From: Shigella phage VB_Ship_A7
Sequence record: MK685668
Strand: one strand, 5' to 3'
Length of the DNA stretch: 40,058 nt
Shown: piece after piece, positions 1-40,058 of the stretch
Position numbering within the stretch: the stretch's first letter is position 1
How the letters are laid out: every line of letters starts with the position of its first letter
Position numbers and translations under genes: made by a program
The notes under the pieces: generated by a model
Seen by the model: the letters and a program-made list of their open reading frames with translations, nothing else
Told to the model about the DNA's origin: nothing
Database searches by the model: none

Positions 1-177
1 TAGAGACACAGAGACACTAAGTTATCCACAGAGTTACCCACAGTTTCACCTAAAGTTATCCACAGAGCCTCTAACCTAGAGTTATCCACAAGTTACTCAC
101 AGAGTTATCCATAGGTTATCCCCAAGTTATCCACAGAGTTACCCACAGGGGGAAACCACTTTGTATTAACTATGAGA
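1..177. repeat. Direct terminal repeat, left copy
   Basis: Bases 1-177 are identical to 39882-40058; T7-type genomes are linear with direct terminal repeats. Contains repeated TTATCCACA-type 9-mers. Confidence 0.9.
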
Positions 178-413
178 TACCCACTCAGATTTTTCTGTAG
201 GATTCTTAAAGGGGGGGTACATCAAGTCTCTCATAAGGTTAACCACAGAGGCTCTATCATAAGGTCAGACCCTGTGAGTGACCCTAAGAGACCCTGTAGA
301 CCATTAAGGAATACATAAGGCTACCTCTTAGAGTTGACTTCTTACAGTGATTATAGGGAAGATGTATATCGACCATAATCACTAAGAGCGCGCACTAAGC
401 GCCAATGAGCAGT

Positions 414-569
414 CTAAGGAACACAAGTGAGTAGAGAACAAAGCAGAGTCTCCAGTTCACCGATGTGTTCAACACTAGATGCGAGACCAATGGAAGCAGC
501 AAGTACAACGAGAAATTTGTAGGTCACTCGATGCGTTGCTAGTGTCTTAAGCACGGATAGTAATCGCAT
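414..569 (-). CDS. Small protein at the T7 gene 19.5 position (51 aa, hand-translated MRLLSVLKTLATHRV...)
   Basis: ATG at 569-567 with GGAGG 7 nt upstream, stop TAG at 416-414; lies between the phiOR-type promoter and the terminal repeat, as T7 gene 19.5 (49 aa) does. Below the ORF-track size cutoff. Confidence 0.45.
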   Translation of the reverse strand: MRLLSVLKTLATHRVTYKFLVVLAASIGLASSVEHIGELETLLCSLLTCVP

Positions 570-737
570 AGAGCGTCCTCCTTGTTATACTTGATGGTTA
601 CACTGATAGTTAGGGATGTAATTACTATTACCATCATCCCTCACTGTAAGGGTCTCTAAGAGTAGACTTTAAGTAGTCACTAAGTATGCACTTTGCATAT
701 GCAGTCTTTAAGTGTCTTTAAGTTGTCTTAGGGGGCC

Positions 738-760
738 CTTCCCAATAGTGAGTCGTATTA
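738..760 (-). promoter_or_regulatory. T7-type phage RNAP promoter (phiOR position, downstream of terminase gene)
   Basis: Minus strand reads TAATACGACTCACTATTGGGAAG, a near-perfect match to the T7 promoter TAATACGACTCACTATAGGGAGA. Confidence 0.8.
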
Positions 761-847
761 ATTTCCTCATGTATATCAGTAAGTTACTTAACGGTAACGT
801 AGCGGTACTAAGTGCTTACCTATGCACCTTTCCCGCATACTTATCTA

Positions 848-2608
848 TTACCACTCAATGAAGCAGCTAGAGTCTCCGTCGTCCTCGTAGTAGATGTCCA
901 CGCCACCAACATCGTAGCTATGGATAGCATCACCACCAACGGTCTGTTTCTCCATGTGGTGTTCAAGGAACTCAAGGGTCATCTCTTCTTCACCTACACG
1001 GCTGTCCACAAGCATCCCTTCACGCAGGAACTCGATACCCAATGCGATAGCATCAAGTCGGTCATCGTGTGCCACAGCGCCTCGCTCACGGGTCATACGG
1101 GTCATCTGATAGAACGCACTGTAGCGAACATCATGTTTCCCATCAAGGTCACGAGCAGTCTGGTAGTCCTCACGGATAACCTCATCACGAATGACCAGCT
1201 TGTGTGCACCCATCAACGGTTCGATAGTATCGCAGATTCGCATCTCCTTCATGCCTTTAGCACGGATTTCCTCTAAGGCACACTTGTGATGCTTCAGGAG
1301 AATCGGAGAGAAAATCTTACCGAACATACCGTCACCGAAGTTGGACTCGTGAACGACTGTCTGTACCTTCCACTGCTTGGCCTTCTTAGCGAGCTTCTCT
1401 AAGGTAGCATCATCGTAACCACCACGGAACCCACCGACTTCCATCAAGTAGATATAACCGTTAAGTGAGTAGAGGACTGCGTACCCGGTCTCATCCTTAC
1501 CACGACCACTTGGGTCAATGACCAGAATCTTAGACTGATACTCAGCGGTACGAGAAGAGCACGTATGGAACGCATGGATGTCATCACCCTTCAGACCAAC
1601 GTTAGGGAGTTCCTCATTGCGGTTCTGACGGTTCGGCAACCACTGGTAAGACAATGGGGCACGTTCAGGGTCCACAGCGCACACGATAGCGTCACGGAGC
1701 CGTAGCGGGTACTTCTCGGCATCACTAAGGTTCGGGTTAAGCATGAACTGAAGCGTGTAGCCAGCTTTACCGTATTCGAGTTCACGTTCACGGAGGTCAT
1801 CCATATCGAATCGAATAGGGTCAGTAGGTTGACCACGAAGTAACTCAAAGCCCTCATCGTATTCAGCCTTAAGCATCGGAGCCAAGCGGTCCCCATAGTA
1901 GAGAGCCTCAGCATCATTACGTGGATACTGTGCAGGCCAGATTACAGTGCTATACCCTTTGTTATCTTCAAGTTCCTTATAGAGCGTCATCTCGGTTTGA
2001 GGTGTCCCAAGGTAGATAACACGAGAGGTAGGCAGTGGCTTAAGTAACGCAGCAAACTCAGTTACCAACGTCCAGAGCTTCTCACGGGCAGAACTCGTAG
2101 AGCTATTACCGGGAACCTCAACGTCATCTGCGATGATGATGTCAGCACGGCTACCAGTCAACTGACCAGTGATACCTACAGACTTCACAGAGGGTGAGTG
2201 GTCTGGTTTAGCCAATCCAACGTCGAAGCTAATCACGGAGTCACGCTGTCCCGGTCGAGGTTTCAACTCAGCGAGGAATGGCAGCAGGTCAATGATGTTC
2301 TTGATGAAGATGGAGTTAGCATCAGCACGTTCCTTAGAGGCAGACACGATGAGCACCTTAAGTTGAGGGTCACGCCATAAGACCCACACAACGAACGCAC
2401 AGGTGATAAAGGACTTGCCGATACCACGGAACGCCTGAAGGATAAACTTCTTGTGGTCGCCGTTAGCGAGTGTACGTGCCATGTCAATCTGACACTTGGT
2501 TGGTTTAGGTAAGTTCAGAGCCTTCCATAAGACGAACAGGAAGGCCACGAAGTCACCCTTAAGTTGCGCAATGATTAACGCATTCTTAACTTCTTGGGAT
2601 TGTGACAT
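848..2608 (-). CDS. 19: Terminase large subunit (DNA packaging ATPase/nuclease)
   Basis: 586-aa ORF, same length as T7 gp19; ATG at 2608 with SD; last structural gene before the terminal repeat in T7 synteny. Confidence 0.95.
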
Positions 2609-3054
2609 TACTTAGCCTCCTTCTTAGTTTGCATTTCTTTGATTGTATCTTGGAGTGCACGAATCCACGCATCCCCTCTTTGAGTTACTCCGATAAGACG
2701 CTTACTAAACTCTTCGTCAAGTTCGGCTCGACCATCAACGAGGCATCCACCGTTATCTTGGAGTTCTCGTGTGGTGGCTGATAGTTTGACGCGCAAGCGC
2801 TTACCATCGTTACGCAAATCATTAATGACCCTATCAGTGCTGCCTTCCAGCGCCGCAAGGTCTTCTTGGTATTGTCGTGAGATTTCGTTGACAGCAGCCT
2901 GTTTATTCGCAGTCGCCTCAGTTTGCTTGATGTACTCATTGTGCACCTCCTGTTCCCATTTAGTGTTAGCTTTGTCATATCCGTGGTTATACGCAAGGGT
3001 AATCCCCAAGGCAAACGCAGCGATTATGGCGTAGCTCTTTAAATTCTTGAGCAT
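2608..3054 (-). CDS. 18.5: i-spanin (Rz-like, T7 gp18.5 homolog)
   Basis: 148 aa; N-terminal hydrophobic anchor ([14 protein letters not shown]) followed by a charged coiled-coil region; sits between small terminase and large terminase as in T7. Confidence 0.8.
2685..2939 (-). CDS. 18.7: o-spanin (Rz1-like lipoprotein, T7 gp18.7 position) nested in a different frame inside the i-spanin gene
   Basis: Embedded ORF in another frame; ATG at 2939 gives about 84 aa (T7 gp18.7 is 83 aa); contains a hydrophobic stretch ending in lipobox-like VSAC. Start codon choice is uncertain. Confidence 0.55.
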   Translation of the reverse strand: MSTSSKLRRLRINRLLSTKSHDNTKKTLRRWKAALIGSLMICVTMVSACASNYQPPHENSKITVDASLMVEPNLTKSLVSVLSE

Positions 3055-3152
3055 AACTACCCTCCCATATTTTCAGATTTCACGTAGCGTTACCGTGAGT
3101 TGTGTTGAAATATCATAAAGACCACTAGATGTAGCGGCCTTGAGTTATTCTA

Positions 3153-3419
3153 TCAATTCAGTGTGTACTTCTCATCTTCAGTGAGACCGTCCGCGCCCAC
3201 TAGGTTCTGGTACTCTTCGAGTCCATCTGCCAGTCCACCAAGGATGTTACGGTCTGGCTGTAACTTGGAGACTTGGAACTTGTGGCGCTCTAACAGTTTC
3301 CCGATAGCGTTGTACAGTTGAGGTGTGCGCTTATCGTCATCCTGAAGGTCTTTCAGCATACGTTGAGCCATCTCAGTGTCCAGCATCTCAAGGAATTGAA
3401 TTAAGGACTTATCAGACAT
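3153..3419 (-). CDS. 18: Terminase small subunit / DNA maturation protein
   Basis: 88 aa beginning MSDKSLIQFLEMLD, matching recalled T7 gp18 (89 aa); synteny. Confidence 0.9.
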   Translation of the reverse strand: MSDKSLIQFLEMLDTEMAQRMLKDLQDDDKRTPQLYNAIGKLLERHKFQVSKLQPDRNILGGLADGLEEYQNLVGADGLTEDEKYTLN

Positions 3420-3618
3420 CTTTACCCTCCTTCTTCCATTTGATAATCACATCGACTACCTTGGCACCAATTTGAGCCACTGTGTAGGCAATTGCGGCTA
3501 CATAGAACCACTCGTTAAGTGACAGTCCCCAAAAGAGACGAGCCACACCATCCGCTCCAGCCACACCAGCAATTGGTGCAGCCTTTACTACCTCGTTGTT
3601 GAAATCTAAAGACAACAT
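3412..3618 (-). CDS. 17.5: Class II holin (T7 gp17.5 homolog)
   Basis: Internal ATG at 3618 preceded by AAGGAGG gives 68 aa starting MLSLDFNNE (T7 gp17.5 is 67 aa); hydrophobic core WFYVAAIAYTVAQIGA; the ORF-track N-terminal extension was rejected. Confidence 0.8.
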   Translation of the reverse strand: MLSLDFNNEVVKAAPIAGVAGADGVARLFWGLSLNEWFYVAAIAYTVAQIGAKVVDVIIKWKKEGKDV

Positions 3619-3674
3619 TGTGTCCTCCTTATTGTTGAGACCATCCGTGGTCAAATTTATCAGCAGCAGCAGTG

Positions 3675-5540
3675 TTACTCCTTGTCTTTCTCCAACTCCT
3701 GAATGCGTGCATCTAGGTTCTTCACAAGCAGCATCAATCCACCGATAATCTGGTTAGGGTCTGGAGACTGCATCCCATCGCTCATAACGTCAACCGCTTC
3801 CGGCCACAGGCGGATTAAGTCCTGTGTGATGAATCCTGCACGAGAACGCTTACCGACTGTCTTAACGGAGCGCCCATGGTTATCAGTCCAAGTTTTGTCC
3901 TTGTACTTATAGGATACCGGAATGTAGGACCGGATGATGTTGAGCATATCGTCTGCATCGCGAACAACCTTGAGGTCCTCTTTCAGACGCCTATCAGACG
4001 AAAACCAGCGGAATCCTACTGCCGAACCATCAACGGTCCCTTCTATGTAGTCCCCACCACGGCCTGTGTAGAGTTGGACCCCTCCAGGCGGCTTGGCGAA
4101 CTGGTACTTATTGTGTAGGAAGTTATACAGGTCCCCACCATAATTGTCCCACAGTCCTCCACGTAAGTTCCCTTCATAGTTAAAATGACACCTACCCATT
4201 CCTGAATAAATGATCTGACCGATTATGTTGTTTCCGGCCTCAATCCTCGCACCATTTTCACCTTGGAAGTGTCTGGCATGGACCTCACCGTTACCAGTGA
4301 ACGTAACGCGTCCTAGCTCGGCAGTGTTCCCAGAGTTTACAGTACGAAAAACAAAACCACCGTCACCTAAACCCTTGTTGCATATGAAGTTCGCTTCGCC
4401 ACTGGATTGCTCGTTCCAAGCAAAATGTAAACCTTGTAGTCCGATGTGCATTGGGCTGTTCTTAATATGAAGTCGCCACATTGAGTTATAAGCATTCCCA
4501 TTAGACTGTTGCCGTAAGCCTCCATTGGCTACCACGATTCCATCGACCAAAATATCCTTCTGTGCCTGTATGTCTCCACCAACAACCAACAAATCACCGA
4601 TGCTCACCCCTTTATCAAATTGACCAGCACCAGTGGAGGTTATGCCACCTCCTACGATGTTTCCGGGCGTTGCAATATTACCTTTAAATGCTACGTGATT
4701 CCCATCAACCGAATCTAAGGCACCAGCAAAGTCATTCATGCTTTCTAACTTGTCAGCCTCTACAATTGCACGGTCGCGTGCCTCTTCTGCCTTGATTCGT
4801 GACTGACGAGCAGCCTCATTATGTGCAGCCGCCTGTCCCTCGGAGGTTAGTGCATCACTAGCAGAGGACGCAGCGTTACTCTCAGCGCTAATAGCACGGT
4901 CGCGTGCAGCCTCAGAACTGACAGCAGCACTTTCAGAGCGGATACCATATTGCTCAGAATGAACTGCGAAATTGTTAGCTTTAGTTGCTTCCTGTTGAGC
5001 ACGGTCAGCTTCACTCTTGGCACGGTCAGCTTCTGTACGTGCCTTAACGTAGGACTGATATGCCCCATCGTTCCACTGCTTGACTGTGCGCAAGTTTAGA
5101 GCATCATACTCACCAACCGGGTCAGCCACGTTAACAATACGGCGACCACGAGCATCTAAGTGCCCATCATTATTGACACCAATAGTATCAGCAGTAAGGT
5201 CGCGTGCTTCCTCGGCAACGTGAAGCGTTTGAATCTGTGAAATGTTCAGGTCATATGCGCGAAGGATTGAGCCATCAGCAAAGTCAACCAGACGGTCACT
5301 CGCAGAGGTAAAGCGGCGAATCTCAATCATCTGGTAACCATCAGCATCGGTCCACGCACGGGACGTTGTAATTTGAGTCTTAGTGGTAAAGCGATAGTCC
5401 TGATTAAGAACAAGTTCCTTACGGTCTTTACCAATTAGTGTTACTTTTACGAACTTACGTGCCAGATACTCAAAGGTAATTGTGAAGTCCACGGCACCAT
5501 TAAGTGGGTAAGTACGCACAGTGGAAATTTTGTTAGCCAT
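3675..5540 (-). CDS. 17: Tail fibre protein: conserved N-terminal tail-attachment domain, divergent distal region, C-terminal intramolecular-chaperone-like domain
   Basis: 621 aa; the first ~150 aa (MANKISTVRTYPLNG...GVNNDGHLDARGRRIVN) match the T7 gp17 N-terminus; the C-terminal ~107 aa begin SSDRRLKEDL, the signature of self-cleaving chaperone (peptidase S74-like) domains. Confidence 0.9.
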   Translation of the reverse strand: MANKISTVRTYPLNGAVDFTITFEYLARKFVKVTLIGKDRKELVLNQDYRFTTKTQITTSRAWTDADGYQMIEIRRFTSASDRLVDFADGSILRAYDLNISQIQTLHVAEEARDLTADTIGVNNDGHLDARGRRIVNVADPVGEYDALNLRTVKQWNDGAYQSYVKARTEADRAKSEADRAQQEATKANNFAVHSEQYGIRSESAAVSSEAARDRAISAESNAASSASDALTSEGQAAAHNEAARQSRIKAEEARDRAIVEADKLESMNDFAGALDSVDGNHVAFKGNIATPGNIVGGGITSTGAGQFDKGVSIGDLLVVGGDIQAQKDILVDGIVVANGGLRQQSNGNAYNSMWRLHIKNSPMHIGLQGLHFAWNEQSSGEANFICNKGLGDGGFVFRTVNSGNTAELGRVTFTGNGEVHARHFQGENGARIEAGNNIIGQIIYSGMGRCHFNYEGNLRGGLWDNYGGDLYNFLHNKYQFAKPPGGVQLYTGRGGDYIEGTVDGSAVGFRWFSSDRRLKEDLKVVRDADDMLNIIRSYIPVSYKYKDKTWTDNHGRSVKTVGKRSRAGFITQDLIRLWPEAVDVMSDGMQSPDPNQIIGGLMLLVKNLDARIQELEKDKE

Positions 5541-5587
5541 CTGTAGCCTCCTTTAGATTAGGTATAATAAAGGGAAGCTGTGAGAGC

Positions 5588-5610
5588 CTTCCCAATAGTG
5601 AGTCGTATTG
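5588..5610 (-). promoter_or_regulatory. T7-type phage promoter (phi17 position)
   Basis: Minus strand reads CAATACGACTCACTATTGGGAAG, immediately upstream of the tail fibre gene. Confidence 0.8.
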
Positions 5611-5611
5611 A

Positions 5612-8600
5612 TTACTTCTTGTCAGACTTGAGGTGAACACCATTGGCCTCATAGAACTTGATGAGCATCTGTTGGGAGATTGGGTCGTTAGGAATCATCT
5701 CTCGGTGGGCGTTCATTAAGCCAGTCATCATCTCACGCTCGGTCACTTTGTTTGGAGCCGTAAGGACACCATAAGCATTTCGACCAGCAGCAAGGGTAGC
5801 ACCAGCGAACCCAAGAGCAGGAACCTGTTCACCAATAGCGCCCATAATGGAATCACCCATGTCACGAGAAGTTACCGCCTTGTTCCGTTCTTTCTTATCC
5901 TCTCCTTTAGGGAGAATCGTAGAGCGGACCATGAGACCTTGGTCGTAACCAGCAGCACCCATAGCGAAGTTTGCGATACTCAGAGGCGACCCAAGGTGTG
6001 AACTTCGGGAAGCCGCAGCGTAGGCAATCATCTTAGGGTCCAGAGCTTTCTTCAGGTAGTCCTTCTGTTGCTCTTTAGGAAGACCAGCAGCCTTCAAGTG
6101 GGCCTGTGCCACATAGTAGGAGCCAGCGATACCACCAGAGATTGCATAGGTCAGCGCCATATCCATAGCACGATGGTTCTTAAAGGCTTCGTGACCGGAG
6201 CGGATAAACTTAGAGTTCATCGACTTGATTACGAAAGACTTGAACTGAAGGACCAACTTAGCGGCAGCACCAAACGCATGGGAATCCTGAAGTGAAACCT
6301 TGTTAGGTCTCAGCATTGTCTCATCAGCAACCTTATCAGCCAGTCGCCACAGGTCCATAGCTCGCGGGTCATTAGCCAGCTTACGCTTGTCCTTGAAGGT
6401 GTACTTGCCGTCAGCACCTTGAGTGACGTTCTCACGGATGAGGTTCTGAATGCCTTCCCACTGTTCCTTTGAGATACTCGCAGATTTCAGCATGTCGCCT
6501 TTAATCCACTTGTTGGCACCCTTACCAGTAATGGCATGAGTTACCACATCTCCCATGACACCCTGACGGGCCATATCCAGAATGTAGTTGGAAGTACCGT
6601 TGAGGAACTTAGTGAACGGAGAGCGAGCAGCCAACTCTTGAGTGGTGTGCTTAACCGTACCAACAACCTTAGCGACAGCATCAGGTGTATCAGTAGACTC
6701 ACGGAGTCGCTGAATGATGTCTTGACGAGTCGGTCGGATTAACTGGTCGAACTCTTTACCAAACACCATAGAGTGGAGTTCTTTGAGTTCACTACCAGAG
6801 ACTGGCTTGTTACGGAACGCTAGGTCACGCAGAGCGGGAATGCCATGCAGCATCGCACGGGTGTTACCCTTCGACAATAGACCAGCGATTTCAGTTAGGT
6901 TCTGCAAGCCCATATATGCGTTCTTCGTAAAGAAGGACATATCGGATAGAGAGCGAACCATAGTGTCACCTACGGTATCCTGATTGCGTCGAGCACGACC
7001 AGTGACAATCTTAACGAAATCCTTAAGTGCTTCCACTTCACCTTTCATTGTGCCTTTACCTTCAGACTTCTTATCAAGAGCCATAATAGCGTCCTTGAGT
7101 TCAGCAGTAGTCTTGCCTGTGCCTCCCATGATAGCAATATCACCATCAACACGGCGGTCATATGCTGGCATCACATGCTTCATATCGAAGTCACGAAGGT
7201 CATTCACAGAGAACTGTTGACCATTCGGTAGAGTGATTGGCACGTCAGAATCAAACAGGTTACGGGCTTCAAGGAATGAGTTGTTCTCAATCCCAACGAG
7301 ACCCTCAATGTTATCGTCAATGACACTTGAAGAGTTGAACTCATCGGTCTTCGCAATACCATAAGCCTTGTCCATAGCGTACTTCTCAGCCATCTGACTA
7401 AGCATAGCCTCTTCGTCTACCTTTGGTTCCACCTTCTCGTCTGTGCCAAACTTCTGGCGCTCTGAAGGTTTAGCCGGGGTGGAGTCGTAGGCTTTACGGA
7501 ATGCTTGACCATCGGGGGTACGCACGCCACCAACTGATTCGTCTGTTCCACGGTACACGTAGTCAGGACTCTCAGTCTCAGCGATTCGGTACATCTCGGT
7601 AGCGATGCCTTTGCGGCGGTACTTCTCGGACACCTCAAGACTTGGATTATGCCACACGTCTCCCTCACGTTTAGCGAACTCTACGCTGCCAATGTGGTCT
7701 CCCTTTTTGGTGAACACATCCACCGCGAACTCAGCACCATCAGTTGTCTTAGCTGTGTAGTAGACAAAATCACCATCCACCTTGTAAGGAGTCTCACCAG
7801 AGTAGTCTCGCTTACCAGCGAAGTAATCACCTTGGAGTTCGCCATTAGAGACCTTAGTGATGCTAGTTGAGTTACCACCAGTCACCAGTGAGTCAGGCAT
7901 TACCGGAGCAGCCTCAGCACCTCTCAGGAAGTTCTCAGCTTCAGCTTGTGCACCTTTGGCAGTAGAGGCGGCTTCTTCAGCTTCGGCGGTGGCTTTGGTG
8001 ATTCTATCTTGGACCTTAGCAGCCTGTCCTTTCATGTGGTCGAGACGCTCTGTGTTAATACGGACGTGAGACTTCTGGGTCTCAATCATCTTCTTCCGGC
8101 TCTCAATCTTAACAGGAATGGTTTTGCTATTAGGTTTAGCAGCTAGTTTTTCTTCCAACTCCTTCAACTTAGCCTCATGCGAAGCCAGTCTGTCCTTGGA
8201 GTTCTGGAGTTTCCTTTCACGGTCCGCAACTCGCTTCTCAGCGTTGGTCAGAACGTCTTTTAGTTCCGCTACCTTATCACTTGCCCGTGTAGCTGCATCG
8301 TCCAGTTTCATCCGGTAACTGGCTGTGTCTACAGACTCTTGGCTTCTGAGGAAGTTCTCAGTGTCAGCCGCAAGTTTGGCATCAGCTTCAGCTTTGGAGA
8401 AAACGTCACTGTTAACCTGTTTAAGGTATTCATCAATACGGGCCTTGACTTCAGGACGCGCATGATATGATGCCATCAGGCTTGCAGCAACTGCTTCCTG
8501 TAAACCATCAGTGCCCCCAAGAGCCTGTGAGTACACCTGCTTGGCTTCCCGCGAGTACACATGAGGAACGTAAGTCCCTTTGTGACGACTGTTAGGGAAG

Positions 8601-10546
8601 ATAGAGGTTGCCTTGTTACCGAACATCGACGGGTTCTCCATCATCTCACGCTTGAGGTCATAATGTTCCTTCACGATGTCCATAACCTTACGCTCTTCCT
8701 TGGTCAAGTTAGCTTGAAGTTCAGGTCTCTCGATAGCCTCACTGATACGACGATAGATTGTTTGACGGGCACCTTGAGCACCACTCTTGAACATACCCAC
8801 AGACCACTCAGGGTCAGCCATTGCTTCCTTCATTGCACTATAGAGGTTATTGTAGGTTCGATGGTTGAGACTACGCAGTCGCTCTATGATGTCCGATGTA
8901 GTAGAACCAAACTTACCATGTGAGCCTGACTCCATACCTGTAGGTGAGCGCACTAAGTCCTTTGCGAGACCACGGATTTCAGAGTGTTCTGAACGTAGGG
9001 TTTTCAAGCCGATTTCACTTAGTCCACGCATAGGCAATCCCCAAGCAGCACGTTCAGGGTCCACTTCAGCGAACTCTCTGGCAGTCATTGGGTTAGCCAA
9101 GTTGGTATCACTAATAATGGAACCATCACGCAGCACTACCGCACCCGGTTCAGTTTCGAGAGGTGCATACTCAACGCCGTTGTGCTGTGAGAACACTCGG
9201 TCTTCACTAGGAGGCATACGACTTGCATCATATCCACCAGTGTTACGGGCAGTCTCACGAGCCTCGAAGCGCATCTGTGTAGCAGAAAACGGGTTCTCAA
9301 TCTGTTCAGTACCAGACTTACGGAGACCTGCAGCAACACCATCAGCAACCGCAGTGAGTCCACCAGCAAGCAGCATACCAGCAAGAGCAGCTTCCGCATA
9401 GTGAGCATCGCCACCAGCAACGGATGTACGCAGACCCTCAGAGGCAACGTTAAGTGCACCAGCTTGAGCACCCACCATCAACGCCTTGTTCACCAGCTTG
9501 AATCCCTTGGCTGTAGTCCCTGCGAGTGGGATGTAGGTCAACGGGTCCACACCAGCACCAATCAGGCCAGCAGACAGCTTGGCACCAAGTCCAGCTTCAG
9601 CAGCCTTAGCGTCAGCCTCGTAGTTCTCGTTAGCCAGCTTGATTAGCTCATCAAGGTTCTCAGCGGAACCACCAAGCACAACGTTAATGTACGCAGGGTT
9701 TTTCACTTCTTTGCGAATCTTGTCGAGTTCTTCAGGCGACCAAATGTGGCTATTAAACCGTGTCGGTTGAAGTACATCAGTGAGCACATCAAAACCATTG
9801 TCACGCTTACTAGCACGGAAGGCAACACCCAAGGTTGAGTTGGAGAGTTCTGCTTCAGCAGCACTACCGAATCCGAAGAAGGTTGAACGCTCATTGGCTT
9901 CGTCAAGAGTTGTTCCTTTTGCTTCCCAATAGTCTTTACCGAATGGCTGATTGGGAGCGGTCTGTTCTTTACCTTGAAAGGACATTGAGTGAGACTCAGG
10001 GAGTTCTGTAGTTACCTTTCCTTTCTCCCCGATACCACTCATAGCAGCGTCGAACGAAATCCCTTTACCCTTTGGGGTGATACCACCGAAGGACTCAATG
10101 TCGCCACTCTTCGGAGACTTAGCGACATCCAGAAGTGAGCGCAAATAGTTACGCCCTTCGTCACCAATACCAGCAAAGTTACCGGAGTCGTAGGCTTCCA
10201 ATTGAGGCTTACCGTTTCGGCCTTCGCCTTGGTTGTACGCAAGGGCAGCTTTCAGTTCATCCCCATTGTACTTCTTAACGAGGTCTGCAAGGTAACGAGC
10301 ACCAGCATCGATAGACTTAGCCGGGTCGTTGAAGTCCTCATCAGACTGTAGGCCGTAAGCCTGACCAGTTGCCTTAGTGAACTGCATGACACCCCGTGGC
10401 CCTGTTGGTGATTGGGCCGTAGGTTTGAATCGGGACTCTACCCAACCGACCTTCCGAAGAAGGCCGTAGGAGACTCCATGTGTGTCAGCAGCTTGTTGAA
10501 ATAACGCATCATATTCATGCGGTTCGTTCGGGTTATACTTATCCAC
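5612..10546 (-). CDS. 16: Internal virion (core) protein D with N-terminal lytic transglycosylase domain; enlarged (1644 aa)
   Basis: GTG start at 10546 with AGGAGG 6 nt upstream; N-terminus MDKYNPNEPHEYDALFQQAADTHGVSYGLLRKVGWVESRF...GVMQFTKATG is the T7 gp16 SLT-type region; about 326 aa longer than T7 gp16 (1318 aa). Confidence 0.95.
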   Translation of the reverse strand: MDKYNPNEPHEYDALFQQAADTHGVSYGLLRKVGWVESRFKPTAQSPTGPRGVMQFTKATGQAYGLQSDEDFNDPAKSIDAGARYLADLVKKYNGDELKAALAYNQGEGRNGKPQLEAYDSGNFAGIGDEGRNYLRSLLDVAKSPKSGDIESFGGITPKGKGISFDAAMSGIGEKGKVTTELPESHSMSFQGKEQTAPNQPFGKDYWEAKGTTLDEANERSTFFGFGSAAEAELSNSTLGVAFRASKRDNGFDVLTDVLQPTRFNSHIWSPEELDKIRKEVKNPAYINVVLGGSAENLDELIKLANENYEADAKAAEAGLGAKLSAGLIGAGVDPLTYIPLAGTTAKGFKLVNKALMVGAQAGALNVASEGLRTSVAGGDAHYAEAALAGMLLAGGLTAVADGVAAGLRKSGTEQIENPFSATQMRFEARETARNTGGYDASRMPPSEDRVFSQHNGVEYAPLETEPGAVVLRDGSIISDTNLANPMTAREFAEVDPERAAWGLPMRGLSEIGLKTLRSEHSEIRGLAKDLVRSPTGMESGSHGKFGSTTSDIIERLRSLNHRTYNNLYSAMKEAMADPEWSVGMFKSGAQGARQTIYRRISEAIERPELQANLTKEERKVMDIVKEHYDLKREMMENPSMFGNKATSIFPNSRHKGTYVPHVYSREAKQVYSQALGGTDGLQEAVAASLMASYHARPEVKARIDEYLKQVNSDVFSKAEADAKLAADTENFLRSQESVDTASYRMKLDDAATRASDKVAELKDVLTNAEKRVADRERKLQNSKDRLASHEAKLKELEEKLAAKPNSKTIPVKIESRKKMIETQKSHVRINTERLDHMKGQAAKVQDRITKATAEAEEAASTAKGAQAEAENFLRGAEAAPVMPDSLVTGGNSTSITKVSNGELQGDYFAGKRDYSGETPYKVDGDFVYYTAKTTDGAEFAVDVFTKKGDHIGSVEFAKREGDVWHNPSLEVSEKYRRKGIATEMYRIAETESPDYVYRGTDESVGGVRTPDGQAFRKAYDSTPAKPSERQKFGTDEKVEPKVDEEAMLSQMAEKYAMDKAYGIAKTDEFNSSSVIDDNIEGLVGIENNSFLEARNLFDSDVPITLPNGQQFSVNDLRDFDMKHVMPAYDRRVDGDIAIMGGTGKTTAELKDAIMALDKKSEGKGTMKGEVEALKDFVKIVTGRARRNQDTVGDTMVRSLSDMSFFTKNAYMGLQNLTEIAGLLSKGNTRAMLHGIPALRDLAFRNKPVSGSELKELHSMVFGKEFDQLIRPTRQDIIQRLRESTDTPDAVAKVVGTVKHTTQELAARSPFTKFLNGTSNYILDMARQGVMGDVVTHAITGKGANKWIKGDMLKSASISKEQWEGIQNLIRENVTQGADGKYTFKDKRKLANDPRAMDLWRLADKVADETMLRPNKVSLQDSHAFGAAAKLVLQFKSFVIKSMNSKFIRSGHEAFKNHRAMDMALTYAISGGIAGSYYVAQAHLKAAGLPKEQQKDYLKKALDPKMIAYAAASRSSHLGSPLSIANFAMGAAGYDQGLMVRSTILPKGEDKKERNKAVTSRDMGDSIMGAIGEQVPALGFAGATLAAGRNAYGVLTAPNKVTEREMMTGLMNAHREMIPNDPISQQMLIKFYEANGVHLKSDKK

Positions 10547-10569
10547 TTGGAACCTCCTATCGTGGTCTG

Positions 10570-12849
10570 TTAGTCTTTACCAGTCAGCGTATCCAGAATA
10601 CCCTTGCCACTCACGCTATCGTACATGCTGCCAGAGCGTTTAGGCTTCTTAGCTTCACGTTCACGCTTGCGGTTCATAGCTCGTGTATGTAGGGTTCGCT
10701 TGTTGGCATCTTTGAGTGCCTTGTTACGGGCTTCCTCGTCCAGCTTCGCTTGGTTCTCTTGGTACATCTTCGAGAGCAACTGCTTGTCGTACCGAATGTT
10801 AATCTGTCCGGTTGTATCCATCAGGTAGATAGAGCCACCACGCTCGAACACAGTGAGTTGCTTGTTGGTAACCCAAGGGTTTGTCTCAGCTATTTTCTTA
10901 GCGGCTGCATCGATAATGTCCTTACCTTGTTTCCAAGAGTCCGGGTCATCAGTCACACGCAAAGAGTTTCTCGTCAAGACACCGATGGTATCACCATCAA
11001 CACCATCAGCAGTGAGAGTCGTTGTGTTCTCTTTGAGAAACTTATCGACCTGTTGCACTGCCATGTCTGGGTTACCTGTACGGTACTTAACGGAGTCGTA
11101 AATCTTACGAGCACCATTCTGGAGAGTTGACGGCATATACTTAATCTCAGGAGACAGTGAGTTGTTCATGAGGGAGGCCCATGCCTTGTCATCCTCGTAT
11201 CGCATCTCTTTGGTAAGAGACTTTTGAGCCTTGTCAGCATCTAAGAGAAACTGAGGGTCAATCCCTAGGTTGTCCATCATGTCCATAGTGAGGAACATCT
11301 CAGCCTTATCAGGATATAACGCAGCGAATAACTCAGGGTCAGCATTACGAACGCGACGTAGGGCATTGAGAGCCACACCGCCACCTTCTGGCATCTTCCC
11401 GTTAATCACAGCGGACGTCCATTCCTTCTCAGCGTCACCAATCAGTTCACCAACCGCAGTACGGAAAGCGCCCTTCTCGGAGTCAGCCTTGAGGTAGTCC
11501 AGCTTCATTCGGTCCTTCTGTTCATTAGGGATGTTCATAGCATCAATGTCAGCCAGCTTCTTGTTAGCGTAGTTAACCATATCACTATGAGTGAACTCAC
11601 CAGTGTTCTCGTTGGTTGGCATATCGCCATACGCAGTAGACACATATTGACCATTGAGTCGCTTCTGGAACTGTGCGTCGATGACGTTCATCTTGTTCAT
11701 GGACTTCTGTTGCTTATCCATTTCCTTGGCTAACTCAGCGGTCTCTCGCTTCATGCGGTCCTGCATCTGCGTCTGTGCGCTGATTAGAGCCTGACGTTCA
11801 GGTGTCATCTCTTCACCCGGTTGCAGTTTATCCAGTTCTGCCTTGATGGACTGTAGTTGTTCCCAGCCAGTGTTCACGTTCTCTTGGTTCAACGCAGAGT
11901 TCACATTGAGTTGGAACGCTTCGGTCTTCTTGGCATTCAATTGGAACTCATTATGCTGAGCCTTGACCATCAAGTTATTCCACTGTTCGGCACCCATCAG
12001 TTCCTTGAAGGTAGTCTCCTTGCCATGCAGTTTTACCTTACGGTTCTCAATCTGTTGGAGGAACTGCCCACCACCCTCACGGTTAACCACGTCAGAGAGA
12101 CCTTGGCTAATCATGGTGAACGCTTGGTCATCACTAGGGATACTTCCGGTCGTCAATCCAGCGGTGAAGTAGTTCTCAAAGAACTCACCAGCATACGGAG
12201 AACGTAGGGTTTCCGGGTCGTTCAACACAGAGTTTAACTCTACGCGACTGTTGATGACAGCACCCTTCTTAGCTTGGTCACTCAGGAAGTTATCGTGAGC
12301 ACCATAGAGGGCGATGTTACGTTCAGTGATGTCAGAGTTGAATCCCTTCTGATAGAACTCATCAGTCTCGTCAATACCGAACTGTTCCGCATAGTTCTTA
12401 GCGGCTTCTTGTAGTCGGCTATGACGGAACTCTTCCAACTCCTGACGAGTACGGAACTCACCGTTCTTAACCTTCTGTGCCACTTCGTCATCTACGAGGT
12501 ATGCAGCGTTACGACCAGTCTTAATCTTAAGTGCTTCCATCGCGTATGGGTCATCCTGATATAACAGGGTTCCGTTCTTAATGGCCTCACGGCGCTGTTC
12601 TGGAGTCAGCTTACGAATAATCTCGTTAGAGCGCTCGTCTGCTTTGTCCTTCTGGCGCTGGTCATACTTCATGTAGGCATCCGCACCCATCTCAGCAAGT
12701 TTACCTACAGTGCCAATCAGCTTAGACTTCTCGGCATACTTAGGGTCTTCATAGACGGTTGCAGCCTTCACTTCCACACGACCAGTGCCACGCAGACGAC
12801 TAGTAGACGGAGCGTTCATGCCACCCAATGCTTGTGCTAACTTACTCAT
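10570..12849 (-). CDS. 15: Internal virion (core) protein C
   Basis: 759 aa (T7 gp15 is 747 aa); conserved stretch ERSNEIIRKLTPEQRREAIKNGTLLYQDDPYAMEAL; synteny between gp14 and gp16. Confidence 0.93.
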   Translation of the reverse strand: MSKLAQALGGMNAPSTSRLRGTGRVEVKAATVYEDPKYAEKSKLIGTVGKLAEMGADAYMKYDQRQKDKADERSNEIIRKLTPEQRREAIKNGTLLYQDDPYAMEALKIKTGRNAAYLVDDEVAQKVKNGEFRTRQELEEFRHSRLQEAAKNYAEQFGIDETDEFYQKGFNSDITERNIALYGAHDNFLSDQAKKGAVINSRVELNSVLNDPETLRSPYAGEFFENYFTAGLTTGSIPSDDQAFTMISQGLSDVVNREGGGQFLQQIENRKVKLHGKETTFKELMGAEQWNNLMVKAQHNEFQLNAKKTEAFQLNVNSALNQENVNTGWEQLQSIKAELDKLQPGEEMTPERQALISAQTQMQDRMKRETAELAKEMDKQQKSMNKMNVIDAQFQKRLNGQYVSTAYGDMPTNENTGEFTHSDMVNYANKKLADIDAMNIPNEQKDRMKLDYLKADSEKGAFRTAVGELIGDAEKEWTSAVINGKMPEGGGVALNALRRVRNADPELFAALYPDKAEMFLTMDMMDNLGIDPQFLLDADKAQKSLTKEMRYEDDKAWASLMNNSLSPEIKYMPSTLQNGARKIYDSVKYRTGNPDMAVQQVDKFLKENTTTLTADGVDGDTIGVLTRNSLRVTDDPDSWKQGKDIIDAAAKKIAETNPWVTNKQLTVFERGGSIYLMDTTGQINIRYDKQLLSKMYQENQAKLDEEARNKALKDANKRTLHTRAMNRKREREAKKPKRSGSMYDSVSGKGILDTLTGKD

Positions 12850-12855
12850 TATTTA

Positions 12856-13449
12856 TTACCTCCCGGTCTTAGTGCCTTTAGCGGCAACAATTGGAGCAGG
12901 CTTGTTCGGAGTCTTGCTATCGAAAGCCCCACTTGCAGCAGCAGCCCCAGCAGAAGCCCCAGCCGCTACCAGAGCGTCCAGAAGTATTGACTTCTTGCTT
13001 TTCAGCTTAGGTGCAGACTTGTTGATTTCATTGATTTGACTCACTGTGTTCTCTCGGTTAGCAATACGCTTCCCTAAGATGACACTGTAGTCACGTTTGT
13101 AGTTCTCAGTGAGACCTTGAGACTCTCGAAGGAAGTCACCCTCAGTAATGCGAGCTACACGTTCCATAGAGTTACCTTCAAGCATTCCCTCACCGATAGC
13201 CGCTCGGATAGTCCCCATGTTCCTCACTCGGTTCATGTTGGCTTGAGTCAAGTCTTGGACAGTAGAGTCGATTAGGTCACGAGATTCTAACTTTAGGTTA
13301 GCGTCGTTATAGTTCATCTCCTTTATCATCTGCCAGCTTTGACGACGACCTTGGTCAATCTGTGCAGCCTTTGCATGATTAGCTTGTATACCACCCATAA
13401 GCATGGAAGTGCCTTGCATTGCAATGGGGATTGCCTCAACCCAGCACAT
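12856..13449 (-). CDS. 14: Internal virion protein B
   Basis: 197 aa (T7 gp14 is 196 aa); position between gp13 and gp15. Confidence 0.8.
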   Translation of the reverse strand: MCWVEAIPIAMQGTSMLMGGIQANHAKAAQIDQGRRQSWQMIKEMNYNDANLKLESRDLIDSTVQDLTQANMNRVRNMGTIRAAIGEGMLEGNSMERVARITEGDFLRESQGLTENYKRDYSVILGKRIANRENTVSQINEINKSAPKLKSKKSILLDALVAAGASAGAAAASGAFDSKTPNKPAPIVAAKGTKTGR

Positions 13450-13451
13450 AG

Positions 13452-13865
13452 TTAACCTCCTATTGTGAATAGTTGGAATTGATTACTGTCACCAGTAAAC
13501 TCATTATGGAACACCGCACCGATGGACTTCAAGAACCTAATGTGGGACTTGTTGCCGACCCAAACGTAGTTCCAGATAATCGGATACTGTTTGAGCATGA
13601 TATCACGATATTCCAGAATGAGCTTTCGGAACTCTCTTCGGGTCTTCATACTCAATTTCCACACACGGGCAGACGTTACGAACCACACTTGGTCCCCACA
13701 GTTACCACCGATAGCCACAGGCATCCCATGAAGTGACATAGTGACACACTCAGAGGCTGGTGGAAAGCTAGGTTCAATGCCGTAGGCTTTTGCCTCAGCG
13801 ATGTCTTCCGGTGACGGTGTGAATCTCTCGAAGTCTGTTTCTTTGGTAGGTCTGATTATTAACAT
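13452..13865 (-). CDS. 13: Internal virion protein A (gene 13 position)
   Basis: 137 aa (T7 gp13 is 138 aa); directly downstream of a phi13-type promoter; assigned by synteny and size. Confidence 0.7.
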   Translation of the reverse strand: MLIIRPTKETDFERFTPSPEDIAEAKAYGIEPSFPPASECVTMSLHGMPVAIGGNCGDQVWFVTSARVWKLSMKTRREFRKLILEYRDIMLKQYPIIWNYVWVGNKSHIRFLKSIGAVFHNEFTGDSNQFQLFTIGG

Positions 13866-13894
13866 AGAGTTTCTCTCCTATAGTATAAACCCCC

Positions 13895-13917
13895 CTTCCC
13901 AATAGTGAGTCGTATTG
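13895..13917 (-). promoter_or_regulatory. T7-type phage promoter (phi13 position)
   Basis: Minus strand reads CAATACGACTCACTATTGGGAAG. Confidence 0.8.
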
Positions 13918-13945
13918 TTCACTTATTGAGTCGGGGTGTTTTCAT

Positions 13946-16342
13946 TTAGATACCAGAAGAACGACGCAAGTAGTTACCTTCCCATCCACAGCCAATCACG
14001 TTAAGTGGTGTCGTGTGGTCGGAGATAATACGAACCTCGTTCAACTGTGCATTGCCAGCCACAGGGAAGCGGAACTGACCAGTCCCAACGTTAAGTCCAC
14101 CAACACGTAACGCATTGGAACCTAAGCGAGCACCTGCCATTTCATAACTGAAGAGTCGCGATGTATTCTCTACCTCAACGGTGAATGCACCAGAGTCCTC
14201 ATAGTTAACCCATGCGCGGCGAAGCTGTAAGCGACCAATGTCCTCAGTAGCTGTAGAACCATCATCAGCGGCTTTCTTAATGAGGAACTTGGAGAACACA
14301 TAGCGGAACGGAATGGCGAACCCCACGAACACTTCTTGGTTTCCCCAATCGCCATTGAGGTAAATCTCAGGGTGTCCGGTAGGCCATCCCCCATCTGGCG
14401 GTGAGAACTTGTGGACCTGTCCATCGAGAGCCACTACATAAATGTCACCAGTCCAGAAGTTCATCCCATAGTGGTCTGTCATGAAGATGCGAGTACGATA
14501 CAAATCGTCATCATAGGCTTCTGGACTAATGCTAATCCTCGTCTTATGGTCCACATATAGTCGGTATGGCTCGTCCCCAAAGTCGATTGAGTTCTTAGTG
14601 AAGTTGAGTCGGCACATGTAGGTGTGCGATTTGTTTCTCGCCAAGATATACATTGTTGAGCCGATAGAGTCAGCCGCAAGCACCTCAACGCCTTCACCGA
14701 AGTCCCAATGTGACCATGACTGTTGAGCAATTTCCTCGTTCAAGTAAAGGAATTTATATATGAATATCTTACTCGGAGCGGAGGCCGAAAGGATTGACAC
14801 GAAGTTCTCAGTCCCGGAGCCACGAATGGAGAACACACCGTTAGGGATATAGCTAGGAACGTGAGCACTCATGTCCTCCGCAGACTTAACAGAACTAACG
14901 TCCTGAACCGCATAGTAACGGTTAAGACTCGTGTAGCTGGCGCGAGGTGATGCGAAATAAATCCCTCGACCAATCCCATAAGGTCTCGCTCGGTCTGACA
15001 CATCGAACTCGGTAGTTAAGTTCAACTCTACAGTCTTCGGGGAAAGTATGCCTTGAGCAGATAACACGAACTGTGCTTGGTCTGACCATAGGAGTAACTC
15101 TTCGGAGAACGGTACAGCGTACTTCAGGACTGAGATACGGTTGTGTGATACAGCCACGTCAATCGGGTCATCATCACTTAGGTTAGCCACTGACGCAGGG
15201 AACAGTGAGAAATACTTGGAAGTGCGGGACATCACAATGTTCTCACCAGCGAGGAACCCTAAGCGGTTACGGAAGAAGAACACATCGTTAATCGTGGAGT
15301 CCTTGATTGACGGGAATGGGTTTGTGTTATCATCCCCAGCGGTGCGCCCCGCCCAATTTAATTGTTTCAACTCAAAGTGCCCATCAGCTTCCCTTACAAG
15401 AGCATGAGGCATCGTGGCATTATTGAAGCCAGACTCAATACCCCATCCAGCAACTTCCTTCCAGACTTTACGGGTCGCATCATACTGAACATAGAACTGG
15501 TCTGAAGTCTTAGAAGTGTCCCCAACAATCTTCACCGTATATCCATTAGGAGCCTCGATGGGCAGCTTTGAGAAACTTTGAGATTGGTGCATCACTACAT
15601 TCATCAGGGTATTTCCGTAGCCATCGTTTGTGGCGATAGAACGAATATTATCAGTATTAGGGGCAATCACATGGATAAACCCGGAGCCTGCGTTGAACGT
15701 CCAAGGCTTCAGGTTAGGGTGAGCACGTAGCTGTTCAATCATCTTATGAACCAGCCATTGTGCATCTGTCTCCTGCACAGCCTGTTCAGCACCTGCACCA
15801 ACACCATTGTGAATCTTGTATTCCACCACAGCACCATTGATGTTGATAGTGAATGTACGCCCGTACTGACCTCCTCGAATGCTAATCAAGGCATCACCAT
15901 CTTCACGGAGGTTGTAGTTAATCTGTCCATTACCACGGACAATGGCATTGCGATTTACAATAAATGTATAGTCAGCCACAGTGACCATTCTTAGGTCGTC
16001 CCTTGGGTTCTGACAGGTCACATAAGACATATCCCCGCGTACCTCTACCTCGCGTCCATCGAGAGTGTGAACCCTAATCCCAGCACCATGGAATGACACA
16101 TAGTAACGCTCATTCTGGTCGCGATTGATTAGGTGAATTAGTGGCTTTCTGCCCTGCCATGATAGGTGAGTATATCCACCAAGTGTCGCAGTGAACACTG
16201 TGGGTGGACGCTTCTGTAAACCTTCAGTCTCAGAAGACCAGCCATTAATCTGCTCGGCACCTTGTTCCGGGAACCTTAAGATGTCTGGCTGTTGGCTGAT
16301 ACCGCCTTTCAGGTTCTTTACTGATTGTGAAATAAGAGCCAT
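13946..16342 (-). CDS. 12: Tail tubular protein B
   Basis: Internal ATG at 16342 preceded by GGAGG; product starts MALISQSVKNLKGGISQQPDILRFP and ends IGCGWEGNYLRRSSGI, as recalled for T7 gp12; about 798 aa versus 794 in T7. Confidence 0.95.
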   Translation of the reverse strand: MALISQSVKNLKGGISQQPDILRFPEQGAEQINGWSSETEGLQKRPPTVFTATLGGYTHLSWQGRKPLIHLINRDQNERYYVSFHGAGIRVHTLDGREVEVRGDMSYVTCQNPRDDLRMVTVADYTFIVNRNAIVRGNGQINYNLREDGDALISIRGGQYGRTFTININGAVVEYKIHNGVGAGAEQAVQETDAQWLVHKMIEQLRAHPNLKPWTFNAGSGFIHVIAPNTDNIRSIATNDGYGNTLMNVVMHQSQSFSKLPIEAPNGYTVKIVGDTSKTSDQFYVQYDATRKVWKEVAGWGIESGFNNATMPHALVREADGHFELKQLNWAGRTAGDDNTNPFPSIKDSTINDVFFFRNRLGFLAGENIVMSRTSKYFSLFPASVANLSDDDPIDVAVSHNRISVLKYAVPFSEELLLWSDQAQFVLSAQGILSPKTVELNLTTEFDVSDRARPYGIGRGIYFASPRASYTSLNRYYAVQDVSSVKSAEDMSAHVPSYIPNGVFSIRGSGTENFVSILSASAPSKIFIYKFLYLNEEIAQQSWSHWDFGEGVEVLAADSIGSTMYILARNKSHTYMCRLNFTKNSIDFGDEPYRLYVDHKTRISISPEAYDDDLYRTRIFMTDHYGMNFWTGDIYVVALDGQVHKFSPPDGGWPTGHPEIYLNGDWGNQEVFVGFAIPFRYVFSKFLIKKAADDGSTATEDIGRLQLRRAWVNYEDSGAFTVEVENTSRLFSYEMAGARLGSNALRVGGLNVGTGQFRFPVAGNAQLNEVRIISDHTTPLNVIGCGWEGNYLRRSSGI

Positions 16343-16364
16343 TAGAGACCTCCTTATGTTGTTA

Positions 16365-16955
16365 TTAACGAGACAGCAGACCACCAGTGAAGGCATCGCC
16401 ATCAAGCATGTTGAAGCCACCAAAGTCCAGTTCATACTCGTGACATTGCATCTTCGCTTCCTGTTCTTCTTCAGCTAACACCGCGTCAATCTCAGGCGCA
16501 CCAAAGAATCGGTTGTTGAACTGACGAGCGGCCTTAGTGACAATCCAATGGCGAAAGCATTCAGGCATCTCATAGAACTCTCTCAGTTTGATAATGGTCA
16601 CTGTGATAGGGTTCTGAAATACATCAGTACCAGTGGTCCGGTCAAAGACGTATCCACCACGGTTCACATAGGCAGTCGCTCCACCTTCAGAGAGTACAGA
16701 CAGGTAGTCGGACATGTACGGAATCAATCCATTAAACACATCAGGGAGCAACTGTTGGCCTTCCTCAATGTTGAACGTCCATCCCTTTGACTGAATCTGA
16801 CGGTTAATCTTATTAAGCACTCGACGCGCGTTAGCAACATCAGCGTTAGCATCACCCTCCAAAGTGGAGACAGGCGATTCACCGATAGATGCCAAGATGT
16901 CATTTATAGCAGACAACTCTTCTCCCGTCTCTAGGGTAGTTTCATAGGAACGCAT
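16365..16955 (-). CDS. 11: Tail tubular protein A
   Basis: 196 aa, same as T7 gp11; starts [39 protein letters not shown]. Confidence 0.95.
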
Positions 16956-16975
16956 AGTGTATCCTCCTTGTAGCG

Positions 16976-17014
16976 AAAAAACCCCTCAAGCACCCGCGAA
17001 GGCACCCAAGGGGT
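16976..17014 (-). terminator. Intrinsic terminator downstream of the capsid gene (T7 Tphi equivalent)
   Basis: Minus-strand RNA CCCCUUGGGUGCC-UUCGCG-GGUGCUUGAGGGG followed by UUUUUU; 13-bp stem that includes G-U pairs, as in T7 Tphi. Confidence 0.75.
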
Positions 17015-17028
17015 TTCATATAGTTTAC

Positions 17029-18188
17029 TTAATGTTCAGCAGCCAGTTTCGCCGCCTTGTTAGCAGCACGGGTACGAGCAGCTTTCTGTTGTGGCGTTAG
17101 CTCTTGCTCAACTTCAGTAGGAGACTCAGTGTCCCCTACGAGTTTGCGAGAAGTTAAGCCGCTGTGAAAACCAGCGCACCTACTGCTTCAGGACGCAGAC
17201 CACCGTGACCCATCGCGTACTTAGCGATAATCTGGTCAGCCTGATAGTTAGCACGACGAGCACGTTCCAGCGCCATATCTTTCAACTTAACAGTACCAAC
17301 GGCAGAGCGGTGGCAGAACAGACCGACCACATTGTCCAGAGCAACTTTATCGTTACCAGTAGCAGTCGCAGGGAATGCGTGTTTCTGTTCAGAAGTTACA
17401 TCTTCACGGTCATTACCAGCACCACCAGCGGTCAAATGTGGAACTTCAATAACTTCGAAGCCCATTACGTTGCGGATAGAACCAGTTGCCGGGTCAATCA
17501 GTGCCTGATAGTTTGCAGCGTTAGGCATCAGAGCCGCCAGAATAGCAGAGTAGTTATCAGGAGTGGTATAGAAGGTACGGTCCGCAGACGGAACATAGTT
17601 CTTAGTCAGACGGGCACGAGCCAGAGTCAACTGTGCAATGATAGCCTGACCCAGCTTAACTTGGTCGCCTTGCAGGTCAGCCGCAGTGCCTACTTCCAGA
17701 ACACTTGCAGTACCCAAGCCAGCGATGTTCTCGTTGGAAGCAGCCGGAAGGTTACACAATTTAGCCATTTCAGCCAGAACTGCGCCATCAGCAGCCAGAG
17801 CCAGAGACTCACCCAACTGAGCGGTATATTCGGAACGCACGTCATAGTGGTTCATTGCGTCTTCGATGTCGTAAATCAGAACGTCAGCAGTCAGCAGGCC
17901 ATCAATGTTAATGGTCTTCTCAGTGTGCTTCATGTCTTTACGTTTGTCATCGAGGTTCTCACCCGGTTGCAGATAAGCAGCTTTGGTACGACCCAGCACA
18001 GGGAACTGCGCGGACTTACCGGACTGAATAGAACGCACGAGGTGTTTGTTCATAGTTACGGAGGTACGGGTAAATGCAGTCAGAACTTCACCGCCGAAGA
18101 CCTTCAGGAACAGAGCCAGTTTATCACCAGCGCTCATGCCTTTACCTTGGTCCTTACCAATCTGTTGTCCACCAGTCATGTTAGCCAT
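17029..18188 (-). CDS. 10: Minor capsid protein 10B, produced by a -1 programmed frameshift near the end of 10A
   Basis: Slippery heptamer G GUU UUC at 17166-17172 (minus strand) four codons before the 10A stop; the -1 frame stays open for 46 codons (FHSGLTSRKLVGDTESPTEVEQELTPQQKAARTRAANKAAKLAAEH) to a TAA at 17029-17031. Confidence 0.65.
17154..18188 (-). CDS. 10: Major capsid protein 10A
   Basis: 344 aa starting MANMTGGQQIGKDQGKG and ending MGHGGLRPEAVGALVFTAA, strongly similar to T7 gp10A (345 aa). Confidence 0.97.
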   Translation of the reverse strand: MANMTGGQQIGKDQGKGMSAGDKLALFLKVFGGEVLTAFTRTSVTMNKHLVRSIQSGKSAQFPVLGRTKAAYLQPGENLDDKRKDMKHTEKTINIDGLLTADVLIYDIEDAMNHYDVRSEYTAQLGESLALAADGAVLAEMAKLCNLPAASNENIAGLGTASVLEVGTAADLQGDQVKLGQAIIAQLTLARARLTKNYVPSADRTFYTTPDNYSAILAALMPNAANYQALIDPATGSIRNVMGFEVIEVPHLTAGGAGNDREDVTSEQKHAFPATATGNDKVALDNVVGLFCHRSAVGTVKLKDMALERARRANYQADQIIAKYAMGHGGLRPEAVGALVFTAA

Positions 18189-18294
18189 GTTGAATCTCCT
18201 TCTGTTGATTTATGATAAAAGTTTAAATGTGAGGTACTACTTGAAACGAGTTGGTTCTCATTGTGTATCACTCAAAGTGGGAGAACGTAATGTC

Positions 18295-18317
18295 TCTCCC
18301 AATAGTGAGTCGTATTA
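18295..18317 (-). promoter_or_regulatory. T7-type phage promoter (phi10 position)
   Basis: Minus strand reads TAATACGACTCACTATTGGGAGA, followed by a leader with AAGGAG SD before the capsid ATG. Confidence 0.85.
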
Positions 18318-18320
18318 ATT

Positions 18321-19220
18321 TTAGAACTGACTGTACATCATCTTGCGCTCGACTTCCGCACGGAACTTACTGTCGTGACGATAGAGAGGGTCGGACATTG
18401 CAGCAATCATCTCAGCCTGTGACTCAAAGCCAGACTGTTTGGTGCGTACAGGTGCAGCAGGTACGGCACGTTTAGAGATACTACGGGCAGCAGGTTTACC
18501 GAAAGTCTTCGCACGGCTTGCACCAGCGAGATTAACGATAGCCTTAACTGTTGCGAGGTCACGATTCTCCAAGGCACTAATCAGAGACTCGGCAGCATCC
18601 GGGTTGGACACTTCGAGGTGATTGTAGATTGCTTGGAACTGTGCTTCACCACCAGCATACTCCATAACGGACTGAACATACTGTTCTACCAGAGCTTCCT
18701 GACCACGGATGTAGGAGTCAACGAAGGACTTAGAGTAACCAGCTTTAGCCAGTTCTTCATAGGACTCTTCGGACAGACCATCTTCGCCATATTCCTGTTG
18801 GATTCGGACAATGGTTTCTTCTGACAGACCACGTTCGGCAGCCTGAGTGACCATCTCTTCGAACCCTGCTTCGTGCTCTTCGAGTTGACTTGAGGCTTCA
18901 TTCAGTTCATCTGGAACGTCACCAACTGGTTCAAACTCTTCGGAGCCTTCTTCATAGTCAATTTCACCTTCTTCGGTTACTTCAGGTTCACCCTCAGTGG
19001 AGATACGAATCTCAGTGCGGTCTTCGTCCTCTTCACCAAACGGGTCATTACTACCATAAGGGTCGTCACTGTGTGCTAACTCAATGGAGTCATCGCCATC
19101 ACGGGCAGCAACATCAAGTTCAAGCATTGCCTGTTCGTGGTCAGTCGGAGTAGACCCGCCAACAACCGCAGAGTTCACACCGAAAGATGCGTAAACGTCA
19201 GCATTAGATTCACCAGCCAT
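18321..19220 (-). CDS. 9: Capsid assembly (scaffolding) protein
   Basis: 299 aa, highly acidic, starts MAGESNADVYASFGVNSAV as recalled for T7 gp9 (307 aa). Confidence 0.93.
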   Translation of the reverse strand: MAGESNADVYASFGVNSAVVGGSTPTDHEQAMLELDVAARDGDDSIELAHSDDPYGSNDPFGEEDEDRTEIRISTEGEPEVTEEGEIDYEEGSEEFEPVGDVPDELNEASSQLEEHEAGFEEMVTQAAERGLSEETIVRIQQEYGEDGLSEESYEELAKAGYSKSFVDSYIRGQEALVEQYVQSVMEYAGGEAQFQAIYNHLEVSNPDAAESLISALENRDLATVKAIVNLAGASRAKTFGKPAARSISKRAVPAAPVRTKQSGFESQAEMIAAMSDPLYRHDSKFRAEVERKMMYSQF

Positions 19221-19264
19221 ATTTGTATCTCCTTTGATAATGAAATTTAGAACTCAAAGGGAGG

Positions 19265-19287
19265 ACTGTTTGTCTCTCCCATTAGTG
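19265..19287 (-). promoter_or_regulatory. T7-type phage promoter (phi9 position)
   Basis: Minus strand reads TAATACGACTCACTAATGGGAGA. Confidence 0.8.
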
Positions 19288-19294
19288 AGTCGTA

Positions 19295-20902
19295 TTAATT
19301 TGGAACCATACCTGCCTGTTCAGCAGCAGCTTGCATGTTCTCAGGACTTGCTGTAGCGAGAGAACCAGCACCAGCACCAGCAGACGCAGCAGCGTTCTCC
19401 ATAGCCGTGCTTTGTGCAGCCTCAGCCATCTCCTGTTGTTTCTCTTCAGGTGTCTTAAGGATGCCAGAAGTGTCAATGCCGATAGCGTTCGCAATGCGCA
19501 ACTTAATGGTCGCAATGTTGATGTCCGGGTCTTGCTGCATAGGAGCCAGAGCGGACCATGCGGCGATACAACGTTCCAGCTTATCAAGGTCTTGACCGCG
19601 ACCCAATGCTTCCATCCCGGTACTGATAGTTGGCTCAACGGCCTCTTTCGGTAACTCAGGAATCTGCTCGGTTGCTTGAAGTTGTTTCAGCAGGACACGG
19701 ACCATAGGCAACTGAAGTTCCTGTGAGAGAATCGAATAGACACCACCAAGGGTATCTTCGAGTTCAGATGCAACATAACGAATCTCTTCGGCAGTCACAC
19801 GCTCACCAGTACGCTGTACCGCAGAGTTCAACATAAAGGCATAGGAAAGTCGACCTTCAATCTGTTCACTCACAGCTTTCGCTACAGAGAAGTCAGCAGC
19901 CTTTTCCAACTGAAGGAACGAGATGTCTTCTGGACGACCAGACACGAAGTCACCAGTCTGTGCTTTGGTCAAACGACGAACCTGTGTGATACCAGCCGGG
20001 TTAACCAAGCCGATAACCTTTGCACTAATCATTGACATCTTAACGATAGCTTCTTGGAGGTTCTCAAGGGACCGTAAGTCACCTAAGTATTCCTCACAGT
20101 AAGAACGACCATATGACTCTCCGTCAATACGCACCATGCGAACCGGGATATACGGACAAGCGTCCACCGGATAAGAAGCATCTGTGCCATCAACTTCAAC
20201 GCCATCAATCTCTTCGTACTTGAGGTACTCACCAGATTCTTCGTCAAGATAAATGTGTGTGTACACATCAATCATTTCGTCGCCTTTATGTTCCTGACCG
20301 GAGTCCATAGAGTTTCTTACGTCTTCGGGTAGTGCTGCATAAGCAGTCTTATCCAAAGTCACAATCTGTAGTACCGTGCCGAATGCGTCTCGTTGGACAA
20401 CATAAGAAGACAGGCGGTATAACTTCATGGGATTGTAAGCACCTTCAGGCTCAGGAATGTAGAGTAGAGCGTTACCTGCAACGACTAACTGCTTGAGGGT
20501 CTCAAAGAGTGTCACACGGTACGAGTTGGACTCGATGTAGTTCATCAAGATTCGCTCGACCATTGAGAGTCCTTCTTCGACCTTCGCTAGTTCGGCTGGT
20601 TGTTTAACCAATTGTTTCGCTTCGAACTCAGAGATGGTTAGCTTCATCCACGTCTGCATAGGGAACAGAGCGAGCATGAGCTTAGAGGCCAAGTTGTTCA
20701 AGCCACGAGCACCAACTGCTTGCCACGGAGTGGTATAGTCAGTAGAGGCGTTGTCGGAGTCTTTAGGGAACAACGAAGGGATGGTGTACTTCGCACAGTT
20801 TTCCGCACGGGTCTCATAGGAGTTCCGGTCGTTCTTCAATGAGTCATACACCGCCTTGGCACCATTCTCCGCGAAGCCTTCACGTTTCTGTGAGCTTGCC
20901 AT
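19295..20902 (-). CDS. 8: Head-to-tail connector (portal) protein
   Basis: 535 aa (T7 gp8 is 536 aa); ATG at 20902 with GGAGG SD; synteny. Confidence 0.95.
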   Translation of the reverse strand: MASSQKREGFAENGAKAVYDSLKNDRNSYETRAENCAKYTIPSLFPKDSDNASTDYTTPWQAVGARGLNNLASKLMLALFPMQTWMKLTISEFEAKQLVKQPAELAKVEEGLSMVERILMNYIESNSYRVTLFETLKQLVVAGNALLYIPEPEGAYNPMKLYRLSSYVVQRDAFGTVLQIVTLDKTAYAALPEDVRNSMDSGQEHKGDEMIDVYTHIYLDEESGEYLKYEEIDGVEVDGTDASYPVDACPYIPVRMVRIDGESYGRSYCEEYLGDLRSLENLQEAIVKMSMISAKVIGLVNPAGITQVRRLTKAQTGDFVSGRPEDISFLQLEKAADFSVAKAVSEQIEGRLSYAFMLNSAVQRTGERVTAEEIRYVASELEDTLGGVYSILSQELQLPMVRVLLKQLQATEQIPELPKEAVEPTISTGMEALGRGQDLDKLERCIAAWSALAPMQQDPDINIATIKLRIANAIGIDTSGILKTPEEKQQEMAEAAQSTAMENAAASAGAGAGSLATASPENMQAAAEQAGMVPN

Positions 20903-20915
20903 AGTGCCTCCTTAA

Positions 20916-21218
20916 TTAGATATTCAGACCACCGCCAGAACTGCGAGCGACACTCAGGGATTTCTTACCACCCGAACGTGCTTTCTTCTTGCCAGATTCG
21001 GTTTGTGCCTCATCATCAGTATCCACTTCGTCTTTACTTGGCGGCTCGATAATCTGTGCGGCAACAGGAGCAGCCACTGGAGCAGCTTGTTCCACAACCT
21101 TAACATCTGGTTCACCGCCTCCAGCTAACGCACCCACAGTCCCCTTAACAGCCTTCTCTACTGGCTTAGTGATTTTACGAACAGTCTTCTTAACTACCTT
21201 CTTAATCTTCTTACCCAT
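20916..21218 (-). CDS. 7.3: Lys-rich small virion/tail protein (T7 gp7.3-like)
   Basis: 100 aa; N-terminus MGKKIKKVVKK, C-terminus KKSLSVARSSGGGLNI, matching recalled T7 gp7.3 (99 aa). Sits directly upstream of gene 8, so there is no gene 7.7 equivalent. Confidence 0.7.
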   Translation of the reverse strand: MGKKIKKVVKKTVRKITKPVEKAVKGTVGALAGGGEPDVKVVEQAAPVAAPVAAQIIEPPSKDEVDTDDEAQTESGKKKARSGGKKSLSVARSSGGGLNI

Positions 21219-21220
21219 GA

Positions 21221-21607
21221 TTATACCCTCTTGAATACGTTTCGAATTGACCCATCGTGTTCATGCACACAACGGGAGACCCACTGGCAACCTCTACGAG
21301 TCGCCTCAGCTAACACCCAGCGCCAGACCCAAGGTGCATACCCAGAGCGTGGCTTAAGGACGATATTGGTTATGTCCAATATGTCACCCTTATGGTGTAT
21401 GTCGTTGCTGATACAGAGCGCTACATAAGCCACAGGATAACCATTGGCGTTCTTAAAGTAGAACTCTTCGTACCCAGCGTCATCCATAAGCCCATCCACG
21501 TAGTCAGCGTACTCGCTTAACGTAGTGAACCCTTCTGGCAACCCTAAGTGCGCCACAGTCCAGACAATAGCTGCCGCACGTTCTGTGCACTTATGTGCTG
21601 TTATCAT
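21221..21607 (-). CDS. Hypothetical protein at the T7 gene 7 position
   Basis: 128-aa ORF between the 6.7 and 7.3 homologs (T7 gp7 is 133 aa); assigned by position only. Confidence 0.5.
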   Translation of the reverse strand: MITAHKCTERAAAIVWTVAHLGLPEGFTTLSEYADYVDGLMDDAGYEEFYFKNANGYPVAYVALCISNDIHHKGDILDITNIVLKPRSGYAPWVWRWVLAEATRRGCQWVSRCVHEHDGSIRNVFKRV

Positions 21608-21625
21608 TTACCGAACTCCTCCTAG

Positions 21626-21904
21626 TCATTTCTTCTTAAAGACACTGGTACGAATACCAGACTTGGACTTATTCTTAGCCGAATTATCAGCCTTCTTGGA
21701 TTTCTCAACGGAGTCATCCAGTTTCACCTTCAGTGACTTCTTGCCACCAGTTGGCACCTCAGAAGAGGTTCCGGTGTCCTTCTCGGTATCATCGTCTCCA
21801 CCAAAGAGGATGCCTTTCGGTTCCTCAGTAAGTGGTGCAGGGTCTACCGCACGGACTTGGTTTGTATCCACTTTAGGTGTCTTAATCTTTGGTGAAAAGC
21901 ACAT
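21626..21904 (-). CDS. 6.7: Small ejected virion protein (T7 gp6.7-like)
   Basis: 92 aa starting MCFSPKIKTPK, hydrophilic and K-rich; position after gene 6.5. Confidence 0.7.
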   Translation of the reverse strand: MCFSPKIKTPKVDTNQVRAVDPAPLTEEPKGILFGGDDDTEKDTGTSSEVPTGGKKSLKVKLDDSVEKSKKADNSAKNKSKSGIRTSVFKKK

Positions 21905-21913
21905 AAGACCTCC

Positions 21914-22159
21914 TTACGAATCTGCCTGTTCCTTACGGATTGCCTCCATGTCGTCTAAGGTTTGAGACGCATAGTTGAGACCCGCGAGGAACCCAGCGAT
22001 GTAGCTTTCAGACCACCCAGCCTGTTTCAATCGGTTGACTAGACCAGACTGCATAGCATATCCAGCGTTATATTGAACCTGAAGGTACTCCATAGTTGCA
22101 CGAGGCACATCAGGAATATCTTGTGGGTTCTCCATGTACTTCTTAATAGGGGTTAACAT
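21914..22159 (-). CDS. 6.5: T7 gp6.5-like protein
   Basis: 81 aa starting MLTPIKKYMENPQDIPDVPRATMEYLQV; first gene after the phi6.5-type promoter. Confidence 0.7.
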   Translation of the reverse strand: MLTPIKKYMENPQDIPDVPRATMEYLQVQYNAGYAMQSGLVNRLKQAGWSESYIAGFLAGLNYASQTLDDMEAIRKEQADS

Positions 22160-22211
22160 AATTAATGTTCTCCTTAAAGTTAGAACTTAAAGTAGGTATC
22201 ATATAGGCACC

Positions 22212-22234
22212 CCTCTCAATAGTGAGTCGTATTA
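22212..22234 (-). promoter_or_regulatory. T7-type phage promoter (phi6.5 position)
   Basis: Minus strand reads TAATACGACTCACTATTGAGAGG; the leader contains ACTTTAAG motifs and AAGGAGA. Confidence 0.8.
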
Positions 22235-22262
22235 ATTTCACTGTAGAGAAGAATGCCTAGAG

Positions 22263-22349
22263 TTACACACTCTTAGCTGTAAACGCGGCCCACACCATAG
22301 AGAAGGATACGACTGTGAACATCACGAGCGCAACTGTTCCGGCGACCAT
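22263..22349 (-). CDS. Mini-ORF, 28-aa hydrophobic peptide (T7 gene 6.3 position)
   Basis: ATG at 22349 with AAGGAGA 7 nt upstream, overlapping the last codons of gene 6; hand translation MVAGTVALVMFTVVSFSMVWAAFTAKSV. T7 gp6.3 is 37 aa. Confidence 0.45.
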   Translation of the reverse strand: MVAGTVALVMFTVVSFSMVWAAFTAKSV

Positions 22350-23236
22350 AGGTAAATCTCCTTGTCGATAAAGTTGTACTCTTCGAAACGAAGGATGCGA
22401 GCCATCTGGCCCTGCTTAATGATTTCCTGCTCGGTCATCCCAGCTTTCGCGCCAAGTGTCACAATCGCTTCCCACAAGGTTCGGTCTCCCATGTCAACCT
22501 TCTTCCATTCGAGGACTGTCTGACCCTTACGGGCACCAGACTTGAAAGTTTTCTCAACCTGTTCAAAGGCATACGGGTTCTCCAGCCACTCAGCGGTAGT
22601 CTCGCCCCAGCCCGGAATGCCACCATAGCCATCTGTCAAGTCACCTTTAATGGTCTGATAGATGTGCCAGTAGTCGGCAGTCGTCTGGTCTTGAGTCAAG
22701 ATGTTACCAGTAGTGCACCACAAGAAGTCACAATCAGGGATGGTCTTAAAGTCCTTATCACAGGAGACCAGCACAGCCTTCTTGAAACCAAAATGTTTAG
22801 CACCAGACCCAATGATTCCCATTACGTCATCACCCTCTAAGCGAGGCTCAAGGATAGACGTCCAGTCCTCACAGGCTTGAACACGCTCGACGAACGCACG
22901 GTAGCCTACAGGCTTACGGGATGCCTTACGGTTCTCCTTGTAGGTTGGGTCCACCAGTTCCTTACGCCAGTTCACAGAGTCAGTGAAGGCCAACACGATG
23001 GGTGCATCACGCCAAGCCTTCTTACGGCTCGCATAGGACTTGATAGAGTCAACCAGAATGTTCCATGCTTTCCCGTGGTCACACTCTAAGGTCCACACAT
23101 CATCTCCCCAATCGGTCTCTACTTCGCTTGCAGCCATCGACTGGAATACCAGCCAGTCACCATCCATTACGAGAACACCCTTATCGGATTTACCTTGGCG
23201 AATCTCATAGAACTCCTTCAGTGTAAGAGCGCTCAT
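22322..23236 (-). CDS. 6: 5'-3' exonuclease
   Basis: Internal ATG at 23236 with GGGAGG SD gives 304 aa starting MSALTLKEFYEIRQGKSDKGVLVMDGDWLVFQ (T7 gp6 is 300 aa); ATGA overlap with the preceding gene. Confidence 0.95.
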   Translation of the reverse strand: MSALTLKEFYEIRQGKSDKGVLVMDGDWLVFQSMAASEVETDWGDDVWTLECDHGKAWNILVDSIKSYASRKKAWRDAPIVLAFTDSVNWRKELVDPTYKENRKASRKPVGYRAFVERVQACEDWTSILEPRLEGDDVMGIIGSGAKHFGFKKAVLVSCDKDFKTIPDCDFLWCTTGNILTQDQTTADYWHIYQTIKGDLTDGYGGIPGWGETTAEWLENPYAFEQVEKTFKSGARKGQTVLEWKKVDMGDRTLWEAIVTLGAKAGMTEQEIIKQGQMARILRFEEYNFIDKEIYLWSPEQLRS

Positions 23237-23442
23237 ACACAACCTCCCATCTTCTTCAGGAAACGGACACCAGAACCTGTTACTTCCCAAGCGCCAGCAT
23301 TACGCCCATCGACTGATAGGCAAGAGATATGGCCACGACTCGCAGCCTCAGCCACAAGTGACGCATTGTTGCGCACATAGTTAGACTGAAAGGTCTTAGG
23401 GCAGCTTTTGATAGCCGCCAGTACACGTAGATAATCACCCAT
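23233..23442 (-). CDS. 5.7: T7 gp5.7-like protein
   Basis: 69 aa, MGDYLRVLAAIKSCPKTFQSNYVRNNASLVAEAASRGHISCL, matches recalled T7 gp5.7 (69 aa). Confidence 0.75.
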   Translation of the reverse strand: MGDYLRVLAAIKSCPKTFQSNYVRNNASLVAEAASRGHISCLSVDGRNAGAWEVTGSGVRFLKKMGGCV

Positions 23443-23744
23443 TACTTCACCTCACGAATAGTTGCTGGGGAGAATCGCATGAGCTTTCTCTCGGTTGAAC
23501 TCATTTCGCTGTGGCCCTCCCTAATAAAATTGCGAAGAGCCTGCTTGATACAGAATGTGGCAGCACCTTCTGGACCATAGGTTAGACCCTGAACTAGCAA
23601 CTCCCGTTTAAACGGGTTAAGTTCCTCACCAGTGGCAGCTTTCTTAGCGATGTCTACGAGTACATCATTCAGGTTGTTCTCAGACTCGCTATCGATTACA
23701 GCAGTAACTTCGAATGATACTTTAAAACGTTTAGTAATAGCCAT
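23442..23744 (-). CDS. 5.5: T7 gp5.5-like protein (H-NS-binding early/middle protein)
   Basis: 100 aa starting MAITKRFKVSFEVTA (T7 gp5.5 is 99 aa); synteny after DNA polymerase. Confidence 0.75.
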   Translation of the reverse strand: MAITKRFKVSFEVTAVIDSESENNLNDVLVDIAKKAATGEELNPFKRELLVQGLTYGPEGAATFCIKQALRNFIREGHSEMSSTERKLMRFSPATIREVK

Positions 23745-23755
23745 GATATTTCTCC

Positions 23756-23983
23756 TTAAAGATAGTGATTCTTGACAACCTGTTTTACTTCAGGTTCATC
23801 ATTTGATTTAGACTCGTTGACGAACTCAAGTGCCTCGCTGTAATAAGTGAATGACACCTTACGTTCTTCCGGGTAGTCCTTAAAGTGGCACCAGAACGGG
23901 AACCACTCATGACAGAACTGCGGGTAATATAAAGTCTCACCTGTAGTCATTCTGACTTCTCGAATCCTGTATCGCCATGCCAT
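23756..23983 (-). CDS. Hypothetical 75-aa protein with C-H-x5-C-H motif (occupies the T7 gene 5.3 slot)
   Basis: ATG at 23983 with GGAGG SD; sequence ...YYPQFCHEWFPFWCHFKDY...; no resemblance to T7 gp5.3 that I can recognise. Confidence 0.6.
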   Translation of the reverse strand: MAWRYRIREVRMTTGETLYYPQFCHEWFPFWCHFKDYPEERKVSFTYYSEALEFVNESKSNDEPEVKQVVKNHYL

Positions 23984-23996
23984 AAGTGGCCTCCTA

Positions 23997-26111
23997 TTAG
24001 TGACAATCTTTCCAGTTAGCGCCAGTCTTACCTTCGGTATCTAACTGACATCTAAAGTTAAAGTGGTCTCCAACATTGCGCATTGCTTGCTGTGCCAACT
24101 CGACAATCTTATCTGCAATCTCTTGAGTACGTGCAGCTACCTGAATCTCATCGTGGACCCAAGCCATGTACGCAAAGTCACCATCCCAGCCATGCTTAAG
24201 GCCAGCTTCCAGCAACAGACGTTCAGTCTCAACAATCCACAGTTTACAAATCAGAGCACCAGCAGACTGCAACAAGGTGTTCAACGCAGCGTGAGGACTA
24301 CGGACGTGTACTTTACGACCATCCAAGCCTCGAACCCAACGGCGTTTCCAAGTTACTTTCTGTTCACCACCAACCCACTTAGAGTCCTTGACGAGTGTCC
24401 CTGTGATTGCTTCACGTAACGCAGCGATAGCCGGAGTTTGCTCAAGGAAGTTCTTGATGAGTCGCTTACCATCTTCGGCAGTACCACCAATAATCTGTCC
24501 AATCTTCGCAGCACCAGCACCATAGAGGAACCCATAGATAAACGTCTTAGCGTTATCACGAGTAGGCAGACCAGCAGCCAATTGGTTCTTCGTATGGATG
24601 TCACCAGTGAGGATAGTCTCAACGTACTCACCCTCATCATAACGATACATGAAGTGGCCCAAGCAACGTAGCTCAAGGCCGGACGCATCCACACCAACTT
24701 GAATCCAAGGGTCTGGCTTACCGTCTTTCAGGTTATGCTCGGCACCGAAAGCAGCACGACAAGGTTCACCATATGCAGCACGGATTGAAGGCACCTGTGC
24801 CACGTTAGGGAAGCTATGAGTTGCACGACCAGTTACCGCACCGTTCGGGTTAACGCTTCCGTGAATACGTCCATCGTCTCCAATCATTCGGAGCCAGCCG
24901 TTATCACCTTCAGCAACCTGACCGATACGCTTCTGAATCATAAGGTATTCTTTAATCAACTCAATGCAACGCTGTGCGTCAGGGTCGTCTACCTTAACGT
25001 GCTCTAAGACCTCATCGTCTACCTTTGGTGCACCACTAGGAGTGAACTCAACTGGCACCCAGCCAGCTTTGGTAAGCACACGAGTGATGTGGTCACGACT
25101 GGCAGGGTTAAACACAACGTGCTCTACAGGCGTATATGGTGCGCCCTCTACATAATCACGAGTGTCCAGTTCACAAGGTTCCAGACCTTCACGTTGCTTC
25201 TTGTTCTTCGGCTTCTTAAAGATGCCGCCCTGTTTCGGATACTTCACACGAGGGTACTTAGTGAGAGGCTTGCCAGTTCTCGGATGACGGAATGCTTCAA
25301 CGCCACCCTTGGCCTGATACCATGAGCCGAAAGTGTTGGTCAGTTCGACCAGCAGTTCACCACGGCGACCAGCCAGTTCAGCGTAGAGATTCTCTAAGGA
25401 CTTGATGTCAATAGGAAAACCGTTACGTTCCATCTTAGCTAACAACCATGCAGCATCATGTTCCAGTTTGACAGCCTCAATGCTACCATTCCAGAAACGG
25501 TCTGCTTCTGTGCTTCCAGCGGGTGTCTCGTTAGGGAAATAGAAAGTGTTACTACACAGTTTCTCAAAGAGTGCCTTGGTGACTACAACGTCTTGAACGT
25601 TATATTCCATCATGTCTTCGTTGAAGAACAGCCACTCCATCCCGTCTTCGTATTCATCACCAGACTCTTCCAGTGACTTCTTAAAGTCGTCCTTGTACTC
25701 ACCCTTCATTTCACCTAAGCGGTAGCCCCATGCTTCCAGAGCGTGAGACCCAAATCGTTGACCCGGCAGCTTGCCAGCACGGAGCAGACCAGCATCGGTG
25801 TCTTTGATGTTAGAGTAAATCAGTCGGGACATCACTAAGGTGTCCAAGACGTTCTCTTTCGGGAACTTAACGTCACGATTAAGAATCAGCTTTGCCAGCT
25901 TCTCGATAACAGGAACGTCATACTTGTGCCCGTTGTGAAACACAATGAGACCACCACGAGCAACCTCAGCTTCGAGTGCATCAATGTATGCCCCAAAGTC
26001 ATCAGGTCGATAACGGATGTACTGGTCAGTTGTGTAGTCGTAAGTCACCGCACAGTGAAATTGACTAACGTTGTGCAGCAACCCGTTTGTTTCGATGTCG
26101 GATAGTAACAT
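23997..26111 (-). CDS. 5: DNA polymerase (family A, T7 gp5 homolog)
   Basis: 704 aa, same as T7 gp5; conserved blocks HNGHKYDVP, RFGSHALEAWGYRLGEMKGEYKDDFK, AKTFIYGFLYGAG, HDEIQV. Confidence 0.97.
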   Translation of the reverse strand: MLLSDIETNGLLHNVSQFHCAVTYDYTTDQYIRYRPDDFGAYIDALEAEVARGGLIVFHNGHKYDVPVIEKLAKLILNRDVKFPKENVLDTLVMSRLIYSNIKDTDAGLLRAGKLPGQRFGSHALEAWGYRLGEMKGEYKDDFKKSLEESGDEYEDGMEWLFFNEDMMEYNVQDVVVTKALFEKLCSNTFYFPNETPAGSTEADRFWNGSIEAVKLEHDAAWLLAKMERNGFPIDIKSLENLYAELAGRRGELLVELTNTFGSWYQAKGGVEAFRHPRTGKPLTKYPRVKYPKQGGIFKKPKNKKQREGLEPCELDTRDYVEGAPYTPVEHVVFNPASRDHITRVLTKAGWVPVEFTPSGAPKVDDEVLEHVKVDDPDAQRCIELIKEYLMIQKRIGQVAEGDNGWLRMIGDDGRIHGSVNPNGAVTGRATHSFPNVAQVPSIRAAYGEPCRAAFGAEHNLKDGKPDPWIQVGVDASGLELRCLGHFMYRYDEGEYVETILTGDIHTKNQLAAGLPTRDNAKTFIYGFLYGAGAAKIGQIIGGTAEDGKRLIKNFLEQTPAIAALREAITGTLVKDSKWVGGEQKVTWKRRWVRGLDGRKVHVRSPHAALNTLLQSAGALICKLWIVETERLLLEAGLKHGWDGDFAYMAWVHDEIQVAARTQEIADKIVELAQQAMRNVGDHFNFRCQLDTEGKTGANWKDCH

Positions 26112-26123
26112 TGTGTTTACTCC

Positions 26124-26540
26124 TTAAGATGTAGATTTACGGTAGCCCATGAAGTTCTTCGGGTCAATCACACGCAGGTTCTTGTGGTTCATCTTGTGGT
26201 ACTGAATACCAGCGACTGTACCCATTGCGTCAATACGTGTCACACGGGAACACCAAATGTCAGTCCCTTCGACCTTACGGACATACCAAATGTCTGCGTT
26301 GCTGGTGGAGGTACAGAAGTCCCCAACCTTGATGTGGGTCATCTTGTCTGCATCGAAAGTCTGCATACCAACGCTACCACACTTGGCTACTGGTTTGACC
26401 CATTTACCGTACTTGCGGGTCCACCCTAAGTTCTTCAGAATGTGGACAGCGGAGTCACGAGCACATTCATACTCTTTAACGTCTGCCAGTTCTGCTTCCA
26501 GTTTAGCGATTTCAGCTTCGATTACGTTACGATTACGCAT
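26124..26540 (-). CDS. Hypothetical protein at the T7 gene 4.7 position
   Basis: 138 aa (T7 gp4.7 is 135 aa); directly downstream of a phi4.7-type promoter and an RNase III-type hairpin. Confidence 0.55.
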   Translation of the reverse strand: MRNRNVIEAEIAKLEAELADVKEYECARDSAVHILKNLGWTRKYGKWVKPVAKCGSVGMQTFDADKMTHIKVGDFCTSTSNADIWYVRKVEGTDIWCSRVTRIDAMGTVAGIQYHKMNHKNLRVIDPKNFMGYRKSTS

Positions 26541-26549
26541 AGTGTTGGT

Positions 26550-26572
26550 CTCCCATTAGTGAGTTGAATAGA
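26550..26572 (-). promoter_or_regulatory. Divergent T7-type promoter (phi4.7 position)
   Basis: Minus strand reads CTATTCAACTCACTAATGGGAGA; the core -10 to +6 is conserved, the upstream part is divergent. Confidence 0.55.
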
Positions 26573-26577
26573 TTTCA

Positions 26578-26626
26578 TACAAAAGTTAATCACTAAGGCC
26601 ATCCGTTAAGATGACCTTTAGTTTAA
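26578..26626 (-). promoter_or_regulatory. RNase III-type processing hairpin (R4.7 position)
   Basis: Shares the GGCC...GACC(T)TGAGTTTA core with 5 other sites in the window; resembles T7 RNase III sites. Confidence 0.6.
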
Positions 26627-26631
26627 CTCTT

Positions 26632-26934
26632 TTAGATTCCAGACTTCGCAGACAGCACCATGCCCTCTTCGCCAGCCACTTTGGACAGCAGAAGTTCACG
26701 AGTCTTGTCTTCACCTACAGCCACAGTAGCAGCTACAGCAACGGAAGCCAGCAGACGACCTGCCTGTGTGTCATCCAAAGTTACACGCTGTGTGTGCGCC
26801 TTGGTGGACTTATGGTCTTTCCAACGGTAGACCAAAGTGACCTTGCCATTGCGGACATTGATGTGAACTCGACGAGCATACTGGTCGATGGTGTCGGACA
26901 GACGGATAGTGTTACCGGGGAATTTAATAGCCAT
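26632..26934 (-). CDS. Protein at the T7 gene 4.5 position
   Basis: 100 aa, ATG at 26934 with AAGGAG SD; assigned by synteny (T7 gp4.5 is 89 aa). Confidence 0.55.
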   Translation of the reverse strand: MAIKFPGNTIRLSDTIDQYARRVHINVRNGKVTLVYRWKDHKSTKAHTQRVTLDDTQAGRLLASVAVAATVAVGEDKTRELLLSKVAGEEGMVLSAKSGI

Positions 26935-26947
26935 GATGTGTCACTCC

Positions 26948-27160
26948 TTACAGGAAGAATTTGTTGAGGTCGGTTGCTTTAGCTGCAATCTTAGCAGCAG
27001 ACGTTACTCCAGCACTTGCATCTTCAGACAGCAGACGCGCCTGTTTAGCCAAGCGTTGAGCCTGTGCAGCGTCCTTACGTGCCTTGTCGTTAAGACGTTT
27101 AGCTTCACGGAAGTACATTTTAACTACCAGCTTACCAAGAGTATTGATGAATTTAAACAT
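26948..27160 (-). CDS. 4.3: T7 gp4.3-like small protein
   Basis: 70 aa, MFKFINTLGKLVVKMYFREAKRLNDKARKDA, matches recalled T7 gp4.3 (70 aa). Confidence 0.7.
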   Translation of the reverse strand: MFKFINTLGKLVVKMYFREAKRLNDKARKDAAQAQRLAKQARLLSEDASAGVTSAAKIAAKATDLNKFFL

Positions 27161-27203
27161 TGTGATTCTCCTTAAGCGGATTGATAAGTGGGAACAGAGT
27201 GTC

Positions 27204-27223
27204 TGTCCCCTTAGTGAGTTGTA

Positions 27224-27226
<3 letters not shown>
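27204..27226 (-). promoter_or_regulatory. T7-type promoter variant (phi4.3 position)
   Basis: Minus strand reads TAATACAACTCACTAAGGGGACA. Confidence 0.6.
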
Positions 27227-29082
<1,856 letters not shown>

Positions 29083-29134
29083 AGTGATTACTCCTTATAC
29101 AATTTTAGCGAACAAAGGGAGAAACCTTTCGGTC

Positions 29135-29158
29135 CTCCCATAGTGAGTTCTATTAATC
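29135..29158 (-). promoter_or_regulatory. T7-type promoter variant (phi3.8 position)
   Basis: Minus strand reads TAATAGAACTCACTATGGGAGG. Confidence 0.6.
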
Positions 29159-29245
29159 CTTACGTGTCAGAATGTAGACCATTGCCAGCATGAACGCGAG
29201 GCGATAAATCAAATCGTACAGACCCATCTCGTGGATAATCATCAT
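29153..29245 (-). CDS. Mini-ORF, 30-aa hydrophobic peptide downstream of the lysozyme gene
   Basis: ATG ATG at 29245; hand translation MMIIHEMGLYDLIYRLAFMLAMVYILTRKD; no clear SD, possibly translationally coupled to gene 3.5; its stop lies inside the promoter. Confidence 0.3.
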   Translation of the reverse strand: MMIIHEMGLYDLIYRLAFMLAMVYILTRKD

Positions 29246-29249
29246 AATA

Positions 29250-29705
29250 TTAACCCCAATCGCTTGTGACCAGTTCTCCAGTCTTCAGCCAGCGGCTCAA
29301 GTTGAAGGACGGACAGGCTTTAGGTGCAACGTCATGATGAGCTTTAATTTCTGCATCAGGATACATGTCCTTCAGGTCTGCGAGTTTCTCTTTAAGAGAC
29401 TGCATCTGTGCTGGCGTAAAGTTAGCTTCGAACTTACCTTTATCGTCAATGCCACCAACGAGGCACACACCGACTGACTTACTGTTCCAGTCCTTAACGT
29501 GAGACCCAACGACATCGACCGGACGGCCTTCTTCGATTGTCCCATCACGGCGAATAATGAAGTGATAGCCTACATCAAGCCAGCCTTGTTCTTTATGCCA
29601 CTGACGGATTTCACGCAGCCCAACATTCATGGACGCTTTGGTTGCGCTACAGTGGACAAAGATTGCTTCTGTCACAGCGCGTGGTTTGAATTGTACCTTA
29701 CTCAT
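29250..29705 (-). CDS. 3.5: Lysozyme (N-acetylmuramoyl-L-alanine amidase; in T7 also an RNAP inhibitor)
   Basis: 151 aa, same as T7 gp3.5; conserved FVHCSATK, REIRQWHKEQGWLDVGYHFII, HHDVAPKACPSF. Confidence 0.95.
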   Translation of the reverse strand: MSKVQFKPRAVTEAIFVHCSATKASMNVGLREIRQWHKEQGWLDVGYHFIIRRDGTIEEGRPVDVVGSHVKDWNSKSVGVCLVGGIDDKGKFEANFTPAQMQSLKEKLADLKDMYPDAEIKAHHDVAPKACPSFNLSRWLKTGELVTSDWG

Positions 29706-30148
29706 TTCTTCTTTACCTCTTTAAATTTATCGAATGGAACATCCTTAGAAGGCTCTTTCAGCCAATCAACTGGAATTAACTTGTCAGCAAACAGAATGCC
29801 ATGCTTCTCGCACCACTCGCCGTAACTGGTCGGAGACCCTTTGTACAGCTTGGAGCGGCTTGAAGAGAACACGATACGAACATCAAGTTCAGGGTACTGT
29901 TCACGAATCAGCAAGTGTTTCTTGCGGTCCTCACTGTCCCACAGACCTTTGGTTTCCACAAAGATGCCATTAGGTAACAGGAAGTCAGGGCAATAGGTAT
30001 GGTTGCTTGCAGGAATAACATAGGGTACTCGCCAACGCTCATAGTCGAACTTAATGTTCTTCCCTTCGAGTTGCTTGCTTACCTTATCCTCCAAGCCAGA
30101 GCGAAAGGCACCCACACGAGTGCCTCGACCTGCATAACCCTTAGACAT
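29702..30148 (-). CDS. 3: Endonuclease I (Holliday junction resolvase)
   Basis: 148 aa; VGAFRSGLEDKVSKQLE...YVIPASNHTYCPDFLLPNGIFVETKG matches recalled T7 gp3. Confidence 0.95.
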   Translation of the reverse strand: MSKGYAGRGTRVGAFRSGLEDKVSKQLEGKNIKFDYERWRVPYVIPASNHTYCPDFLLPNGIFVETKGLWDSEDRKKHLLIREQYPELDVRIVFSSSRSKLYKGSPTSYGEWCEKHGILFADKLIPVDWLKEPSKDVPFDKFKEVKKK

Positions 30149-30852
30149 TAGAAGTCACCATCTTCGTCTTCATCGTCCTCTTCTTCTTCTGGTTCTTCAT
30201 TCCAGCCAGAGTCGTTTTGTGGCTTGCGGGTCTGTGCTTCATCAGCTTCGTACCCGTCTTCTTCGACTTCATCCGCCCAGTCATCCTCACCACCACCGAA
30301 CTCTACCAGCTTAATCAGCATCACGGAATCCAGTTGCAGCTTAACGGAAGCACCTGCCACAGCAGACCAACCATAAGGGAACAGGGTGTATTTAATCTTC
30401 AGTTCAGAGCCACCGGAGATAGCCGGACGCTCACCACGAATGCGCTTACCTTTGGAGTCCACAATAGCCAAGTCGATTGGTTTGTTCTCACCAGTCTTCT
30501 TGTCAGTGAACGAGCCGTAGCACTTGAAGTTGAACGTAGTGGTTCCATCTTCGTTATCCATGAAAGGCATGTCGCCAACGTATGGCTTCAGCGGTTTCTT
30601 ACCCTTGACAACTTTCGGCGGGTTAGCTTCGTACTCTTCGAGACGTGCAGCATAATCCGTTTCGTGGGCTTCGACAATCTCGTCAATCATTTTCTGACAG
30701 CGAGGGTCGTCGTTGGATACAGTCAGTGACACTTTGTAGACACCACGTTCGTTCTTGAAGTCACCGCTACCGAAGTCTGGTTTAGCAAGATAGCAGTAAG
30801 GTTCAGCAACGCCACGAGCGGAAGTGAATACTTTACGTTTATTGAAAGCCAT
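30148..30852 (-). CDS. 2.5: Single-stranded DNA-binding protein
   Basis: Internal ATG at 30852 with AAGGAGA SD; product starts MAFNKRKVFTSARGVAEPY and has an acidic C-terminal tail ending EDEDGDF, as in T7 gp2.5. Confidence 0.95.
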   Translation of the reverse strand: MAFNKRKVFTSARGVAEPYCYLAKPDFGSGDFKNERGVYKVSLTVSNDDPRCQKMIDEIVEAHETDYAARLEEYEANPPKVVKGKKPLKPYVGDMPFMDNEDGTTTFNFKCYGSFTDKKTGENKPIDLAIVDSKGKRIRGERPAISGGSELKIKYTLFPYGWSAVAGASVKLQLDSVMLIKLVEFGGGEDDWADEVEEDGYEADEAQTRKPQNDSGWNEEPEEEEDDEDEDGDF

Positions 30853-30901
30853 GATGTTTCTCCTTTGAGGTTTCTGAAAGTTAAAAGTGGGAAACGATGT
30901 G

Positions 30902-30924
30902 TCTCCCAATAGTGAGTCCTATTA
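30902..30924 (-). promoter_or_regulatory. T7-type phage promoter (phi2.5 position)
   Basis: Minus strand reads TAATAGGACTCACTATTGGGAGA. Confidence 0.8.
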
Positions 30925-31113
30925 AACCTTTCGGTCTGGACGGATGCGTGTCACTGCGAAGCCAGCCGGGACGTATTGCCACTCAGCTAACTCGTTGGCC
31001 TCTTCAAGAGACACAGCGAACACAGGGACTTCGAACGATTGGCCTTGGCCTTCTACCGTTGCGAAGAACTTCTTGTCACCGTTGACCAGTGACCCTTTGT
31101 TTAAATTACTCAT
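30922..31113 (-). CDS. 2: Host RNA polymerase inhibitor (T7 gp2 homolog)
   Basis: Internal ATG at 31113; 63 aa, [59 protein letters not shown], matching recalled T7 gp2 (64 aa). Confidence 0.85.
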
Positions 31114-31200
31114 AGTCCTCTCCCTTTCCACAGGTTGTACACTTCGAGGTAGTCAGAGTTGCCCGTCTTTTCGAACATACGCTCACACCATTCACTCGGT

Positions 31201-31374
31201 TTAAGCATCGTCATATTCAATCACCTCGTTACGTGAAAGATATACTTCTTCGCCATGCTTGTTCATGATTTTATAGAACTTACCGTCCCATGTTCGCTCT
31301 GCAAAGAATATGTCATGGCGTTTAACTAGTGCCATCATATCATCTTCACCCACATACTCGACCTTAATAATCAT
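31201..31374 (-). CDS. Hypothetical small protein (T7 gene 1.8 position)
   Basis: Internal ATG at 31374 gives 57 aa (MIIKVEYVGEDD...); position only. Confidence 0.4.
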   Translation of the reverse strand: MIIKVEYVGEDDMMALVKRHDIFFAERTWDGKFYKIMNKHGEEVYLSRNEVIEYDDA

Positions 31375-31657
31375 AGCACTTGTCCTTATGTTTCTCGAAC
31401 AGTTCACCATAGAACCCAGCTTTCGCCATGTCCTTCTCTAAGAATGCCAGTTCAGATTTCTTACCAGCACGTAGGCGATACTTCAGGATGTTCCCGTAGC
31501 AGTACCCTTTGAACTGTTCAAGGGTCATCGACCGGGCAATCACTTCGATAGCCTCAATGTCGTCAAACAACATATAGTGGCTAGGAGTCCGAACACCCTC
31601 TATATCTTGTGGTTGTTTGTAGTCTTTCTCCCACGCATCACCGTCTAACAGTCCCAT
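31364..31657 (-). CDS. Hypothetical 97-aa protein (T7 gene 1.7 position; much shorter than T7 gp1.7)
   Basis: ATG at 31657 with AAGGAGG SD; TAATG overlap with the upstream gene; T7 gp1.7 is 196 aa. Confidence 0.5.
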   Translation of the reverse strand: MGLLDGDAWEKDYKQPQDIEGVRTPSHYMLFDDIEAIEVIARSMTLEQFKGYCYGNILKYRLRAGKKSELAFLEKDMAKAGFYGELFEKHKDKCYDY

Positions 31658-31920
31658 TAGAACACCTCCTTGATACGCGCAATGACCAGACGGACTTTAG
31701 GGAAACGGGTGACGAGAACCGGAATGAAAGGCCGGGAGCCAGTGGTCGCTTCTTTATATAAGCCAGTAGTAATTACAGCGTGAACACGAGGTGCTAACTC
31801 AATGGTCGAGCCAAGCACTTTAGGGATGACTGCGTGTTTCTCAGAGGCCAGCACAGTAGAACGGTCAGAGCCACGAGCAGAGAAGATGCCATTAGATTTG
31901 TTGAAGTGAAGTCTTAACAT
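31657..31920 (-). CDS. Hypothetical protein (T7 gene 1.6 position)
   Basis: Second ATG at 31920 lies 8 nt after the GGAGG that is part of the promoter transcript start; 87 aa (T7 gp1.6 is 88 aa). The ORF-track start at 31935 is inside the promoter. Confidence 0.5.
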   Translation of the reverse strand: MLRLHFNKSNGIFSARGSDRSTVLASEKHAVIPKVLGSTIELAPRVHAVITTGLYKEATTGSRPFIPVLVTRFPKVRLVIARIKEVF

Positions 31921-31927
31921 AGTTGTG

Positions 31928-31950
31928 TCCTCCATAGGTGAGTCGTATTA
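31928..31950 (-). promoter_or_regulatory. T7-type promoter variant (phi1.6 position)
   Basis: Minus strand reads TAATACGACTCACCTATGGAGGA. Confidence 0.6.
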
Positions 31951-32028
31951 ACAATCAGGCCAGCAGTTGTCATCAATGATAACGAGAGCAAACGTGGCAA
32001 CAATGATAGCAACAATTAGAAATATCAT
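31948..32028 (-). CDS. Mini-ORF, 25-aa hydrophobic peptide (T7 gene 1.5 position)
   Basis: ATG at 32028 with GGAGGAA SD supplied by the upstream promoter start region; hand translation MIFLIVAIIVATFALVIIDDNCWPDC; T7 gp1.5 is 29 aa. Confidence 0.35.
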   Translation of the reverse strand: MIFLIVAIIVATFALVIIDDNCWPDC

Positions 32029-32036
32029 GAGGTTGT

Positions 32037-32059
32037 TCCTCCATAGTGAGTCATATAGA
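32037..32059 (-). promoter_or_regulatory. Divergent T7-type promoter (phi1.5 position)
   Basis: Minus strand reads CTATATGACTCACTATGGAGGAA. Confidence 0.5.
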
Positions 32060-32064
32060 AACGC

Positions 32065-32095
32065 AAAAAGGCCAGCCCCCTGTTAAGGACTGACC
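32065..32095 (-). terminator. Intrinsic terminator after the ligase gene (T7 early terminator TE position)
   Basis: Minus-strand RNA GGUCAGUCC-UUAACAGG-GGGCUGGCC followed by UUUUU; 9-bp stem with two G-U pairs. Confidence 0.65.
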
Positions 32096-32107
32096 ATTGA
32101 GTTTAAT

Positions 32108-33208
32108 TTACATCTTGACAGTTGGGTCTGACTCGACACCACGGAACATAACGAACGATGGGTGACGCAGAGAACCGTCTGGAGTTTCCTCCATGTAGGC
32201 CACTTGGCAGGCCCAGCCGTCGAACGGGTTGTTCTTGCACAGCCGCTGCATGTCTTCGCCATTGGTTGTGCACCAGTCCCCATAATCATCAAAGTTAGCC
32301 TCTGCGACTTTCTTTGTGAACTCATCCATCAGTGCCTGAGAGATATTGTTAGCGGAGACTACGCGACCTGACTCAAGGAGAACCTCGAAGCCAATCACTT
32401 TACCTTCATTAGCCAGACCCGGAGTACCCCAATTGAGTCCCACGATGACACCATCAGCTTCACACTCAGGCTTCATCTTCCACCAGCCGGACTTTTTGCC
32501 TCGCTTGTAGATGCCCTGTGGGTCTTTCACAATGAGACCCTCGTGTCCTTTGGTGCGCATGGCCTCGTACAGTTCACTCAGTGAATCCATATCGTAGACC
32601 TCGTAGGTCTCAGCGATAAGCCACTCGATTTCCGGGAAGTATTCGACCAGAAGAGAGCGGATAGCTTCCACATGATACGGCATCAGCAGGTTCTGCACAT
32701 CGTAGTCCTCACCGGAGACCATAGAGTCAAACGGCATGACACCATAGAGGATAACCTTGAGTTTCTCAGGCGATAGCATGAATGGGTGATTCTTACGGAT
32801 TCTACCAAACATATCGATAGCGTTTACAAAGTTCTTGTCTGTGTTGAACTCAAGGTTCTCACGCTTAACCCACTTGGTTCTCAGTAAGCCAGACCCTGTG
32901 TTGAAGTCCACGCCTTTGACCATCAGTTCACCATCAAGCATGAAGCCATCCGGGAAGATGCAGCGGTCATCGTTCAGGAGCATCTGCCAGCGCTTGTCGT
33001 ACCCGTTGAGATGTGACAGAGCAGGAATCTCTTTAGCGACACGAGAGAGCCACAGTGAGTCAGCCGTATTGTCAACTACAATGTTACCACGAACGCCATC
33101 ATATTTAACGTCAGCAATCAGGTAGCCAGCTTTGTCAATAGCTTTATTAACGGCAGACTCAACGAATGATACAGCTTTGTATGGGTTAGTCTTGAATGTG
33201 ATTTCCAT
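32108..33208 (-). CDS. 1.3: ATP-dependent DNA ligase
   Basis: 366 aa; adenylation motif KYDGVRG near the N-terminus and C-terminal EETPDGSLRHPSFVMFRG, as in T7 gp1.3 (359 aa). Confidence 0.97.
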   Translation of the reverse strand: MEITFKTNPYKAVSFVESAVNKAIDKAGYLIADVKYDGVRGNIVVDNTADSLWLSRVAKEIPALSHLNGYDKRWQMLLNDDRCIFPDGFMLDGELMVKGVDFNTGSGLLRTKWVKRENLEFNTDKNFVNAIDMFGRIRKNHPFMLSPEKLKVILYGVMPFDSMVSGEDYDVQNLLMPYHVEAIRSLLVEYFPEIEWLIAETYEVYDMDSLSELYEAMRTKGHEGLIVKDPQGIYKRGKKSGWWKMKPECEADGVIVGLNWGTPGLANEGKVIGFEVLLESGRVVSANNISQALMDEFTKKVAEANFDDYGDWCTTNGEDMQRLCKNNPFDGWACQVAYMEETPDGSLRHPSFVMFRGVESDPTVKM

Positions 33209-33247
33209 GATGGAACTCCTATATGTGTGTTATGGTTAATGTTTAAG

Positions 33248-33293
33248 CAAAAGTTAATCACAAAGGCCAACCTTTCGGATGACCTAGAGTTTA
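33248..33293 (-). promoter_or_regulatory. RNase III-type processing hairpin (R1.3 position)
   Basis: AAAGGCC...GACCTAGAGTTTA core shared with the other sites; between the phi1.3 promoter and the ligase gene. Confidence 0.6.
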
Positions 33294-33295
33294 CC

Positions 33296-33318
33296 TCTCG
33301 CAATAGTGAGTCGTATTA
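33296..33318 (-). promoter_or_regulatory. T7-type phage promoter (phi1.3 position)
   Basis: Minus strand reads TAATACGACTCACTATTGCGAGA. Confidence 0.75.
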
Positions 33319-33588
33319 CTTCCAGTGCTTCATATCACTGTGTACCTTACGGAGCCATTCAGTCTGTGCATTACAGCGAACGTCTTCGTCTGACTGTTCG
33401 AAACACTTAGCGGTCAGCATTAAGCCATTCCGTAAGACCACTCGAAGTGTCTCTCCGGCGACCATCCGTCGCTGTGCGAAGTCCTCATAGCGATAAGTCT
33501 CAACGACCACATTTGCATCATGGTCTTCTTTAAGTCGTTCGATAGCGTCTTTGTATGCTATTAAGTTACCACTGTATAAGCGACCCAT
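33316..33588 (-). CDS. 1.2: dGTPase inhibitor-like protein (T7 gp1.2 homolog)
   Basis: 90 aa starting MGRLYSGNLIAYKDA (T7 gp1.2 starts MGRLYSGNL; 85 aa); TAATG overlap with gene 1.1. Confidence 0.8.
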   Translation of the reverse strand: MGRLYSGNLIAYKDAIERLKEDHDANVVVETYRYEDFAQRRMVAGETLRVVLRNGLMLTAKCFEQSDEDVRCNAQTEWLRKVHSDMKHWK

Positions 33589-33737
33589 TAGAGTGCCTCC
33601 TTCCAGTTACGTTTCTCAGAGTTGCCACGCTGTGTCTTGTGACGTTTCTTCATGCGGTCTTTACGTTCCTGCCATTCAGCACCGTGTTCATTGATGATGT
33701 TGTTGCGCTTAGTGGTTGGTTCAAAGTTGGTACGCAT
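33588..33737 (-). CDS. 1.1: Small basic protein (T7 gp1.1-like)
   Basis: Hand translated 49 aa MRTNFEPTTKRNNIINEHGAEWQERKDRMKKRHKTQRGNSEKRNWKEAL; ATG at 33737; below the ORF-track cutoff; T7 gp1.1 is a 42-aa basic protein. Confidence 0.65.
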   Translation of the reverse strand: MRTNFEPTTKRNNIINEHGAEWQERKDRMKKRHKTQRGNSEKRNWKEAL

Positions 33738-33798
33738 AATGTTGTTTCCTCTTAGAGTTAGAACTTAAAGTTATCTTAAAGTGTAGGAAGCCCGTAGG

Positions 33799-33821
33799 CT
33801 CCCCAATAGTGAGTCGTATTA
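33799..33821 (-). promoter_or_regulatory. T7-type phage promoter (phi1.1 position, candidate primary origin promoter)
   Basis: Minus strand reads TAATACGACTCACTATTGGGGAG, directly downstream of the RNAP gene, followed by an AT-rich leader. Confidence 0.75.
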
Positions 33822-33828
33822 GATTTCG

Positions 33829-36480
33829 TTAGGCAAACGCGAAGTCTGACTTGAGGATTTCTTGCAGGTCAAGAGCTCCTTTAGCTGGCATCTCAGGCAT
33901 CTTGTCAAGCTGTGACTCGTGTAACTGGTCAGCGAATTGCTCATAGAAGTCTGCGAGTACATCGTTTTCTTCGTAAGTGTTGACCATCGTTTCACGCACT
34001 GCTTTAAATAGGTTGCCAGCGTCAGCAGGGATAGTACCAAATGAGTCATGAATAAGTGCAAAGGATTCCACACCGTATACCTCATTGGAGCGCACTACAG
34101 TCATTCTCAGGTGGCTGCCGTCCATTGAGTGAACAAAGTTAGGTGCGATGCCTGACTCCTGCTTACGTGCGTCAATTCCGCTATCCTTGTTGGTGTTCAC
34201 GGTAGGCTGCAAACGAATCTGACCTAAGAACATCAGGTTCAAGCGGGTCTGTACTGGCTTCTTGTATTCCTGCCACACAGGGAAGCCATCAGGTGTTACC
34301 CAATGTACCGCGCAGCGCTTGCGGAGAACCTCTTTGGTCTTCTTGTCCTTGACTTCAGCAGCCAGAAGTTTAGCCGCAGACTTCAGCCAGTTCATTGCTT
34401 CAACCGCAGCGACCACAGTCACCGTTACAGCGTTCCAAATCAGTTTAGCCATATAACCAGCCGCTTGGTTCGGTTGAGTGAACATCAATCCCTTGCCATC
34501 GTCGATAGCTGGCTGAATGGTGTCCTCAAGAACTTGGTCACGGAAGCCGTACTCTTTGGAACCATAAGCCAACGTCATGACAGAACGTTTAGTGACCTTG
34601 CGAGTTACACCGTATGCCAGCCACTGACCAGCTAACTCTTTCGTTCCCAGCTTGAGCTTCTCAGTGATTTCACCAGTGTCCTTGTTTGTCACTGTCTCTA
34701 CTTCGTTGTCGGTCCCATTGATAACATCTTGCTTCAGGATTTCGTTAACACGGTCAGCAACAATGCGGTAGATGTCTTGGACTTCCTTGCTCGGCAGTAA
34801 GTTAACAGCGCGACCACCAATTTCATCACGAAGCATTGCGGAGAAGTGCTGAATACCGGAGCAGCTACCATCGAACGCCAGCGGCAGAGAGCAGTTGTAG
34901 TTCATACCGTGGTGTTGCACACCTGCATACTCAAAGCAGAATGCGAGGAAGCAGAACGGAGAGTCTTGTTCAGCCCACCAAGTGTTAGCAATCGGGTCAG
35001 CCGCAACGCTCATGATGTTCTCGTGGTTGTCCTCAATGAACTTGATGCGTTCTGCAAAATCCACCTTGTCCACACCAGCAGTGTTTGCACCATGAATCTT
35101 AAGCCAGTAGTACCCATCAACACCGATTGGTTTACCTTTGGCGAGCATTAACAGACCCTTGGTCATGTCGTTGCCTTGCGGGTTAAACATCGGTACAGCG
35201 TAGACACGACCGCGCCAGTCCATGTTCATCGGGAACCAGATAGCTTTAAACTGTGCGAACTTGTTGGCCTGCCCTAACATGAACTCCATGCTCATACGAC
35301 GAGATACGCGAGCCTTCTCCTTGCGGTATATTGCGGAGGCCGCTTTCTTCCACGCTTTGAGTGCCGCTTCGTTCGTGTCGATGTCTTCAGGTTTGACCGG
35401 AAGTTCACCACGTTCGAGAGCAGGTACATCTTCAACCGGGCAATGCTTCCAGTTCACAATCTCGTTGACCACTGCCAGAACCTTCTTGTTAATCTTCCAA
35501 GGGGTATTCTGTGCGATGTTCACCGCCTTGTAAACTTCAGGCATATGCACGTCGTTGTAACGCTCAAGTCCCTTCTTGGAACCAGTGCGAACCAGAGAGA
35601 GAGGCTTGCGACCAGCAGCCCAATAGCCACCACCAACCGGAGAAGTCCAAGGCTTCGGAGGGACCACACAAGGTTGATACATTGGAGCGATTGCAGCCAG
35701 TGCACCAGCACGTTTAGACAGAAGGTCAACATATTGTTCGGTTAATTGGATGTACTCGCCATCCTTCTCAACGTTACCGGCAAACGGTCGGTGTAACTCA
35801 ACGAGACCAGTAGACCCGATGAGCAGTTCCAACATGCGTACACCAACGTGGATTGATTCTTCAGGTGTCCATGTGGTCCACTTGGTTTGCAGTTGACCAG
35901 CGTCTAACATCTTGCCCTCTACAGCTTGCATGAATGCCTTCTTGTAGACGATACCTACGCGCTTGTTAAGTGCTTCCTGTACGTGATTCTTAAAGTGCTT
36001 CGCTTCTTCGTCACGAATGCGACCGAAACGCAGTTCATCTTCAATGCTGCGACCAATCTTAGTTGCGACCGCTTGCAGGTTGGTGTATTCCTCTTTGGTT
36101 AAACAAGCCAGTGTGACCTTCAGTGTGATGAAAGCAGCCGCTTCAGGTGCAACCTTCTGTACCAGATTATAGGCCACTGGACGCTTACCGCGCTTAGATT
36201 CCACTTCGGTGAACCATGTGTTCCACGCCTCGATAAACTTCGGTGCGAGGGATGACAGGAGAGGTTTAGCCACTGCGTTGTCACCGAACTCACCCGCTTT
36301 GATTTGACGCTCCATTGCCTTAAGGAAACGCTTCTCGCCCTCAGTGTGCGCTTCGTGTTCTAACTCAAGCTGCGTAGCTGCAAGCTGTGCGCCATAATGG
36401 TCAGCCAGAATGTTGTACGGCTGGATTGCGTTAGCGATGTCAGAGAAGTCATTCTTTGGTGCGTTGATTACGTTAGTCAT
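33829..36480 (-). CDS. 1: Single-subunit DNA-dependent RNA polymerase
   Basis: 883 aa, same as T7 RNAP; long conserved stretches (RMSMEFMLGQANKFA, WFPMNMDWRGRVYAVPMFNPQGNDMTKGLL, ends LKSDFAFA); specificity-loop region LQPTVNTNKDSGIDARKQESGIAPNFVHS is T7-like. Confidence 0.98.
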   Translation of the reverse strand: MTNVINAPKNDFSDIANAIQPYNILADHYGAQLAATQLELEHEAHTEGEKRFLKAMERQIKAGEFGDNAVAKPLLSSLAPKFIEAWNTWFTEVESKRGKRPVAYNLVQKVAPEAAAFITLKVTLACLTKEEYTNLQAVATKIGRSIEDELRFGRIRDEEAKHFKNHVQEALNKRVGIVYKKAFMQAVEGKMLDAGQLQTKWTTWTPEESIHVGVRMLELLIGSTGLVELHRPFAGNVEKDGEYIQLTEQYVDLLSKRAGALAAIAPMYQPCVVPPKPWTSPVGGGYWAAGRKPLSLVRTGSKKGLERYNDVHMPEVYKAVNIAQNTPWKINKKVLAVVNEIVNWKHCPVEDVPALERGELPVKPEDIDTNEAALKAWKKAASAIYRKEKARVSRRMSMEFMLGQANKFAQFKAIWFPMNMDWRGRVYAVPMFNPQGNDMTKGLLMLAKGKPIGVDGYYWLKIHGANTAGVDKVDFAERIKFIEDNHENIMSVAADPIANTWWAEQDSPFCFLAFCFEYAGVQHHGMNYNCSLPLAFDGSCSGIQHFSAMLRDEIGGRAVNLLPSKEVQDIYRIVADRVNEILKQDVINGTDNEVETVTNKDTGEITEKLKLGTKELAGQWLAYGVTRKVTKRSVMTLAYGSKEYGFRDQVLEDTIQPAIDDGKGLMFTQPNQAAGYMAKLIWNAVTVTVVAAVEAMNWLKSAAKLLAAEVKDKKTKEVLRKRCAVHWVTPDGFPVWQEYKKPVQTRLNLMFLGQIRLQPTVNTNKDSGIDARKQESGIAPNFVHSMDGSHLRMTVVRSNEVYGVESFALIHDSFGTIPADAGNLFKAVRETMVNTYEENDVLADFYEQFADQLHESQLDKMPEMPAKGALDLQEILKSDFAFA

Positions 36481-36504
36481 TGTTGCCTCACGTTGTTAAG
36501 AAAG

Positions 36505-36546
36505 TTTATCTATAAAGGCCAGCAGTCAGTGCCGACCTTGAAGATA
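36505..36546 (-). promoter_or_regulatory. RNase III-type processing hairpin (R1 position)
   Basis: AAAGGCCAGCAGTCAGTGCCGACCTTGAAGATA core; between the kinase gene and the RNAP gene. Confidence 0.6.
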
Positions 36547-36553
36547 CACCTTA

Positions 36554-37651
36554 TCAGCCCATCAGTTGAGCGTCAAGTACCTTGTCGATATTCAGAGGGA
36601 GACCCGCTTGGATTGCTAGGCGGTCCCCTAGTTGCCACTTGAGGCCTTTCACTTGTTCAATCTTGCGTGCCGCTGTGGGACCATTGCGGAACCAGAAGTT
36701 ATCCCATGCAGACCCCATGAGCATTTCGGCGCGGCGTTCGTTTCTATCAATGGCCCTGCGTTCGATGCGACCTTTAACAAACTGTGCCATACCTTTGACG
36801 TGTAACTTACGGTTGCGCTTACGGTTACGCTTGCGGCGTTTCATGTTGGCTTTCTTGTTCATCCAGTAAGTGCCATTAGGGTCACGCTTGGCCTTTCGGT
36901 TGCGACAGCGTTCAATGATGCGCTCGTTAGCTATCGCCTCTACCTCAGCAATCAGTGCTTCAGGGTCCAGAGGAAAACCGTCCTCACGTTCACGGTCATG
37001 TGAGAAGCTGACTGGGTCAGTGATGTACGGAACATCGTTATCGTCGAACATAATGTTCCCGCTGTGCATGTCGAAGGATGCAATCCCTTTGAAGAATTCA
37101 CGAATCATCTTGCACGTTTCGATGAACTCGTAGTCACCCGGTGCAAAGTCACTTGCGTCATGGCAATCCGACTCCACAAAGTAACGTGCGAGGTCAGCGT
37201 ATACCTCATGGTCGTAATTATCGCGGTCACAACTGTTCAAGTGGTCAAGTACAACCGTGTAGCAACCTGCATGACGTGCTACGTGATAGACGTTCGGGAT
37301 ACCCGCTCGGCCTTGGTGCATCCTACAGAATGCAGTGTATGCTGCGCCTGAATCCTCTTTCTTAAAGCCAACCTTGATGACTCGACCCGGTAACAGTTCA
37401 TGCGAGTAGGCCGCGCTGAAGTGACCATTGCCTAACATGCGGAATCCTGCATCACGCATCAGTGCGCCCAAGGTGTTCCACCAGTCCTGATACTCCAAGC
37501 CGTTCGAGCCATCTGTATCGTTTCCGTCACTAGTCTCACCGTTCACGATGTCAGCAGCCAGTTCGACCAAAAGAGGCTGGCGCTTGTCCAGTTCGCTAAT
37601 CGGAAGAGACTTGATGATTGCCAGACGTGCCTGAATGTCGGTATAGTTCAT
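36554..37651 (-). CDS. 0.7: Ser/Thr protein kinase with host transcription shutoff domain (T7 gp0.7 homolog)
   Basis: 365 aa; MLGNGHFSAAYSH...RVIKVGFKKEDSGAAYTAFCRM...FDMHSGNIMF...VPYITDPVSFS matches recalled T7 gp0.7 (359 aa); basic C-terminal half. Confidence 0.95.
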   Translation of the reverse strand: MNYTDIQARLAIIKSLPISELDKRQPLLVELAADIVNGETSDGNDTDGSNGLEYQDWWNTLGALMRDAGFRMLGNGHFSAAYSHELLPGRVIKVGFKKEDSGAAYTAFCRMHQGRAGIPNVYHVARHAGCYTVVLDHLNSCDRDNYDHEVYADLARYFVESDCHDASDFAPGDYEFIETCKMIREFFKGIASFDMHSGNIMFDDNDVPYITDPVSFSHDREREDGFPLDPEALIAEVEAIANERIIERCRNRKAKRDPNGTYWMNKKANMKRRKRNRKRNRKLHVKGMAQFVKGRIERRAIDRNERRAEMLMGSAWDNFWFRNGPTAARKIEQVKGLKWQLGDRLAIQAGLPLNIDKVLDAQLMG

Positions 37652-37672
37652 TAGATTGTGTCCTATTTAAGT

Positions 37673-37891
37673 TTAAGAAAGAGCGTTCAATGTATTGGTT
37701 AATGCTTGTTCGAGTGCTGCGAGCTTCTGTGCTTTGACCTTGGCCTTTCGTCTATGCCATGCAGCCCGCTCCTGTTCCTTGCGTCGTTCGAGGTTGTTCT
37801 CACGCCAAGTTCTCACGATACGCCTGTTTGCTGCATTGAGTGTACCATTAGACCTATAGCCTTTCTTTAAGTCATCAGTGCGTTCTGTCAT
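37673..37891 (-). CDS. Hypothetical basic 72-aa early protein (possible 0.6B-type extension or separate gene)
   Basis: ATG at 37891 without a clear SD; overlaps the 3' end of the upstream small ORF by 17 nt in another frame; R/K-rich. Confidence 0.35.
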   Translation of the reverse strand: MTERTDDLKKGYRSNGTLNAANRRIVRTWRENNLERRKEQERAAWHRRKAKVKAQKLAALEQALTNTLNALS

Positions 37892-38084
37892 AGCTGGAAC
37901 CTATCTTGTTAATCTTACGGTTGGTGCGCAGTTCACGCTTAAGGCGTTCGATTCGTTGTTTCATTGCGAAGCCATCAGGTGTGCAAACTGTAGCGCCGTT
38001 ATTGGTGTGGATAGGCATGACGTAGTGTTTCAGCATGATCGTAATCCCGTGCGTTGTTTTAAAGTGATAATCATGAAAGGCCAC
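37875..38084 (-). CDS. Small early protein (T7/T3 gene 0.6 position)
   Basis: ORF-track start is GTG inside the RNase III hairpin; an in-frame ATG at 38036 would give 53 aa (MLKHYVMPIHT...). Start is uncertain. Confidence 0.45.
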   Translation of the reverse strand: MAFHDYHFKTTHGITIMLKHYVMPIHTNNGATVCTPDGFAMKQRIERLKRELRTNRKINKIGSSYDRTH

Positions 38085-38108
38085 TCATATTGAGCGACCT
38101 TGAGTTTA
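38064..38108 (-). promoter_or_regulatory. RNase III-type processing hairpin
   Basis: AAAGGCCACTCATATTGAGCGACCTTGAGTTTA core. Confidence 0.6.
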
Positions 38109-38112
38109 TCGC

Positions 38113-38571
38113 TTATCGTACTTGCCAGCGGCGACCGAACTCATCAATCGTGAAGCAACCTTGAAGCGGTACGCCTTTAGGCACTTCTTGGAAACTACCC
38201 GGCAAACGTTCAGCCTTATAGCCGTCAATGCCTTGAGCGTACACTAAACCAGCCGTGTGAGTTTGTGACTTATAGACCAGTACGCAATCTTGTTCAAACT
38301 CATTACATGCCAGACGTGCGACCGCTATTGCTTGAGATTTGTTGGCACAGCGTACACGAACAGTCAGTTCCTCAGTCGGTGCACTTGCGATAGCCTCCCG
38401 ATAACAACCAGTCAAGTCTGTAGACTCAACGCTACCGTATTCAAGCGGTGCATTACGCAGTGAGTTAACCATGTGACGATGACGACTCATATTTACTTCG
38501 TCGCAGAGGTTAGAGCGGAACGCTGATACCAGTACATAGAATACGTTTGCAGGTTCGTTAGTGTAAATCAT
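38113..38571 (-). CDS. S-adenosyl-L-methionine hydrolase/lyase-like protein (T3 gene 0.3-type SAMase)
   Basis: 152 aa, the length of T3 SAMase; the sequence matches my recollection of T3 gp0.3, which I cannot verify without a search. Confidence 0.6.
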   Translation of the reverse strand: MIYTNEPANVFYVLVSAFRSNLCDEVNMSRHRHMVNSLRNAPLEYGSVESTDLTGCYREAIASAPTEELTVRVRCANKSQAIAVARLACNEFEQDCVLVYKSQTHTAGLVYAQGIDGYKAERLPGSFQEVPKGVPLQGCFTIDEFGRRWQVR

Positions 38572-38595
38572 GATAGTGCCTCATTATGTGTGTTA

Positions 38596-38640
38596 GTGAT
38601 AATCATAAAGGCCACTCGCTGGGAGCGACCTTGAGTCTAT
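38596..38640 (-). promoter_or_regulatory. RNase III-type processing hairpin
   Basis: AAAGGCCACTCGCTGGGAGCGACCTTGAGTCTA; 10-bp stem with loop CCAGC on the minus strand. Confidence 0.6.
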
Positions 38641-38984
38641 CACTCAGCAGACTCTTCGACTTCCTCAAGATACTCGTTCAGTAAGTCTTCTGCGTCCTCC
38701 CAAAGGTCAATCGTTAATTGCTCATAGATACGCGCTTGCAGGATACGGATTACGTCCTTGGTGTCCGGCATCAGACCAGAGTCCTCGAACTCAAGGTCAA
38801 TGCCCTCGCTAGCCATTACGCTGAAAACGTCGCTGTAATAGTGCGGAACAGCATTATCAGCCGCCATATGCACTGCATCGTGCAGGTCATCAGTGTCACG
38901 GATGTCATCATAACGGATGTTTTCTTTCAGCATTTCGTAAGCGTGGTCGAAAACGTTGTTGTAAGTCATGTTAGACATAGCCAT
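38640..38984 (-). CDS. ocr: Ocr, DNA-mimic anti-restriction protein (overcome classical restriction)
   Basis: 114 aa; [37 protein letters not shown]...[18 protein letters not shown] is near-identical to recalled T7 gp0.3; very acidic. Confidence 0.95.
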
Positions 38985-39010
38985 CTTGTGTTACCTCATG
39001 CGATTGTTAG

Positions 39011-39068
39011 TTAGTGATTATCAAAAAGGCTCCTCGTATAGTGCTTTCGAGTCACCTTGAGTTAATCA
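39011..39068 (-). promoter_or_regulatory. RNase III-type processing hairpin (R0.3 position)
   Basis: Contains ...AAAAAGGCTCC...GTCACCTTGAGTTAA, a more divergent copy of the shared core; immediately upstream of ocr. Confidence 0.5.
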
Positions 39069-39252
39069 CTATCGGCCTCATCACTGTTTAAACGCTAGTG
39101 CGTTCACGTCATCCCCGTAGTTCTTGACTACCTGTCTCGCAGTAAGGGAATTACACGACCAAATTGTTAAAGAACTTTAAGTGCAGGTTTGTTAGCACCG
39201 AGTCACTTTCAGTGTGTGACCTCACAAGAACGTTATGTAGTGCATGTCGTAC

Positions 39253-39282
39253 ATCTTACATCTTATCTTTACTGCTTGTCAA
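39253..39282 (-). promoter_or_regulatory. Candidate host sigma70 early promoter (third of three)
   Basis: Minus strand TTGACA (39282-39277), 18-bp spacer, TAAGAT (39258-39253). Confidence 0.5.
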
Positions 39283-39345
39283 CACCTTTCTTACCATGAC
39301 ACCTCATGTTGTTTCAGAGGGTAGTCGTTGTGTTGACGTTGTGTA

Positions 39346-39373
39346 GCTTACTGCTTTGTTACCGTTGAGTCAA
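39346..39373 (-). promoter_or_regulatory. Candidate host sigma70 early promoter (second of three)
   Basis: Minus strand TTGACT (39373-39368), 16-bp spacer, TAAGCT (39351-39346). Confidence 0.5.
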
Positions 39374-39479
39374 CCACTTTCGTATGTCTGGTTGATGACT
39401 ACTTGAGACCCTTCAGCATTACCAGATAACTCGCGGTATTGTCTGGTAGTTGATAGCGTTGTGTCTCTCAACGGTTGCT

Positions 39480-39508
39480 ATAGTCTCATAAGCCATTATC
39501 AATGTCAA
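39480..39508 (-). promoter_or_regulatory. Candidate host sigma70 early promoter (first, A1-like)
   Basis: Minus strand TTGACA (39508-39503), 17-bp spacer, GACTAT (39485-39480); T7 A1 has TTGACT-17-GATACT. Confidence 0.5.
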
Positions 39509-39513
39509 CACTT

Positions 39514-39577
39514 AATCTTAAAGAATCTTAAAGCCTCTCTTTAAGTGGTCTTATAGTCTCTTTAAGTGGTCTTATAG
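39514..39577. repeat. Tandem direct repeats: 10 bp x2 (AATCTTAAAG) and 21 bp x2 (TCTCTTTAAGTGGTCTTATAG)
   Basis: Exact tandem copies at 39514-39533 and 39536-39577, between the phiOL-type promoter and the first sigma70 promoter. Confidence 0.85.
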
Positions 39578-39608
39578 AGAGGATGACCATTAGCGGTGTT
39601 TCTCCCTC

Positions 39609-39631
39609 TCTCTCAATAGTGAGTCATATTA
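39609..39631 (-). promoter_or_regulatory. T7-type phage promoter (phiOL position, left-end promoter of the native map)
   Basis: Minus strand reads TAATATGACTCACTATTGAGAGA. Confidence 0.7.
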
Positions 39632-39773
39632 AAGGCTATTGACTCAAAGCCACCTTTAAGGCACTATAGGCACTCAGTCGATTCTCCTTGTCTCTCTCTC
39701 ATTACTCAGAGACTGCTAAACAGAGTAAGATAATGAATCCCCTTTGTGACGAAGCCTGCTGGTCACTGATAAA

Positions 39774-39857
39774 CATAAGGCACTGACTGAAGGTTAACAT
39801 AAGGATAGGCAGCCATAAGGTGATACTCTAAGGGTCACATAAGGTGATGACATAAGG
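39774..39857. repeat. Array of 5 CATAAGG heptamers (CCTTATG on the coding strand) adjacent to the terminal repeat
   Basis: Copies at 39774, 39798, 39814, 39838 and 39851; occupies the position of the T7 CCTAAAG-type short repeats next to the terminal repeat. Confidence 0.8.
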
Positions 39858-39881
39858 AGATACTCAATGGTCACTTACAGA

Positions 39882-40058
39882 TAGAGACACAGAGACACTA
39901 AGTTATCCACAGAGTTACCCACAGTTTCACCTAAAGTTATCCACAGAGCCTCTAACCTAGAGTTATCCACAAGTTACTCACAGAGTTATCCATAGGTTAT
40001 CCCCAAGTTATCCACAGAGTTACCCACAGGGGGAAACCACTTTGTATTAACTATGAGA
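39882..40058. repeat. Direct terminal repeat, right copy
   Basis: Identical to 1-177. Confidence 0.9.

What the first reader, a model, noticed from the sequence alone, without database searches (positions are those of the whole stretch)
1..177. Terminal repeat contains a phased array of DnaA-box 9-mers
Perfect TTATCCACA (the E. coli DnaA box consensus, TTATNCACA) occurs at 22-30, 56-64, 82-90 and 127-135. One-mismatch copies occur at 34-42, 93-101, 105-113, 116-124 and 139-147. All are in the same orientation, and from 82 to 147 the units fall every 11-12 bp, about one helical turn. The array is present in both copies of the repeat (also 39903-40028). T7 has different short repeats in its terminal repeat. 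This may simply be the lineage-specific packaging or concatemer-junction repeat, but four exact DnaA boxes in 120 bp is far above chance.
Basis: seen in the sequence. Interest (0 to 1): 0.6.

Follow-up and report, generated by a model that had tools for sequence, protein, structure and literature searches.

The report
DnaA-box array in phage terminal repeat
Both 177-bp terminal repeats of this T7-like phage carry a phased array of perfect binding sites for DnaA, the host's replication initiator. The same sites recur in the terminal repeats of several unrelated T7-like lineages, so the phage genome ends probably use this host protein, which has not been described for this group.

Summary
The window is a complete Berlinvirus (T7-like) genome written as a reverse complement, with an exact 177-bp direct terminal repeat (TR). 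TTATCCACA occurs four times per TR and nowhere else in 40 kb (0.3 expected). The repeating unit is 11-12 bp, GTTAYCCACAGR, in nine head-to-tail copies. It has the same G...G flanks as E. coli oriC R1 and R4.

The array is not the generic T7-group repeat. T7, BA14, Kvp1, FE44 and P694 share the TR ends but have a different interior. P694 has 99% identical terminase subunits and no boxes.

Perfect boxes do recur inside sequence-verified TRs elsewhere:
- Enterobacter phage phiEap-1: 5 boxes in a 195-bp TR.
- Klebsiella Molineuxvirinae phages: 4-6 boxes in a roughly 290-bp TR.

They also recur at the equivalent junction of two uncultured gut T7-like sub-lineages, in opposite orientations. In the Klebsiella group, box columns are far more conserved than the rest of the TR (1/45 versus 45/196 variable columns).

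My best reading is a swappable, non-essential TR cassette that recruits host DnaA to the genome end and concatemer junction. Binding and the actual role are untested. The closest precedent is the set of DnaA boxes in the phage T5 terminal repeat. I found no report for T7-like phages.

The parts
1..177 (.). Direct terminal repeat, copy at the genome's conventional right end (the window is reverse-complemented).
   Evidence: Identical to 39882-40058. Its outer 30 bp and inner 21 bp are conserved with BA14, Kvp1, FE44, P694 and T7-type TRs.
39882..40058 (.). Direct terminal repeat, copy at the conventional left end. In T7 this is the end that enters the cell first.
   Evidence: for the repeat. 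Orientation follows from the 12 phage promoters on the - strand and the genes on the - strand. Entry polarity comes from established T7 biology, not from this analysis.
20..148 (+). Phased DnaA-box array: nine head-to-tail 11-12-bp units GTTAYCCACAGR. Exact boxes are at 22, 56, 82 and 127. Near-boxes are at 34, 93, 105, 116 and 139.
39901..40029 (+). The same array in the second TR copy. Exact boxes are at 39903, 39937, 39963 and 40008.
82..147 (+). Uninterrupted six-unit tandem block with 2-3-bp gaps. This is the predicted site of a DnaA oligomer.
   Evidence: Which units are perfect differs among the window, nasanit and P483, so copies turn over.
148..177 (-). Conserved terminal element. Its reverse complement is TCTCATAGTTAATACAAAGTGGTTTCCCCC, which matches the T7-group left-end sequence.
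   Evidence: Conserved in Berlinviruses with and without boxes. T7 has TCTCACAGTGTACGG...GTTCCCCC.
1..21 (-). Conserved inner TR boundary. Its reverse complement is CTTAGTGTCTCTGTGTCTCTA.
   Evidence: T7 has ...GAGTGTCTCTCTGTGTCCCT.
39874..39886 (-). Junction motif CTCTATCTGTAAG, the counterpart of the T7 concatemer-junction ATCTGTT pause signal, directly following the TR.
   Evidence: Sequence. BA14 annotates a 'concatemeric junction' at the same place. The pause function is from the T7 literature (own knowledge).
39609..39631 (-). Phage-RNAP promoter, phiOL-like (TAATATGACTCACTATTGAGAGA).
   Evidence: Member of the 12-copy promoter family. BA14 annotates phiOL at the same relative position.
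738..760 (-). Phage-RNAP promoter, phiOR-like (TAATACGACTCACTATTGGGAAG).
   Evidence: phiOR is annotated in BA14 and Kvp1.
178..340 (.). Short CATAAGG/CTTATG-type repeats flanking the TR on the right-end side (equivalent to T7 SRR). It includes a tenth near-box, TTAACCACA, at 239-247.
39700..39881 (.). Short CATAAGG-type repeats flanking the TR on the left-end side (equivalent to T7 SRL).
   Evidence: 39814-39863, period 13.
848..2608 (-). Large terminase gp19. Context only; it does not co-vary with the array.
3153..3419 (-). Small terminase gp18. Context only; it does not co-vary with the array.

Best explanation
The interior of the terminal repeat is a swappable, non-essential cassette that serves as a landing pad for the host initiator protein DnaA.

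**Shown here**
- Each TR copy has 4 consensus and 5 near-consensus DnaA boxes.
- All boxes are head-to-tail and sit on one face of the helix, 11-12 bp centre to centre.
- The flanks (G-TTATCCACA-G) match those of oriC R1 and R4.
- The same 9-mer is independently present in, or next to, the TRs of several other T7-like lineages, and is selectively conserved in one of them.

**Inferred from DnaA biochemistry**
- DnaA, in either nucleotide form, occupies the four consensus boxes at nanomolar concentration as soon as a TR is in the cytoplasm.
- ATP-DnaA then fills the weaker neighbouring boxes cooperatively. This would give roughly a six-protomer oligomer on 82-147, a pair on 22-42 and a monomer on 56.

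**Inferred and least certain**
- This nucleoprotein complex acts as a host-supplied architectural factor at the genome end and concatemer junction, the way IHF serves lambda cosB.
- It would hold or organise the first-entering end, and bend or destabilise the duplex next to the conserved terminal 30 bp.
- That could modestly improve an end-linked step: early DNA entry or retention, concatemer formation, or TR duplication and cutting.
- It does not replace the phage's own replication or packaging machinery.
For: 1. The boxes are exact and confined to the TR.
2. oriC R1 is cttGTTATCCACAGgg and R4 is cagaGTTATCCACAGtag, read directly from MG1655. The flanks match the phage unit.
3. The array does not co-vary with terminase. 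P694 has gp19 99.5% and gp18 98.9% identical, the same TR ends, but a box-free interior. This argues against a terminase-specific site.
4. Recurrence with different contexts:
   - Four Berlinviruses share the array: the window, P483, nasanit and vB_SEqdws-315.
   - phiEap-1 has an exact 195-bp TR with 5 perfect boxes separated by 12-21 bp of T7-type CACCTAAAG-like units.
   - Five Klebsiella Molineuxvirinae phages have 4-6 perfect boxes in a homologous TR. It is an exact 292-bp repeat in ZK1.
   - Uncultured gut T7-like sub-lineages A and B carry 2-10 boxes at the homologous spot between gene 19 and the early genes, in opposite orientations. There are almost none elsewhere in the 7-12-kb loci.
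5. Purifying selection. In the Klebsiella alignment 1 of 45 box columns varies by substitution, against 45 of 196 for the rest of the TR (Fisher p = 6e-4). Spacers differ freely.
6. In the Berlinvirus trio the three isolated boxes are invariant (0/27 columns).
7. Plasmid-borne DnaA boxes are known to bind and titrate DnaA in vivo. datA has only 2 consensus and 4 one-misfit boxes (PMC5835720).
8. Precedent: T5-like phages have conserved DnaA boxes in the non-coding part of the left terminal repeat (bioRxiv 10.1101/866236).
Against: - No binding or phenotype data exist.
- T7-group replication and packaging are known to be independent of host DnaA (own knowledge).
- The closest relatives do well without the boxes, so any benefit is accessory.
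- Within the three aligned Berlinvirus TRs, box cores overall are no more conserved than other TR positions (17/81 versus 14/96 variable columns).
- Two positionally conserved units carry T4-to-C (TTACCCACA), a change expected to weaken DnaA binding.
- The junction lacks the other parts of oriC-, datA- or DARS-type modules. There is no IHF consensus, no 13-mer unwinding element and no GATC in 1,081 bp.
- Box orientation is not conserved between gut sub-lineages A and B, which excludes strictly polar mechanisms.
- All T7-group TRs contain some phased short repeat, and the boxes sit within a looser YCCACAG repeat theme.
- The selection test uses five related sequences and an alignment that anchors on the repeats.
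Confidence: 0.55

Rival explanations
1. The array is a lineage-specific packaging or junction repeat. It would be this sub-lineage's version of the short phased repeats found in every T7-group TR. It would be read by a phage factor or act through DNA shape, and its identity to the DnaA box would be coincidental.
For: T7 (CCTAAAG units) and BA14-type TRs (CCTTATG units, about 11-12-bp phasing) have repeats at the same place. There is no excess conservation of box cores in the Berlinvirus trio. The boxes are embedded in a looser YCCACAG repeat family.
Against: The exact 9-mer recurs in at least four other lineages with unrelated spacers, spacings (11-12 versus 21-30 bp) and orientation. Both terminase subunits are about 99% identical in P694, which has a different interior. 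In the Klebsiella group the 9-mers are conserved while the spacers vary. The flanks match oriC R1 and R4.
Confidence: 0.15
2. The array is a DnaA sink. The boxes would soak up free DnaA as phage DNA amplifies, in the manner of datA or plasmid titration. This would block new host initiations or derepress DnaA-controlled genes such as nrdAB, as a host-takeover device.
For: Each TR has more consensus boxes than datA. There are about 200 DnaA monomers per origin, and plasmid-borne boxes titrate DnaA in vivo (PMC5835720). A hundred genome copies would exceed the cellular DnaA pool (inference). Orientation independence fits this idea.
Against: It gives no reason for the sites to lie in the TR in every lineage. 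T7-group phages shut off and degrade the host chromosome anyway (own knowledge), so the benefit would come late and be small. Titration needs many copies and therefore acts after the infection is already decided.
Confidence: 0.12
3. The array is a neutral by-product. A single chance box would have been amplified by replication slippage in a repeat-prone region. DnaA may bind, but without consequence for the phage.
For: Unit number and the identity of the perfect copies turn over between the window, nasanit and P483. The cassette is dispensable in relatives.
Against: Independent recurrence of the same 9-mer and substitution-level conservation are not expected under neutrality.
Confidence: 0.1
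4. The array is an auxiliary DnaA-dependent replication origin or duplex-opening element at the genome end.
For: The polarity AT-rich end, then C-run, then TGTGGATAA array (conventional orientation) mirrors the unwinding element, GC cluster and R1 of oriC. In gut lineage A the box clusters flank an AT-rich stretch and sigma70-like promoters. Other phages with T7-like gp4 and gp5 have box arrays 3-4 kb upstream of the helicase gene.
Against: There is no 13-mer unwinding element, IHF site or GATC here. The Klebsiella-phage TR is GC-rich around its boxes. T7-type origins are primed by the phage RNA polymerase and need no DnaA (own knowledge).
Confidence: 0.08

Closest known systems
DnaA boxes in the left terminal repeat (injection-stop region) of T5-like phages (Heusterspreute et al. 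1987, as cited by Davison, bioRxiv 10.1101/866236)
   Same: Both have consensus TTATCCACA-type boxes in the non-coding part of a direct terminal repeat of a virulent enterobacterial phage whose DNA enters stepwise. In both, the boxes are conserved across relatives and the function is untested.
   Different: T5 has about 8 boxes in pairs 3 bp apart, embedded in inverted repeats, several kb from the end of a 10-kb repeat. Here there are nine direct units at 11-12 bp in a 177-bp repeat, 30 bp from the physical end, with no inverted-repeat architecture. The phage families are unrelated.
DnaA-oligomerisation arrays of E. coli oriC (R1/R4-anchored arrays), datA and DARS
   Same: The 9-mer, the G...G flanks of R1 and R4, the direct orientation and the 2-3-bp gaps between sites are the same.
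   Different: Here there is no unwinding element, IHF site or GATC cluster. There are far more consensus-strength sites than in any chromosomal locus. The array lies on a linear phage end.
T7 terminal repeat and its flanking short repeats (Dunn and Studier 1983; own knowledge)
   Same: Shared features are an exact direct repeat of 160-195 bp, conserved outer sequences, an ATCTGT junction signal directly after it, and a short phased repeat inside and beside it.
   Different: T7, T3-like and BA14-type TRs contain no DnaA box. Here the interior has been replaced by box units.
IHF site in lambda cosB (a host architectural protein assisting terminase)
   Same: A host DNA-binding protein site is embedded in the phage packaging or end region, and is dispensable in some relatives.
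   Different: The host protein differs. There are many sites here rather than one. A role in packaging is not shown here.
Tandem DnaA boxes at plasmid and phage-plasmid origins (for example P1 oriR; own knowledge)
   Same: Both have several consensus boxes in tandem on a mobile replicon.
   Different: Those origins sit next to iterons and a Rep gene and are needed for theta replication. Neither is present here.

Membership tests
E. coli-type DnaA-box cluster | Matches to the 9-mer TTATNCACA | tested here: met
   Each TR has 4 exact TTATCCACA and 5 copies with 1-2 mismatches.
E. coli-type DnaA-box cluster | Clustered, same-orientation sites with about 2-3-bp gaps that allow head-to-tail oligomers | tested here: met
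   Spacings of 11, 12, 11, 11, 12 bp, all on the + strand.
E. coli-type DnaA-box cluster | Specific binding by DnaA | not testable with these tools
   Needs a gel shift, footprint or ChIP.
oriC/datA/DARS2-type functional module | Accompanying IHF site, AT-rich 13-mer unwinding element and GATC cluster | tested here: not met
   None found in the 1,081-bp junction.
T7-group direct terminal repeat | Exact direct repeat at both genome ends | tested here: met
   1-177 equals 39882-40058 at 100% identity.
T7-group direct terminal repeat | Conserved end sequences (TCTCA.AG... and ...CTCTGTGTC..) and an ATCTGT junction signal after the repeat | tested here: met
T5-type injection-stop DnaA-box set | Box pairs 3 bp apart inside inverted repeats IRC/IRD | tested here: not met
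   Only direct repeats are present, with no such inverted repeats.
T5-type injection-stop DnaA-box set | Location in the non-coding part of the first-entering terminal repeat | tested here: met
   The TR is non-coding. The entering end is inferred from T7 polarity.
Terminase small-subunit recognition repeats (cosB/pac-type) | Co-variation of the repeat sequence with the terminase that reads it | tested here: not met
   gp18 is 98.9% and gp19 99.5% identical in P694, whose TR interior is different.
Iteron-type replication origin | Iterons next to a cognate Rep or initiator gene | tested here: not met
   There is no gene in or beside the TR other than 19.5 and terminase.

The most novel reading that the evidence does not exclude
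Host DnaA would be a recurrently co-opted factor at the physical ends of virulent phages with direct terminal repeats. This would cover several T7-like lineages and T5-like phages, and possibly others. A 'terminal-repeat DnaA landing pad' would then be a general, horizontally exchangeable module. It could control an end-linked step such as retention or anchoring of the first-entering DNA, junction opening for repeat duplication, or concatemer synapsis. That would reveal a host dependency in phages long regarded as independent of the host initiator.
Probability: 0.35. Interest if true: 0.8.

Novelty: new variant of a known kind. Interest (0 to 1): 0.66.

Why it matters
T7-like phages are the textbook example of a phage that brings its own transcription, replication and packaging machinery. 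A conserved, recurrent array of top-affinity sites for the host initiator in their terminal repeats points to an unrecognised host-factor input at the genome ends.

Nature also supplies the control. P694 and this phage have nearly identical terminases but different TR interiors, so the hypothesis can be tested directly by TR swaps.

Three further consequences follow.
- It would give independent weight to the untested T5 proposal that terminal-repeat DnaA boxes matter.
- It bears on engineering T7-type vectors and therapeutic phages, through possible DnaA titration and TR design.
- It bears on annotation, because these arrays are currently annotated as small hypothetical proteins or not at all.

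Tried and rejected
1. **Link to loss of the RecBCD inhibitor gp5.9.** The window, P483 and nasanit lack gene 5.9 while P694 has it. BA14 also lacks it and has no boxes, so I rejected this link.
2. **A gene shared only by box-carrying Berlinviruses.** A 250-bp identity profile against P483, nasanit and P694 shows that only the TR itself is consistently specific.
3. **Terminase co-variation.** Rejected.
4. **More Berlinvirus-type arrays in public collections.**
   - The same pattern in viral contigs gave nothing related.
   - A 23-mer in genome contigs gave 0 hits.
   - The TR against E. coli genomes gave no match.
5. **Proof that the gut-lineage arrays lie inside a physical terminal repeat.** The contigs end inside tandem repeats, so I could only infer this from the T7-like layout.
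6. **Rfam.** No RNA family anywhere in the window.
7. **Sigma70 or terminator signals in the TR.** None found.
8. **Literature.**
   - No paper in the library combines 'DnaA box' with Autographiviridae.
   - No paper links DnaA boxes to the terminal repeats of T7-like phages or podoviruses.
   - A search for the T7 pacB literature returned mainly PacBio hits.
   - Statements about T7 packaging signals therefore rest on my own knowledge.

Full report
**Observation.** The 9-mer TTATCCACA occurs eight times in the window. Four copies are in 1-177 (22, 56, 82, 127) and four at the same offsets in 39882-40058. All are on the + strand. Only 0.30 are expected from dinucleotide shuffles, and none of 100 shuffles comes near 8. 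Allowing one mismatch gives 23 sites against 9.1 expected. Sixteen of these lie in the two repeat copies, and a seventeenth lies at 239-247, just outside the first copy. The two end segments are an exact 177-bp direct repeat. The true repeating unit is 11-12 bp, GTTAYCCACAGR, with nine head-to-tail copies per repeat. Six of them (82-147) are uninterrupted, at spacings of 11, 12, 11, 11 and 12 bp. Tandem Repeats Finder finds the same array: 20-148, period 11, consensus AGTTATCCACAG. One detail of the finding needs correction. The copy at 93-101 (TTACTCACA) is two mismatches from TTATCCACA. The four exact copies are also amplified copies of one unit, so the interesting question is why the unit is a DnaA box.

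**What the window is.** It is a complete T7-like genome of the genus Berlinvirus (Studiervirinae).
- The nearest records are Yersinia phage WW1 (94% over the middle 20 kb) and E. coli phages P483, nasanit and P694.
[quoted passage not shown] Twelve copies of the phage promoter (TAATACGACTCACTATTGGG-type) and all the large genes are on the - strand.
- In conventional orientation the repeat reads TCTCATAGTTAATACAAAGTGGTTTCCCCC, then the array as TGTGGATAA units, then CTTAGTGTCTCTGTGTCTCTA. It is followed directly by TCTGTAAG.
- These outer parts are the T7-group hallmarks. T7 itself reads TCTCACAGTGTACGG...GTTCCCCC...GTGTCTCTCTGTGTCCCT, and BA14 annotates the 'concatemeric junction' at the same place.
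- The repeat is non-coding. It holds no Rfam family and no sigma70-like promoter or terminator.

**Close relatives.**
- The array is shared, with 3-5 exact boxes each, by P483, nasanit and vB_SEqdws-315.
- Which units are perfect differs between these phages, and nasanit has lost one unit, so the copies turn over.
- Other Berlinviruses (BA14, Kvp1, FE44, PcCB251, P694) keep the same outer TR sequences. Their interior is different, is built from CCTTATG-type units and contains no DnaA box.
- T7 has none either. Among 80 Studiervirinae loci fetched around gene 19, only P483 has a cluster.
- P694 has a large terminase 99.5% identical and a small terminase 98.9% identical to the window's. The array therefore does not co-vary with the packaging enzyme. 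It behaves as an exchangeable interior cassette.
- A 250-bp identity profile found no other genome segment consistently specific to the box-carrying phages.
- All box-carrying Berlinviruses lack the RecBCD inhibitor gene 5.9. This suggested a link, but BA14 also lacks the gene and has no boxes.

**Recurrence elsewhere.** This is the decisive evidence.
1. Enterobacter phage phiEap-1 (genus Eapunavirus) has an exact 195-bp terminal repeat with five perfect boxes. They have the same orientation relative to the genes as here. They are 21-30 bp apart and alternate with T7-type CACCTAAAG-like units. The repeat is followed by TATCTGTTAG.
2. Klebsiella phage ZK1 (subfamily Molineuxvirinae) has an exact 292-bp terminal repeat with six perfect boxes, four of them at 21-bp spacing. 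Kp7, F5M1D, PA45-9 and S16a carry the homologous region with 4-5 boxes.
3. An uncultured human-gut T7-like lineage has terminase about 54% identical in protein to the window's. Its only INPHARED relative is an unannotated faecal contig.
   - It carries 2-10 boxes about 550-900 bp downstream of gene 19 and almost none elsewhere in the 7-12-kb loci.
   - The layout there is T7-like. The order is gene 19, CCCTTATGGG repeats, TCTTGTGA..., TTCCCCC..., boxes, GCCCCCGTGGGGG, boxes, TTATCTGT, short repeats, sigma70 promoters, early genes.
   - Sub-lineage A has the boxes as TTATCCACA on the coding strand. Sub-lineage B has them as TGTGGATAA at the homologous position.
   - More distant members have none.

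Across these lineages the spacers, spacing and even orientation differ. Only the 9-mer is constant.

**Selection.** In an alignment of the five Klebsiella-phage repeats, one of 45 box columns shows a substitution. The figures are 45 of 196 for the rest of the repeat and 39 of 123 upstream (Fisher p = 6e-4). The spacers between boxes differ freely. There are caveats: the five sequences are related, and the alignment anchors on the repeats. In the three aligned Berlinvirus repeats, box cores overall are not better conserved than other positions (17/81 versus 14/96 variable columns). The three isolated boxes at 22, 56 and 82 are invariant (0/27).

**Resemblance to authentic DnaA sites.**
- Read from E. 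coli MG1655, oriC R1 is cttGTTATCCACAGgg and R4 is cagaGTTATCCACAGtag. Both have the flanks of the phage unit.
- Across 25 units from three phages, the preceding G, TTA and the final A are invariant. Positions 5-8 are nearly so, and the 2-3-bp spacer is variable.
- Head-to-tail sites separated by 2-3 bp is the arrangement of the DnaA-oligomerisation arrays of oriC (own knowledge).
- Each repeat holds more consensus boxes than datA, which has two consensus and four one-misfit boxes. Plasmid-borne boxes are known to titrate DnaA in vivo, and there are about 200 DnaA monomers per origin (PMC5835720).
- The other parts of an oriC-, datA- or DARS-type module are missing. There is no IHF consensus, no 13-mer unwinding element and no GATC in the 1,081-bp junction.
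- Two positionally conserved units carry T4-to-C, which should weaken binding.

**Mechanism.** The sequence facts are shown. DnaA occupancy is inferred from biochemistry and seems very likely for four R1/R4-grade sites. That selection keeps the boxes for DnaA binding seems likely given the recurrence and the conservation. What the complex does is open.

My best reading is that it works as a host-supplied architectural factor at the genome end and concatemer junction, comparable to IHF at lambda cosB. It would hold or organise the first-entering end and bend or destabilise the duplex beside the conserved terminal 30 bp. It would give a modest, non-essential advantage in an end-linked step. My confidence in this overall reading is 0.55.

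The rivals are:
- a lineage-specific packaging repeat with a coincidental match (0.15), disfavoured by the recurrence and by the lack of terminase co-variation;
- a DnaA sink for host takeover (0.12), which gives no reason for the sites to lie in the terminal repeat;
- a neutral slippage product (0.10), disfavoured by the conservation;
- an auxiliary DnaA-dependent opening element or origin (0.08). The polarity of AT-rich end, C-run and TGTGGATAA, and the promoters and AT-rich DNA between the gut-lineage clusters, are suggestive. But no unwinding element is present here, and the Klebsiella repeats are GC-rich.

The orientation flip between gut sub-lineages argues against strictly polar mechanisms.

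**Comparison with what is known.** The closest precedent is phage T5. Its left terminal repeat contains conserved DnaA boxes in the injection-stop region. Davison proposed, without a test, that membrane-bound DnaA halts DNA entry there (bioRxiv 10.1101/866236). The T5 layout is different: box pairs 3 bp apart inside inverted repeats, kilobases from the end. The present array is therefore analogous to it, not a member of that set. It is a member of the T7-group terminal repeats by every sequence criterion tested. It also meets the sequence criteria for a DnaA-box cluster, but not those of a complete oriC- or datA-type module. I found no paper in the searchable library linking DnaA boxes to T7-like phages or Autographiviridae. 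Public records leave these arrays unannotated or call them small hypothetical proteins.

**Verdict.** The DnaA-box reading is favoured over the generic-repeat reading. The feature turns out to be a recurrent, apparently undescribed property of several T7-like lineages that infect Enterobacterales. Function is untested. I rate it a new variant of a known kind, with interest 0.66.

Noticed in passing
window 1-40058: The window is a whole Berlinvirus genome in reverse-complement orientation. No INPHARED record exceeds about 94-95% identity over long stretches, so it is probably a distinct species-level phage.
   Followed up: partly
window 3750-5000 and 7500-8000: The distal tail-fibre gene (3675-5540) and part of a large internal-virion-protein gene have no nucleotide match in P483, nasanit or P694. 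These look like mosaic replacements relevant to host range.
   Followed up: no
window 23233-23442 / 22322-23290: Gene 5.7 runs directly into gene 6, so the RecBCD-inhibitor gene 5.9 is absent. The same holds in P483, nasanit and BA14, while P694, WW1, Kvp1 and the Yersinia pestis phages have it.
   Followed up: yes
window 26580-26630 / 33248-33298 and 38076-38122 / 38607-38653: There are two pairs of 47-51-nt direct repeats containing AAAGGCCA...GACCTT..AGTTTA. They may be RNase III-type processing sites as in T7.
   Followed up: no
window 39501-40058 plus 178-700 (junction): There is no GATC at all in 1,081 bp around the terminal repeat.
   Followed up: no
L243 8200-8540; L047 and L058 100-200; L216 last 300 nt: In gut T7-like sub-lineage A, divergent near-consensus sigma70 promoters (TTGACA-17-TATAAT and TTGACA...TATACT) sit between and beside the DnaA-box clusters. 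In L243 the unit of -10 element plus boxes is triplicated.
   Followed up: partly
L207/L274 and L229/L242: Two 76-kb IMG/VR contigs each contain two different T7-like genomes (terminases 99% and 75%, or 88% and 98%, identical to the query). They are probably assembly chimeras joined through the shared terminal region.
   Followed up: no
L040, L108, L057, L019, L364, L331, L028: These viral contigs encode gp4-like helicase-primase and gp5-like polymerase, about 35% identical in protein to the window's. Each has a DnaA-box array 3-4 kb upstream of the helicase gene. L093 (terminase 42% identical) has two boxes 150 bp after its terminase gene.
   Followed up: partly
INPHARED hits: Tandem DnaA-box-like arrays also hit the extreme ends of Arthrobacter phages Tiff81 and Seahorse and Vibrio phages BD1 and BD5. 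They also hit non-coding regions of many gokushovirus-type Microviridae.
   Followed up: no
IMG/VR scans: Phased tandem DnaA boxes of the form (A)GTTATCCACAG(G/A) are common in viral contigs of many kinds. Examples are L082, L061, L035, L065, L036 and L107, with 6-8 boxes in 200 bp.
   Followed up: partly
L001 (nasanit) 1494-1862; L516 953-1282: Public annotations place small 'hypothetical protein' genes over the terminal-repeat array. These are almost certainly spurious calls.
   Followed up: no

Follow-up and report, generated by a model that had tools for sequence, protein, structure and literature searches.

Which accessory genes of T7 does Shigella phage VB_Ship_A7 (A7) lack, and is T7 the phage against which this should be judged? 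A reading of the sequence alone had described a reduced and mosaic gene content relative to T7, with several accessory genes missing or replaced and no HNH endonuclease genes. The window analysed is the whole record MK685668 (40,058 bp; T7 has 39,937 bp), whose genes lie on the minus strand and which ends in direct repeats:

1..177, no strand: direct terminal repeat, right phage-genome end, a perfect 177-nt match to 39882-40058
39882..40058, no strand: direct terminal repeat, left phage-genome end, 100% identical to 1-177

Because the 177-bp terminal repeats are perfect, the record represents a complete linear genome. Gene order and reading frames are intact from end to end, and 12 or more phage promoters emerged from the repeat-family analysis. 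A7 shares 76-85% intergenomic similarity with eight Berlinviruses and 48-52% with T7, T3, and AV103 (about 51% with T7), and the ICTV thresholds are ≥70% for a genus and ≥95% for a species (PMC13600099). The core proteins are 94-99% identical to those of BA14 (gp1 98.5%, gp4A 97.9%, gp5 97.4%, gp6 98.0%, gp8 97.8%), with an overall similarity of only 77%. Judged by these similarities, A7 is the complete genome of a Berlinvirus, a BA14-like member of the T7 supergroup. It is probably a new species within that genus, its nearest database genomes, P483 and WW1, being 84-85% similar and under the 95% species threshold.

T7, a Teseptimavirus, resembles A7 in synteny, ocr (97% at the amino acid level), 0.6A (92%), gene 7, and the promoter core. 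Unlike T7, A7 is without 0.4, 0.5, 1.4, 2.8, 3.8, 4.1, 5.3, 5.9, and 7.7, its gene 1.7 is short, and it has SAMase and larger gp16 and gp17. These differences in content are real but T7 is the wrong yardstick, and most of the "losses" are the normal state or a polymorphism of Berlinvirus. The genome is mosaic, as had been claimed, and the closest relative alternates along it in a patchwork of P483, P151, pO103, and WW1. On the other hand, "reduced" fits only the gene count (about 53 mapped ORFs versus 56 T7 protein queries) and not the genome size, because SAMase, a 975-nt insertion in gene 16, and a longer gp17 make up for the genes lost. The differences from T7 are ordinary for a Berlinvirus except for the ocr/SAMase pairing and the enlarged gp16.

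Loci of the T7 accessory genes

All 56 T7 proteins were searched against the A7 genome by tBLASTn (E≤10, word size 2), which is the check that the sequence-only reading had proposed against itself. Genes 0.4, 0.5, 1.4, 2.8, 3.8, 5.3, 5.9, and 7.7 gave only noise (E 0.055-1.2, at most 22 bits), as did 4.1 (E 0.92), and 19.3 gave just a 12-residue match (E 0.025). Profile HMMs were built from eight HNH, four gp5.9, two PD-(D/E)XK-type 5.3, and three gp0.4 sequences and were run against every stop-to-stop segment in six frames. They recovered each known copy in 11 control genomes with E≤1e-14, whereas in A7 the best HNH (E=3.2) and gp0.4 (E=3.7) matches were noise and the gp5.9 and 5.3 profiles had no match. 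Thus, the eight listed genes are absent from A7 and, by these searches, the genome is judged to be free of homing endonucleases. The claim that HNH genes are lacking therefore stands, but the designation of T7 3.8 and 5.3 as the HNH loci is only half right, because the HNH_3 genes of T7 are 2.8, 3.8, and 7.7, T7 gp5.3 is PD-(D/E)XK-like (PDDEXK_5), and it is T3 gp5.3 that is HNH. The loci concerned are as follows:

32029..32110, minus: empty 1.4 locus, 82 nt between ligase (1.3) and 1.5, no protein match, T7 gp1.4 negative
31364..31657, minus: short gene 1.7, 97 aa, DUF3310 domain only (Pfam E=7.3e-21)
31201..31410, minus: small ORF between 1.7 and 1.8 (phrog_38524, PHROG E=4.3e-43)
30146..30150, minus: empty 2.8 locus, gene 2.5 stop overlapping gene 3 start (ORFs 30148-30909 and 29702-30148), HNH profile negative
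28986..29249, minus: empty 3.8 locus, 264 nt between 3.5 and 4A with only two BA14-type mini-ORFs and a promoter
26112..26123, minus: empty 4.7/5 junction, 12 nt, the site of the BA14 gp2.8-type HNH gene, BA14 gp2.8 negative
23756..23983, minus: 75-aa ORF (orf75) in the 5.3 slot (phrog_18049, PHROG E=1.6e-53)
23233..23236, minus: empty 5.9 locus, ATGA overlap of 5.7 and 6 read from the sequence (ATG 23236-23234, TGA 23235-23233)
20903..20915, minus: empty 7.7 locus, 13-nt spacer between 7.3 and 8 by ORF coordinates, T7 gp7.7 negative
2608..2608, minus: empty 18.5/19 junction, 1-nt overlap by ORF coordinates, BA14 orf50 negative

The overlaps and the 12-13 nt spacers at the relevant junctions leave no coding room, and coverage analysis found no gap in A7 large enough for an endonuclease gene. 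The 5.7/6 overlap and the absence of gp5.9, both reported earlier, were borne out. The mini-ORFs between 3.5 and 4A (29 and 28 aa) match BA14 orf17 at 29245-29159 and orf18 at 29082-28999, and a phage promoter copy lies at 29117-29159 in the same interval. There is no homologue of T7 5.3, as stated, but its slot is not empty: orf75, which is 97% identical in P483 and WW1, had no match in Pfam, NCBIfam, or PDB searches and was an endonuclease by no test. The annotation of its WW1 homologue as "putative homing endonuclease" is unsupported. The phrog_38524 ORF, also found in P483, P694, and pO103, had no Pfam or NCBIfam match. The length of gene 1.7 had been given correctly; its product matches only residues 112-195 of T7 gp1.7 (83% identity) and is as long as that of P483, and the N-terminal part varies across Berlinvirus, in which 42-99% of T7 gp1.7 is covered.

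BA14 has the gene order of A7, SAMase at the 0.3 locus, the mini-ORFs lying between genes 3.5 and 4, promoter cores resembling those of T7, and terminal repeats of similar length (about 180-190 bp). It also lacks 0.4, 0.5, 1.4, 3.8, 7.7, and gp5.9, and its 5.7/6 junction is likewise a 4-nt ATGA overlap. A7 is without the BA14 gp1.05, orf23, gp2.8-type HNH gene before gene 5, and 185-aa ORF before gene 19 (held at the 18.5/19 junction by BA14, P483, and 285P), whereas beyond BA14 it has ocr, T7-type 0.6A, gene 7, the 75-aa ORF that follows gene 5, and the 325-aa insertion in gp16. The left end of A7, its 97-aa gp1.7, orf75, and module A of gp16 recur in P483, which differs by carrying 1.05, orf50, and a divergent HNH gene and by lacking ocr and module B. 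With WW1, A7 has in common orf75, the lack of HNH genes, and the late region, gp17 tip included; WW1 differs in that gp5.9, 1.05, and a homologue of gp0.4 are present, whereas ocr and both gp16 modules are not.

Among the eight Berlinvirus genomes compared in detail, HNH genes are also absent from three (WW1, P694, and 285P) and gp5.9 from four (BA14, P483, pO103, and 285P), frequencies that are rough because just eight genomes make up the panel. A gp5.9 of 59-60 aa is present at the 5.7/6 locus in WW1, P694, P151, and Kvp1. P694 and P151 also carry ocr; 1.05 is missing likewise from P694 and pO103, and orf50 from WW1, P694, pO103, P151, and Kvp1. Every gene "missing" in A7 belongs to a locus that is variable within Berlinvirus, and having all eight or more insertion sites empty at once is a minority state in the panel. 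Between other Berlinviruses, endonuclease insertions and differences in kinase, ligase, nucleotide-kinase, and H-NS-inhibitor genes have been described (PMC13600099), and the increased number of HNH genes in a relative of T3 has been ascribed to their parasitic nature (PMC11680406).

The early region and gp16

The early region had been read as T3-like (SAMase, 0.6, 0.7) with an added ocr. It contains:

38640..38984, minus: ocr (gene 0.3, T7 type), 114 aa, DNA-mimic anti-restriction protein (Pfam ocr E=1.9e-63, domain 1-101/101)
38607..38653, minus: R0.5-like RNase III-type hairpin between ocr and SAMase (-22.1 kcal/mol, z=-3.8)
38113..38571, minus: SAMase/SAM lyase (gene 0.3, T3 type), 152 aa (Pfam S-AdoMet_lyase E=6.4e-41)
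38076..38122, minus: second R0.5-like RNase III-type hairpin, between SAMase and 0.6A (-19.5 kcal/mol, z=-5.1)
37673..38084, minus: gene 0.6A (T7 type) and overlapping 0.6B frameshift-extension ORF (37673-37891)
36554..37651, minus: gene 0.7 protein kinase, BA14 type (78% BA14, 52% T7, 50% T3)

SAMase and ocr are indeed present, and SAMase is 88% identical to T3 gp0.3 and 83% to BA14 gp0.3, but 0.6 and 0.7 are not T3-like. The 0.6A protein, whose start is probably at 38036, is 92% identical to T7 gp0.6A over 53/53 residues, while T3 0.6 and BA14 0.6A had no match in A7; the 0.6A and 0.6B ORFs match positions 1-53 and 53-102 of phrog_8393. The region is better described as a SAMase-0.6A-0.6B-0.7 block of Berlinvirus type, like that in vB_SEqdws-315, with a T7-type ocr cassette upstream. 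P694 and P151 (Berlinvirus) and AV103 (Teseptimavirus) also have ocr and SAMase adjoining at the start of the early region, but in the order SAMase, ocr, gp0.4-type ORF (84%, 82%, and only 35% identical to T7 gp0.4, respectively), whereas in A7 ocr precedes SAMase and 0.4 is deleted. This order without 0.4 was in no database record besides A7, and the tandem is modestly unusual.

The enlarged gp16, a DNA-injection protein of the ejectosome, is also modestly unusual:

5612..10546, minus: gene 16, 1644 aa (T7 1318 aa, BA14 1315 aa), Pfam SLT domain N-terminal
7934..8410, minus: insertion module A, Lys/Glu-rich and coiled-coil-like, also in gp16 of P483, Carena, NC-A, ST31, and others
7436..7933, minus: insertion module B, GNAT acetyltransferase-type domain (Pfam Acetyltransf_1 23.8 bits, cutoff 20.7, E=5.6e-5)

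Compared with gp16 of T7 and BA14, which align on either side of it in two blocks, the protein carries an in-frame insertion of 325 aa at 7436-8410. Module A has weak SMC/Rad50 coiled-coil matches and nothing else. Acetyltransf_1 was matched by 7/7 diverse module B homologues (best 6.3e-7), the RRKGIA motif is invariant, and the top Foldseek matches to module B were mostly GNATs, none significant. Module B occurs at the same mid-protein position in gp16 of pO103, PP74, EcpYZU01, LET1, ESh9, and several Klebsiella phages (65-97% identity), which are without module A. A7 unites both, and its gp16 is the longest in the comparison; a range of 609-1337 aa has been quoted (PMC8954989).

Origin of the gene set

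The explanation that we consider very probable is that A7 is a Berlinvirus whose differences from T7 come from its backbone, sporadic selfish elements, and cassette exchange. The backbone would not share T7 0.5, 1.4, and 4.1 and would carry a gene 1.7 that is short and DUF3310-only or intermediate. Free-standing HNH and PD-(D/E)XK homing endonuclease genes would be gained and lost sporadically at intergenic junctions, the known insertion sites being 2.5/3, 3/3.5, 3.5/4, 4/4.3, 4.7/5, 5/5.5, 7.3/8, and 18.5/19, all in the empty state in A7. Host-interaction cassettes (ocr, SAMase, 0.4, 0.6, 1.05, 5.9, gene 7, the gp16 inserts, and the gp17 tip) would be swapped when T7-group phages infect the same cell and recombine. 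What A7 shows directly is which genes are present or absent, the identities, the junctions, and the repeats; the direction of gain and loss is what we infer.

If this is the case, a T7-type ocr cassette would have been placed upstream of the resident SAMase, with 0.4 lost and T7 1258 joined to 1418. The P483-like backbone breaks at phage-genome coordinate ~1004 and resumes at ~1438, and T7-like DNA occupies 1030-1408 and 1404-1464 with T7 1259-1417 (gene 0.4) skipped. The hairpin at 38607-38653, which is the right-hand boundary of the ocr cassette, is 97% identical to T7 1418-1478, can be aligned with sites R0.5 and R4.7 annotated in T3, and is a direct repeat of that at 38076-38122; the two bound SAMase. 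The right-hand crossover would lie inside a conserved hairpin of about 50 nt, and the breakpoint positions suggest recombination at RNase III sites. The left breakpoint (~1004-1030) is at the edge of an upstream R0.3-like element and not clearly inside it, and the RNA fold of this 61-nt element was not significant (z=+0.8).

Sensors of the retron or PARIS type can be set off by RecBCD inhibitors and by Ocr. It is conceivable, though we think it unlikely, that adaptation rather than neutral polymorphism shaped the gene set: genes that set off the host's abortive-infection sensors or slow replication (those for gp5.9, which inhibits RecBCD, gp0.4, and homing endonucleases) would have been shed, two independent anti-restriction/anti-BREX functions stacked, and a virion-delivered GNAT domain added. 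The polymorphism of gp5.9 in Berlinvirus fits this, as does the rarity of ocr with SAMase (1/30 IMG/VR ocr loci; three INPHARED records) at a locus treated in the literature as either one or the other (PMC8594841); Ocr and SAMase each inhibit type I R-M and BREX, by independent mechanisms (10.1101/2023.02.27.530186; PMC11680406). However, A7 kept Ocr, which speaks against a general avoidance of sensors, and relatives have the same absences in other combinations, as drift and recombination predict. Such tuning is, in any case, compatible with the backbone, selfish elements, and cassette exchange proposed above.

That the missing genes are present but too divergent, small, or displaced to be detected is very improbable and already largely refuted. 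These genes are short (47-139 aa) and fast-evolving, and T7 gp1.1 and gp1.5 matched A7 only weakly by tBLASTn (E 0.033 and 1.1) despite clear BA14-type homologues. Nevertheless, queries that included the T7, T3, BA14, Kvp1, P151, and AV103 versions together with the family profiles, which recovered all controls, found nothing in A7, the junctions are overlaps or 12-13 nt spacers, and the mapping left over only three small ORFs and the gp16 insertion, none with a nuclease, gp5.9, or gp0.4 signature.

That the sequence is a chimeric or incomplete assembly, or a recombinant with T7 made in the laboratory, is hardly credible, for although ocr and 0.6A are 92-97% identical to the T7 proteins (50-80% elsewhere) and the ocr-to-SAMase junction is in no other record, the two terminal repeats match perfectly, no gene is out of order, no reading frame is broken, and the junction falls within a conserved RNase III hairpin as natural homologous recombination predicts. 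The ocr protein is 97% identical to T7 gp0.3 over 106 residues, but its DNA is only ~90% identical to T7 884-1258 (A7 and T7 DNA are ~71% identical outside the ocr region) and resembles that of P694, P151, and vB_Yep_9 at least as closely (89-95%), and therefore it is not T7 contamination.

Missing T7 genes in the Berlinvirus setting

The long ORFs of the window are all on the minus strand, their order being that of T7, and the T7-supergroup architecture of a single-subunit RNA polymerase, collinear early, middle and late genes, and direct terminal repeats is present.

1-177 and 39882-40058: direct terminal repeat, perfect, 177 bp (repeat analysis)

Since this perfect repeat lies at both ends, the window spans a linear genome from end to end. 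By megablast it groups with the Berlinvirus phages BA14, 285P, Kvp1, and those of the FE44 type; its early and middle half is matched best by P483 (95.0% identity, 90% coverage) and its late half by vB_YenP_WW1 (WW1; 93.4% identity, 91% coverage). Identity multiplied by aligned fraction was 76.0-84.7% against BA14, P483, WW1, P694, pO103, 285P, P151, and Kvp1, highest with WW1 (84.7%) and P483 (83.8%), but only 48-52% against T7, T3, and AV103. The ICTV thresholds for genome-wide nucleotide identity are ≥70% for a genus and ≥95% for a species (quoted in PMC13600099), and therefore the phage belongs to Berlinvirus and falls under the species threshold with every genome compared. Among the top INPHARED matches examined in detail, no record covered the genome at ≥95%. 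The gp1 protein is 98.5% identical to that of BA14, and the core genes are collinear throughout, from 0.7 to 19. The nearest relative shifts along the genome, with P483, P151, pO103, 285P, BA14, and WW1 alternating, and this is the usual patchwork. The phage is a new member of a well-described genus and probably a new species.

All annotated T7, T3, and BA14 proteins were compared with the translated window by permissive tBLASTn. The sequence-only reading had listed T7 genes 0.4, 0.5, 1.4, 2.8, 3.8, 5.3, 5.9, and 7.7 as absent, and for these the matches were at chance level and scattered at unrelated places. In the same search T7 4.1 gave only noise and T7 19.3 merely a 12-residue match (E 0.025), while T7 6.3 was unmatched and a BA14-type 6.3 is present. 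Profile HMMs were made from eight HNH endonucleases, four gp5.9, two PD-(D/E)XK gp5.3, and three gp0.4 sequences, and were run on all stop-to-stop segments of at least 20 aa in the six frames of the window and 11 control genomes. Every known copy in the controls was found with E≤1e-14, including copies unlisted in the pO103 and P483 annotations, whereas the best value in the six frames of the window was E=3.2. That value came from the HNH profile, which recovered all 11 control copies at E≤1e-14, and with Pfam also negative on the unassigned ORFs there is no HNH_3 or His-Me finger ORF in the window. The six-frame profile search likewise gave no match to a PD-(D/E)XK endonuclease of the T7 gp5.3 type, nor to a gp5.9 homologue of T7 or Kvp1 (52-60 aa), the gp5.9 profile being positive in seven control genomes. 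Direct reading of the sequence bore out the ATGA overlap of genes 5.7 and 6, which leaves no room for gp5.9 between them. After credible protein matches were placed, the only coding-size gaps were the divergent C-terminal half of gp17, the gene 16 block, and three small ORFs, and the junctions that hold extra genes in relatives are overlaps or 12-13-nt spacers in the window. The negative tBLASTn and profile searches, the few gaps, and the tight junctions together confirm the absences, and the list is accurate and withstands stringent testing.

Two qualifications are needed. Genes 3.8 and 5.3 had been called the HNH loci of T7; by Pfam this is correct for 3.8, which is HNH_3, but T7 gp5.3 is PD-(D/E)XK-like and matches PDDEXK_5 (E=1.1e-10). 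The HNH_3 genes of T7 are 2.8, 3.8, and 7.7, and it is the gp5.3 of T3 that is HNH. Because the HNH_3 and PD-(D/E)XK types are all absent, the statement that the genome has no homing endonucleases rests on broader grounds than those first given. The description of the genome as reduced holds for gene count but not for size, which is 40,058 bp versus 39,937 bp for T7.

A presence/absence matrix of the window and 11 genomes, refined with profile HMMs, showed that every missing gene maps to a polymorphic locus. The HNH genes are also missing in WW1, P694, and 285P, and are found in BA14, P483, pO103 (two copies), P151, and Kvp1 at junctions that differ. WW1, P694, P151, and Kvp1 have gp5.9 and BA14, P483, pO103, and 285P are without it; a gp0.4 homologue is in WW1, P694, and P151. 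In the matrix and with the profiles, T7 0.5, 1.4, and 4.1 were found in none of the eight Berlinviruses. Compared with BA14 the window is without 1.05, orf23, the gp2.8-type HNH gene, and a 185-aa ORF that precedes gene 19, but it has gene 7, which BA14 does not. The same kinds of differences, endonuclease insertions included, have been described when other Berlinviruses were compared (PMC13600099), and the parasitic character of HNH genes has been given as the reason for their expansion in a T3 relative (PMC11680406). Based on the polymorphic loci, the patchwork, and these published comparisons, the gene content is ordinary for a Berlinvirus. The absences are the known differences between this genus and T7 together with the patchy occurrence for which homing endonucleases are well known; they matter little, and the significance attached to them falls away when the comparator is the right one, Berlinvirus and not T7. 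With all endonuclease insertion sites empty, the genome is a convenient "ground state" for insertion-site mapping and homing experiments.

Three annotations in relatives deserve mention. WW1, which is without ocr, has at 9482-9646 a gp0.4 homologue that is unannotated or mislabelled; P483 has at 28608-29114 a divergent HNH gene annotated only partly, as a 192-nt hypothetical ORF; and pO103 has at 13084-13683 its second HNH gene, where the annotation shows only a 123-nt ORF.

Gene 1.7 had been read as encoding 97 aa, and tBLASTn and Pfam agree, the DUF3310 domain alone being kept. The full-length nucleotide kinase layout of T7 gp1.7, N-terminal ~110 residues plus DUF3310, is not present in the window. 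The N-terminal part of gp1.7 varies continuously, from 42 to 99% of the T7 length, and the P483 form is likewise 97 aa. The 5.3 slot holds a small ORF.

23756-23983, minus strand: 75-aa ORF (phrog_18049) in the 5.3 slot, common to P483 and WW1 (97% identity)

This ORF has a C-H-x6-C-H pattern (FCHEWFPFWCH). Its label in WW1, "putative homing endonuclease", was checked with Pfam, NCBIfam, PHROGs, the HNH and PD-(D/E)XK profiles, and a sequence search of the PDB, and was rejected because none of them supported it.

Ocr, SAMase and the early region

The early region had been described as T3-like on account of SAMase, 0.6, and 0.7. This holds for SAMase, which is of the T3/BA14 type, but not for 0.6A, which is T7-type, or for 0.7, which is BA14-type. 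The SAMase matches the T3-type SAM lyase family (PF23780, S-AdoMet_lyase; E=6.4e-41, profile positions 1-132 of 133) and is 88% identical to T3 gp0.3 and 83% to that of BA14. The 0.6A product is 92% identical to that of T7, with the T3 and BA14 0.6 proteins unmatched, and an overlapping ORF of 72 aa is its 0.6B frameshift extension, the two ORFs together matching both halves of phrog_8393. Most Berlinviruses of the panel differ in having a T3-type 0.6 before the same 0.6B-like extension. Gene 0.7 is 78% identical to that of BA14 versus ~51% to those of T7 and T3.

37673-38084, minus strand: 0.6A and the overlapping ORF, arranged like the 0.6A/0.6B frameshift pair of T7
38607-38653 and 38076-38122, minus strand: RNase III-type hairpins of ~50 nt flanking SAMase (a direct repeat pair, D4)

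The Ocr DNA mimic (PF08684) is full-length (E=1.9e-63, profile positions 1-101 of 101), and its C-terminal 8-11 residues are unlike those of T7 because of the junction left by deletion of 0.4. The ocr region is the sole markedly T7-like DNA, ~90% identical to T7 compared to ~71% genome-wide. In genome orientation, that is, read in the direction of the genes, the P483-like backbone ends at ~1004 and restarts at ~1438, and the T7-like DNA runs from 1030 to 1408 (T7 884-1258) and then from 1404 to 1464 (T7 1418-1478), skipping T7 1259-1417, which is gene 0.4.

The two SAMase-flanking repeats, at 1404-1464 and 1946-2000 in genome orientation, align with the annotated T3 RNase III sites R0.5 and R4.7 and with the matching intergenic sequence of T7, and they fold as strong hairpins (z=-3.8 and -5.1). 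One of these repeats contains the crossover on the right-hand side of the ocr cassette; the left-hand crossover is less clear. Conserved RNase III sites of ~50 nt may thus have acted as recombination linkers between early-gene cassettes, and the position of SAMase between two such repeats, with a breakpoint inside one, points to a simple recombination route. Another repeat pair (D3), at 26580-26630 and 33248-33298 near 4.5/4.7 and 1.2/1.3, has the look of additional RNase III-type sites.

According to the BASEL paper, the gp0.3 locus has either Ocr, in Teseptimavirus, or SAMase, in other genera (PMC8594841), and a genome with both is therefore a minor counter-example. P694, P151, and AV103 also have both genes but in the order SAMase, ocr, gp0.4-type ORF (far more diverged in AV103). 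Among IMG/VR contigs, SAMase was also present in one of 30 with an Ocr relative, and ocr was followed by 0.4 in 16 of 17 with a closely related Ocr. The ocr-to-SAMase junction of the window was in no database record searched, and a pattern scan of IMG/VR for it gave 0 matches, which is weak evidence because the scan finds exact matches only. Thus, the co-occurrence of ocr and SAMase is rare and already known, and the rearrangement in the window is novel but minor.

The insertion in gene 16

The only lead of real interest is the GNAT-type insert of gp16.

5612-10546, minus strand: gene 16, 1644 aa, with an insertion at 7436-8410
7934-8410, minus strand: module A of the insertion
7436-7933, minus strand: module B of the insertion

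The gp16 protein is 1315-1318 aa in BA14, T7, and T3 versus 1644 aa in the window, and a review gives a range of 609-1337 aa for its homologues (PMC8954989). The greater length is due to a 325-aa in-frame insertion past approximately residue 711. An intein, or an endonuclease embedded in the protein, was rejected as an explanation because the insertion has no such domain, module A being coiled-coil-like and module B GNAT-like. By tBLASTn each module occurs alone in the gp16 of other phages and both together in no record. Module A, which is Lys/Glu-rich, occurs in P483, Carena, NC-A, ST31, and others. Module B occurs in the gp16 of pO103, PP74, EcpYZU01, LET1, ESh9, and several Klebsiella phages, and Acinetobacter phage Ab9 has it in a protein of 2839 aa. 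Module B appears to be a mobile module common to the gp16 of at least three other genera and to a giant Acinetobacter phage virion protein. No description of this domain was found in the literature searched.

Module B alone matched Pfam Acetyltransf_1 with 23.8 bits, the curated cutoff being 20.7 (E=5.6e-5), and seven of seven diverse homologues matched GNAT families independently, the best with 6.3e-7. In GNATs the acetyl-CoA-binding motif A, Q/R-x-x-G-x-G/A, follows strand beta4. An RRKGIA motif, which fits this signature, is invariant in seven module B sequences down to 26% identity. No module B homologues were found in a large protein database and consequently there was no deep alignment for structure prediction; the single-sequence AF2 model had a mean pLDDT of 53, with 70-83 in the core. 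The top Foldseek matches to this model were mostly GNATs over ~60 residues, none with E≤1e-3. A PDB profile search with module B gave a best E of 0.088, and a PDB sequence search with the module alone gave only noise. The gp13 protein has been reported as acetyltransferase-like (Hardies et al., PMC4819975), and that module B is a copy of it was rejected by hhalign (probability 0.3%).

After ejection the C-terminal part of gp16 sits in the host cytoplasm (PMC8954989), and this would make delivery of an enzymatic domain plausible. It is possible, if rather unlikely, that gp16 carries an active GNAT domain beside a coiled-coil spacer and that this domain enters the host with the DNA, ahead of all phage gene expression, as an effector of host takeover or anti-defence; three early counter-defence functions would then be stacked, the tandem Ocr and SAMase being the other two. 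Should the GNAT-type insert be genuine and active, it would be a sign that the ejectosome of T7-like phages can be loaded with enzymes.

Promoters, tail fibre and right end

Repeat analysis gave 12 or more phage promoter copies, with the T7-like core TAATACGACTCACTATTGGGAGA on the coding strand.

722-764, 5572-5614, 13879-13921, 18279-18321, 19259-19301, 22196-22238, 27188-27230, 29117-29159, 30886-30928, 33280-33322, 33783-33825, 39593-39635: twelve promoter copies
3675-5540, minus strand: gp17 tail fibre, 621 aa, with a T7-type N-terminal domain

An approximate T3 promoter string, not the exact consensus, gave 0 matches, which is uninformative. The promoter core is nearly the T7 consensus, with one change beside the start site; the RNA polymerase is 76% identical to that of T7 and 98.5% to that of BA14. 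The C-terminal half of gp17 is common only to WW1; unlike T7 gp17, it terminates with a Peptidase_S74 intramolecular-chaperone domain (residues 515-583). At the right end, the counterpart of BA14 "orf55" at 142-441 (minus strand) is 58% identical by tBLASTn, and because it has six stop codons it was not counted as a gene. This suggests that 142-441 is conserved non-coding DNA and that the orf55 annotation in BA14 is doubtful.

Follow-up and report, generated by a model that had tools for sequence, protein, structure and literature searches.

Gene order and affiliation of the phage

The window, i.e., the whole stretch of 40,058 nucleotides analysed here (Shigella phage VB_Ship_A7), contains two nested genes with matches to spanin families between its small and large terminase genes, and the genes of this region all lie on the minus strand. 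The surrounding features are listed below.

5610-5588, minus strand: nearest upstream phage-RNA-polymerase promoter by consensus match (CAATACGACTCACTATTGGGAAG), ahead of gene 17
5540-3675, minus strand: tail fibre gene (ORF list)
3618-3412, minus strand: class II holin gene of the same late operon, homolog of T7 gene 17.5, 68 aa (PF10746, E 1.7e-29; phrog_920)
3419-3153, minus strand: small terminase gene
3152-3055: intergenic region of 98 nt between the small terminase and i-spanin genes
2608-848, minus strand: large terminase gene

The order of the genes is 17, 17.5, 18, 18.5/18.7, and 19, and it was identical in T7 and in 20 or more relatives. As with genes 18.5/18.7 of T7, the pair belongs to the late operon and is located downstream of the holin gene. 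Phages of the Berlinvirus group, among them Yersinia phage WW1 and Escherichia phages D226, pO103, and ErnstBeyeler, were 93–98% identical to the region, and the window phage is a Berlinvirus-like relative of T7.

The late transcript carrying the spanin genes likely originates from the promoter at 5610-5588. The 23-nt promoter consensus, TAATACGACTCACTAWTGGGAGA, was derived from the phage's own sequence and was found in 11 copies against 0 expected, all of them on the minus strand (760-738, 5610-5588, 13917-13895, 18317-18295, 19297-19275, 22234-22212, 27226-27204, 30924-30902, 33318-33296, 33821-33799, and 39631-39609). It resembles the T7 promoter, but TTGGGAGA replaces the TAGGGAGA of T7; a search of the window with the T3-type promoter pattern returned no match.

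Between gene 18 and the i-spanin gene, a 10-bp hairpin, AAGGCCGCTAC-ATCT-AGTGGTCTT, is followed by a T-rich tail (3141-3118, minus strand). The hairpin is kept in T7, ErnstBeyeler, and KpV766 and is present with changes in T3. The gene 18/18.5 intergenic region of T7 carries the RNase III site R18.5, and the T7 record annotates “E. coli promoter E[6]” in this corresponding region. At the other end of the i-spanin gene, the stop codon TAA shares one base with the large terminase ATG (TAATG at 2608). Many relatives (L005-L009, L011, L014, L038, and L019) have an insertion of 0.4–0.8 kb between genes 18.5 and 19, which is absent from the window; its annotation is homing endonuclease in fPS-85 and hypothetical ORF of 771 nt in vB_YpP_T3.

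Two virion proteins encoded upstream were also noted. The gp16-like internal virion protein (10546-5612, minus strand) has 1644 aa and an N-terminal SLT transglycosylase domain, whereas T7 gp16 has about 1318 aa. When its residues ~939-992 (about 7571-7732) were scanned alone, they matched the GNAT family PF00583 with 23.8 bits (threshold 20.7) and contained the motif YRRKGIATEMY. A possible acetyltransferase-like insert in this protein, which belongs to the ejected internal core, may merit an analysis of its own. The tail fibre combines the N-terminal domain of T7 tail fibres with an intramolecular-chaperone domain of the Peptidase_S74 type at the C-terminus (PF13884, residues 515-583), a domain that is not known from T7 gp17.

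The i-spanin gene

The outer gene of the nested pair has the following features.

3066-3060, minus strand: Shine-Dalgarno (SD) sequence GGGAGGG of the i-spanin gene, anti-SD duplex -10.7 kcal/mol
3054-2608, minus strand: i-spanin gene, homolog of T7 gene 18.5, 148 aa, Rz-like (ORF list and family matches)
3033-2986, minus strand: codons of the N-terminal transmembrane anchor, about residues 8-23 (hydropathy; AF2 helix)

The encoded protein scored above the gathering threshold of the Rz family PF03245 Phage_lysis (30.4 bits, cut-off 25.4), matched the Rz-like spanins of phrog_1327 with an E-value of 3.4e-61, and was 53% identical to T7 gp18.5 (E 2e-51). The same GGGAGGG sequence is marked as the SD of the i-spanin gene of phage Berlin in SpaninDataBase. 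The protein begins with the short positive segment MLKNLKS (net charge +2), which is followed by the predicted transmembrane domain, as in two-component spanins of the embedded type (Summer 2007; Kongari 2018); the best 17-residue Kyte–Doolittle window covers residues 5-21 and reaches 1.74.

The domain after the anchor contains no Pro, and 52% of its residues are E, K, R, Q, A, or L. The AF2 model, built from the single sequence and of low confidence (pLDDT 59), shows a helix at residues 9-23 and two long helices at 25-100 and 105-147, with a break at N-G-G-C (residues 101-104) that includes the only Cys of the protein, Cys104. A sequence search of the PDB found no solved relative of the i-spanin, and NCBIfam gave no significant match to either spanin protein.

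The embedded o-spanin gene and its predicted lipoprotein signal

Inside the i-spanin gene, a second gene is read in the +1 frame.

2939-2685, minus strand: embedded o-spanin gene, homolog of T7 gene 18.7, +1 frame, 84 aa from ATG 2939, stop codon at 2687-2685
2843-2805, minus strand: hydrophobic core of the o-spanin signal peptide, residues 33-45
2804-2793, minus strand: o-spanin lipobox V-S-A-C, residues 46-49
2795-2688, minus strand: mature o-spanin, 36 aa, N-terminus C-A-S

ATG 2939 is situated 115 nt downstream of the i-spanin ATG, and the whole ORF 2939-2685 lies within 3054-2608, in a stretch of 112 codons that is free of stop codons in the +1 frame. The original prediction had described a 148-aa i-spanin with an N-terminal anchor and an out-of-frame ORF at 2685-2939 with the VSAC motif, and all of these coordinates and features proved correct in the sequence.

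The embedded protein matched PF17531 O_Spanin_T7, which Pfam describes as the outer lipoprotein subunit of the spanin of T7-like virus, with 86.5 bits (E 1.2e-24, cut-off 25); the match extended from residue 25 to residue 83 and covered model positions 1-58 of 59. It also matched phrog_4306 over residues 1-84 (E 2.2e-37), and its residues 25-84 were 55% identical to T7 gp18.7 by BLASTP. Since both the Pfam model and the T7 BLASTP match cover only the part from residue 25 to 84, long-range conservation of the first 24 residues is poor.

By pattern, the o-spanin has a lipoprotein signal composed of a basic n-region, a 13-residue hydrophobic core, and the site VSA|C, and Cys49 is predicted to be the lipidated first residue of the mature protein. 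Residue +2 of the mature o-spanin is Ala and not Asp, i.e., the protein is without the inner-membrane retention signal and has the pattern for outer-membrane sorting. It contains no Cys besides the one predicted to be lipidated. The lipobox and its Cys are kept in all relatives as VSAC, VSGC, or ISGC, and the motif D-A-S-L-M-V-E-P-N is kept from Berlinvirus to Pseudomonas phages.

Homology, chance, and dual coding

An open +1 frame with a lipobox-like motif might in principle be a fortuitous product of an A/G-rich coiled-coil gene. As the null model for this reading, the synonymous codons of the i-spanin gene were reshuffled 20,000 times with the protein kept. In the reshuffled genes, the +1 frame was open for 60 ± 17 codons on average; a stretch of at least 112 open codons arose in 1.1–2.8% of the trials, and the lipoprotein-like pattern arose in 0.05–0.5%. 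We regard homology, far stronger than these statistics, as the decisive evidence that the predicted embedded o-spanin gene is genuine. In addition to the PF17531 score, a tblastn search with the embedded protein found homologs in 1162 phage records, and the gene covering the match was in nearly all cases annotated as Rz-like spanin; the lipobox, the Cys, and DASLMVEPN are kept across genera, and the T7 homolog has been experimentally linked to gp18.5.

The dual-coding analysis was based on 21 distinct close relatives (91–98% identical) in a BLAST- and MAFFT-anchored alignment. The annotated phage collection supplied these relatives because the scan of viral contigs gave only 15 loci. The embedded ORF was intact in 21/21 relatives, with equal length and stop codon. 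Third positions of i-spanin codons were variable at 15 of 84 sites inside the overlap versus 63 of 126 outside (Fisher p = 2.3e-6), and this scarcity of variable sites in the overlap supports dual coding. The nucleotide diversity (pi) values at codon positions 1/2/3 were as follows.

Gene 18: 0.026 / 0.008 / 0.173
Non-overlapped 5' part of the i-spanin gene: 0.021 / 0.034 / 0.129
Overlap, i-spanin third position: about 0.05

Gene 18 and the non-overlapped part of the i-spanin gene show the normal single-coding pattern, while synonymous variation is suppressed in the overlap. The homology and conservation data already refute a chance open frame, to which we assign a negligible probability. The original prediction of a nested pair with the Rz/Rz1 architecture is thus borne out by the family matches of both proteins, the synteny, the 53% and 55% identity to the T7 proteins, and the reduced synonymous variation.

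Start codon of the o-spanin gene

The in-frame candidates for the o-spanin start are TTG 3014, ATG 2978, ATG 2939, TTG 2858, and ATG 2822. Two further features bear on the choice among them.

2951-2945, minus strand: o-spanin SD sequence AGGAGGT, 5 nt before ATG 2939, inside the i-spanin codons Q-E-V
2858-2856, minus strand: alternative o-spanin start TTG; the precursor would have 57 aa, the first 21 of them a classical lipoprotein signal

The anti-SD duplex at ATG 2939 was calculated at -11.6 kcal/mol, which is comparable to the holin, terminase, and i-spanin sites (-10.7 to -12.2 kcal/mol); a value of -9 kcal/mol was reached by only 1.7% of 20-nt windows. The corresponding values were -1.6 kcal/mol at TTG 2858 and -3.3 kcal/mol at ATG 2978. 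In every relative examined, a GGAGG-type site and a start codon are located 38–53 codons ahead of the lipobox Cys, and this start is ATG in all loci but one (GTG in L017). The arrangement was seen in Berlinvirus, Teseptimavirus (T7), Teetrevirus (T3, SALSA, phiYe-F10), Helsettvirus, and Kayfunavirus, as well as in Przondovirus, Phutvirus, Aarhusvirus, Pifdecavirus, and phage Stamos.

The N-terminal extension that this start would add was analysed by codon position. Variable sites were commonest at the third positions of the o-spanin frame (8/27 versus 4/27 and 6/27), and i-spanin third positions were variable at 6/27 sites versus 63/126 outside the overlap (p = 0.01). This signal is suggestive of translation of the extension; the sites are few, and the excess in the o-spanin frame is not significant alone.

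Start codons for this gene family have been chosen differently. In SpaninDataBase (Kongari et al., 2018, PMC6139136), the near-identical genes of 285P, BA14, and Berlin are given three different starts, with products of 57, 84, and 67 aa, which agrees with the original prediction that the start is uncertain. For BA14, the signal sequence was remarked on as unusually long; for 285P, TTG was chosen with the comment that a decent SD was missing there, that a great SD was present upstream, and that the LipoP match was good; for Berlin, Met18 was chosen and the upstream start was considered possible (PMC6139136 supplement). The 67-aa form is impossible in the window phage because its codon 18 is ACG.

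Other candidates were rejected. ATG 2978, which is the annotated start in ErnstBeyeler (97 aa), has no SD at -3.3 kcal/mol, and an equivalent ATG is absent from T7, T3, and KpV766. ATG 2822 and ATG 2807 were rejected since they leave no basic n-region and make the hydrophobic core too short.

We consider ATG 2939 the probable start of the o-spanin gene. With this start, the signal peptide is 48 residues long, 32 of which form an n-region with a net charge of +10; its atypical length counts against the assignment. As had been predicted, the hydrophobic segment lies some 30 residues after the ATG; its core begins 32 residues after ATG 2939. A lipoprotein signal had also been expected on an in-frame start, and both ATG 2939 and TTG 2858 place a basic n-region, the core, and VSA|C at the N-terminus of the product. 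A good LipoP match is recorded for 285P, the signal core of which is identical to that of the window phage (PMC6139136 supplement).

Translation of the same spanin pair with the o-spanin beginning at TTG 2858, the upstream 27 codons being merely open and untranslated, would explain the textbook SPII character of the 21 residues before the Cys. It would also be in line with the choice made for 285P, with the presence of TTG at position -22 from the Cys in most relatives of the Berlinvirus, T7, and T3 groups, and with the failure of the first 24 residues of the long form to align with T7 by BLASTP. However, TTG 2858 is without a ribosome-binding site, SFP20 and Mysterion do not have it, fPS-85 has it at a shifted position, and its conservation requires no selection in the o-spanin frame since it is made of conserved bases of the i-spanin L-A codons. 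The retention of the strong upstream SD and start in every relative, with its G-rich synonymous sites, and the depressed third-position variation of the i-spanin frame in the extension also speak against this start, and we consider it unlikely. Use of both starts, in a dual-start arrangement like that of some phage holin genes, is a clearly weaker candidate and would be surprising: long and short precursors would then yield one mature lipoprotein, and the timing or amount of the o-spanin could be tuned in this way. Two plausible in-frame starts do exist, and many relatives have Met18, the start picked for Berlin, as a third candidate. Nevertheless, the internal starts are without SD sites; Met18 is replaced by Thr in the window phage and in several relatives, so that no internal start is universally kept.

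With ATG 2939 as the start, dual coding probably produced the long N-terminal extension as a side effect. An SD could not be placed just before the hydrophobic core without altering a highly conserved block of the i-spanin; therefore, the ribosome-binding site lies further upstream, in the WEQEV codons. It is improbable that the conserved, strongly basic extension of about 30 residues in o-spanins of the T7 family (+10 in the window phage) is instead a functional module. If it were, the extension might delay export, divert it, or determine the ratio of o-spanin to i-spanin, like the extended signal peptides of some autotransporters; in a variant of this reading, alternative starts would make both long and short precursors.

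Comparison with known spanin systems

One of the closest known counterparts is the gp18.5/gp18.7 pair of T7. In both phages, the pair is located between genes 18 and 19, the o-spanin gene is fully embedded in the +1 frame, and an SD with ATG is found 48 codons ahead of the lipobox Cys. The lengths of the i- and o-spanins are also similar (148/84 aa in the window phage versus 143/83 aa in T7). The T7 record annotates both 18.5 and 18.7 as Rz-like spanins, with a note on the fully contained frame and the interaction with gp18.5. The differences concern the initial 24 residues of the o-spanin precursor as well as the i-spanin anchor, both of which have diverged; the internal Met18 of the T7 o-spanin, which is Thr18 in the window phage; and the junction with gene 19, whose start overlaps the i-spanin stop codon in the window phage, whereas the two are 21 nt apart in T7.

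The spanins of 285P, BA14, and Yersinia phage Berlin are near-identical to the window pair, with the same signal core and lipobox and only single-residue differences; in tblastn, the 285P region showed 98.8% identity over 84 aa to the window o-spanin. SpaninDataBase classifies these three pairs as embedded, with the i-spanin assigned to the family “T7” and the o-spanin to the family “Kvp1” (PMC6139136).

The likeness to lambda Rz/Rz1 concerns the architecture, since Rz contains the lipoprotein gene Rz1 in its +1 frame, and the presumed mechanism, in which an inner-membrane anchor and an outer-membrane lipoprotein form a complex that spans the periplasm (PMC6139136); the window i-spanin matches the Rz Pfam family. 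However, the o-spanins of the two phages have no detectable sequence similarity. The signal peptide of lambda Rz1 is short and conventional, and the lambda complex uses intermolecular disulfides.

Proposed role in lysis

The locus of this T7-like phage of the Berlinvirus type almost certainly encodes its two-component spanin, and the genes are orthologs of T7 18.5/18.7. The ORFs, family membership, synteny, sequence signals, and dual-coding constraint were observed directly; by analogy with the family, the window spanins would also be expected to share lipidation, sorting, complex formation, and membrane fusion.

In the proposed mechanism, late transcription of the spanin genes would start from the promoter for the phage polymerase at 5610-5588. 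The i-spanin would be a type II inner-membrane protein with a cytoplasmic N-terminus and a periplasmic C-terminus, and its periplasmic domain of about 125 residues would be helical. Translation of the o-spanin in the +1 frame would most likely begin at ATG 2939, downstream of its SD, and give an 84-aa prolipoprotein; this precursor would be exported, lipidated on Cys49, and cleaved before it. The resulting 36-aa lipoprotein is proposed to be sorted to the outer membrane because its residue +2 is Ala.

The C-termini of the two spanins may then bind each other across the periplasm, by analogy with lambda Rz/Rz1 and T7 gp18.5/18.7. Gene 18.7 of T7, which lies in the 18.5 gene in its +1 frame, was described as an Rz1 analog of 83 residues, and the C-terminal 10 residues of gp18.7 bind the C-terminal 50 residues of gp18.5, for which two-hybrid data were cited (PMC3276506). 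After the destruction of the murein by holin and endolysin, the complex would fuse the outer with the inner membrane in the last step of lysis. The embedded architecture and the membrane-fusion model of spanins have been described (PMC6139136), and the C-terminal interaction of the subunits and a requirement for them in disrupting the outer membrane during lysis are known from lambda genetics (PMC6139136, PMC5295617).

Implications for annotation

The pair is already known as a type: these are ordinary lysis genes of the T7 family, near-identical pairs of which are curated in SpaninDataBase. The question of the start codon and the long n-region is family-wide and has already been flagged in that curated database. 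Beyond correct annotation, the importance of the finding is small. Among the 12 closest GenBank relatives fetched, 10 annotate the i-spanin only and miss the embedded o-spanin; ErnstBeyeler is the one Berlinvirus-group record of those fetched in which the o-spanin is annotated, with the 97-aa start that has no ribosome-binding site. Thus, embedded o-spanin genes are routinely missed, and recognition of this one completes the lysis cassette of the phage.

What the first reader, a model, noticed from the sequence alone, without database searches (positions are those of the whole stretch)
3675..5540. Tail fibre with T7-like N-terminus, divergent receptor-binding region and a C-terminal self-cleaving-chaperone-like domain
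Only the first 150 aa or so of the 621-aa gp17 resemble the T7 gp17 tail-attachment domain. The remainder is unrelated to the T7 fibre tip as far as I can judge. The last 107 aa or so (nt 3678-3998) begin at SSDRRLKEDL, the hallmark of the intramolecular chaperone (peptidase S74-type) domains that are auto-cleaved after trimer folding in K1F endosialidase and the T5 L-shaped fibre. This implies a different receptor and host range from T7 and a proteolytically matured fibre.
Basis: partly seen in the sequence, partly recalled or inferred. Interest (0 to 1): 0.6.

Follow-up and report, generated by a model that had tools for sequence, protein, structure and literature searches.

The report
Self-cleaving chaperone on a T7-like tail fibre
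This is the tail-fibre gene of the published Shigella phage vB_ShiP-A7; it carries a C-terminal self-cleaving folding domain, an arrangement already shown by experiment in the close relative phiYeO3-12, so the finding is correct but ordinary.

Summary
ORF 3675-5540 (minus strand, 621 aa) is gene 17 of a T7-like phage. The protein is 100% identical to the tail fibre of Shigella phage vB_ShiP-A7, whose genome has the same length as the window (40,058 bp).

Pfam finds the T7 tail-attachment domain (residues 1-154, E 2e-49) and Peptidase_S74, "chaperone of endosialidase" (residues 515-583, E 1e-10, above the curated cut-off).

- **Catalytic motif:** S515-D-R-R-L-K520 is invariant in 94 family members.
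- **Selection:** the domain is under strong purifying selection (dN/dS 0.04-0.08).
- **Relatives:** the fibre belongs to the phiYeO3-12 gp17 family (PHROG 9502). The chaperone domain is 89% identical to that of phiYeO3-12, for which self-cleavage into 57.4 + 12.2 kDa pieces was shown by SDS-PAGE and mass spectrometry.
- **Prediction here:** a mature fibre of 55.75 kDa (1-514) plus a released fragment of 12.35 kDa (515-621).

One correction: similarity to T7 gp17 runs through the coiled-coil shaft to about residue 295 (38% identity, E 4e-15), not only 150 aa. Only residues 297-514 are unrelated to the T7 tip.

The receptor is probably an O-antigen. This is inferred from relatives and from the published host range.

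Verdict: a new member of a known kind, of low interest.

The parts
5590..5609 (-). Phage RNA-polymerase promoter (phi17 equivalent) just upstream of gene 17
   Evidence: AATACGACTCACTATTGGGA is an exact match to the genome's own promoter consensus. There are 11 such sites, all on the minus strand, against 0 expected by chance. The position matches the annotated phi17 promoter of phiYeO3-12.
5547..5553 (-). Ribosome-binding site AAGGAGG, 6 nt upstream of the ATG
   Evidence: Read directly from the sequence.
3675..5540 (-). Gene 17, tail fibre protein, 621 aa (68.07 kDa precursor); the stop codon is 3675-3677
   Evidence: ORF list. PHROG 9502 'tail fiber protein' matches full length, E 3e-273. 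[quoted passage not shown]
5079..5540 (-). Residues 1-154: T7-type N-terminal domain that attaches the fibre to the tail
   Evidence: Pfam PF03906, E 2.3e-49. Aligns with the T7 gp17 N-terminus in PDB 7boz, 8e4g and 8dsp. 99% identical to WW1 and 74-82% to the other relatives.
4653..5078 (-). Residues 155-296: Ala/Glu/Ser-rich alpha-helical coiled-coil shaft ending in the conserved EADKLxxxNxFAGAxDSVDGNxVxFKGNI junction
   Evidence: 38% identity to T7 gp17 159-296, E 4e-15; the phmmer alignment to 7boz runs over residues 1-296. Only 29-40% identical to the phiYeO3-12-type relatives, but 91% to WW1.
3999..4652 (-). Residues 297-514: distal beta-rich region and tip, the presumed receptor-binding part. 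It is the most variable part of the distal region (297-621) within the family.
   Evidence: No Pfam family and no significant similarity to T7 gp17. 53-75% identical to family members. Highest column entropy at residues 307-366, 417-426 and 447-456. The core, about residues 356-441, recurs in other phage tail fibres, usually with a C-terminal S74 domain. AF2 monomer pLDDT is 70-91 here, but no fold match was found.
3678..3998 (-). Residues 515-621: C-terminal intramolecular chaperone / self-cleaving domain (Peptidase_S74); predicted released fragment of 12.35 kDa
   Evidence: Pfam PF13884, E 1e-10 to 9e-12, above the gathering score. 79-89% identical to the phiYeO3-12-type fibres. dN/dS 0.04-0.08. 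The profile hits other S74 chaperones: the 8jov fibre, the MYRF ICA domain 7dc3 and GA-1 3gud.
3981..3998 (-). Catalytic motif S515-D-R-R-L-K520 (Ser codon 3996-3998, Lys codon 3981-3983); the predicted scissile bond is Ser514|Ser515
   Evidence: The translation reads SSDRRLK. S515, D516, R518 and K520 are invariant in 8 phage fibres. S515, D516, R517, R518 and K520 are invariant in 94 family members. The Ser(i)/Lys(i+5) spacing is the same as Ser1264/Lys1269 of T5 pb1 (PMC4690869).

Best explanation
Gene 17 encodes the single tail fibre of a T7-like podophage (Shigella phage vB_ShiP-A7). It is built from four modules. (i) Residues 1-154 are a T7-type N-terminal domain that docks the trimer onto the tail. 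(ii) Residues 155-296 are a T7-like coiled-coil shaft. (iii) Residues 297-514 are a phiYeO3-12-type distal region and tip that binds the host receptor, most likely a specific O-antigen. (iv) Residues 515-621 are an S74-type intramolecular chaperone. By analogy with K1F endosialidase and T5 pb1, the three chaperone domains nucleate trimerisation and folding of the intertwined distal part. Once the trimer is correctly folded, Ser515, activated by Lys520, cuts the Ser514-Ser515 bond in each chain. This releases a 12.35-kDa fragment and leaves a 55.75-kDa mature fibre (residues 1-514) on the virion. Shown here: the domain architecture, the intact and invariant catalytic motif, purifying selection on the domain, and membership of the phiYeO3-12 gp17 family. 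Shown by others for the homologue: self-cleavage. Inferred: cleavage in this protein, the exact scissile bond, and the O-antigen receptor.
For: Pfam finds PF03906 and PF13884, both above their curated cut-offs. PHROG 9502 matches end to end. The Ser/Lys motif is invariant in 8 and in 94 relatives. The chaperone domain is 89% identical to that of phiYeO3-12 gp17. Recombinant phiYeO3-12 gp17 splits into about 58 + 11 kDa on SDS-PAGE and into 57.423 + 12.242 kDa by MS (PMC7582827, PMC8739404). The calculated mass of phiYeO3-12 residues 539-645, starting at the equivalent Ser, is 12,258.8 Da. That is the closest of all neighbouring cut sites to the measured 12,242 Da. The crystallised GA-1 chaperone chain 3gud starts at the aligned SDERHK. 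dN/dS of the domain is 0.04-0.08, against 0.16-0.26 for the tip. No separate fibre-chaperone gene follows: the holin gene starts 56 nt downstream. For the receptor: phiYeO3-12 uses the O:3 O-antigen (PMC8739404); Bas102, which has the same fibre type with an IMC, depends on O16 O-antigen (PMC11990801); and vB_ShiP-A7 lyses S. flexneri 1a but not the rough K-12 strain MG1655 or S. sonnei (PMC8427288).
Against: Cleavage has not been observed for this protein. Virion MS in PMC8427288 detected ORF5 with only 2 peptides (4.7% coverage) and gave no positions. The SDS-PAGE band was assigned by size estimate only. The AF2 monomer model of the chaperone domain is low-confidence (pLDDT below 50), and fold searches returned nothing significant, so the fold was not confirmed structurally. 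In T5 and K1F a folding-sensor Arg sits 14 residues before the Ser; no Arg sits there in this protein. The invariant R511 and the near-invariant R494 are candidates only. The measured phiYeO3-12 fragment is 17 Da lighter than calculated. The O-antigen receptor is inferred only; the tip is just 56-67% identical to fibres with known receptors.
Confidence: 0.88

Rival explanations
1. The S74-like domain is present but is no longer cleaved. It stays on the virion as a structural C-terminal knob, or even forms part of the receptor-binding tip.
For: No direct cleavage data exist for this protein. The domain is the best-conserved part of the distal region, which would also fit a structural role. The usual sensor Arg at position -14 is not present.
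Against: The Ser515/Lys520 dyad and the flanking D516, R517 and R518 are invariant in 94 relatives. The 89%-identical domain of phiYeO3-12 does cleave itself. In the T5 structure the chaperone covers the tip, so keeping it would block receptor access (PMC4690869).
Confidence: 0.05
2. The distal region 297-514 recognises something other than O-antigen, for example the LPS core (as for T7) or an outer-membrane protein.
For: The receptor was never tested for this phage. The tip is only 56-67% identical to fibres with known receptors. The variable segments 307-366, 417-426 and 447-456 could have re-targeted it.
Against: Both family members with known receptors use O-antigens. The host range is serotype-restricted and excludes the rough K-12 strain, which exposes its LPS core and common porins.
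Confidence: 0.25
3. The fibre is an enzymatic tailspike (O-antigen depolymerase or deacetylase) rather than a simple binding fibre, as with K1F endosialidase, which carries the same kind of chaperone.
For: S74 chaperones were first described on endosialidases and other depolymerases (PMC4690869).
Against: No enzymatic Pfam domain is found in residues 151-500. The distal part is only about 218 aa, too short for a typical beta-helix depolymerase. [quoted passage not shown] No fold match to any glycosidase was found, though the model is weak.
Confidence: 0.04

Closest known systems
Yersinia phage phiYeO3-12 Gp17 tail fibre (645 aa; S74 domain 539-645)
   Same: The four-module architecture is the same and both belong to PHROG 9502. 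The N-terminus is 82% identical, the tip 56% and the chaperone domain 89%. Both have the SDRRLKE motif. Self-cleavage into 57.4 + 12.2 kDa was shown experimentally for phiYeO3-12. Both are the single fibre of a T7-like phage and are followed directly by the holin gene.
   Different: The shaft is only 40% identical and is 24 aa longer in phiYeO3-12. The tip has diverged (56%). The host differs: Y. enterocolitica O:3 versus S. flexneri 1a and some E. coli. The genome backbone differs: Teetrevirus versus Berlinvirus-like.
Yersinia phage vB_YenP_WW1 tail fibre (closest sequence in the phage collection)
   Same: Colinear over the full length, 86.5% nt and 86% aa identity. The flanking genome is 93-99% identical.
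   Different: Identity falls from 98.5% nt at the N-terminus to 80% in the tip and 77% in the chaperone domain. Synonymous divergence rises from 0.05 to 1.62. The 3' half of the gene therefore has a different recombination history. WW1 is reported on Y. enterocolitica.
Escherichia phage MeretOppenheim (Bas102) tail fibre
   Same: The distal region and chaperone are of the same type: tip 62% identical, IMC 79%. Its authors explicitly note the C-terminal IMC domain, and the phage is O16 O-antigen dependent.
   Different: Its N-terminus and shaft are of the T7 (Teseptimavirus) type (74% and 34% identity).
T7 gp17
   Same: The N-terminal domain and coiled-coil shaft are homologous up to residue 296. 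It has the same position in the genome and the same promoter arrangement.
K1F endosialidase and T5 L-shaped fibre pb1 intramolecular chaperones (PDB 3GW6, 4UW8), MEROPS/Pfam S74
   Same: The Pfam family is the same, as is the Ser(i)/Lys(i+5) dyad at the start of the domain. The predicted order of secondary-structure elements also agrees, ending in a long C-terminal helix (residues 595-620) like the coiled-coil helix of T5 pb1.
   Different: Sequence similarity is too low for direct detection by phmmer against the PDB. The preceding domains are unrelated. The sensor Arg is not at the same offset.

Membership tests
Peptidase S74 / C-terminal intramolecular chaperone domain (Pfam PF13884) | Profile match above the curated gathering score | tested here: met
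   41.9 bits on the full protein and 45.5 bits on the C-terminus alone, against a cut-off of 22; E 1.2e-10 and 9.2e-12.
Peptidase S74 / C-terminal intramolecular chaperone domain (Pfam PF13884) | Catalytic Ser at the first residue of the domain, with Lys five residues downstream (Ser911/Lys916 in K1F from memory; Ser1264/Lys1269 in T5 pb1) | tested here: met
   S515 and K520 lie in SDRRLK. Both are invariant in 8 and in 94 relatives. The T5 residue numbering is from PMC4690869.
Peptidase S74 / C-terminal intramolecular chaperone domain (Pfam PF13884) | Located at the extreme C-terminus of a trimeric phage fibre or spike, about 100-150 aa long | tested here: met
   Residues 515-621 (107 aa) are the last residues of the tail fibre.
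Peptidase S74 / C-terminal intramolecular chaperone domain (Pfam PF13884) | Fold: mixed alpha/beta domain with a beta-hairpin 'tentacle' and a C-terminal helix forming a trimeric coiled coil | tested here: inconclusive
Peptidase S74 / C-terminal intramolecular chaperone domain (Pfam PF13884) | Folding-sensor Arg (from a neighbouring chain) and Asp upstream of the scissile bond | tested here: inconclusive
   Invariant R511 and D504 and near-invariant R494 and D497 lie upstream. None sits at the -14 offset seen in T5. Assigning them needs a trimer structure.
Peptidase S74 / C-terminal intramolecular chaperone domain (Pfam PF13884) | Autoproteolytic release of the domain after trimer folding | not testable with these tools
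   Shown for the 89%-identical domain of phiYeO3-12 gp17. Published virion MS for this phage is uninformative.
phiYeO3-12-type gp17 tail fibres (PHROG 9502) | End-to-end profile match and a colinear domain order | tested here: met
   phrog_9502 E 3.1e-273, protein residues 1-620 against profile positions 1-645 of 647. Colinear alignment with 7 phage fibres and with 93 database relatives at 54-79% identity over the distal part.
T7 gp17 N-terminal tail-attachment domain (Pfam PF03906) | Profile match above the gathering score; gene located between gp16 and the holin gene | tested here: met
   167.5 bits against a cut-off of 25.2. The gene order gp16 - gp17 - holin - small terminase matches T7, phiYeO3-12 and WW1.
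T7 gp17 distal pyramid and tip domains (PDB 4A0T) | Sequence or fold similarity to T7 gp17 residues 371-553 | tested here: not met

The most novel reading that the evidence does not exclude
The chaperone module is far more conserved than its job would seem to need. It is 80-89% identical at the protein level across phages whose tips are only 53-75% identical, has dN/dS of 0.04-0.08, and yet its synonymous sites are saturated. The most novel reading not excluded is that the released 12-kDa fragment has a second function after cleavage in the infected cell. A related possibility is that the constant module acts as a selected 3' anchor, letting receptor-binding tips be swapped between T7-like phages of different genera.
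Probability: 0.06. Interest if true: 0.5.

Novelty: new member of a known kind. Interest (0 to 1): 0.12.

Why it matters
The value is practical rather than conceptual. It corrects the expected size of the virion fibre (55.75 kDa, not the 68 kDa assumed in the phage's own paper). It tells anyone who expresses or engineers this receptor-binding protein to keep residues 515-621 in the construct for folding, and to expect them to fall off afterwards. It also points to an O-antigen receptor for a phage proposed for therapy against S. flexneri 1a. The gradient of synonymous divergence along the gene is a clean example of tail-fibre mosaicism in T7-like phages.

Tried and rejected
- **PDB by sequence:** a single-sequence phmmer search with the C-terminus gave only marginal hits (6f45 E 0.043, 8jov E 0.045). 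A 10-sequence profile improved this only modestly (8jov 1.4e-3, MYRF 0.01, GA-1 0.35).
- **First homologue search:** it returned just 4 clusters, so I repeated it with a profile and got 94.
- **Published virion data:** I looked for evidence of processing in the vB_ShiP-A7 proteomics. There are only 2 peptides for ORF5, no positions, and the supplement holds no peptide list.
- **WW1 literature:** a search for vB_YenP_WW1 found no paper.
- **T7 tip motif:** a possible remote link between the tip and T7 through the GNLxGGLW / GNIQGTKW motif scores E 0.18 and was dropped as not significant.
- **Depolymerase reading:** considered and rejected, because there is no enzymatic domain and the distal region is short.
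- **Frame errors:** two calls (67, 68) failed because the coordinates were out of frame; I repeated them correctly (69, 70).

Full report
**What is there.** The window carries an ORF at exactly 3675-5540 on the minus strand, encoding 621 aa. An AAGGAGG ribosome-binding site lies at 5547-5553. An exact copy of the genome's own phage-RNA-polymerase promoter consensus lies at 5590-5609. There are 11 such sites, all on the minus strand, against none expected by chance. The neighbours are those of T7 gene 17. Upstream is the internal virion protein gp16 (5612-10546). Downstream, after 56 nt, come the holin, the small terminase subunit, Rz and the large terminase subunit. No separate fibre-assembly gene is present.

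**Identity of the window.** A profile search returned a protein 100% identical over 621 aa, named "tail fiber protein [Shigella phage VB_Ship_A7]", on a contig of 40,058 bp, the length of the window. The paper on that phage (PMC8427288) lists ORF5 at 3675-5540, 621 aa, "tail fiber protein". It notes that only the N-terminus resembles related phages and places the protein nearest to the fibres of phages AP5 and 2050H2. It never mentions S74 or a chaperone: both terms occur zero times. The rest of the genome is Berlinvirus-like, about 90-93% identical to P483, pO103, PYPS50, BA14 and 285P.

**Checking the observation.**
- Pfam finds Phage_T7_tail at residues 1-154 (E 2.3e-49).
- Pfam finds Peptidase_S74, "chaperone of endosialidase", at residues 515-583. 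It scores 41.9 bits against a curated cut-off of 22 (E 1.2e-10), and 45.5 bits when the C-terminus is scored alone.
- The motif SSDRRLK is encoded at 3981-4001.
- A 10-sequence profile of the distal part also picks up other S74-type chaperones in the PDB: a podophage fibre (8jov, E 1.4e-3), the auto-processing domain of human MYRF (7dc3, E 0.01) and the GA-1 neck appendage chaperone (3gud, E 0.35). The crystallised 3gud chain begins exactly at the aligned SDERHK.

One point needs correcting. Similarity to T7 gp17 does not end at about 150 aa. The shaft (residues 151-300) aligns colinearly with T7 gp17 159-296 at 38% identity, E 4e-15, including the junction motif EADKLE..N..AGA.D.VDG..V..KGNI. 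Only residues 297-621 lack any significant match to T7 gp17 (best E 0.18).

**Family.** The whole protein matches PHROG 9502 end to end (E 3e-273). tblastn and alignment show this is the phiYeO3-12 gp17 type of fibre. It occurs in T7-like phages of Yersinia, Escherichia, Shigella, Enterobacter, Serratia, Citrobacter and Klebsiella.

Identity of each segment to three relatives:

| Segment (residues) | WW1 | phiYeO3-12 | Bas102 |
|---|---|---|---|
| N-terminus (1-137) | 99% | 82% | 74% |
| Shaft (138-296) | 91% | 40% | 34% |
| Distal region and tip (297-514) | 75% | 56% | 62% |
| Chaperone domain (515-621) | 86% | 89% | 79% |

S515, D516, R518 and K520 are invariant in the eight phage fibres. 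S515, D516, R517, R518 and K520 are invariant in 94 database relatives. Column entropy is lowest in the chaperone domain. It is highest at residues 307-366, 417-426 and 447-456, which are candidate receptor-contact segments.

**Is the chaperone domain functional?** In all four comparisons its dN/dS is 0.04-0.08, against 0.16-0.26 for the tip, while its synonymous sites are near saturation (dS 1.6-4.0). That is strong purifying selection, not decay.

The 89%-identical domain of phiYeO3-12 gp17 (residues 539-645) has been shown to cleave itself. The recombinant protein runs at about 58 kDa with an extra fragment of about 11 kDa (PMC7582827). Mass spectrometry gives 57.423 and 12.242 kDa (PMC8739404). 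I calculated 12,258.8 Da for phiYeO3-12 residues 539-645. The neighbouring cut sites give 12,387.0 and 12,171.8 Da, so the cut immediately before the conserved Ser fits best, with an unexplained 17-Da deficit.

The T5 pb1 structure paper describes the same chemistry: cleavage of the Thr1263-Ser1264 bond, Ser1264 activated by Lys1269, and an Arg from a neighbouring chain that makes cleavage depend on correct trimer folding (PMC4690869). Transposed here, the Ser514-Ser515 bond is cut. The products are a 55.75-kDa mature fibre and a 12.35-kDa fragment, from a 68.07-kDa precursor.

This step is inferred for vB_ShiP-A7. The published virion proteomics found ORF5 with only two peptides (4.7% coverage). 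The gel band was assigned by estimated size, so processing was neither shown nor excluded.

**Receptor.** phiYeO3-12 uses the O:3 O-antigen (PMC8739404). The BASEL phage MeretOppenheim (Bas102) has a fibre of the same type, and its authors note the C-terminal IMC domain; it depends on O16 O-antigen (PMC11990801). vB_ShiP-A7 lyses S. flexneri serotype 1a strains and a few clinical E. coli strains. It does not lyse S. sonnei or the rough K-12 strain MG1655, which is a T7 host. An O-antigen receptor is therefore the most likely reading, but it is an inference.

**Mosaicism.** Against its nearest relative WW1, the flanking genome is 93-99% identical. Identity drops to 67-82% only across 3750-4500, which covers the tip and the first part of the chaperone domain. 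Synonymous divergence rises along the gene: 0.05 at the N-terminus, 0.28 in the shaft, 0.59 in the tip and 1.62 in the chaperone domain. The 3' part of gene 17 therefore has a different ancestry from the rest. This is the usual exchange of receptor-binding modules between T7-like phages.

A search of 1.84 billion representative proteins with the tip alone found only 98 relatives. The shared core is about residues 356-441. It recurs in other phage tail fibres, and most of those I checked also end in an S74 domain. The chaperone subtype itself is 80-89% conserved in 36 phage records, all of the phiYeO3-12 fibre type among those listed. The next tier, at about 30% identity, lies mostly in tail fibres of large (about 110-240 kb) phages, mainly T4-like distal long and short fibres.

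**Verdict.** The architecture and its self-cleavage are already published for phiYeO3-12 Gp17 and noted for Bas102. The precomputed domain annotation of this very protein already lists PF13884. It is a new, not individually described member of a known kind, of practical but little conceptual interest.

Noticed in passing
window 5612-10546 (-), especially 7373-8429: gp16 (internal virion protein D) is 1644 aa, against about 1315-1320 aa in T7 and WW1. An extra stretch of about 1.06 kb is absent from WW1 and consists of two modules that occur separately in other T7-like phages. The second module contains a GNAT-like acetyltransferase segment (gp16 residues about 939-992). It scores 19.6 bits on the whole protein (below the cut-off of 20.7) but 22.1-25.1 bits when scored alone. 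The long protein is packaged: 111 peptides, 72.9% coverage (PMC8427288). An acetyltransferase-like domain in an ejected protein could be an injected effector.
   Followed up: partly
window 740-759, 5590-5609, 13897-13916, 18297-18316 and 7 further sites, all on the minus strand: There are eleven copies of a T7-like promoter, AATACGACTCACTATTGGGA (four exact), against 0 expected by chance. The whole window is a T7-like genome in reverse-complement orientation. The paper reports 177-bp terminal repeats.
   Followed up: partly
window 3750-3899 (gp17 residues about 547-597): This is the lowest nucleotide identity to WW1 anywhere in the 7-kb comparison (67%), although the protein is largely conserved there. 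Synonymous sites are saturated inside an otherwise 93-99% identical genome region, which marks a recombination patch inside the chaperone domain.
   Followed up: yes
phiYeO3-12 gp17 (L002:342-2276), published MS data: The released C-terminal fragment measured by MS (12,242 Da) is 17 Da lighter than the calculated mass of residues 539-645 (12,258.8 Da). This could be loss of NH3 or H2O, or calibration error; it is unexplained.
   Followed up: no
PMC8427288 Table 3; window 9639-9767, 11963-12169, 16521-16787, 19923-20099, 29770-29970 (+ strand): The phage's own paper reports virion peptides assigned to short ORFs antisense to late structural genes, each with 2-3 peptides. These look like weak identifications and were not examined here.
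   Followed up: no

What the first reader, a model, noticed from the sequence alone, without database searches (positions are those of the whole stretch)
7397..8401. Ejected core protein gp16 carries an extra block of about 330 aa (coiled coil plus a GNAT-like motif) not expected from T7
The gene 16 homolog is 1644 aa, against 1318 aa for T7 gp16. The N-terminal lytic transglycosylase region and the C-terminal part look T7-like. Residues about 716-1050 differ in character: about 165 aa of charged coiled coil (KLKELEEKLAAK, AEAEEAASTAKGAQAEAENF) followed by a globular segment of about 130 aa. That segment contains VSEKYRRKGIATEMYRIAE (nt 7577-7630), which resembles the acetyl-CoA-binding motif A of GNAT acetyltransferases (R-x-x-G-x-G/A). 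gp16 is ejected into the cell ahead of the DNA, so an added enzymatic domain would act at the first moment of infection. A host-modifying or anti-defence effector role is my inference, not something the sequence proves.
Basis: partly seen in the sequence, partly recalled or inferred. Interest (0 to 1): 0.75.

Follow-up and report, generated by a model that had tools for sequence, protein, structure and literature searches.

The report
Mini-acetyltransferase cassette inside phage ejection protein
The DNA-injection protein gp16 of this T7-like phage carries a rare, swappable 333-residue insert, a long helical hairpin plus a stripped-down acetyltransferase-type domain, which would reach the host cytoplasm before any phage gene is expressed; whether it is an active enzyme is untested.

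Summary
The gene 16 homologue (5612-10546, minus strand, 1644 aa) differs in length from T7 gp16 (1318 aa) and Kvp1 gp16 (1315 aa) by one in-frame block, aa 710-1042 (nt 7421-8419). All other indels are 4 aa or shorter.

The block is made of two cassettes:
- Cassette A (aa 735-875) is predicted to be a long antiparallel helical hairpin. It is bracketed by a 37-nt imperfect direct repeat.
- Cassette B (aa ~912-1022) is a minimal GNAT-superfamily domain with an intact R-x-x-G-x-A loop (RRKGIA). Linkers predicted to be disordered tether it on both sides.

In the phage collection, A alone occurs in about 16 phages and B alone in about 10 phages of four genera. No record has both. About 2% of 1267 gp16-bearing records have any insert at this site.

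B belongs to a family of ~90-110-aa mini-GNATs found in internal-virion-position proteins of other podophages and in giant polyvalent proteins, a theme already described computationally. B is under stronger purifying selection than the surrounding gp16.

The insert lies in gp16-C, which the literature models as the cytoplasmic hub. A virion-delivered, acetyl-CoA-dependent effector is therefore plausible. Catalysis and target are unproven, and the fold lacks canonical GNAT elements. I rate it a new variant of a known kind, of moderate interest.

The parts
5612..10546 (-). Gene 16 homologue (internal virion protein D, an ejectosome component), 1644 aa, GTG start
   Evidence: ORF list and translation. 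63% identity to T7 gp16 over 1307 aligned residues. 93-94% nt identity to the gp16 genes of Berlinviruses pO103 and P483. It lies between a 759-aa gp15 homologue (10570-12849) and a 621-aa ORF in the gp17 position (3675-5540).
10187..10504 (-). N-terminal lytic transglycosylase (SLT) domain, aa 15-120
   Evidence: Pfam PF01464, E=4.6e-26; coordinates checked.
7421..8419 (-). Whole insert relative to T7/Kvp1 gp16, aa 710-1042 (333 aa)
   Evidence: MAFFT against T7 and Kvp1 gp16 shows one block; all other indels are <=4 aa. Translation checked.
8345..8419 (-). 'Stub', aa 710-734 (QVNSDVFSKAEADAKLAADTENFLR). It is present in every insert-bearing gp16 and continues the core helix.
   Evidence: Alignment of 11 gp16 proteins. 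100% nt identity to P483. Part of helix 698-803 in the AF2 model.
7922..8344 (-). Cassette A, aa 735-875: charged helical hairpin (39% K/R/E/D), with the turn at aa ~804-808 (KPNSK)
   Evidence: AF2 model maddce0e6504f has helices 698-803 and 809-878, with pLDDT 92-98 around the turn. tblastn finds A without B in 18 records of about 16 phages, including P483, Carena and PZJ0206. 96.5% nt identity to P483.
8332..8368 (.). Upstream copy (in gene orientation) of the 37-nt imperfect direct repeat bracketing cassette A; encodes ...DTENFLRS...
   Evidence: the repeat finder family D1: 76% identity, spacing 423 nt, equal to the length of cassette A.
7909..7945 (.). Downstream copy of the 37-nt direct repeat; encodes ...EAENFLRG...
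   Evidence: the repeat finder family D1. pO103-type genes have a single copy joined directly to cassette B.
7814..7921 (-). Linker 1, aa 876-911, predicted to be disordered
   Evidence: pLDDT 30-44 for aa ~883-911 in the AF2 model. dN/dS is higher than in the domain in the divergent comparisons.
7481..7813 (-). Cassette B, aa 912-1022: minimal GNAT-superfamily domain (five beta strands, alpha3, alpha4)
   Evidence: AF2 model ma606617dfcd0: pLDDT 80.9, pTM 0.76. Pfam Acetyltransf_1 at 24.5 bits, above the 20.7 cut-off, when scanned alone. The family profile hits only GNAT chains in the PDB, best E=2e-5. In Foldseek against the PDB, at least 48 of the top 50 hits are acetyltransferases. The top BFVD hits are phage 'NAT_SF' proteins at E=3e-4. 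dN/dS is 0.02-0.15.
7601..7618 (-). Motif A / pyrophosphate-binding loop R-R-K-G-I-A (aa 977-982), matching the pattern Q/R-x-x-G-x-G/A
   Evidence: Translation checked. In the 52-row family alignment, G is invariant, and A and the second R are >=90% conserved. The motif sits between strand 4 and helix alpha3 in the model.
7421..7480 (-). Linker 2, aa 1023-1042 (TPAKPSERQKFGTDEKVEPK). It is shared by A-only, B-only and A+B genes and is predicted to be disordered.
   Evidence: Alignments. pLDDT <50 for aa 1027-1041.

Best explanation
SHOWN.
- The window is a T7-like (Berlinvirus-type) genome.
- Its ejection protein gp16 carries an in-frame 333-aa insert at a site that is uninterrupted in about 98% of relatives.
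- The insert is two cassettes. A is a helical hairpin of two ~70-residue arms (about 10 nm) that extends a core helix. B is a ~110-aa minimal GNAT-superfamily domain with a conserved acetyl-CoA pyrophosphate-binding loop (RRKGIA). Two linkers predicted to be disordered tether B.
- Each cassette occurs alone in other phages.
- Within gp16, B is much more conserved than the gene around it and is found in four genera. It therefore moves horizontally and is under strong purifying selection.
- Homologous mini-GNATs sit in the internal-virion-protein position of unrelated podophage contigs and in giant polyvalent proteins.

INFERRED MECHANISM.
- The insert is packaged as part of gp16 in the capsid core and ejected with it.
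- It refolds on the cytoplasmic side of the inner membrane as part of the gp16-C hub through which the DNA enters.
- There the mini-GNAT uses host acetyl-CoA (or another acyl-CoA) to acylate a target near the entry site before any phage gene is transcribed. The target is most likely a host protein.
- The hairpin serves as a spacer or stalk.
- The site works as a 'cargo slot' in which recombination exchanges cassettes between T7-like phages.
For: - One block, fixed site.
- Rarity: 59 of 60 evenly sampled records, out of 1267, have no insert. A is in 18 records and B in 12, with no overlap.
- Modularity and recombination: the 37-nt direct repeat is spaced exactly 423 nt, the length of A. nt identity is mosaic: stub, A and linker are 96.5-100% identical to P483, and B is 92.5% identical to pO103.
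- GNAT homology: Pfam above the gathering score on the isolated module, with 47-49 of 52 rows of alignment A2 matching GNAT families. The profile against the PDB gives only GNATs, E down to 2e-5, aligned over beta3-beta4-alpha3. The AF2 model has pLDDT 80.9 and pTM 0.76. Foldseek top hits are GNATs in the PDB and phage NAT_SF proteins in BFVD.
- Motif A is conserved across a family that is only 20-38% identical overall.
- Selection: dN/dS is 0.02-0.15 in B against 0.10-0.24 in the flanking core. dN of B against the Przondovirus and Teetrevirus copies is 0.026-0.036, against 0.20-0.35 in the flanks.
- Recurrence in ejection-protein positions: L014 reads nozzle, 148-aa GNAT, 155 aa, 677 aa, then an 870-aa SLT+mini-GNAT protein. 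L018, L019/L020 and L021/L022 are phage contigs with DNA polymerase A, and the mini-GNAT protein sits in a block of large, mostly unannotated genes. Acinetobacter phage Ab9 has a copy in a 2840-aa protein.
- Polyvalent-protein partners: LPD1, LPD39, RadC and SLT by Pfam; methylase and SNF2 helicase by my reading of the sequences.
- Cytoplasmic location of the insertion site: gp16 residues 411-1118 are modelled as the cytoplasmic hub. The DNA-clamp mutations G737D, I754T and E761K lie just downstream of the site (PMC8954989).
- GNATs in polyvalent proteins have been predicted to modify proteins on entry (PMC5512222).
Against: - No activity, cofactor-binding or target data exist.
- The domain is truncated relative to canonical GNATs. 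Pfam matches cover only profile positions ~34-87 of 116. The model has no alpha1-alpha2 arm and no beta6-beta7. The segment where beta5 should lie is not predicted as a strand and has pLDDT of about 66.
- Fold matches are weak: Foldseek against the PDB gives E>=0.01 and TM 0.4-0.55.
- Relatives occur as tandem arrays of up to 7 copies in one protein. That is more typical of binding modules than of enzymes.
- The cytoplasmic topology of gp16-C is a composite model, not an observed structure.
- Presence of full-length gp16 in this phage's virion is assumed from T7.
Confidence: 0.45

Rival explanations
1. Cassette B is a GNAT-derived but non-catalytic module. It would be a CoA- or ligand-binding domain, or a protein-binding, decoy or oligomerisation domain. 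It would decorate the gp16 hub, for example by tethering or sequestering a host factor at the DNA entry site, or by stabilising the core stack. No acyl transfer would occur.
For: - The fold is truncated, lacking the substrate-binding alpha1-alpha2 arm and beta6-beta7.
- Structural similarity is weak.
- Relatives form tandem arrays: 4 copies in P0002, 7 in P0024 and 6 in P0032.
- No conserved acidic or Tyr catalytic residue could be assigned from the alignments.
Against: - The best-conserved feature across the whole family is exactly the pyrophosphate-binding loop R-x-x-G-x-A.
- Small GNATs of about 90-105 aa that are active or bind CoA are known. AcrVA5 acetylates Cas12a (PMC9114340). Pfam has a minimal-GNAT family, PF14542, which 17 of 52 members match.
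- Strong purifying selection fits either reading.
Confidence: 0.3
2. The mini-GNAT acts in the producing cell or inside the particle rather than in the newly infected cell. It would acylate gp16 itself or other core or capsid proteins during morphogenesis. This would be analogous to the proposed morphogenetic role of the GNAT-like gp13 (IVP-A).
For: - The internal-virion-protein module of T7-like and other podophages already contains a separate GNAT-like gene in the gp13 position (PMC4819975; PMC6775973). L014 shows this directly.
- Acetyl-CoA is also available in the producer cytoplasm.
Against: - About 98% of related gp16 genes, including close relatives such as Kvp1, lack the cassette. It is therefore not needed for assembly.
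- The mini-GNAT family shows no detectable relationship to the window's gp13 (hhalign).
- The same domain occurs in polyvalent proteins of conjugative-element type that have no capsid (PMC5512222).
Confidence: 0.12
3. The insert is a functionally neutral mosaic passenger. It would be tolerated at a permissive surface loop of gp16 and spread by recombination between T7-like phages, with no role for the phage.
For: - The insert is flanked by repeats and disordered linkers.
- It is absent from most relatives.
- The gene is a mosaic.
Against: - dN/dS of cassette B is 0.02-0.15, lower than in the essential flanking core.
- The domain is maintained in four genera and in distant podophages at the same kind of position.
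- The capsid has limited room, so a useless 36-kDa addition per gp16 copy should be selected against (inference).
Confidence: 0.07
4. The GNAT resemblance is a chance match to a short motif, and the globular segment belongs to an unrelated fold.
For: The single-sequence phmmer search against PDB sequences found nothing significant. The full-length protein scored just below Pfam's cut-off.
Against: - The isolated module scores above the Pfam cut-off, and 47-49 of 52 family rows hit GNAT families.
- Every one of the 60 listed PDB profile hits is a GNAT.
- Independent fold prediction retrieves GNATs.
Confidence: 0.03

Closest known systems
T7 gp16 (internal virion protein D; DNA-ejectosome component with N-terminal lytic transglycosylase)
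   Same: - N-terminal SLT domain.
- 63% identity over the whole remaining length.
- Same gene order, gp15-gp16-gp17.
- Presumably the same packaging in the core and the same ejection.
   Different: - 333 extra residues are inserted after T7 residue ~714, inside the region modelled as the cytoplasmic hub. The site is just upstream of the DNA-clamp mutation cluster at residues 737-761.
- T7, T3-like, K1F and about 98% of sampled relatives have nothing there.
GNAT domains of phage and plasmid 'polyvalent proteins' (Iyer, Burroughs, Anand, de Souza & Aravind 2017, PMC5512222)
   Same: - A small GNAT embedded in a large multidomain protein predicted to be delivered together with the invading DNA.
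- The window's domain retrieves such proteins directly. Their partner domains include LPD1, LPD39 and RadC by Pfam, and ParB-like, methylase and SNF2 segments by my reading of the sequences.
- A protein-modifying role on entry was proposed for them computationally.
   Different: - That paper does not mention gp16 or ejection proteins of T7-like phages: 0 occurrences of 'gp16' or 'ejection'.
- Here the host protein is a well-characterised, structurally solved ejectosome subunit. The domain sits at a defined internal site with a separable hairpin cassette.
- Whether it is the same one of the two GNAT families they define was not tested.
Minimal GNATs: Pfam PF14542 (Acetyltransf_CG), including Arabidopsis At1g77540 (described as a 'minimal acetyltransferase'; from my own knowledge), and AcrVA5 (PMC9114340)
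   Same: - A size of about 90-110 aa that retains the beta4-alpha3 acetyl-CoA loop.
- 17 of 52 family members match PF14542.
- AcrVA5 shows that a small GNAT from a mobile element can disable a defence protein (Cas12a) by acetylation.
   Different: - PF14542 scores are below its cut-off: 19.6 bits against 30.
- AcrVA5 was not among the top fold or sequence hits.
- Those proteins are free-standing and expressed after entry. This domain is part of a virion protein.
Virion-delivered phage enzymes (N4 virion RNA polymerase; T4 Alt ADP-ribosyltransferase, the latter from my own knowledge)
   Same: The logic is the same: an enzyme packaged in the capsid acts in the host cytoplasm before phage gene expression. 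For N4, the vRNAP is an ejection protein that forms part of the ejectosome (PMC13434306, abstract).
   Different: The chemistry and folds differ, and there is no homology. Activity of the present domain is unproven.
T7 gp13 / IVP-A (GNAT-like by HHpred according to Hardies et al., PMC4819975)
   Same: A GNAT-like protein encoded in the same internal-virion-protein module. The window has a 137-aa homologue at 13452-13865.
   Different: It is a separate gene, and hhalign detects no relationship to the mini-GNAT family (probability 0.05%). It is present in essentially all T7-like phages, whereas cassette B is rare.

Membership tests
GNAT (GCN5-related N-acetyltransferase) superfamily | Significant sequence-profile match to GNAT family models | tested here: met
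   - Isolated module: Acetyltransf_1 at 24.5 bits, E=3.4e-5, above the cut-off of 20.7.
- 49 of the 52 rows of alignment A2 match Acetyltransf_7 and 47 match Acetyltransf_1.
- Family profile against PDB sequences: all 60 listed hits are GNATs, best E=2e-5.
GNAT (GCN5-related N-acetyltransferase) superfamily | Motif A: Q/R-x-x-G-x-G/A loop between beta4 and alpha3, which binds the pyrophosphate of acetyl-CoA | tested here: met
   - RRKGIA at aa 977-982.
- G is invariant, and A and the second R are >=90% conserved in 52 sequences.
- The motif lies between a strand and helix 85-96 of the model.
GNAT (GCN5-related N-acetyltransferase) superfamily | Complete GNAT fold (beta1-alpha1-alpha2-beta2-beta3-beta4-alpha3-beta5-alpha4-beta6-beta7) | tested here: not met
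   - The model has five strands followed by alpha3 and alpha4 only. There are no alpha1/alpha2 helices and no strands after alpha4.
- The expected beta5 segment is not predicted as a strand and has pLDDT ~66.
- Pfam matches cover only the central third to half of the profiles.
- Foldseek TM is 0.4-0.55.
- It is therefore a truncated or minimal version, filed at superfamily level only.
GNAT (GCN5-related N-acetyltransferase) superfamily | Binds acyl-CoA and transfers the acyl group to an amine | not testable with these tools
   This needs purified protein. No docking or biochemical tool was available.
T7-type gp16 / internal virion protein D | Full-length homology to T7 gp16, including the N-terminal SLT domain | tested here: met
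   63% identity over 1307 aligned residues; SLT at E=4.6e-26.
T7-type gp16 / internal virion protein D | Position in the structural module between gp15 and the tail-fibre gene gp17 | tested here: met
   The ORF order on the minus strand is 13452-13865 (gp13), 12856-13449 (gp14), 10570-12849 (gp15), 5612-10546 (gp16), 3675-5540 (gp17 position). The annotated neighbours in pO103, P483 and Kvp1 are the same.
T7-type gp16 / internal virion protein D | Packaged in the capsid core and ejected into the cell envelope | not testable with these tools
   Assumed from T7 (PMC8954989). It needs virion mass spectrometry for this phage.
Polyvalent proteins (Iyer et al. 2017) | One polypeptide from a phage or conjugative element that combines two or more effector-type domains and is delivered with the DNA | tested here: inconclusive
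   - gp16 combines SLT, the ejectosome body and a mini-GNAT.
- The mini-GNAT is shared with proteins carrying LPD1, LPD39 and RadC.
- However, gp16 is primarily a structural ejectosome subunit, it has no LPD domains itself, and delivery was not tested here.

The most novel reading that the evidence does not exclude
T7-like phages have a dedicated 'cargo slot' in the cytoplasmic hub of gp16. Small, fast-refolding effector cassettes are exchanged into this slot by recombination. The mini-GNAT is an active, pre-packaged acyltransferase held at the DNA entry pore, on a 10-nm stalk in this phage. At time zero it inactivates a host defence or DNA-processing protein, for example a nuclease or sensor that attacks the entering DNA end, or it modifies RNA polymerase. 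This happens before Ocr or any other early protein can be made.
Probability: 0.25. Interest if true: 0.75.

Novelty: new variant of a known kind. Interest (0 to 1): 0.5.

Why it matters
Counter-defence in T7-like phages is usually attributed to early genes such as ocr, which need time to be expressed. A catalytic domain built into the ejectosome would act earlier than any of them.

The system is unusually testable:
- T7-like coliphages are easy to engineer.
- The T7 gp16 structure and ejection model exist.
- Nature provides near-isogenic gp16 variants with no insert (Kvp1), A only (P483), B only (pO103) and A+B (this window).

The results would show whether the widespread mini-GNATs of polyvalent and ejection proteins are real enzymes, and what they target. 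They would also indicate that the site after T7 gp16 residue ~714 tolerates insertions of 170-330 residues. That could be used to deliver engineered cargo with phage particles.

Tried and rejected
- The k-mer-indexed protein search with cassette B alone returned only one fragment, P0001, which turned out to be an A-type piece.
- The same search with the insert plus flanks was swamped by coiled-coil words and gave 3 hits. Neither search was useful for a census. I used tblastn against the phage collection and the exhaustive HMMER search instead.
- Single-sequence phmmer against PDB sequences found nothing significant. Only the family profile worked.
- I tested whether cassette B derives from the neighbouring GNAT-like gp13. 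hhalign found no relationship, so I rejected this.
- I looked for compositional signs of foreign origin. GC is ~0.50 across the insert, as in its flanks, so this was uninformative.
- I considered an intein or homing-element origin. The family scan of the protein found no such domain, and the cassettes are simply in-frame coding segments, so I rejected this.
- Literature searches found no report of a GNAT domain inside T7-like gp16. Mentions of GNAT near internal virion proteins refer to the separate gp13-position gene.
Full report
**Setting**

The window is essentially a whole T7-like genome on the minus strand. Megablast places it in the Berlinvirus group. The best matches, phages P483 and pO103, reach about 92-93% identity over about 92% of a 24-kb query. 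The phage is therefore not itself in the collection.

The gene in question is ORF 5612-10546(-), 1644 aa. Its GTG start aligns with the start of T7 and Kvp1 gp16. It sits between homologues of gp15 (10570-12849) and the tail-fibre gene (3675-5540).

**Checking the observation**

T7 gp16 (NC_001604) is 1318 aa and Kvp1 gp16 is 1315 aa. A three-way MAFFT alignment puts all the extra length in one place, window aa 710-1042, after T7 residue ~714. Every other indel is 1-4 residues. Identity to T7 elsewhere is 63%.

My limits are nt 7421-8419. The SLT domain is confirmed at aa 15-120, E=4.6e-26. The motif string is at nt 7577-7633.

**The insert is two cassettes, not one**

I aligned eleven gp16 proteins fetched from annotated phage records. 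The alignment shows four parts:
- a 25-aa 'stub' (aa 710-734);
- cassette A (aa 735-875);
- cassette B with its N-terminal linker (aa 876-1022);
- a 20-aa linker (aa 1023-1042).

P483-type genes have stub+A+linker. pO103-type genes have stub+B+linker. The window has both cassettes.

tblastn finds A in 18 records (about 16 phages) and B in 12 records (about 10 phages). No record appears in both lists. B-bearing phages belong to Berlinvirus, Przondovirus, Teetrevirus and Kayfunavirus.

Cassette A is exactly bracketed by a 37-nt imperfect direct repeat (7909-7945 and 8332-8368), spaced 423 nt, which is the length of A. Both copies encode ...ENFLR.... That offers a simple route for gain or loss by recombination.

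The gene is a mosaic. Stub, A and linker are 96.5-100% identical at the nt level to P483, and B is 92.5% identical to pO103. The N-terminal 709 codons are closest to pO103, and codons ~1300-1400 are closest to Kvp1.

The site is normally uninterrupted. 1267 phage records contain the junction region. In an evenly spaced sample of 60, 59 have no insert, and the single exception is the B-bearing LET1. GC content does not mark the insert as foreign.

**What cassette B is**

Pfam on the full protein gave several GNAT families just below threshold at aa 939-992. On the isolated module, Acetyltransf_1 passes its curated cut-off with 24.5 bits against 20.7.

An exhaustive HMMER search of 1.84 billion representatives found 37 proteins at E<=1e-3. 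Some were spurious repeat proteins. About 29 carry a domain with the pattern ...V-x-V-x-x-x-[YH]-R-R-K-G-[ILV]-A-[ST]-x-M-Y-x-x-A-E...G-x-x-R-T-x-x-G-x-A-F-R, and several carry it in multiple copies.

- A 26-sequence profile of this family matched only GNAT structures in the PDB. These include AAC(3)-I, EctA, Naa10 and RimI, with a best E of 2e-5. The alignment runs over the beta3-beta4-alpha3 region.
- In the 52-row alignment A2 (the window module plus 51 relatives), 49 rows match Acetyltransf_7, 47 match Acetyltransf_1 and 17 match the minimal-GNAT family PF14542.
- The motif-A glycine is invariant, and the alanine and the second arginine are at least 90% conserved. Overall identity is only 20-38%.

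AlphaFold2 with this alignment gives a confident model (pLDDT 80.9, pTM 0.76). It has five beta strands, then helix alpha3 immediately after RRKGIA, a less confident loop, and helix alpha4.

Foldseek retrieves acetyltransferases for at least 48 of the top 50 PDB hits, but weakly (E>=0.01, TM 0.4-0.55). The best BFVD hits are uncultured-phage 'NAT_SF domain' proteins (E=3e-4, TM up to 0.6). A 'large polyvalent protein associated domain' protein is also listed.

I conclude that B is a genuine but truncated GNAT-superfamily domain. The acetyl-CoA-binding core is kept. The alpha1-alpha2 arm and the beta6-beta7 strands are absent, and beta5 is doubtful.

**What cassette A is**

A second AF2 model of aa 690-1075 predicts one continuous helix from the gp16 core through the stub into A (aa 698-803). 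A tight turn follows at aa 804-808, and a return helix spans aa 809-878. pLDDT is 92-98 around the turn. This is an antiparallel hairpin with arms of about 70 residues, roughly 10 nm long by my estimate at 1.5 Å per residue.

The segments aa 883-911 and aa 1027-1041 have pLDDT below 50. The mini-GNAT is therefore predicted to be flexibly tethered. Relative domain positions are undefined (pTM 0.42).

Because the hairpin's two ends are adjacent, A can be present or absent without moving B relative to the core. This matches the natural variants.

**Is the insert functional?**

Nei-Gojobori estimates between the window and seven other B-bearing genes give dN/dS of 0.02-0.15 for the mini-GNAT. The flanking gp16 core gives 0.10-0.24, and the linkers are higher in the divergent comparisons. 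Several dS values are saturated, so the ratios are rough.

Against the Przondovirus and Teetrevirus copies, dN in B is 0.026-0.036 while dN in the flanks is 0.20-0.35. The cassette has therefore moved between genera much more recently than the genes diverged. Both results argue against a neutral passenger.

**Where related domains occur**

I looked up contigs for six of the relatives. Four gave contigs long enough to read gene order.
- L014 reads nozzle, 148-aa GNAT (the gp13 position), 155 aa, 677 aa, then an 870-aa SLT+mini-GNAT protein, with the terminase further on. This is a clear internal-virion-protein module.
- L018, L019/L020 and L021/L022 are phage contigs of 22-45 kb encoding DNA polymerase A. 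L019/L020 also has an SU10-type adaptor, a lysozyme and a holin. L021 has endonuclease I. In each, the mini-GNAT protein lies within a block of large, mostly unannotated genes.
- The contigs for P0004 and for the solo 112-aa P0026 were too short to be informative.

Acinetobacter phage Ab9 has a copy in a 2840-aa protein next to a 773-aa 'endolysin'.

Other relatives are giant proteins. Pfam finds LPD1, LPD39 and RadC in them. From reading the sequences I also see ParB-like, N6-methylase and SNF2-helicase segments. This is the 'polyvalent protein' class of Iyer et al. 2017. They reported two GNAT families in such proteins and predicted protein modification on entry. Their paper does not mention gp16 or ejection proteins (PMC5512222).

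I found no paper describing a GNAT domain inside T7-like gp16. GNAT mentions near internal virion proteins concern the separate gp13-position gene. The family is not detectably related to the window's gp13.

**Mechanism**

The review by Swanson, Hou and Cingolani divides T7 gp16 as follows (PMC8954989):
- a periplasmic N-terminal part (residues 1-228);
- two putative membrane regions (residues 243-410 and 1119-1290);
- gp16-C (residues 411-1118), assigned to the cytoplasmic toroid seen by cryo-ET.

The DNA-clamp mutations G737D, I754T and E761K lie in gp16-C. The insertion site (T7 ~714) lies in gp16-C, about 20 residues upstream of that cluster.

Acetyl-CoA exists only in the cytoplasm, so an acetyl-CoA-dependent domain makes sense there and would not make sense in gp16-N.

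My best-supported reading has these steps:
1. The cassettes are packaged with gp16. The review reports four copies in the T7 core stack and six after ejection.
2. They pass through the tail unfolded. A helical hairpin and a ~110-aa domain are the kind of cargo that can refold quickly (inference).
3. They end up at the cytoplasmic mouth of the DNA channel.
4. There the mini-GNAT acylates a nearby target before phage transcription begins.

Which steps are shown: the anatomy, the homology, the selection and the recurrence in ejection-type proteins. Which are inferred: packaging, topology, catalysis, the target and any anti-defence role.

The main rival is a non-catalytic binding or structural module derived from a GNAT. 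It is supported by the truncation of the fold and by tandem arrays of the domain in some relatives. A morphogenetic role, a neutral passenger and a chance resemblance are less likely, for the reasons given under the rival explanations.

**Novelty and verdict**

Already known are the domain family, the principle of effector domains in DNA-co-delivered phage proteins, and GNAT-like genes in the internal-virion-protein module. What appears new:
- a fixed, rarely occupied insertion site in the otherwise conserved, structurally characterised T7-type gp16;
- its occupation by two separable, horizontally exchanged cassettes;
- their combination in this phage, which gives the longest gp16 of the set (1644 aa).

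I rate it a new variant of a known kind. Interest is moderate (0.5). It is not a new principle, but it is an unusually tractable system for testing whether these widespread mini-GNATs are time-zero effectors.

Noticed in passing
window 13452-13865 (-): A 137-aa gp13 (IVP-A) homologue. The literature reports that T7 gp13 matches acetyltransferases by HHpred (PMC4819975, PMC6775973). This phage would therefore carry two unrelated GNAT-like elements in one internal-virion-protein module. hhalign of the mini-GNAT family against this gp13 found no relationship.
   Followed up: partly
window 7909-7945 and 8332-8368: A 37-nt imperfect direct repeat (76% identity, with an exact core AGGAAGTTCTCAG) spaced 423 nt. 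It exactly brackets cassette A and encodes ...ENFLR... twice. It is a likely recombination substrate for gain or loss of the hairpin.
   Followed up: yes
window 5612-10546 (-), compared with L001, L002 and L003: gp16 is a fine-scale mosaic. Codons 1-709 are closest to pO103 (95.9% nt). The stub, A, linker and following ~100 codons are closest to P483 (96.5-100%). Codons ~1300-1400 are closest to Kvp1 (96-98%), against ~85% to the other two.
   Followed up: partly
L011 (Acinetobacter phage Ab9, PP763254), ORF from locus position 1637, about aa 790-890: A 2840-aa 'hypothetical protein' next to a 773-aa 'endolysin' contains one mini-GNAT copy (tblastn E=2e-4, 32% identity). It looks like a giant internal or ejection protein of an unrelated podophage.
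   Followed up: partly
L012 (MT837363, human-gut 'Bacteriophage sp.' scaffold, 7033 nt): The whole scaffold is one open reading frame. It combines a mini-GNAT copy (...VLEDYRRQGIATQML...) with segments that look like an N6-adenine methylase and an SNF2-type helicase, which is a typical polyvalent-protein architecture. The methylase and helicase identifications come from reading the sequence, not from a family scan.
   Followed up: no
L014 (Logan SRR13003735 contig), genes 2827-3273 and 5775-8387: A distant podophage has both a free-standing 148-aa GNAT in the gp13 position and an 870-aa SLT+mini-GNAT protein in the gp16 position. This mirrors the arrangement in the window.
   Followed up: partly
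Proteins P0002, P0012, P0014, P0024, P0032: The mini-GNAT occurs as tandem arrays of 3-7 copies per protein. In some proteins the copies are separated by a recurring 'GDWKKEGY' linker, alongside segments that look ParB-like. This is unusual for an enzyme domain and is unexplained.
   Followed up: no
L016 and L017 (contigs encoding P0026): A solo 112-aa mini-GNAT shares the N-terminal 'YSGETPY' motif with the gp16 version. In L016 it lies near genes for a Peptidase_M78/HTH pair and a 4'-phosphopantetheinyl transferase. It may be a free-standing source of the cassette.
   Followed up: no

What the first reader, a model, noticed from the sequence alone, without database searches (positions are those of the whole stretch)
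17029..17172. Programmed -1 ribosomal frameshift generating a C-terminally extended capsid protein (10B)
The heptamer G GUU UUC sits 4 codons before the 10A stop (minus strand, 17166-17172). After a -1 slip the frame remains open for 46 codons and ends at a TAA at 17029-17031, a few bases before the terminator hairpin. This reproduces the T7 10A/10B arrangement, and the open -1 frame is unlikely by chance.
Basis: partly seen in the sequence, partly recalled or inferred. Interest (0 to 1): 0.45.

Follow-up and report, generated by a model that had tools for sequence, protein, structure and literature searches.

The report
T7-type capsid gene frameshift site
This is the well-known T7-type "slip back one base" signal at the end of a phage capsid gene. 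It gives a minority of capsid proteins a 45-residue tail; it is real and conserved, but ordinary for this phage group.

Summary
The window is a T7-like phage of genus Berlinvirus, about 93.5% identical to its nearest record. Gene 10A (17154-18188, minus strand) ends CUG GUU UUC ACA GCG GCU UAA. G GUU UUC lies at 17172-17166, in the same phase and at the same distance from the stop as in T7.

The -1 frame is open only from 17187, after a TGA at 17190-17188. After the slip it runs 45 sense codons to TAA at 17031-17029, predicting a 386-aa, 41.1 kDa 10B against a 36.5 kDa 10A.

Openness alone is weak evidence, since 14% of shuffles stay open. Conservation is decisive:
- The tail carries LTPxQKAARTRAANKA, shared with T7 10B. 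Variant codons there are 32 synonymous to 4 non-synonymous in the 10B frame, against 2:34 and 1:33 in the other frames.
- All 26 distinct relatives that have this tail and a terminal Val-Phe use GUU UUC. Relatives without an extension mostly use GUC or GUG.
- Congeneric phage Kvp1 has mass-spectrometric proof of 10B, and the BP12A record annotates the same heptamer.

Extra: a two-helix hairpin starts 6 nt after the heptamer and encloses the 10A stop. It covaries in 9 of 19 pairs and is probably the local stimulator.

Verdict: supported, already known, low interest.

The parts
17154..18188 (-). Gene 10A, the major capsid protein: 344 aa, 36.5 kDa, ending ...GALVFTAA*
   Evidence: ORF list. Pfam Gp10A-like PF21703, E = 1.2e-107. 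97.9% nucleotide identity to Escherichia phage P151 over the gene 10 region. Mass.
17166..17172 (-). Slippery heptamer G GUU UUC. GUU (Val340) sits in the P site and UUC (Phe341) in the A site. It is 16 nt before the first base of the 10A stop.
   Evidence: Same sequence, phase and distance as in T7. Annotated as a 'potential frame slippage site' in Salmonella phage BP12A. All 26 distinct relatives that have the RTRAANK-type tail and a terminal Val-Phe use GTT TTC.
17188..17190 (-). TGA in the -1 frame. It closes that frame upstream, so a productive -1 shift must happen within the last 10 codons of 10A.
   Evidence: (-1 frame open from -31) and direct reading.
17029..17166 (-). 10B-specific coding region in the -1 frame: 45 sense codons (HSGLTSRKLVGDTESPTEVEQELTPQQKAARTRAANKAAKLAAEH) plus TAA at 17031-17029. 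The predicted 10B is 386 aa, 41.1 kDa.
   Evidence: It has no ATG/GTG/TTG-initiated ORF of its own on this strand. Third codon positions are more diverse than first and second (0.45 against 0.26 and 0.25) across 28 distinct relatives.
17053..17100 (-). Codons for the conserved peptide LTPQQKAARTRAANKA. This is the core of the tail and is predicted to be a basic alpha-helix.
   Evidence: Across 28 distinct sequences, 16 of 16 third positions vary but only 1 of 16 second positions. Variant codons are 32 synonymous to 4 non-synonymous in the 10B frame, against 2:34 and 1:33 in the other frames. Single-sequence AlphaFold2 gives a helix over tail residues 25-44 with pLDDT of about 88-92.
17106..17159 (-). 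Two-helix RNA hairpin starting 6 nt 3' of the heptamer. Helix 1 pairs 17159-17150 with 17115-17106 and contains the 10A UAA. A 10-nt internal loop lies at 17149-17140. Helix 2 pairs 17139-17131 with 17125-17117, with its loop at 17130-17126. It is the probable local frameshift stimulator.
   Evidence: Free energy -23.6 kcal/mol, z = -4.5, 76% of the ensemble. RNAalifold gives the same structure on 12 distinct relatives. 99.1% of cells are paired and 9 of 19 pairs show double compensatory changes. No shuffle out of 500 reaches this, and the slid controls are 29-54% paired.
16975..17017 (-). T-phi-type terminator hairpin (17017-16978) with a U tract, 11 nt after the 10B stop. The CCCC in its 5' arm (17013-17010) is the counterpart of the T7 element reported to affect frameshifting.
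   Evidence: Fold -25.5 kcal/mol, z = -3.3. Terminator scan. Aligns with the annotated terminators of BA14 and FE44. Role of the T7 CCCC: PMC5009743.

Best explanation
**What it is.** This is the orthologue, in a Berlinvirus phage, of the T7 gene 10 programmed -1 ribosomal frameshift.

**How it works.**
- Most ribosomes read CUG GUU UUC ACA GCG GCU UAA and release 10A (344 aa).
- A minority slip back one base. This happens with tRNA-Val on GUU in the P site and tRNA-Phe on UUC in the A site. The tRNAs re-pair with GGU and UUU.
- Those ribosomes then read 45 further codons in the -1 frame and stop at the TAA at 17031-17029, just before the late terminator.
- The product, 10B (386 aa, 41.1 kDa), is a full capsid protein with an added C-terminal tail. 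The tail is a variable linker of about 22 residues followed by a conserved basic helix (LTPxQKAARTRAANKA...).
- The RNA that encodes the linker folds into a two-helix hairpin starting 6 nt after the heptamer and enclosing the 10A stop codon. This hairpin most likely slows the ribosome over the slippery site and raises slippage above the level the heptamer gives alone.

**Shown here.**
- The sequence anatomy, and its homology to T7 and Kvp1.
- Purifying selection on the tail in the 10B frame.
- Co-occurrence of the slippery codons with the tail across relatives.
- Covariation of the hairpin.

**Inferred.**
- That this phage actually makes 10B, and how much. In T7 the level is about 10%.
- That the hairpin is the stimulator.
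- That the tail is displayed on the outside of the capsid. This follows from the use of the T7 10B C-terminus for phage display, which is my own knowledge.
- What the tail does remains unknown.

The confidence of 0.9 applies to the frameshift itself. For the hairpin as stimulator I put it at about 0.55-0.6.
For: - **Anatomy:**
- **Homology:** the capsid is a Gp10A-like protein. The predicted 10B is 74% identical to T7 10B. Rebuilding T7 10B by the same method gives the known 398 aa. The tail matches PHROG 12582 'head protein'.
- **Selection on the tail:** codon-position diversity is 0.26, 0.25 and 0.45 for positions 1, 2 and 3. In the motif, variant codons are 32 synonymous to 4 non-synonymous in the 10B frame, against 2:34 and 1:33 in the other frames.
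- **Association of heptamer and tail:** all 26 distinct relatives with the tail and a terminal Val-Phe use GTT TTC. Relatives with a short or no extension use GTC TTC (12), GTG TTC (4) and GTA TTT (1), and GTT TTC in only 2 of 19.
- **Replacement of the heptamer:** one relative replaced it with another slippery site, G GUA AAG, and kept the tail. BA14 has G GUU UUA followed by an in-frame A AAA AAG.
- **Uniqueness in this genome:** it is the only one of 9 in-frame slippery heptamers whose -1 product passes the zero-frame stop.
- **Experiment in relatives:** Kvp1, same genus and same heptamer, has MS/MS peptides of 10B produced by -1 frameshifting at TTTTCA (PMC2579914; identity of L012 with Kvp1). 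T7 is described as using G_GU as X_XX and as depending on a terminator CCCC (PMC5009743).
- **A stimulator is needed:** the heptamer alone gives under 1% frameshifting against about 10% in wild-type T7 (PMC1635266).
- **Hairpin:**
Against: - No protein data exist for this phage.
- Openness of the -1 frame and the heptamer count are not significant by themselves.
- The linker half of the tail shows little protein-level constraint (pN/pS 0.6-1.2).
- One relative (L010) carries a premature stop in the tail, so the tail can be lost. This agrees with 10B being dispensable in T7 in the laboratory (my own knowledge).
- The covariation that supports the hairpin comes almost entirely from two divergent lineages, the Helsettvirus-type and the Unyawovirus-type.
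- In the T7 group an analogous fold is compatible with the sequences but no better supported than shuffles.
- A covariance model of the hairpin does not find the other lineages convincingly (E = 0.02-0.7).
- The published T7 stimulator is a distant terminator element, not a local hairpin.
Confidence: 0.9

Rival explanations
1. The arrangement is an inherited relic. The heptamer and the open frame are kept by descent from a T7-like ancestor, but this phage makes no meaningful amount of 10B.
For: 10B is not essential in T7 (my own knowledge). One relative has a nonsense mutation in the tail (L010). Many T7-like phages have no extension at all. Openness alone is not significant.
Against: The tail motif shows 32 synonymous to 4 non-synonymous variant codons across lineages that differ at more than half of their synonymous sites. 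The slippery codon pair is invariant wherever the tail is present and is replaced by synonymous non-slippery codons where it is absent. The window's copy is intact in every element. The hairpin has kept its pairing through compensatory changes.
Confidence: 0.04
2. The tail is made, but by a shift elsewhere in the 10-codon overlap or by another mechanism. One candidate is RNA polymerase slippage on the T run, which would give a -1 mRNA.
For: The overlap window of 31 nt allows other positions in principle. Many relatives also have AAA AAG just after the heptamer.
Against: The window has ACA GCG in place of AAA AAG, so no second slippery site exists. The T run is only four bases, far below the roughly eight or more needed for transcriptional slippage (established knowledge). 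Kvp1 MS/MS places the shift at TTTTCA (PMC2579914). The T7 site was mapped to G GUU UUC (PMC5009743).
Confidence: 0.03
3. The sequence after the 10A stop is conserved only as RNA, for example as a 3' UTR structure for mRNA stability or termination, and is not translated.
For: Two strong structures lie in this region: the covarying hairpin and the terminator. The linker half shows weak protein-level constraint.
Against: In the motif the substitutions are periodic. All 16 third positions vary and only one second position does, and the changes are synonymous only in the 10B frame. Length differences between lineages keep the motif in the -1 frame. Peptides from this region were detected in Kvp1.
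Confidence: 0.02

Closest known systems
Bacteriophage T7 gene 10A/10B programmed -1 frameshift (Condron, Atkins and Gesteland 1991, as cited in PMC5009743, PMC1635266 and PMC2579914)
   Same: - The heptamer G GUU UUC is identical, in the same phase and 16 nt before the 10A stop.
- The tail has no start codon and ends just before the T-phi terminator.
- The tail shares LTPxQ(K/E)AARTRAANKA.
- The terminator 5' arm carries CCCC.
   Different: - The tail is 45 residues after the slip against 57 in T7, and the linker sequence is unrelated.
- The terminator is about 155 nt from the shift site, against about 185 nt in T7 by my count and 'over 200' in the review.
- The local hairpin has a different sequence. 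It covaries in the Berlinvirus, Helsettvirus and Unyawovirus lineages, whereas the analogous T7-group fold has no covariation support.
Kluyvera phage Kvp1 10A/10B (genus Berlinvirus; PMC2579914)
   Same: - It belongs to the same genus, with a capsid 89% identical in amino acids.
- It has the same heptamer and the same hairpin apart from wobble changes.
- The tail is the same up to ...RTRAANKA.
- 10B was shown by MS/MS and is annotated as 'results from ribosomal frameshifting'.
   Different: - The tail ends ...ARKEAELAATE in Kvp1 and ...AKLAAEH here.
- The spacer is AACAAG there and ACAGCG here.
- The Kvp1 authors saw 'no typical slippage site'. They pointed to a pseudoknot at the terminator, not to the local hairpin.
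T3 / phiYeO3-12-type gene 10 frameshift
   Same: It is also a -1 frameshift at the very end of the homologous capsid gene, and it also gives a C-terminally extended minor capsid protein.
   Different: It slips on C CCA AAG (Lys), not on G GUU UUC. It adds a Big_2 Ig-like domain of about 85-95 residues (Pfam E = 1e-15), not a short helix.
E. coli dnaX -1 frameshift (A AAA AAG, upstream Shine-Dalgarno, hairpin 6 nt downstream)
   Same: It is a bacterial-ribosome -1 frameshift with a stable hairpin beginning 6 nt after the heptamer (the dnaX spacing is my own knowledge).
   Different: The heptamer differs. There is no convincing upstream Shine-Dalgarno stimulator: AGGUG lies only 4 nt before the heptamer and is fixed by the Gly-Ala codons. 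The hairpin here is two helices with a 10-nt internal loop, and it contains the zero-frame stop codon.

Membership tests
T7-type gene 10 -1 programmed ribosomal frameshift (10A/10B) | The host gene is the T7-like major capsid protein gp10A | tested here: met
   Pfam PF21703 Gp10A-like, E = 1.2e-107. 74% identity to T7 10B over 383 residues. It lies between the scaffold gene and tail-tube gene homologues.
T7-type gene 10 -1 programmed ribosomal frameshift (10A/10B) | Heptamer G GUU UUC in the phase G|GUU|UUC, a few codons before the 10A stop | tested here: met
   17172-17166, 16 nt before the stop, exactly as in T7.
T7-type gene 10 -1 programmed ribosomal frameshift (10A/10B) | A -1 frame ORF that overlaps only the end of 10A, has no initiation codon of its own, and encodes a tail homologous to the T7 10B tail | tested here: met
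   The -1 frame is open from 17187 to 17032. No start-initiated ORF is listed there. Tail against T7 tail, E = 2e-12. PHROG 12582, E = 1.6e-14.
T7-type gene 10 -1 programmed ribosomal frameshift (10A/10B) | The tail evolves as protein-coding sequence in the -1 frame | tested here: met
   In the motif, 32 synonymous to 4 non-synonymous variant codons in the 10B frame, against 2:34 and 1:33 in the other frames. Whole-tail pN/pS is 0.34-0.74.
T7-type gene 10 -1 programmed ribosomal frameshift (10A/10B) | A 3' stimulatory element; in T7 this is a CCCC in the 5' arm of the T-phi terminator | tested here: inconclusive
   The homologous terminator with CCCC is present at 17013-17010, but its function cannot be tested here. 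A local covarying hairpin is present as well. The primary T7 papers are not in the library.
T7-type gene 10 -1 programmed ribosomal frameshift (10A/10B) | A minor capsid species of the predicted larger size is actually made and incorporated into virions | not testable with these tools
   This was shown for T7 and for the congener Kvp1. For this phage it is an inference.
T3-type gene 10 frameshift with Ig-like extension | Heptamer C CCA AAG and a Big_2 Ig-like domain in the -1 frame | tested here: not met
   There is no CCCAAAG at the end of 10A. The tail has no Pfam hit, whereas T3-type tails match Big_2.
Transcriptional (RNA polymerase) slippage | A long homopolymer run, roughly 8 or more A or T, at the shift site | tested here: not met
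   The run is T4 only.

The most novel reading that the evidence does not exclude
The two-helix hairpin at 17159-17106 may be the proximal stimulator of gene 10 frameshifting in the Berlinvirus, Helsettvirus and Unyawovirus lineages. It starts 6 nt after the heptamer, encloses the 10A stop codon, and covaries in 9 of 19 pairs.

It is not mentioned in the papers I could read. The Kvp1 and AP5 authors looked for pseudoknots and found none near the site. The 2016 frameshifting review calls the T7 stimulator an unexplained long-range effect.

If this is right, the 'linker' half of the 10B tail is constrained as RNA and only the C-terminal helix as protein. Lineage-specific hairpins at the same place in other T7-like phages would then do the same job.

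I could not read the two 1991 Condron papers, so prior description cannot be excluded.
Probability: 0.4. Interest if true: 0.35.

Novelty: already known. Interest (0 to 1): 0.17.

Why it matters
For annotation, this genome should carry a joined 10B CDS: 18188..17166 joined to 17166..17029 on the minus strand, giving 386 aa. Most relatives' records omit it or call the tail as a separate small ORF.

Biologically it adds nothing new to the T7 paradigm, but two by-products may be useful to people who study recoding:
- There is comparative evidence for a local, covarying stimulatory hairpin, in a system whose stimulator is still described as an unexplained long-range effect.
- The short T7-type tail has a strictly conserved basic helix across at least three named genera. 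These are Teseptimavirus, Berlinvirus and Helsettvirus, with Unyawovirus also named and several unassigned lineages besides. Its function is unknown, although it is the site used for T7 phage display.

Tried and rejected
1. **Openness of the -1 frame as evidence by itself.** Rejected as weak: 14% of shuffles stay open.
2. **Enrichment of the heptamer in the window.** None: 5 found against 5.2 expected.
3. **An upstream Shine-Dalgarno stimulator.** AGGUG lies 4 nt before the heptamer. It is fixed by the conserved Gly-Ala codons and is at the wrong spacing for -1 stimulation, so it was not pursued.
4. **Long-range pairing of the terminator CCCC with the G run in helix 2.**
   - RNAduplex gives -13.5 kcal/mol here and -11.1 kcal/mol in T7.
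   - The G run is not conserved within the T7 group, so there is no comparative support.
5. **Pairing of the conserved internal loop with the terminator** (-11.7 kcal/mol). Speculative and not tested further.
6. **Rfam.** No family matches 16900-17300 at E up to 1.
7. **A covariance model of the hairpin searched against 68 sources.**
   - Only the window and the Helsettvirus-type (L016) and Unyawovirus-type (L031) loci score strongly.
   - T7-type and other lineages reach only E = 0.02-0.7.
   - The hairpins of other lineages are therefore analogues, not demonstrable homologues.
8. **Covariation within the T7 group.** None beyond shuffles.
9. **Searching 5.8 billion proteins with the tail.** Only 4 small ORF calls, all from T7-like phages, because gene callers do not call a start-less ORF. 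This gave no functional clue.
10. **Pfam on the tail.** No hit.
11. **A pattern scan for the motif in IMG/VR.** It found 36 stretches, mostly the same phages. It also found one unrelated stand-alone ORF (L104) and one low-complexity basic protein (L099). The L104 ORF runs off its contig.
12. **The primary Condron 1991 and Sipley 1991 papers.** They are not held in the library.

Full report
**What the window is**

The gene 10 region matches 788 phage records. The best matches are all Berlinvirus: Escherichia phage P151 at 97.9%, Yersinia phage WW1 at 97.4% and P483 at 95.2%. Over 24 kb the nearest record is P483, at 93.5% identity over 93% of the query. The window is therefore a T7-like phage of the genus Berlinvirus that is not itself in the reference collection. 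Its late genes lie on the minus strand.

The ORF at 17154-18188 (minus strand, 344 aa) is the major capsid protein (Pfam Gp10A-like, E = 1.2e-107). It is flanked by scaffold and tail-tube homologues, as in T7. A T7-type promoter, TAATACGACTCACTATTGGGAGA, lies upstream at 18317-18295. A T-phi-type terminator hairpin lies downstream at 17017-16978.

**Checking the observation**

- GGTTTTC is at 17172-17166 on the minus strand.
- The zero frame reads CUG GUU UUC ACA GCG GCU UAA.
- Read from the first G of the heptamer, the -1 frame gives GFHSGLTSRKLVGDTESPTEVEQELTPQQKAARTRAANKAAKLAAEH*. That is 45 sense codons after the slip and then TAA at 17031-17029, 11 nt before the terminator stem.
- The -1 frame is closed upstream by a TGA at 17190-17188. 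A productive shift can therefore occur only in the last 10 codons of 10A.
- The predicted proteins are 10A at 344 aa and 36.5 kDa, and 10B at 386 aa and 41.1 kDa. Applying the same reconstruction to T7 returns the known 398 aa 10B.

**Is it more than chance?**

Taken one at a time, the features are weak:
- The heptamer occurs 5 times in the window against 5.2 expected.
- 14% of shuffles of the 135-nt extension remain open.
- 1.3% of all -1 positions inside genes are open for 45 codons or more.

Taken together, they stand out. Among 30 long ORFs there are only 9 in-frame slippery heptamers. Only the gene 10 heptamer lets the -1 product pass the zero-frame stop, and it has the longest -1 run.

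**Comparative evidence**

I collected 80 relatives of the capsid gene from IMG/VR, plus annotated records from GenBank.

*The tail peptide.* Thirty-four loci (28 distinct DNA sequences) carry a short -1 tail with the peptide LTPxQKAARTRAANKA. The set includes T7 itself, with LTPAQEAARTRAANKA.
- In the 16 codons of this motif every third position varies, and only one second position does.
- Variant codons are 32 synonymous to 4 non-synonymous in the 10B frame, against 2:34 and 1:33 in the other two frames.
- This is the signature of a translated sequence under purifying selection.
- The first half of the tail is much less constrained as protein (pN/pS 0.6-1.2).

*The slippery codons track the tail.*
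- All 26 distinct tail-bearing sequences that end in Val-Phe use GTT TTC.
- Relatives with a short or no extension use GTC TTC (12), GTG TTC (4) or GTA TTT (1), and GTT TTC in only 2 of 19.
- The first base of the heptamer is free: G, A or C.
- One lineage (L044) replaced the site with G GUA AAG and kept the tail.
- BA14 has G GUU UUA followed by an in-frame A AAA AAG.

*Other lineages.* Some T7-like lineages use C CCA AAG or G GUU UUC to add a Big_2 Ig-like domain instead. This agrees with the published contrast between T3 and T7 (PMC5009743).

**Experimental anchor**

- L012 is Kluyvera phage Kvp1 (100% identity), a Berlinvirus. It has the same heptamer and the same downstream RNA.
- Its 43.6 kDa virion band gave MS/MS peptides unique to the 10B tail. 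The authors concluded that it arises by programmed -1 frameshifting at TTTTCA (PMC2579914).
- The GenBank record joins the 10B CDS accordingly.
- The BP12A record marks the same heptamer as a potential frame slippage site. The BA14 record notes translation via a slippery sequence.
- PHROG 12582 ('head protein') matches the window's -1 ORF (E = 1.6e-14).

The feature is therefore already known and already annotated in congeners.

**Mechanism, and a by-product**

In T7 the heptamer transplanted on its own gives under 1% frameshifting, against about 10% in the phage (PMC1635266). The only stimulator mentioned in the 2016 review is an unexplained long-range effect of a CCCC in the terminator (PMC5009743).

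In the window, the RNA right after the heptamer folds into a two-helix hairpin:
- Helix 1 pairs 17159-17150 with 17115-17106. It starts 6 nt after the heptamer and contains the 10A UAA.
- Helix 2 pairs 17139-17131 with 17125-17117.
- The free energy is -23.6 kcal/mol, z = -4.5, and the fold takes 76% of the ensemble.

Comparative support for this hairpin:
- On 12 distinct sequences from Berlinvirus-, Helsettvirus- and Unyawovirus-type phages, RNAalifold predicts the same fold.
- 99.1% of cells are paired, and 9 of 19 pairs show changes on both sides.
- No shuffle out of 500 reaches the observed values, and the slid controls are 29-54% paired.

Caveats:
- Nearly all the double changes come from two divergent lineages: L016 (same as fPS-52) and L031 (same as phiPccP-1).
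- In the T7 group an analogous outer helix, also enclosing the UAA and starting 7 nt after the heptamer, plus an inner hairpin, is predicted. It has no covariation beyond shuffles.
- A covariance model of the Berlinvirus-type hairpin does not convincingly find other lineages. Each of those lineages does, however, have its own strong hairpin at a similar place.
- Rfam has nothing here.

I read the hairpin as the likely local stimulator, with a probability of about 0.55-0.6. I could not read the 1991 primary papers, so I cannot say whether this was tested in T7.

**The product**

- A single-sequence AlphaFold2 model of the tail gives a coil for residues 1-24 and a helix for residues 25-44, at pLDDT of about 88-92.
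- The tail has no Pfam domain, and a database search gave no functional lead.
- Its function is unknown.
- Its C-terminal position on gp10 implies display on the outer capsid surface. This rests on my own knowledge of T7 phage display.

**Verdict**

This is an orthologous instance of a textbook recoding event, so its novelty is 'already known' and its interest is low. The hairpin covariation and the strictly conserved tail helix are the only points a specialist might follow up.

Noticed in passing
window 17106-17159 (-): A two-helix hairpin starts 6 nt after the heptamer and encloses the 10A stop codon. It shows compensatory changes in 9 of 19 pairs across Berlinvirus-, Helsettvirus- and Unyawovirus-type phages. 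Its 10-nt internal loop (UCGCAAACUC) is nearly invariant even where both helices have changed sequence.
   Followed up: yes
L006 (IMGVR_UViG_2974609713_000001) about 2516-2810; L125 (Klebsiella phage M2-DAzarov): The L006 capsid protein is 97% identical to the window's. It carries GGTTTTC 22 nt before the stop and a completely different -1 extension of about 90 residues (HLGLSVNTFSARMVTP...), with no Pfam hit. The same extension is seen in Klebsiella phages. The tail module has therefore been exchanged between almost identical capsid genes.
   Followed up: partly
L010 (IMGVR_UViG_2700988866_000001), about 63 nt after the heptamer: A G-to-T change (GAAGTTGAG to GAAGTTTAG) creates a TAG in the 10B frame. 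It truncates the tail before the conserved helix, and the same change breaks a U-G pair of helix 1. This looks like natural loss of the tail.
   Followed up: partly
L002 (Escherichia phage BA14) 1486-1501; L044: BA14 has G GUU UUA followed by an in-frame A AAA AAG, the dnaX-type heptamer. L044 has G GUA AAG in place of G GUU UUC. In both the same tail is kept, so the slippery site is replaceable.
   Followed up: partly
L104 (IMGVR_UViG_3300000405_001496) about 560-720 (-): In an unrelated viral contig, a stand-alone ORF begins MTKKQVIAPVELTRGQKAARTRAANKAAR..., which is the 10B tail motif at the N-terminus of another protein. The ORF runs off the contig end, and its function and context are unknown.
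   Followed up: partly
L124 (Rahnella phage Sarma103) about 375-480: This phage has a shorter tail with the same motif. Its predicted 13-bp helix pairs GAGUGCGCGUAGC with the motif-coding GCUGCGCGUACUC, which is a different downstream structure from the Berlinvirus one.
   Followed up: no
window 18295-18317 (-) and about 18196-18201 (-): A T7-type late promoter, TAATACGACTCACTATTGGGAGA, differs by one base from the T7 consensus. A strong AAGGAG ribosome-binding site lies ahead of gene 10.
   Followed up: no
L003 (285P), L122 (fPS-52), L123 (phiPccP-1), L126 (BSP161): Several GenBank records annotate the 10B tail as a separate small CDS starting at an internal codon, instead of as a frameshifted join. 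P151, the closest relative, does not annotate it at all.
   Followed up: partly
L017 (Yersinia phage PYPS50), after the 10B stop: In this relative an extra small gene with its own GGAGG site is inserted between the 10B stop and the usual terminator position. The terminator is therefore not adjacent to 10B there.
   Followed up: no
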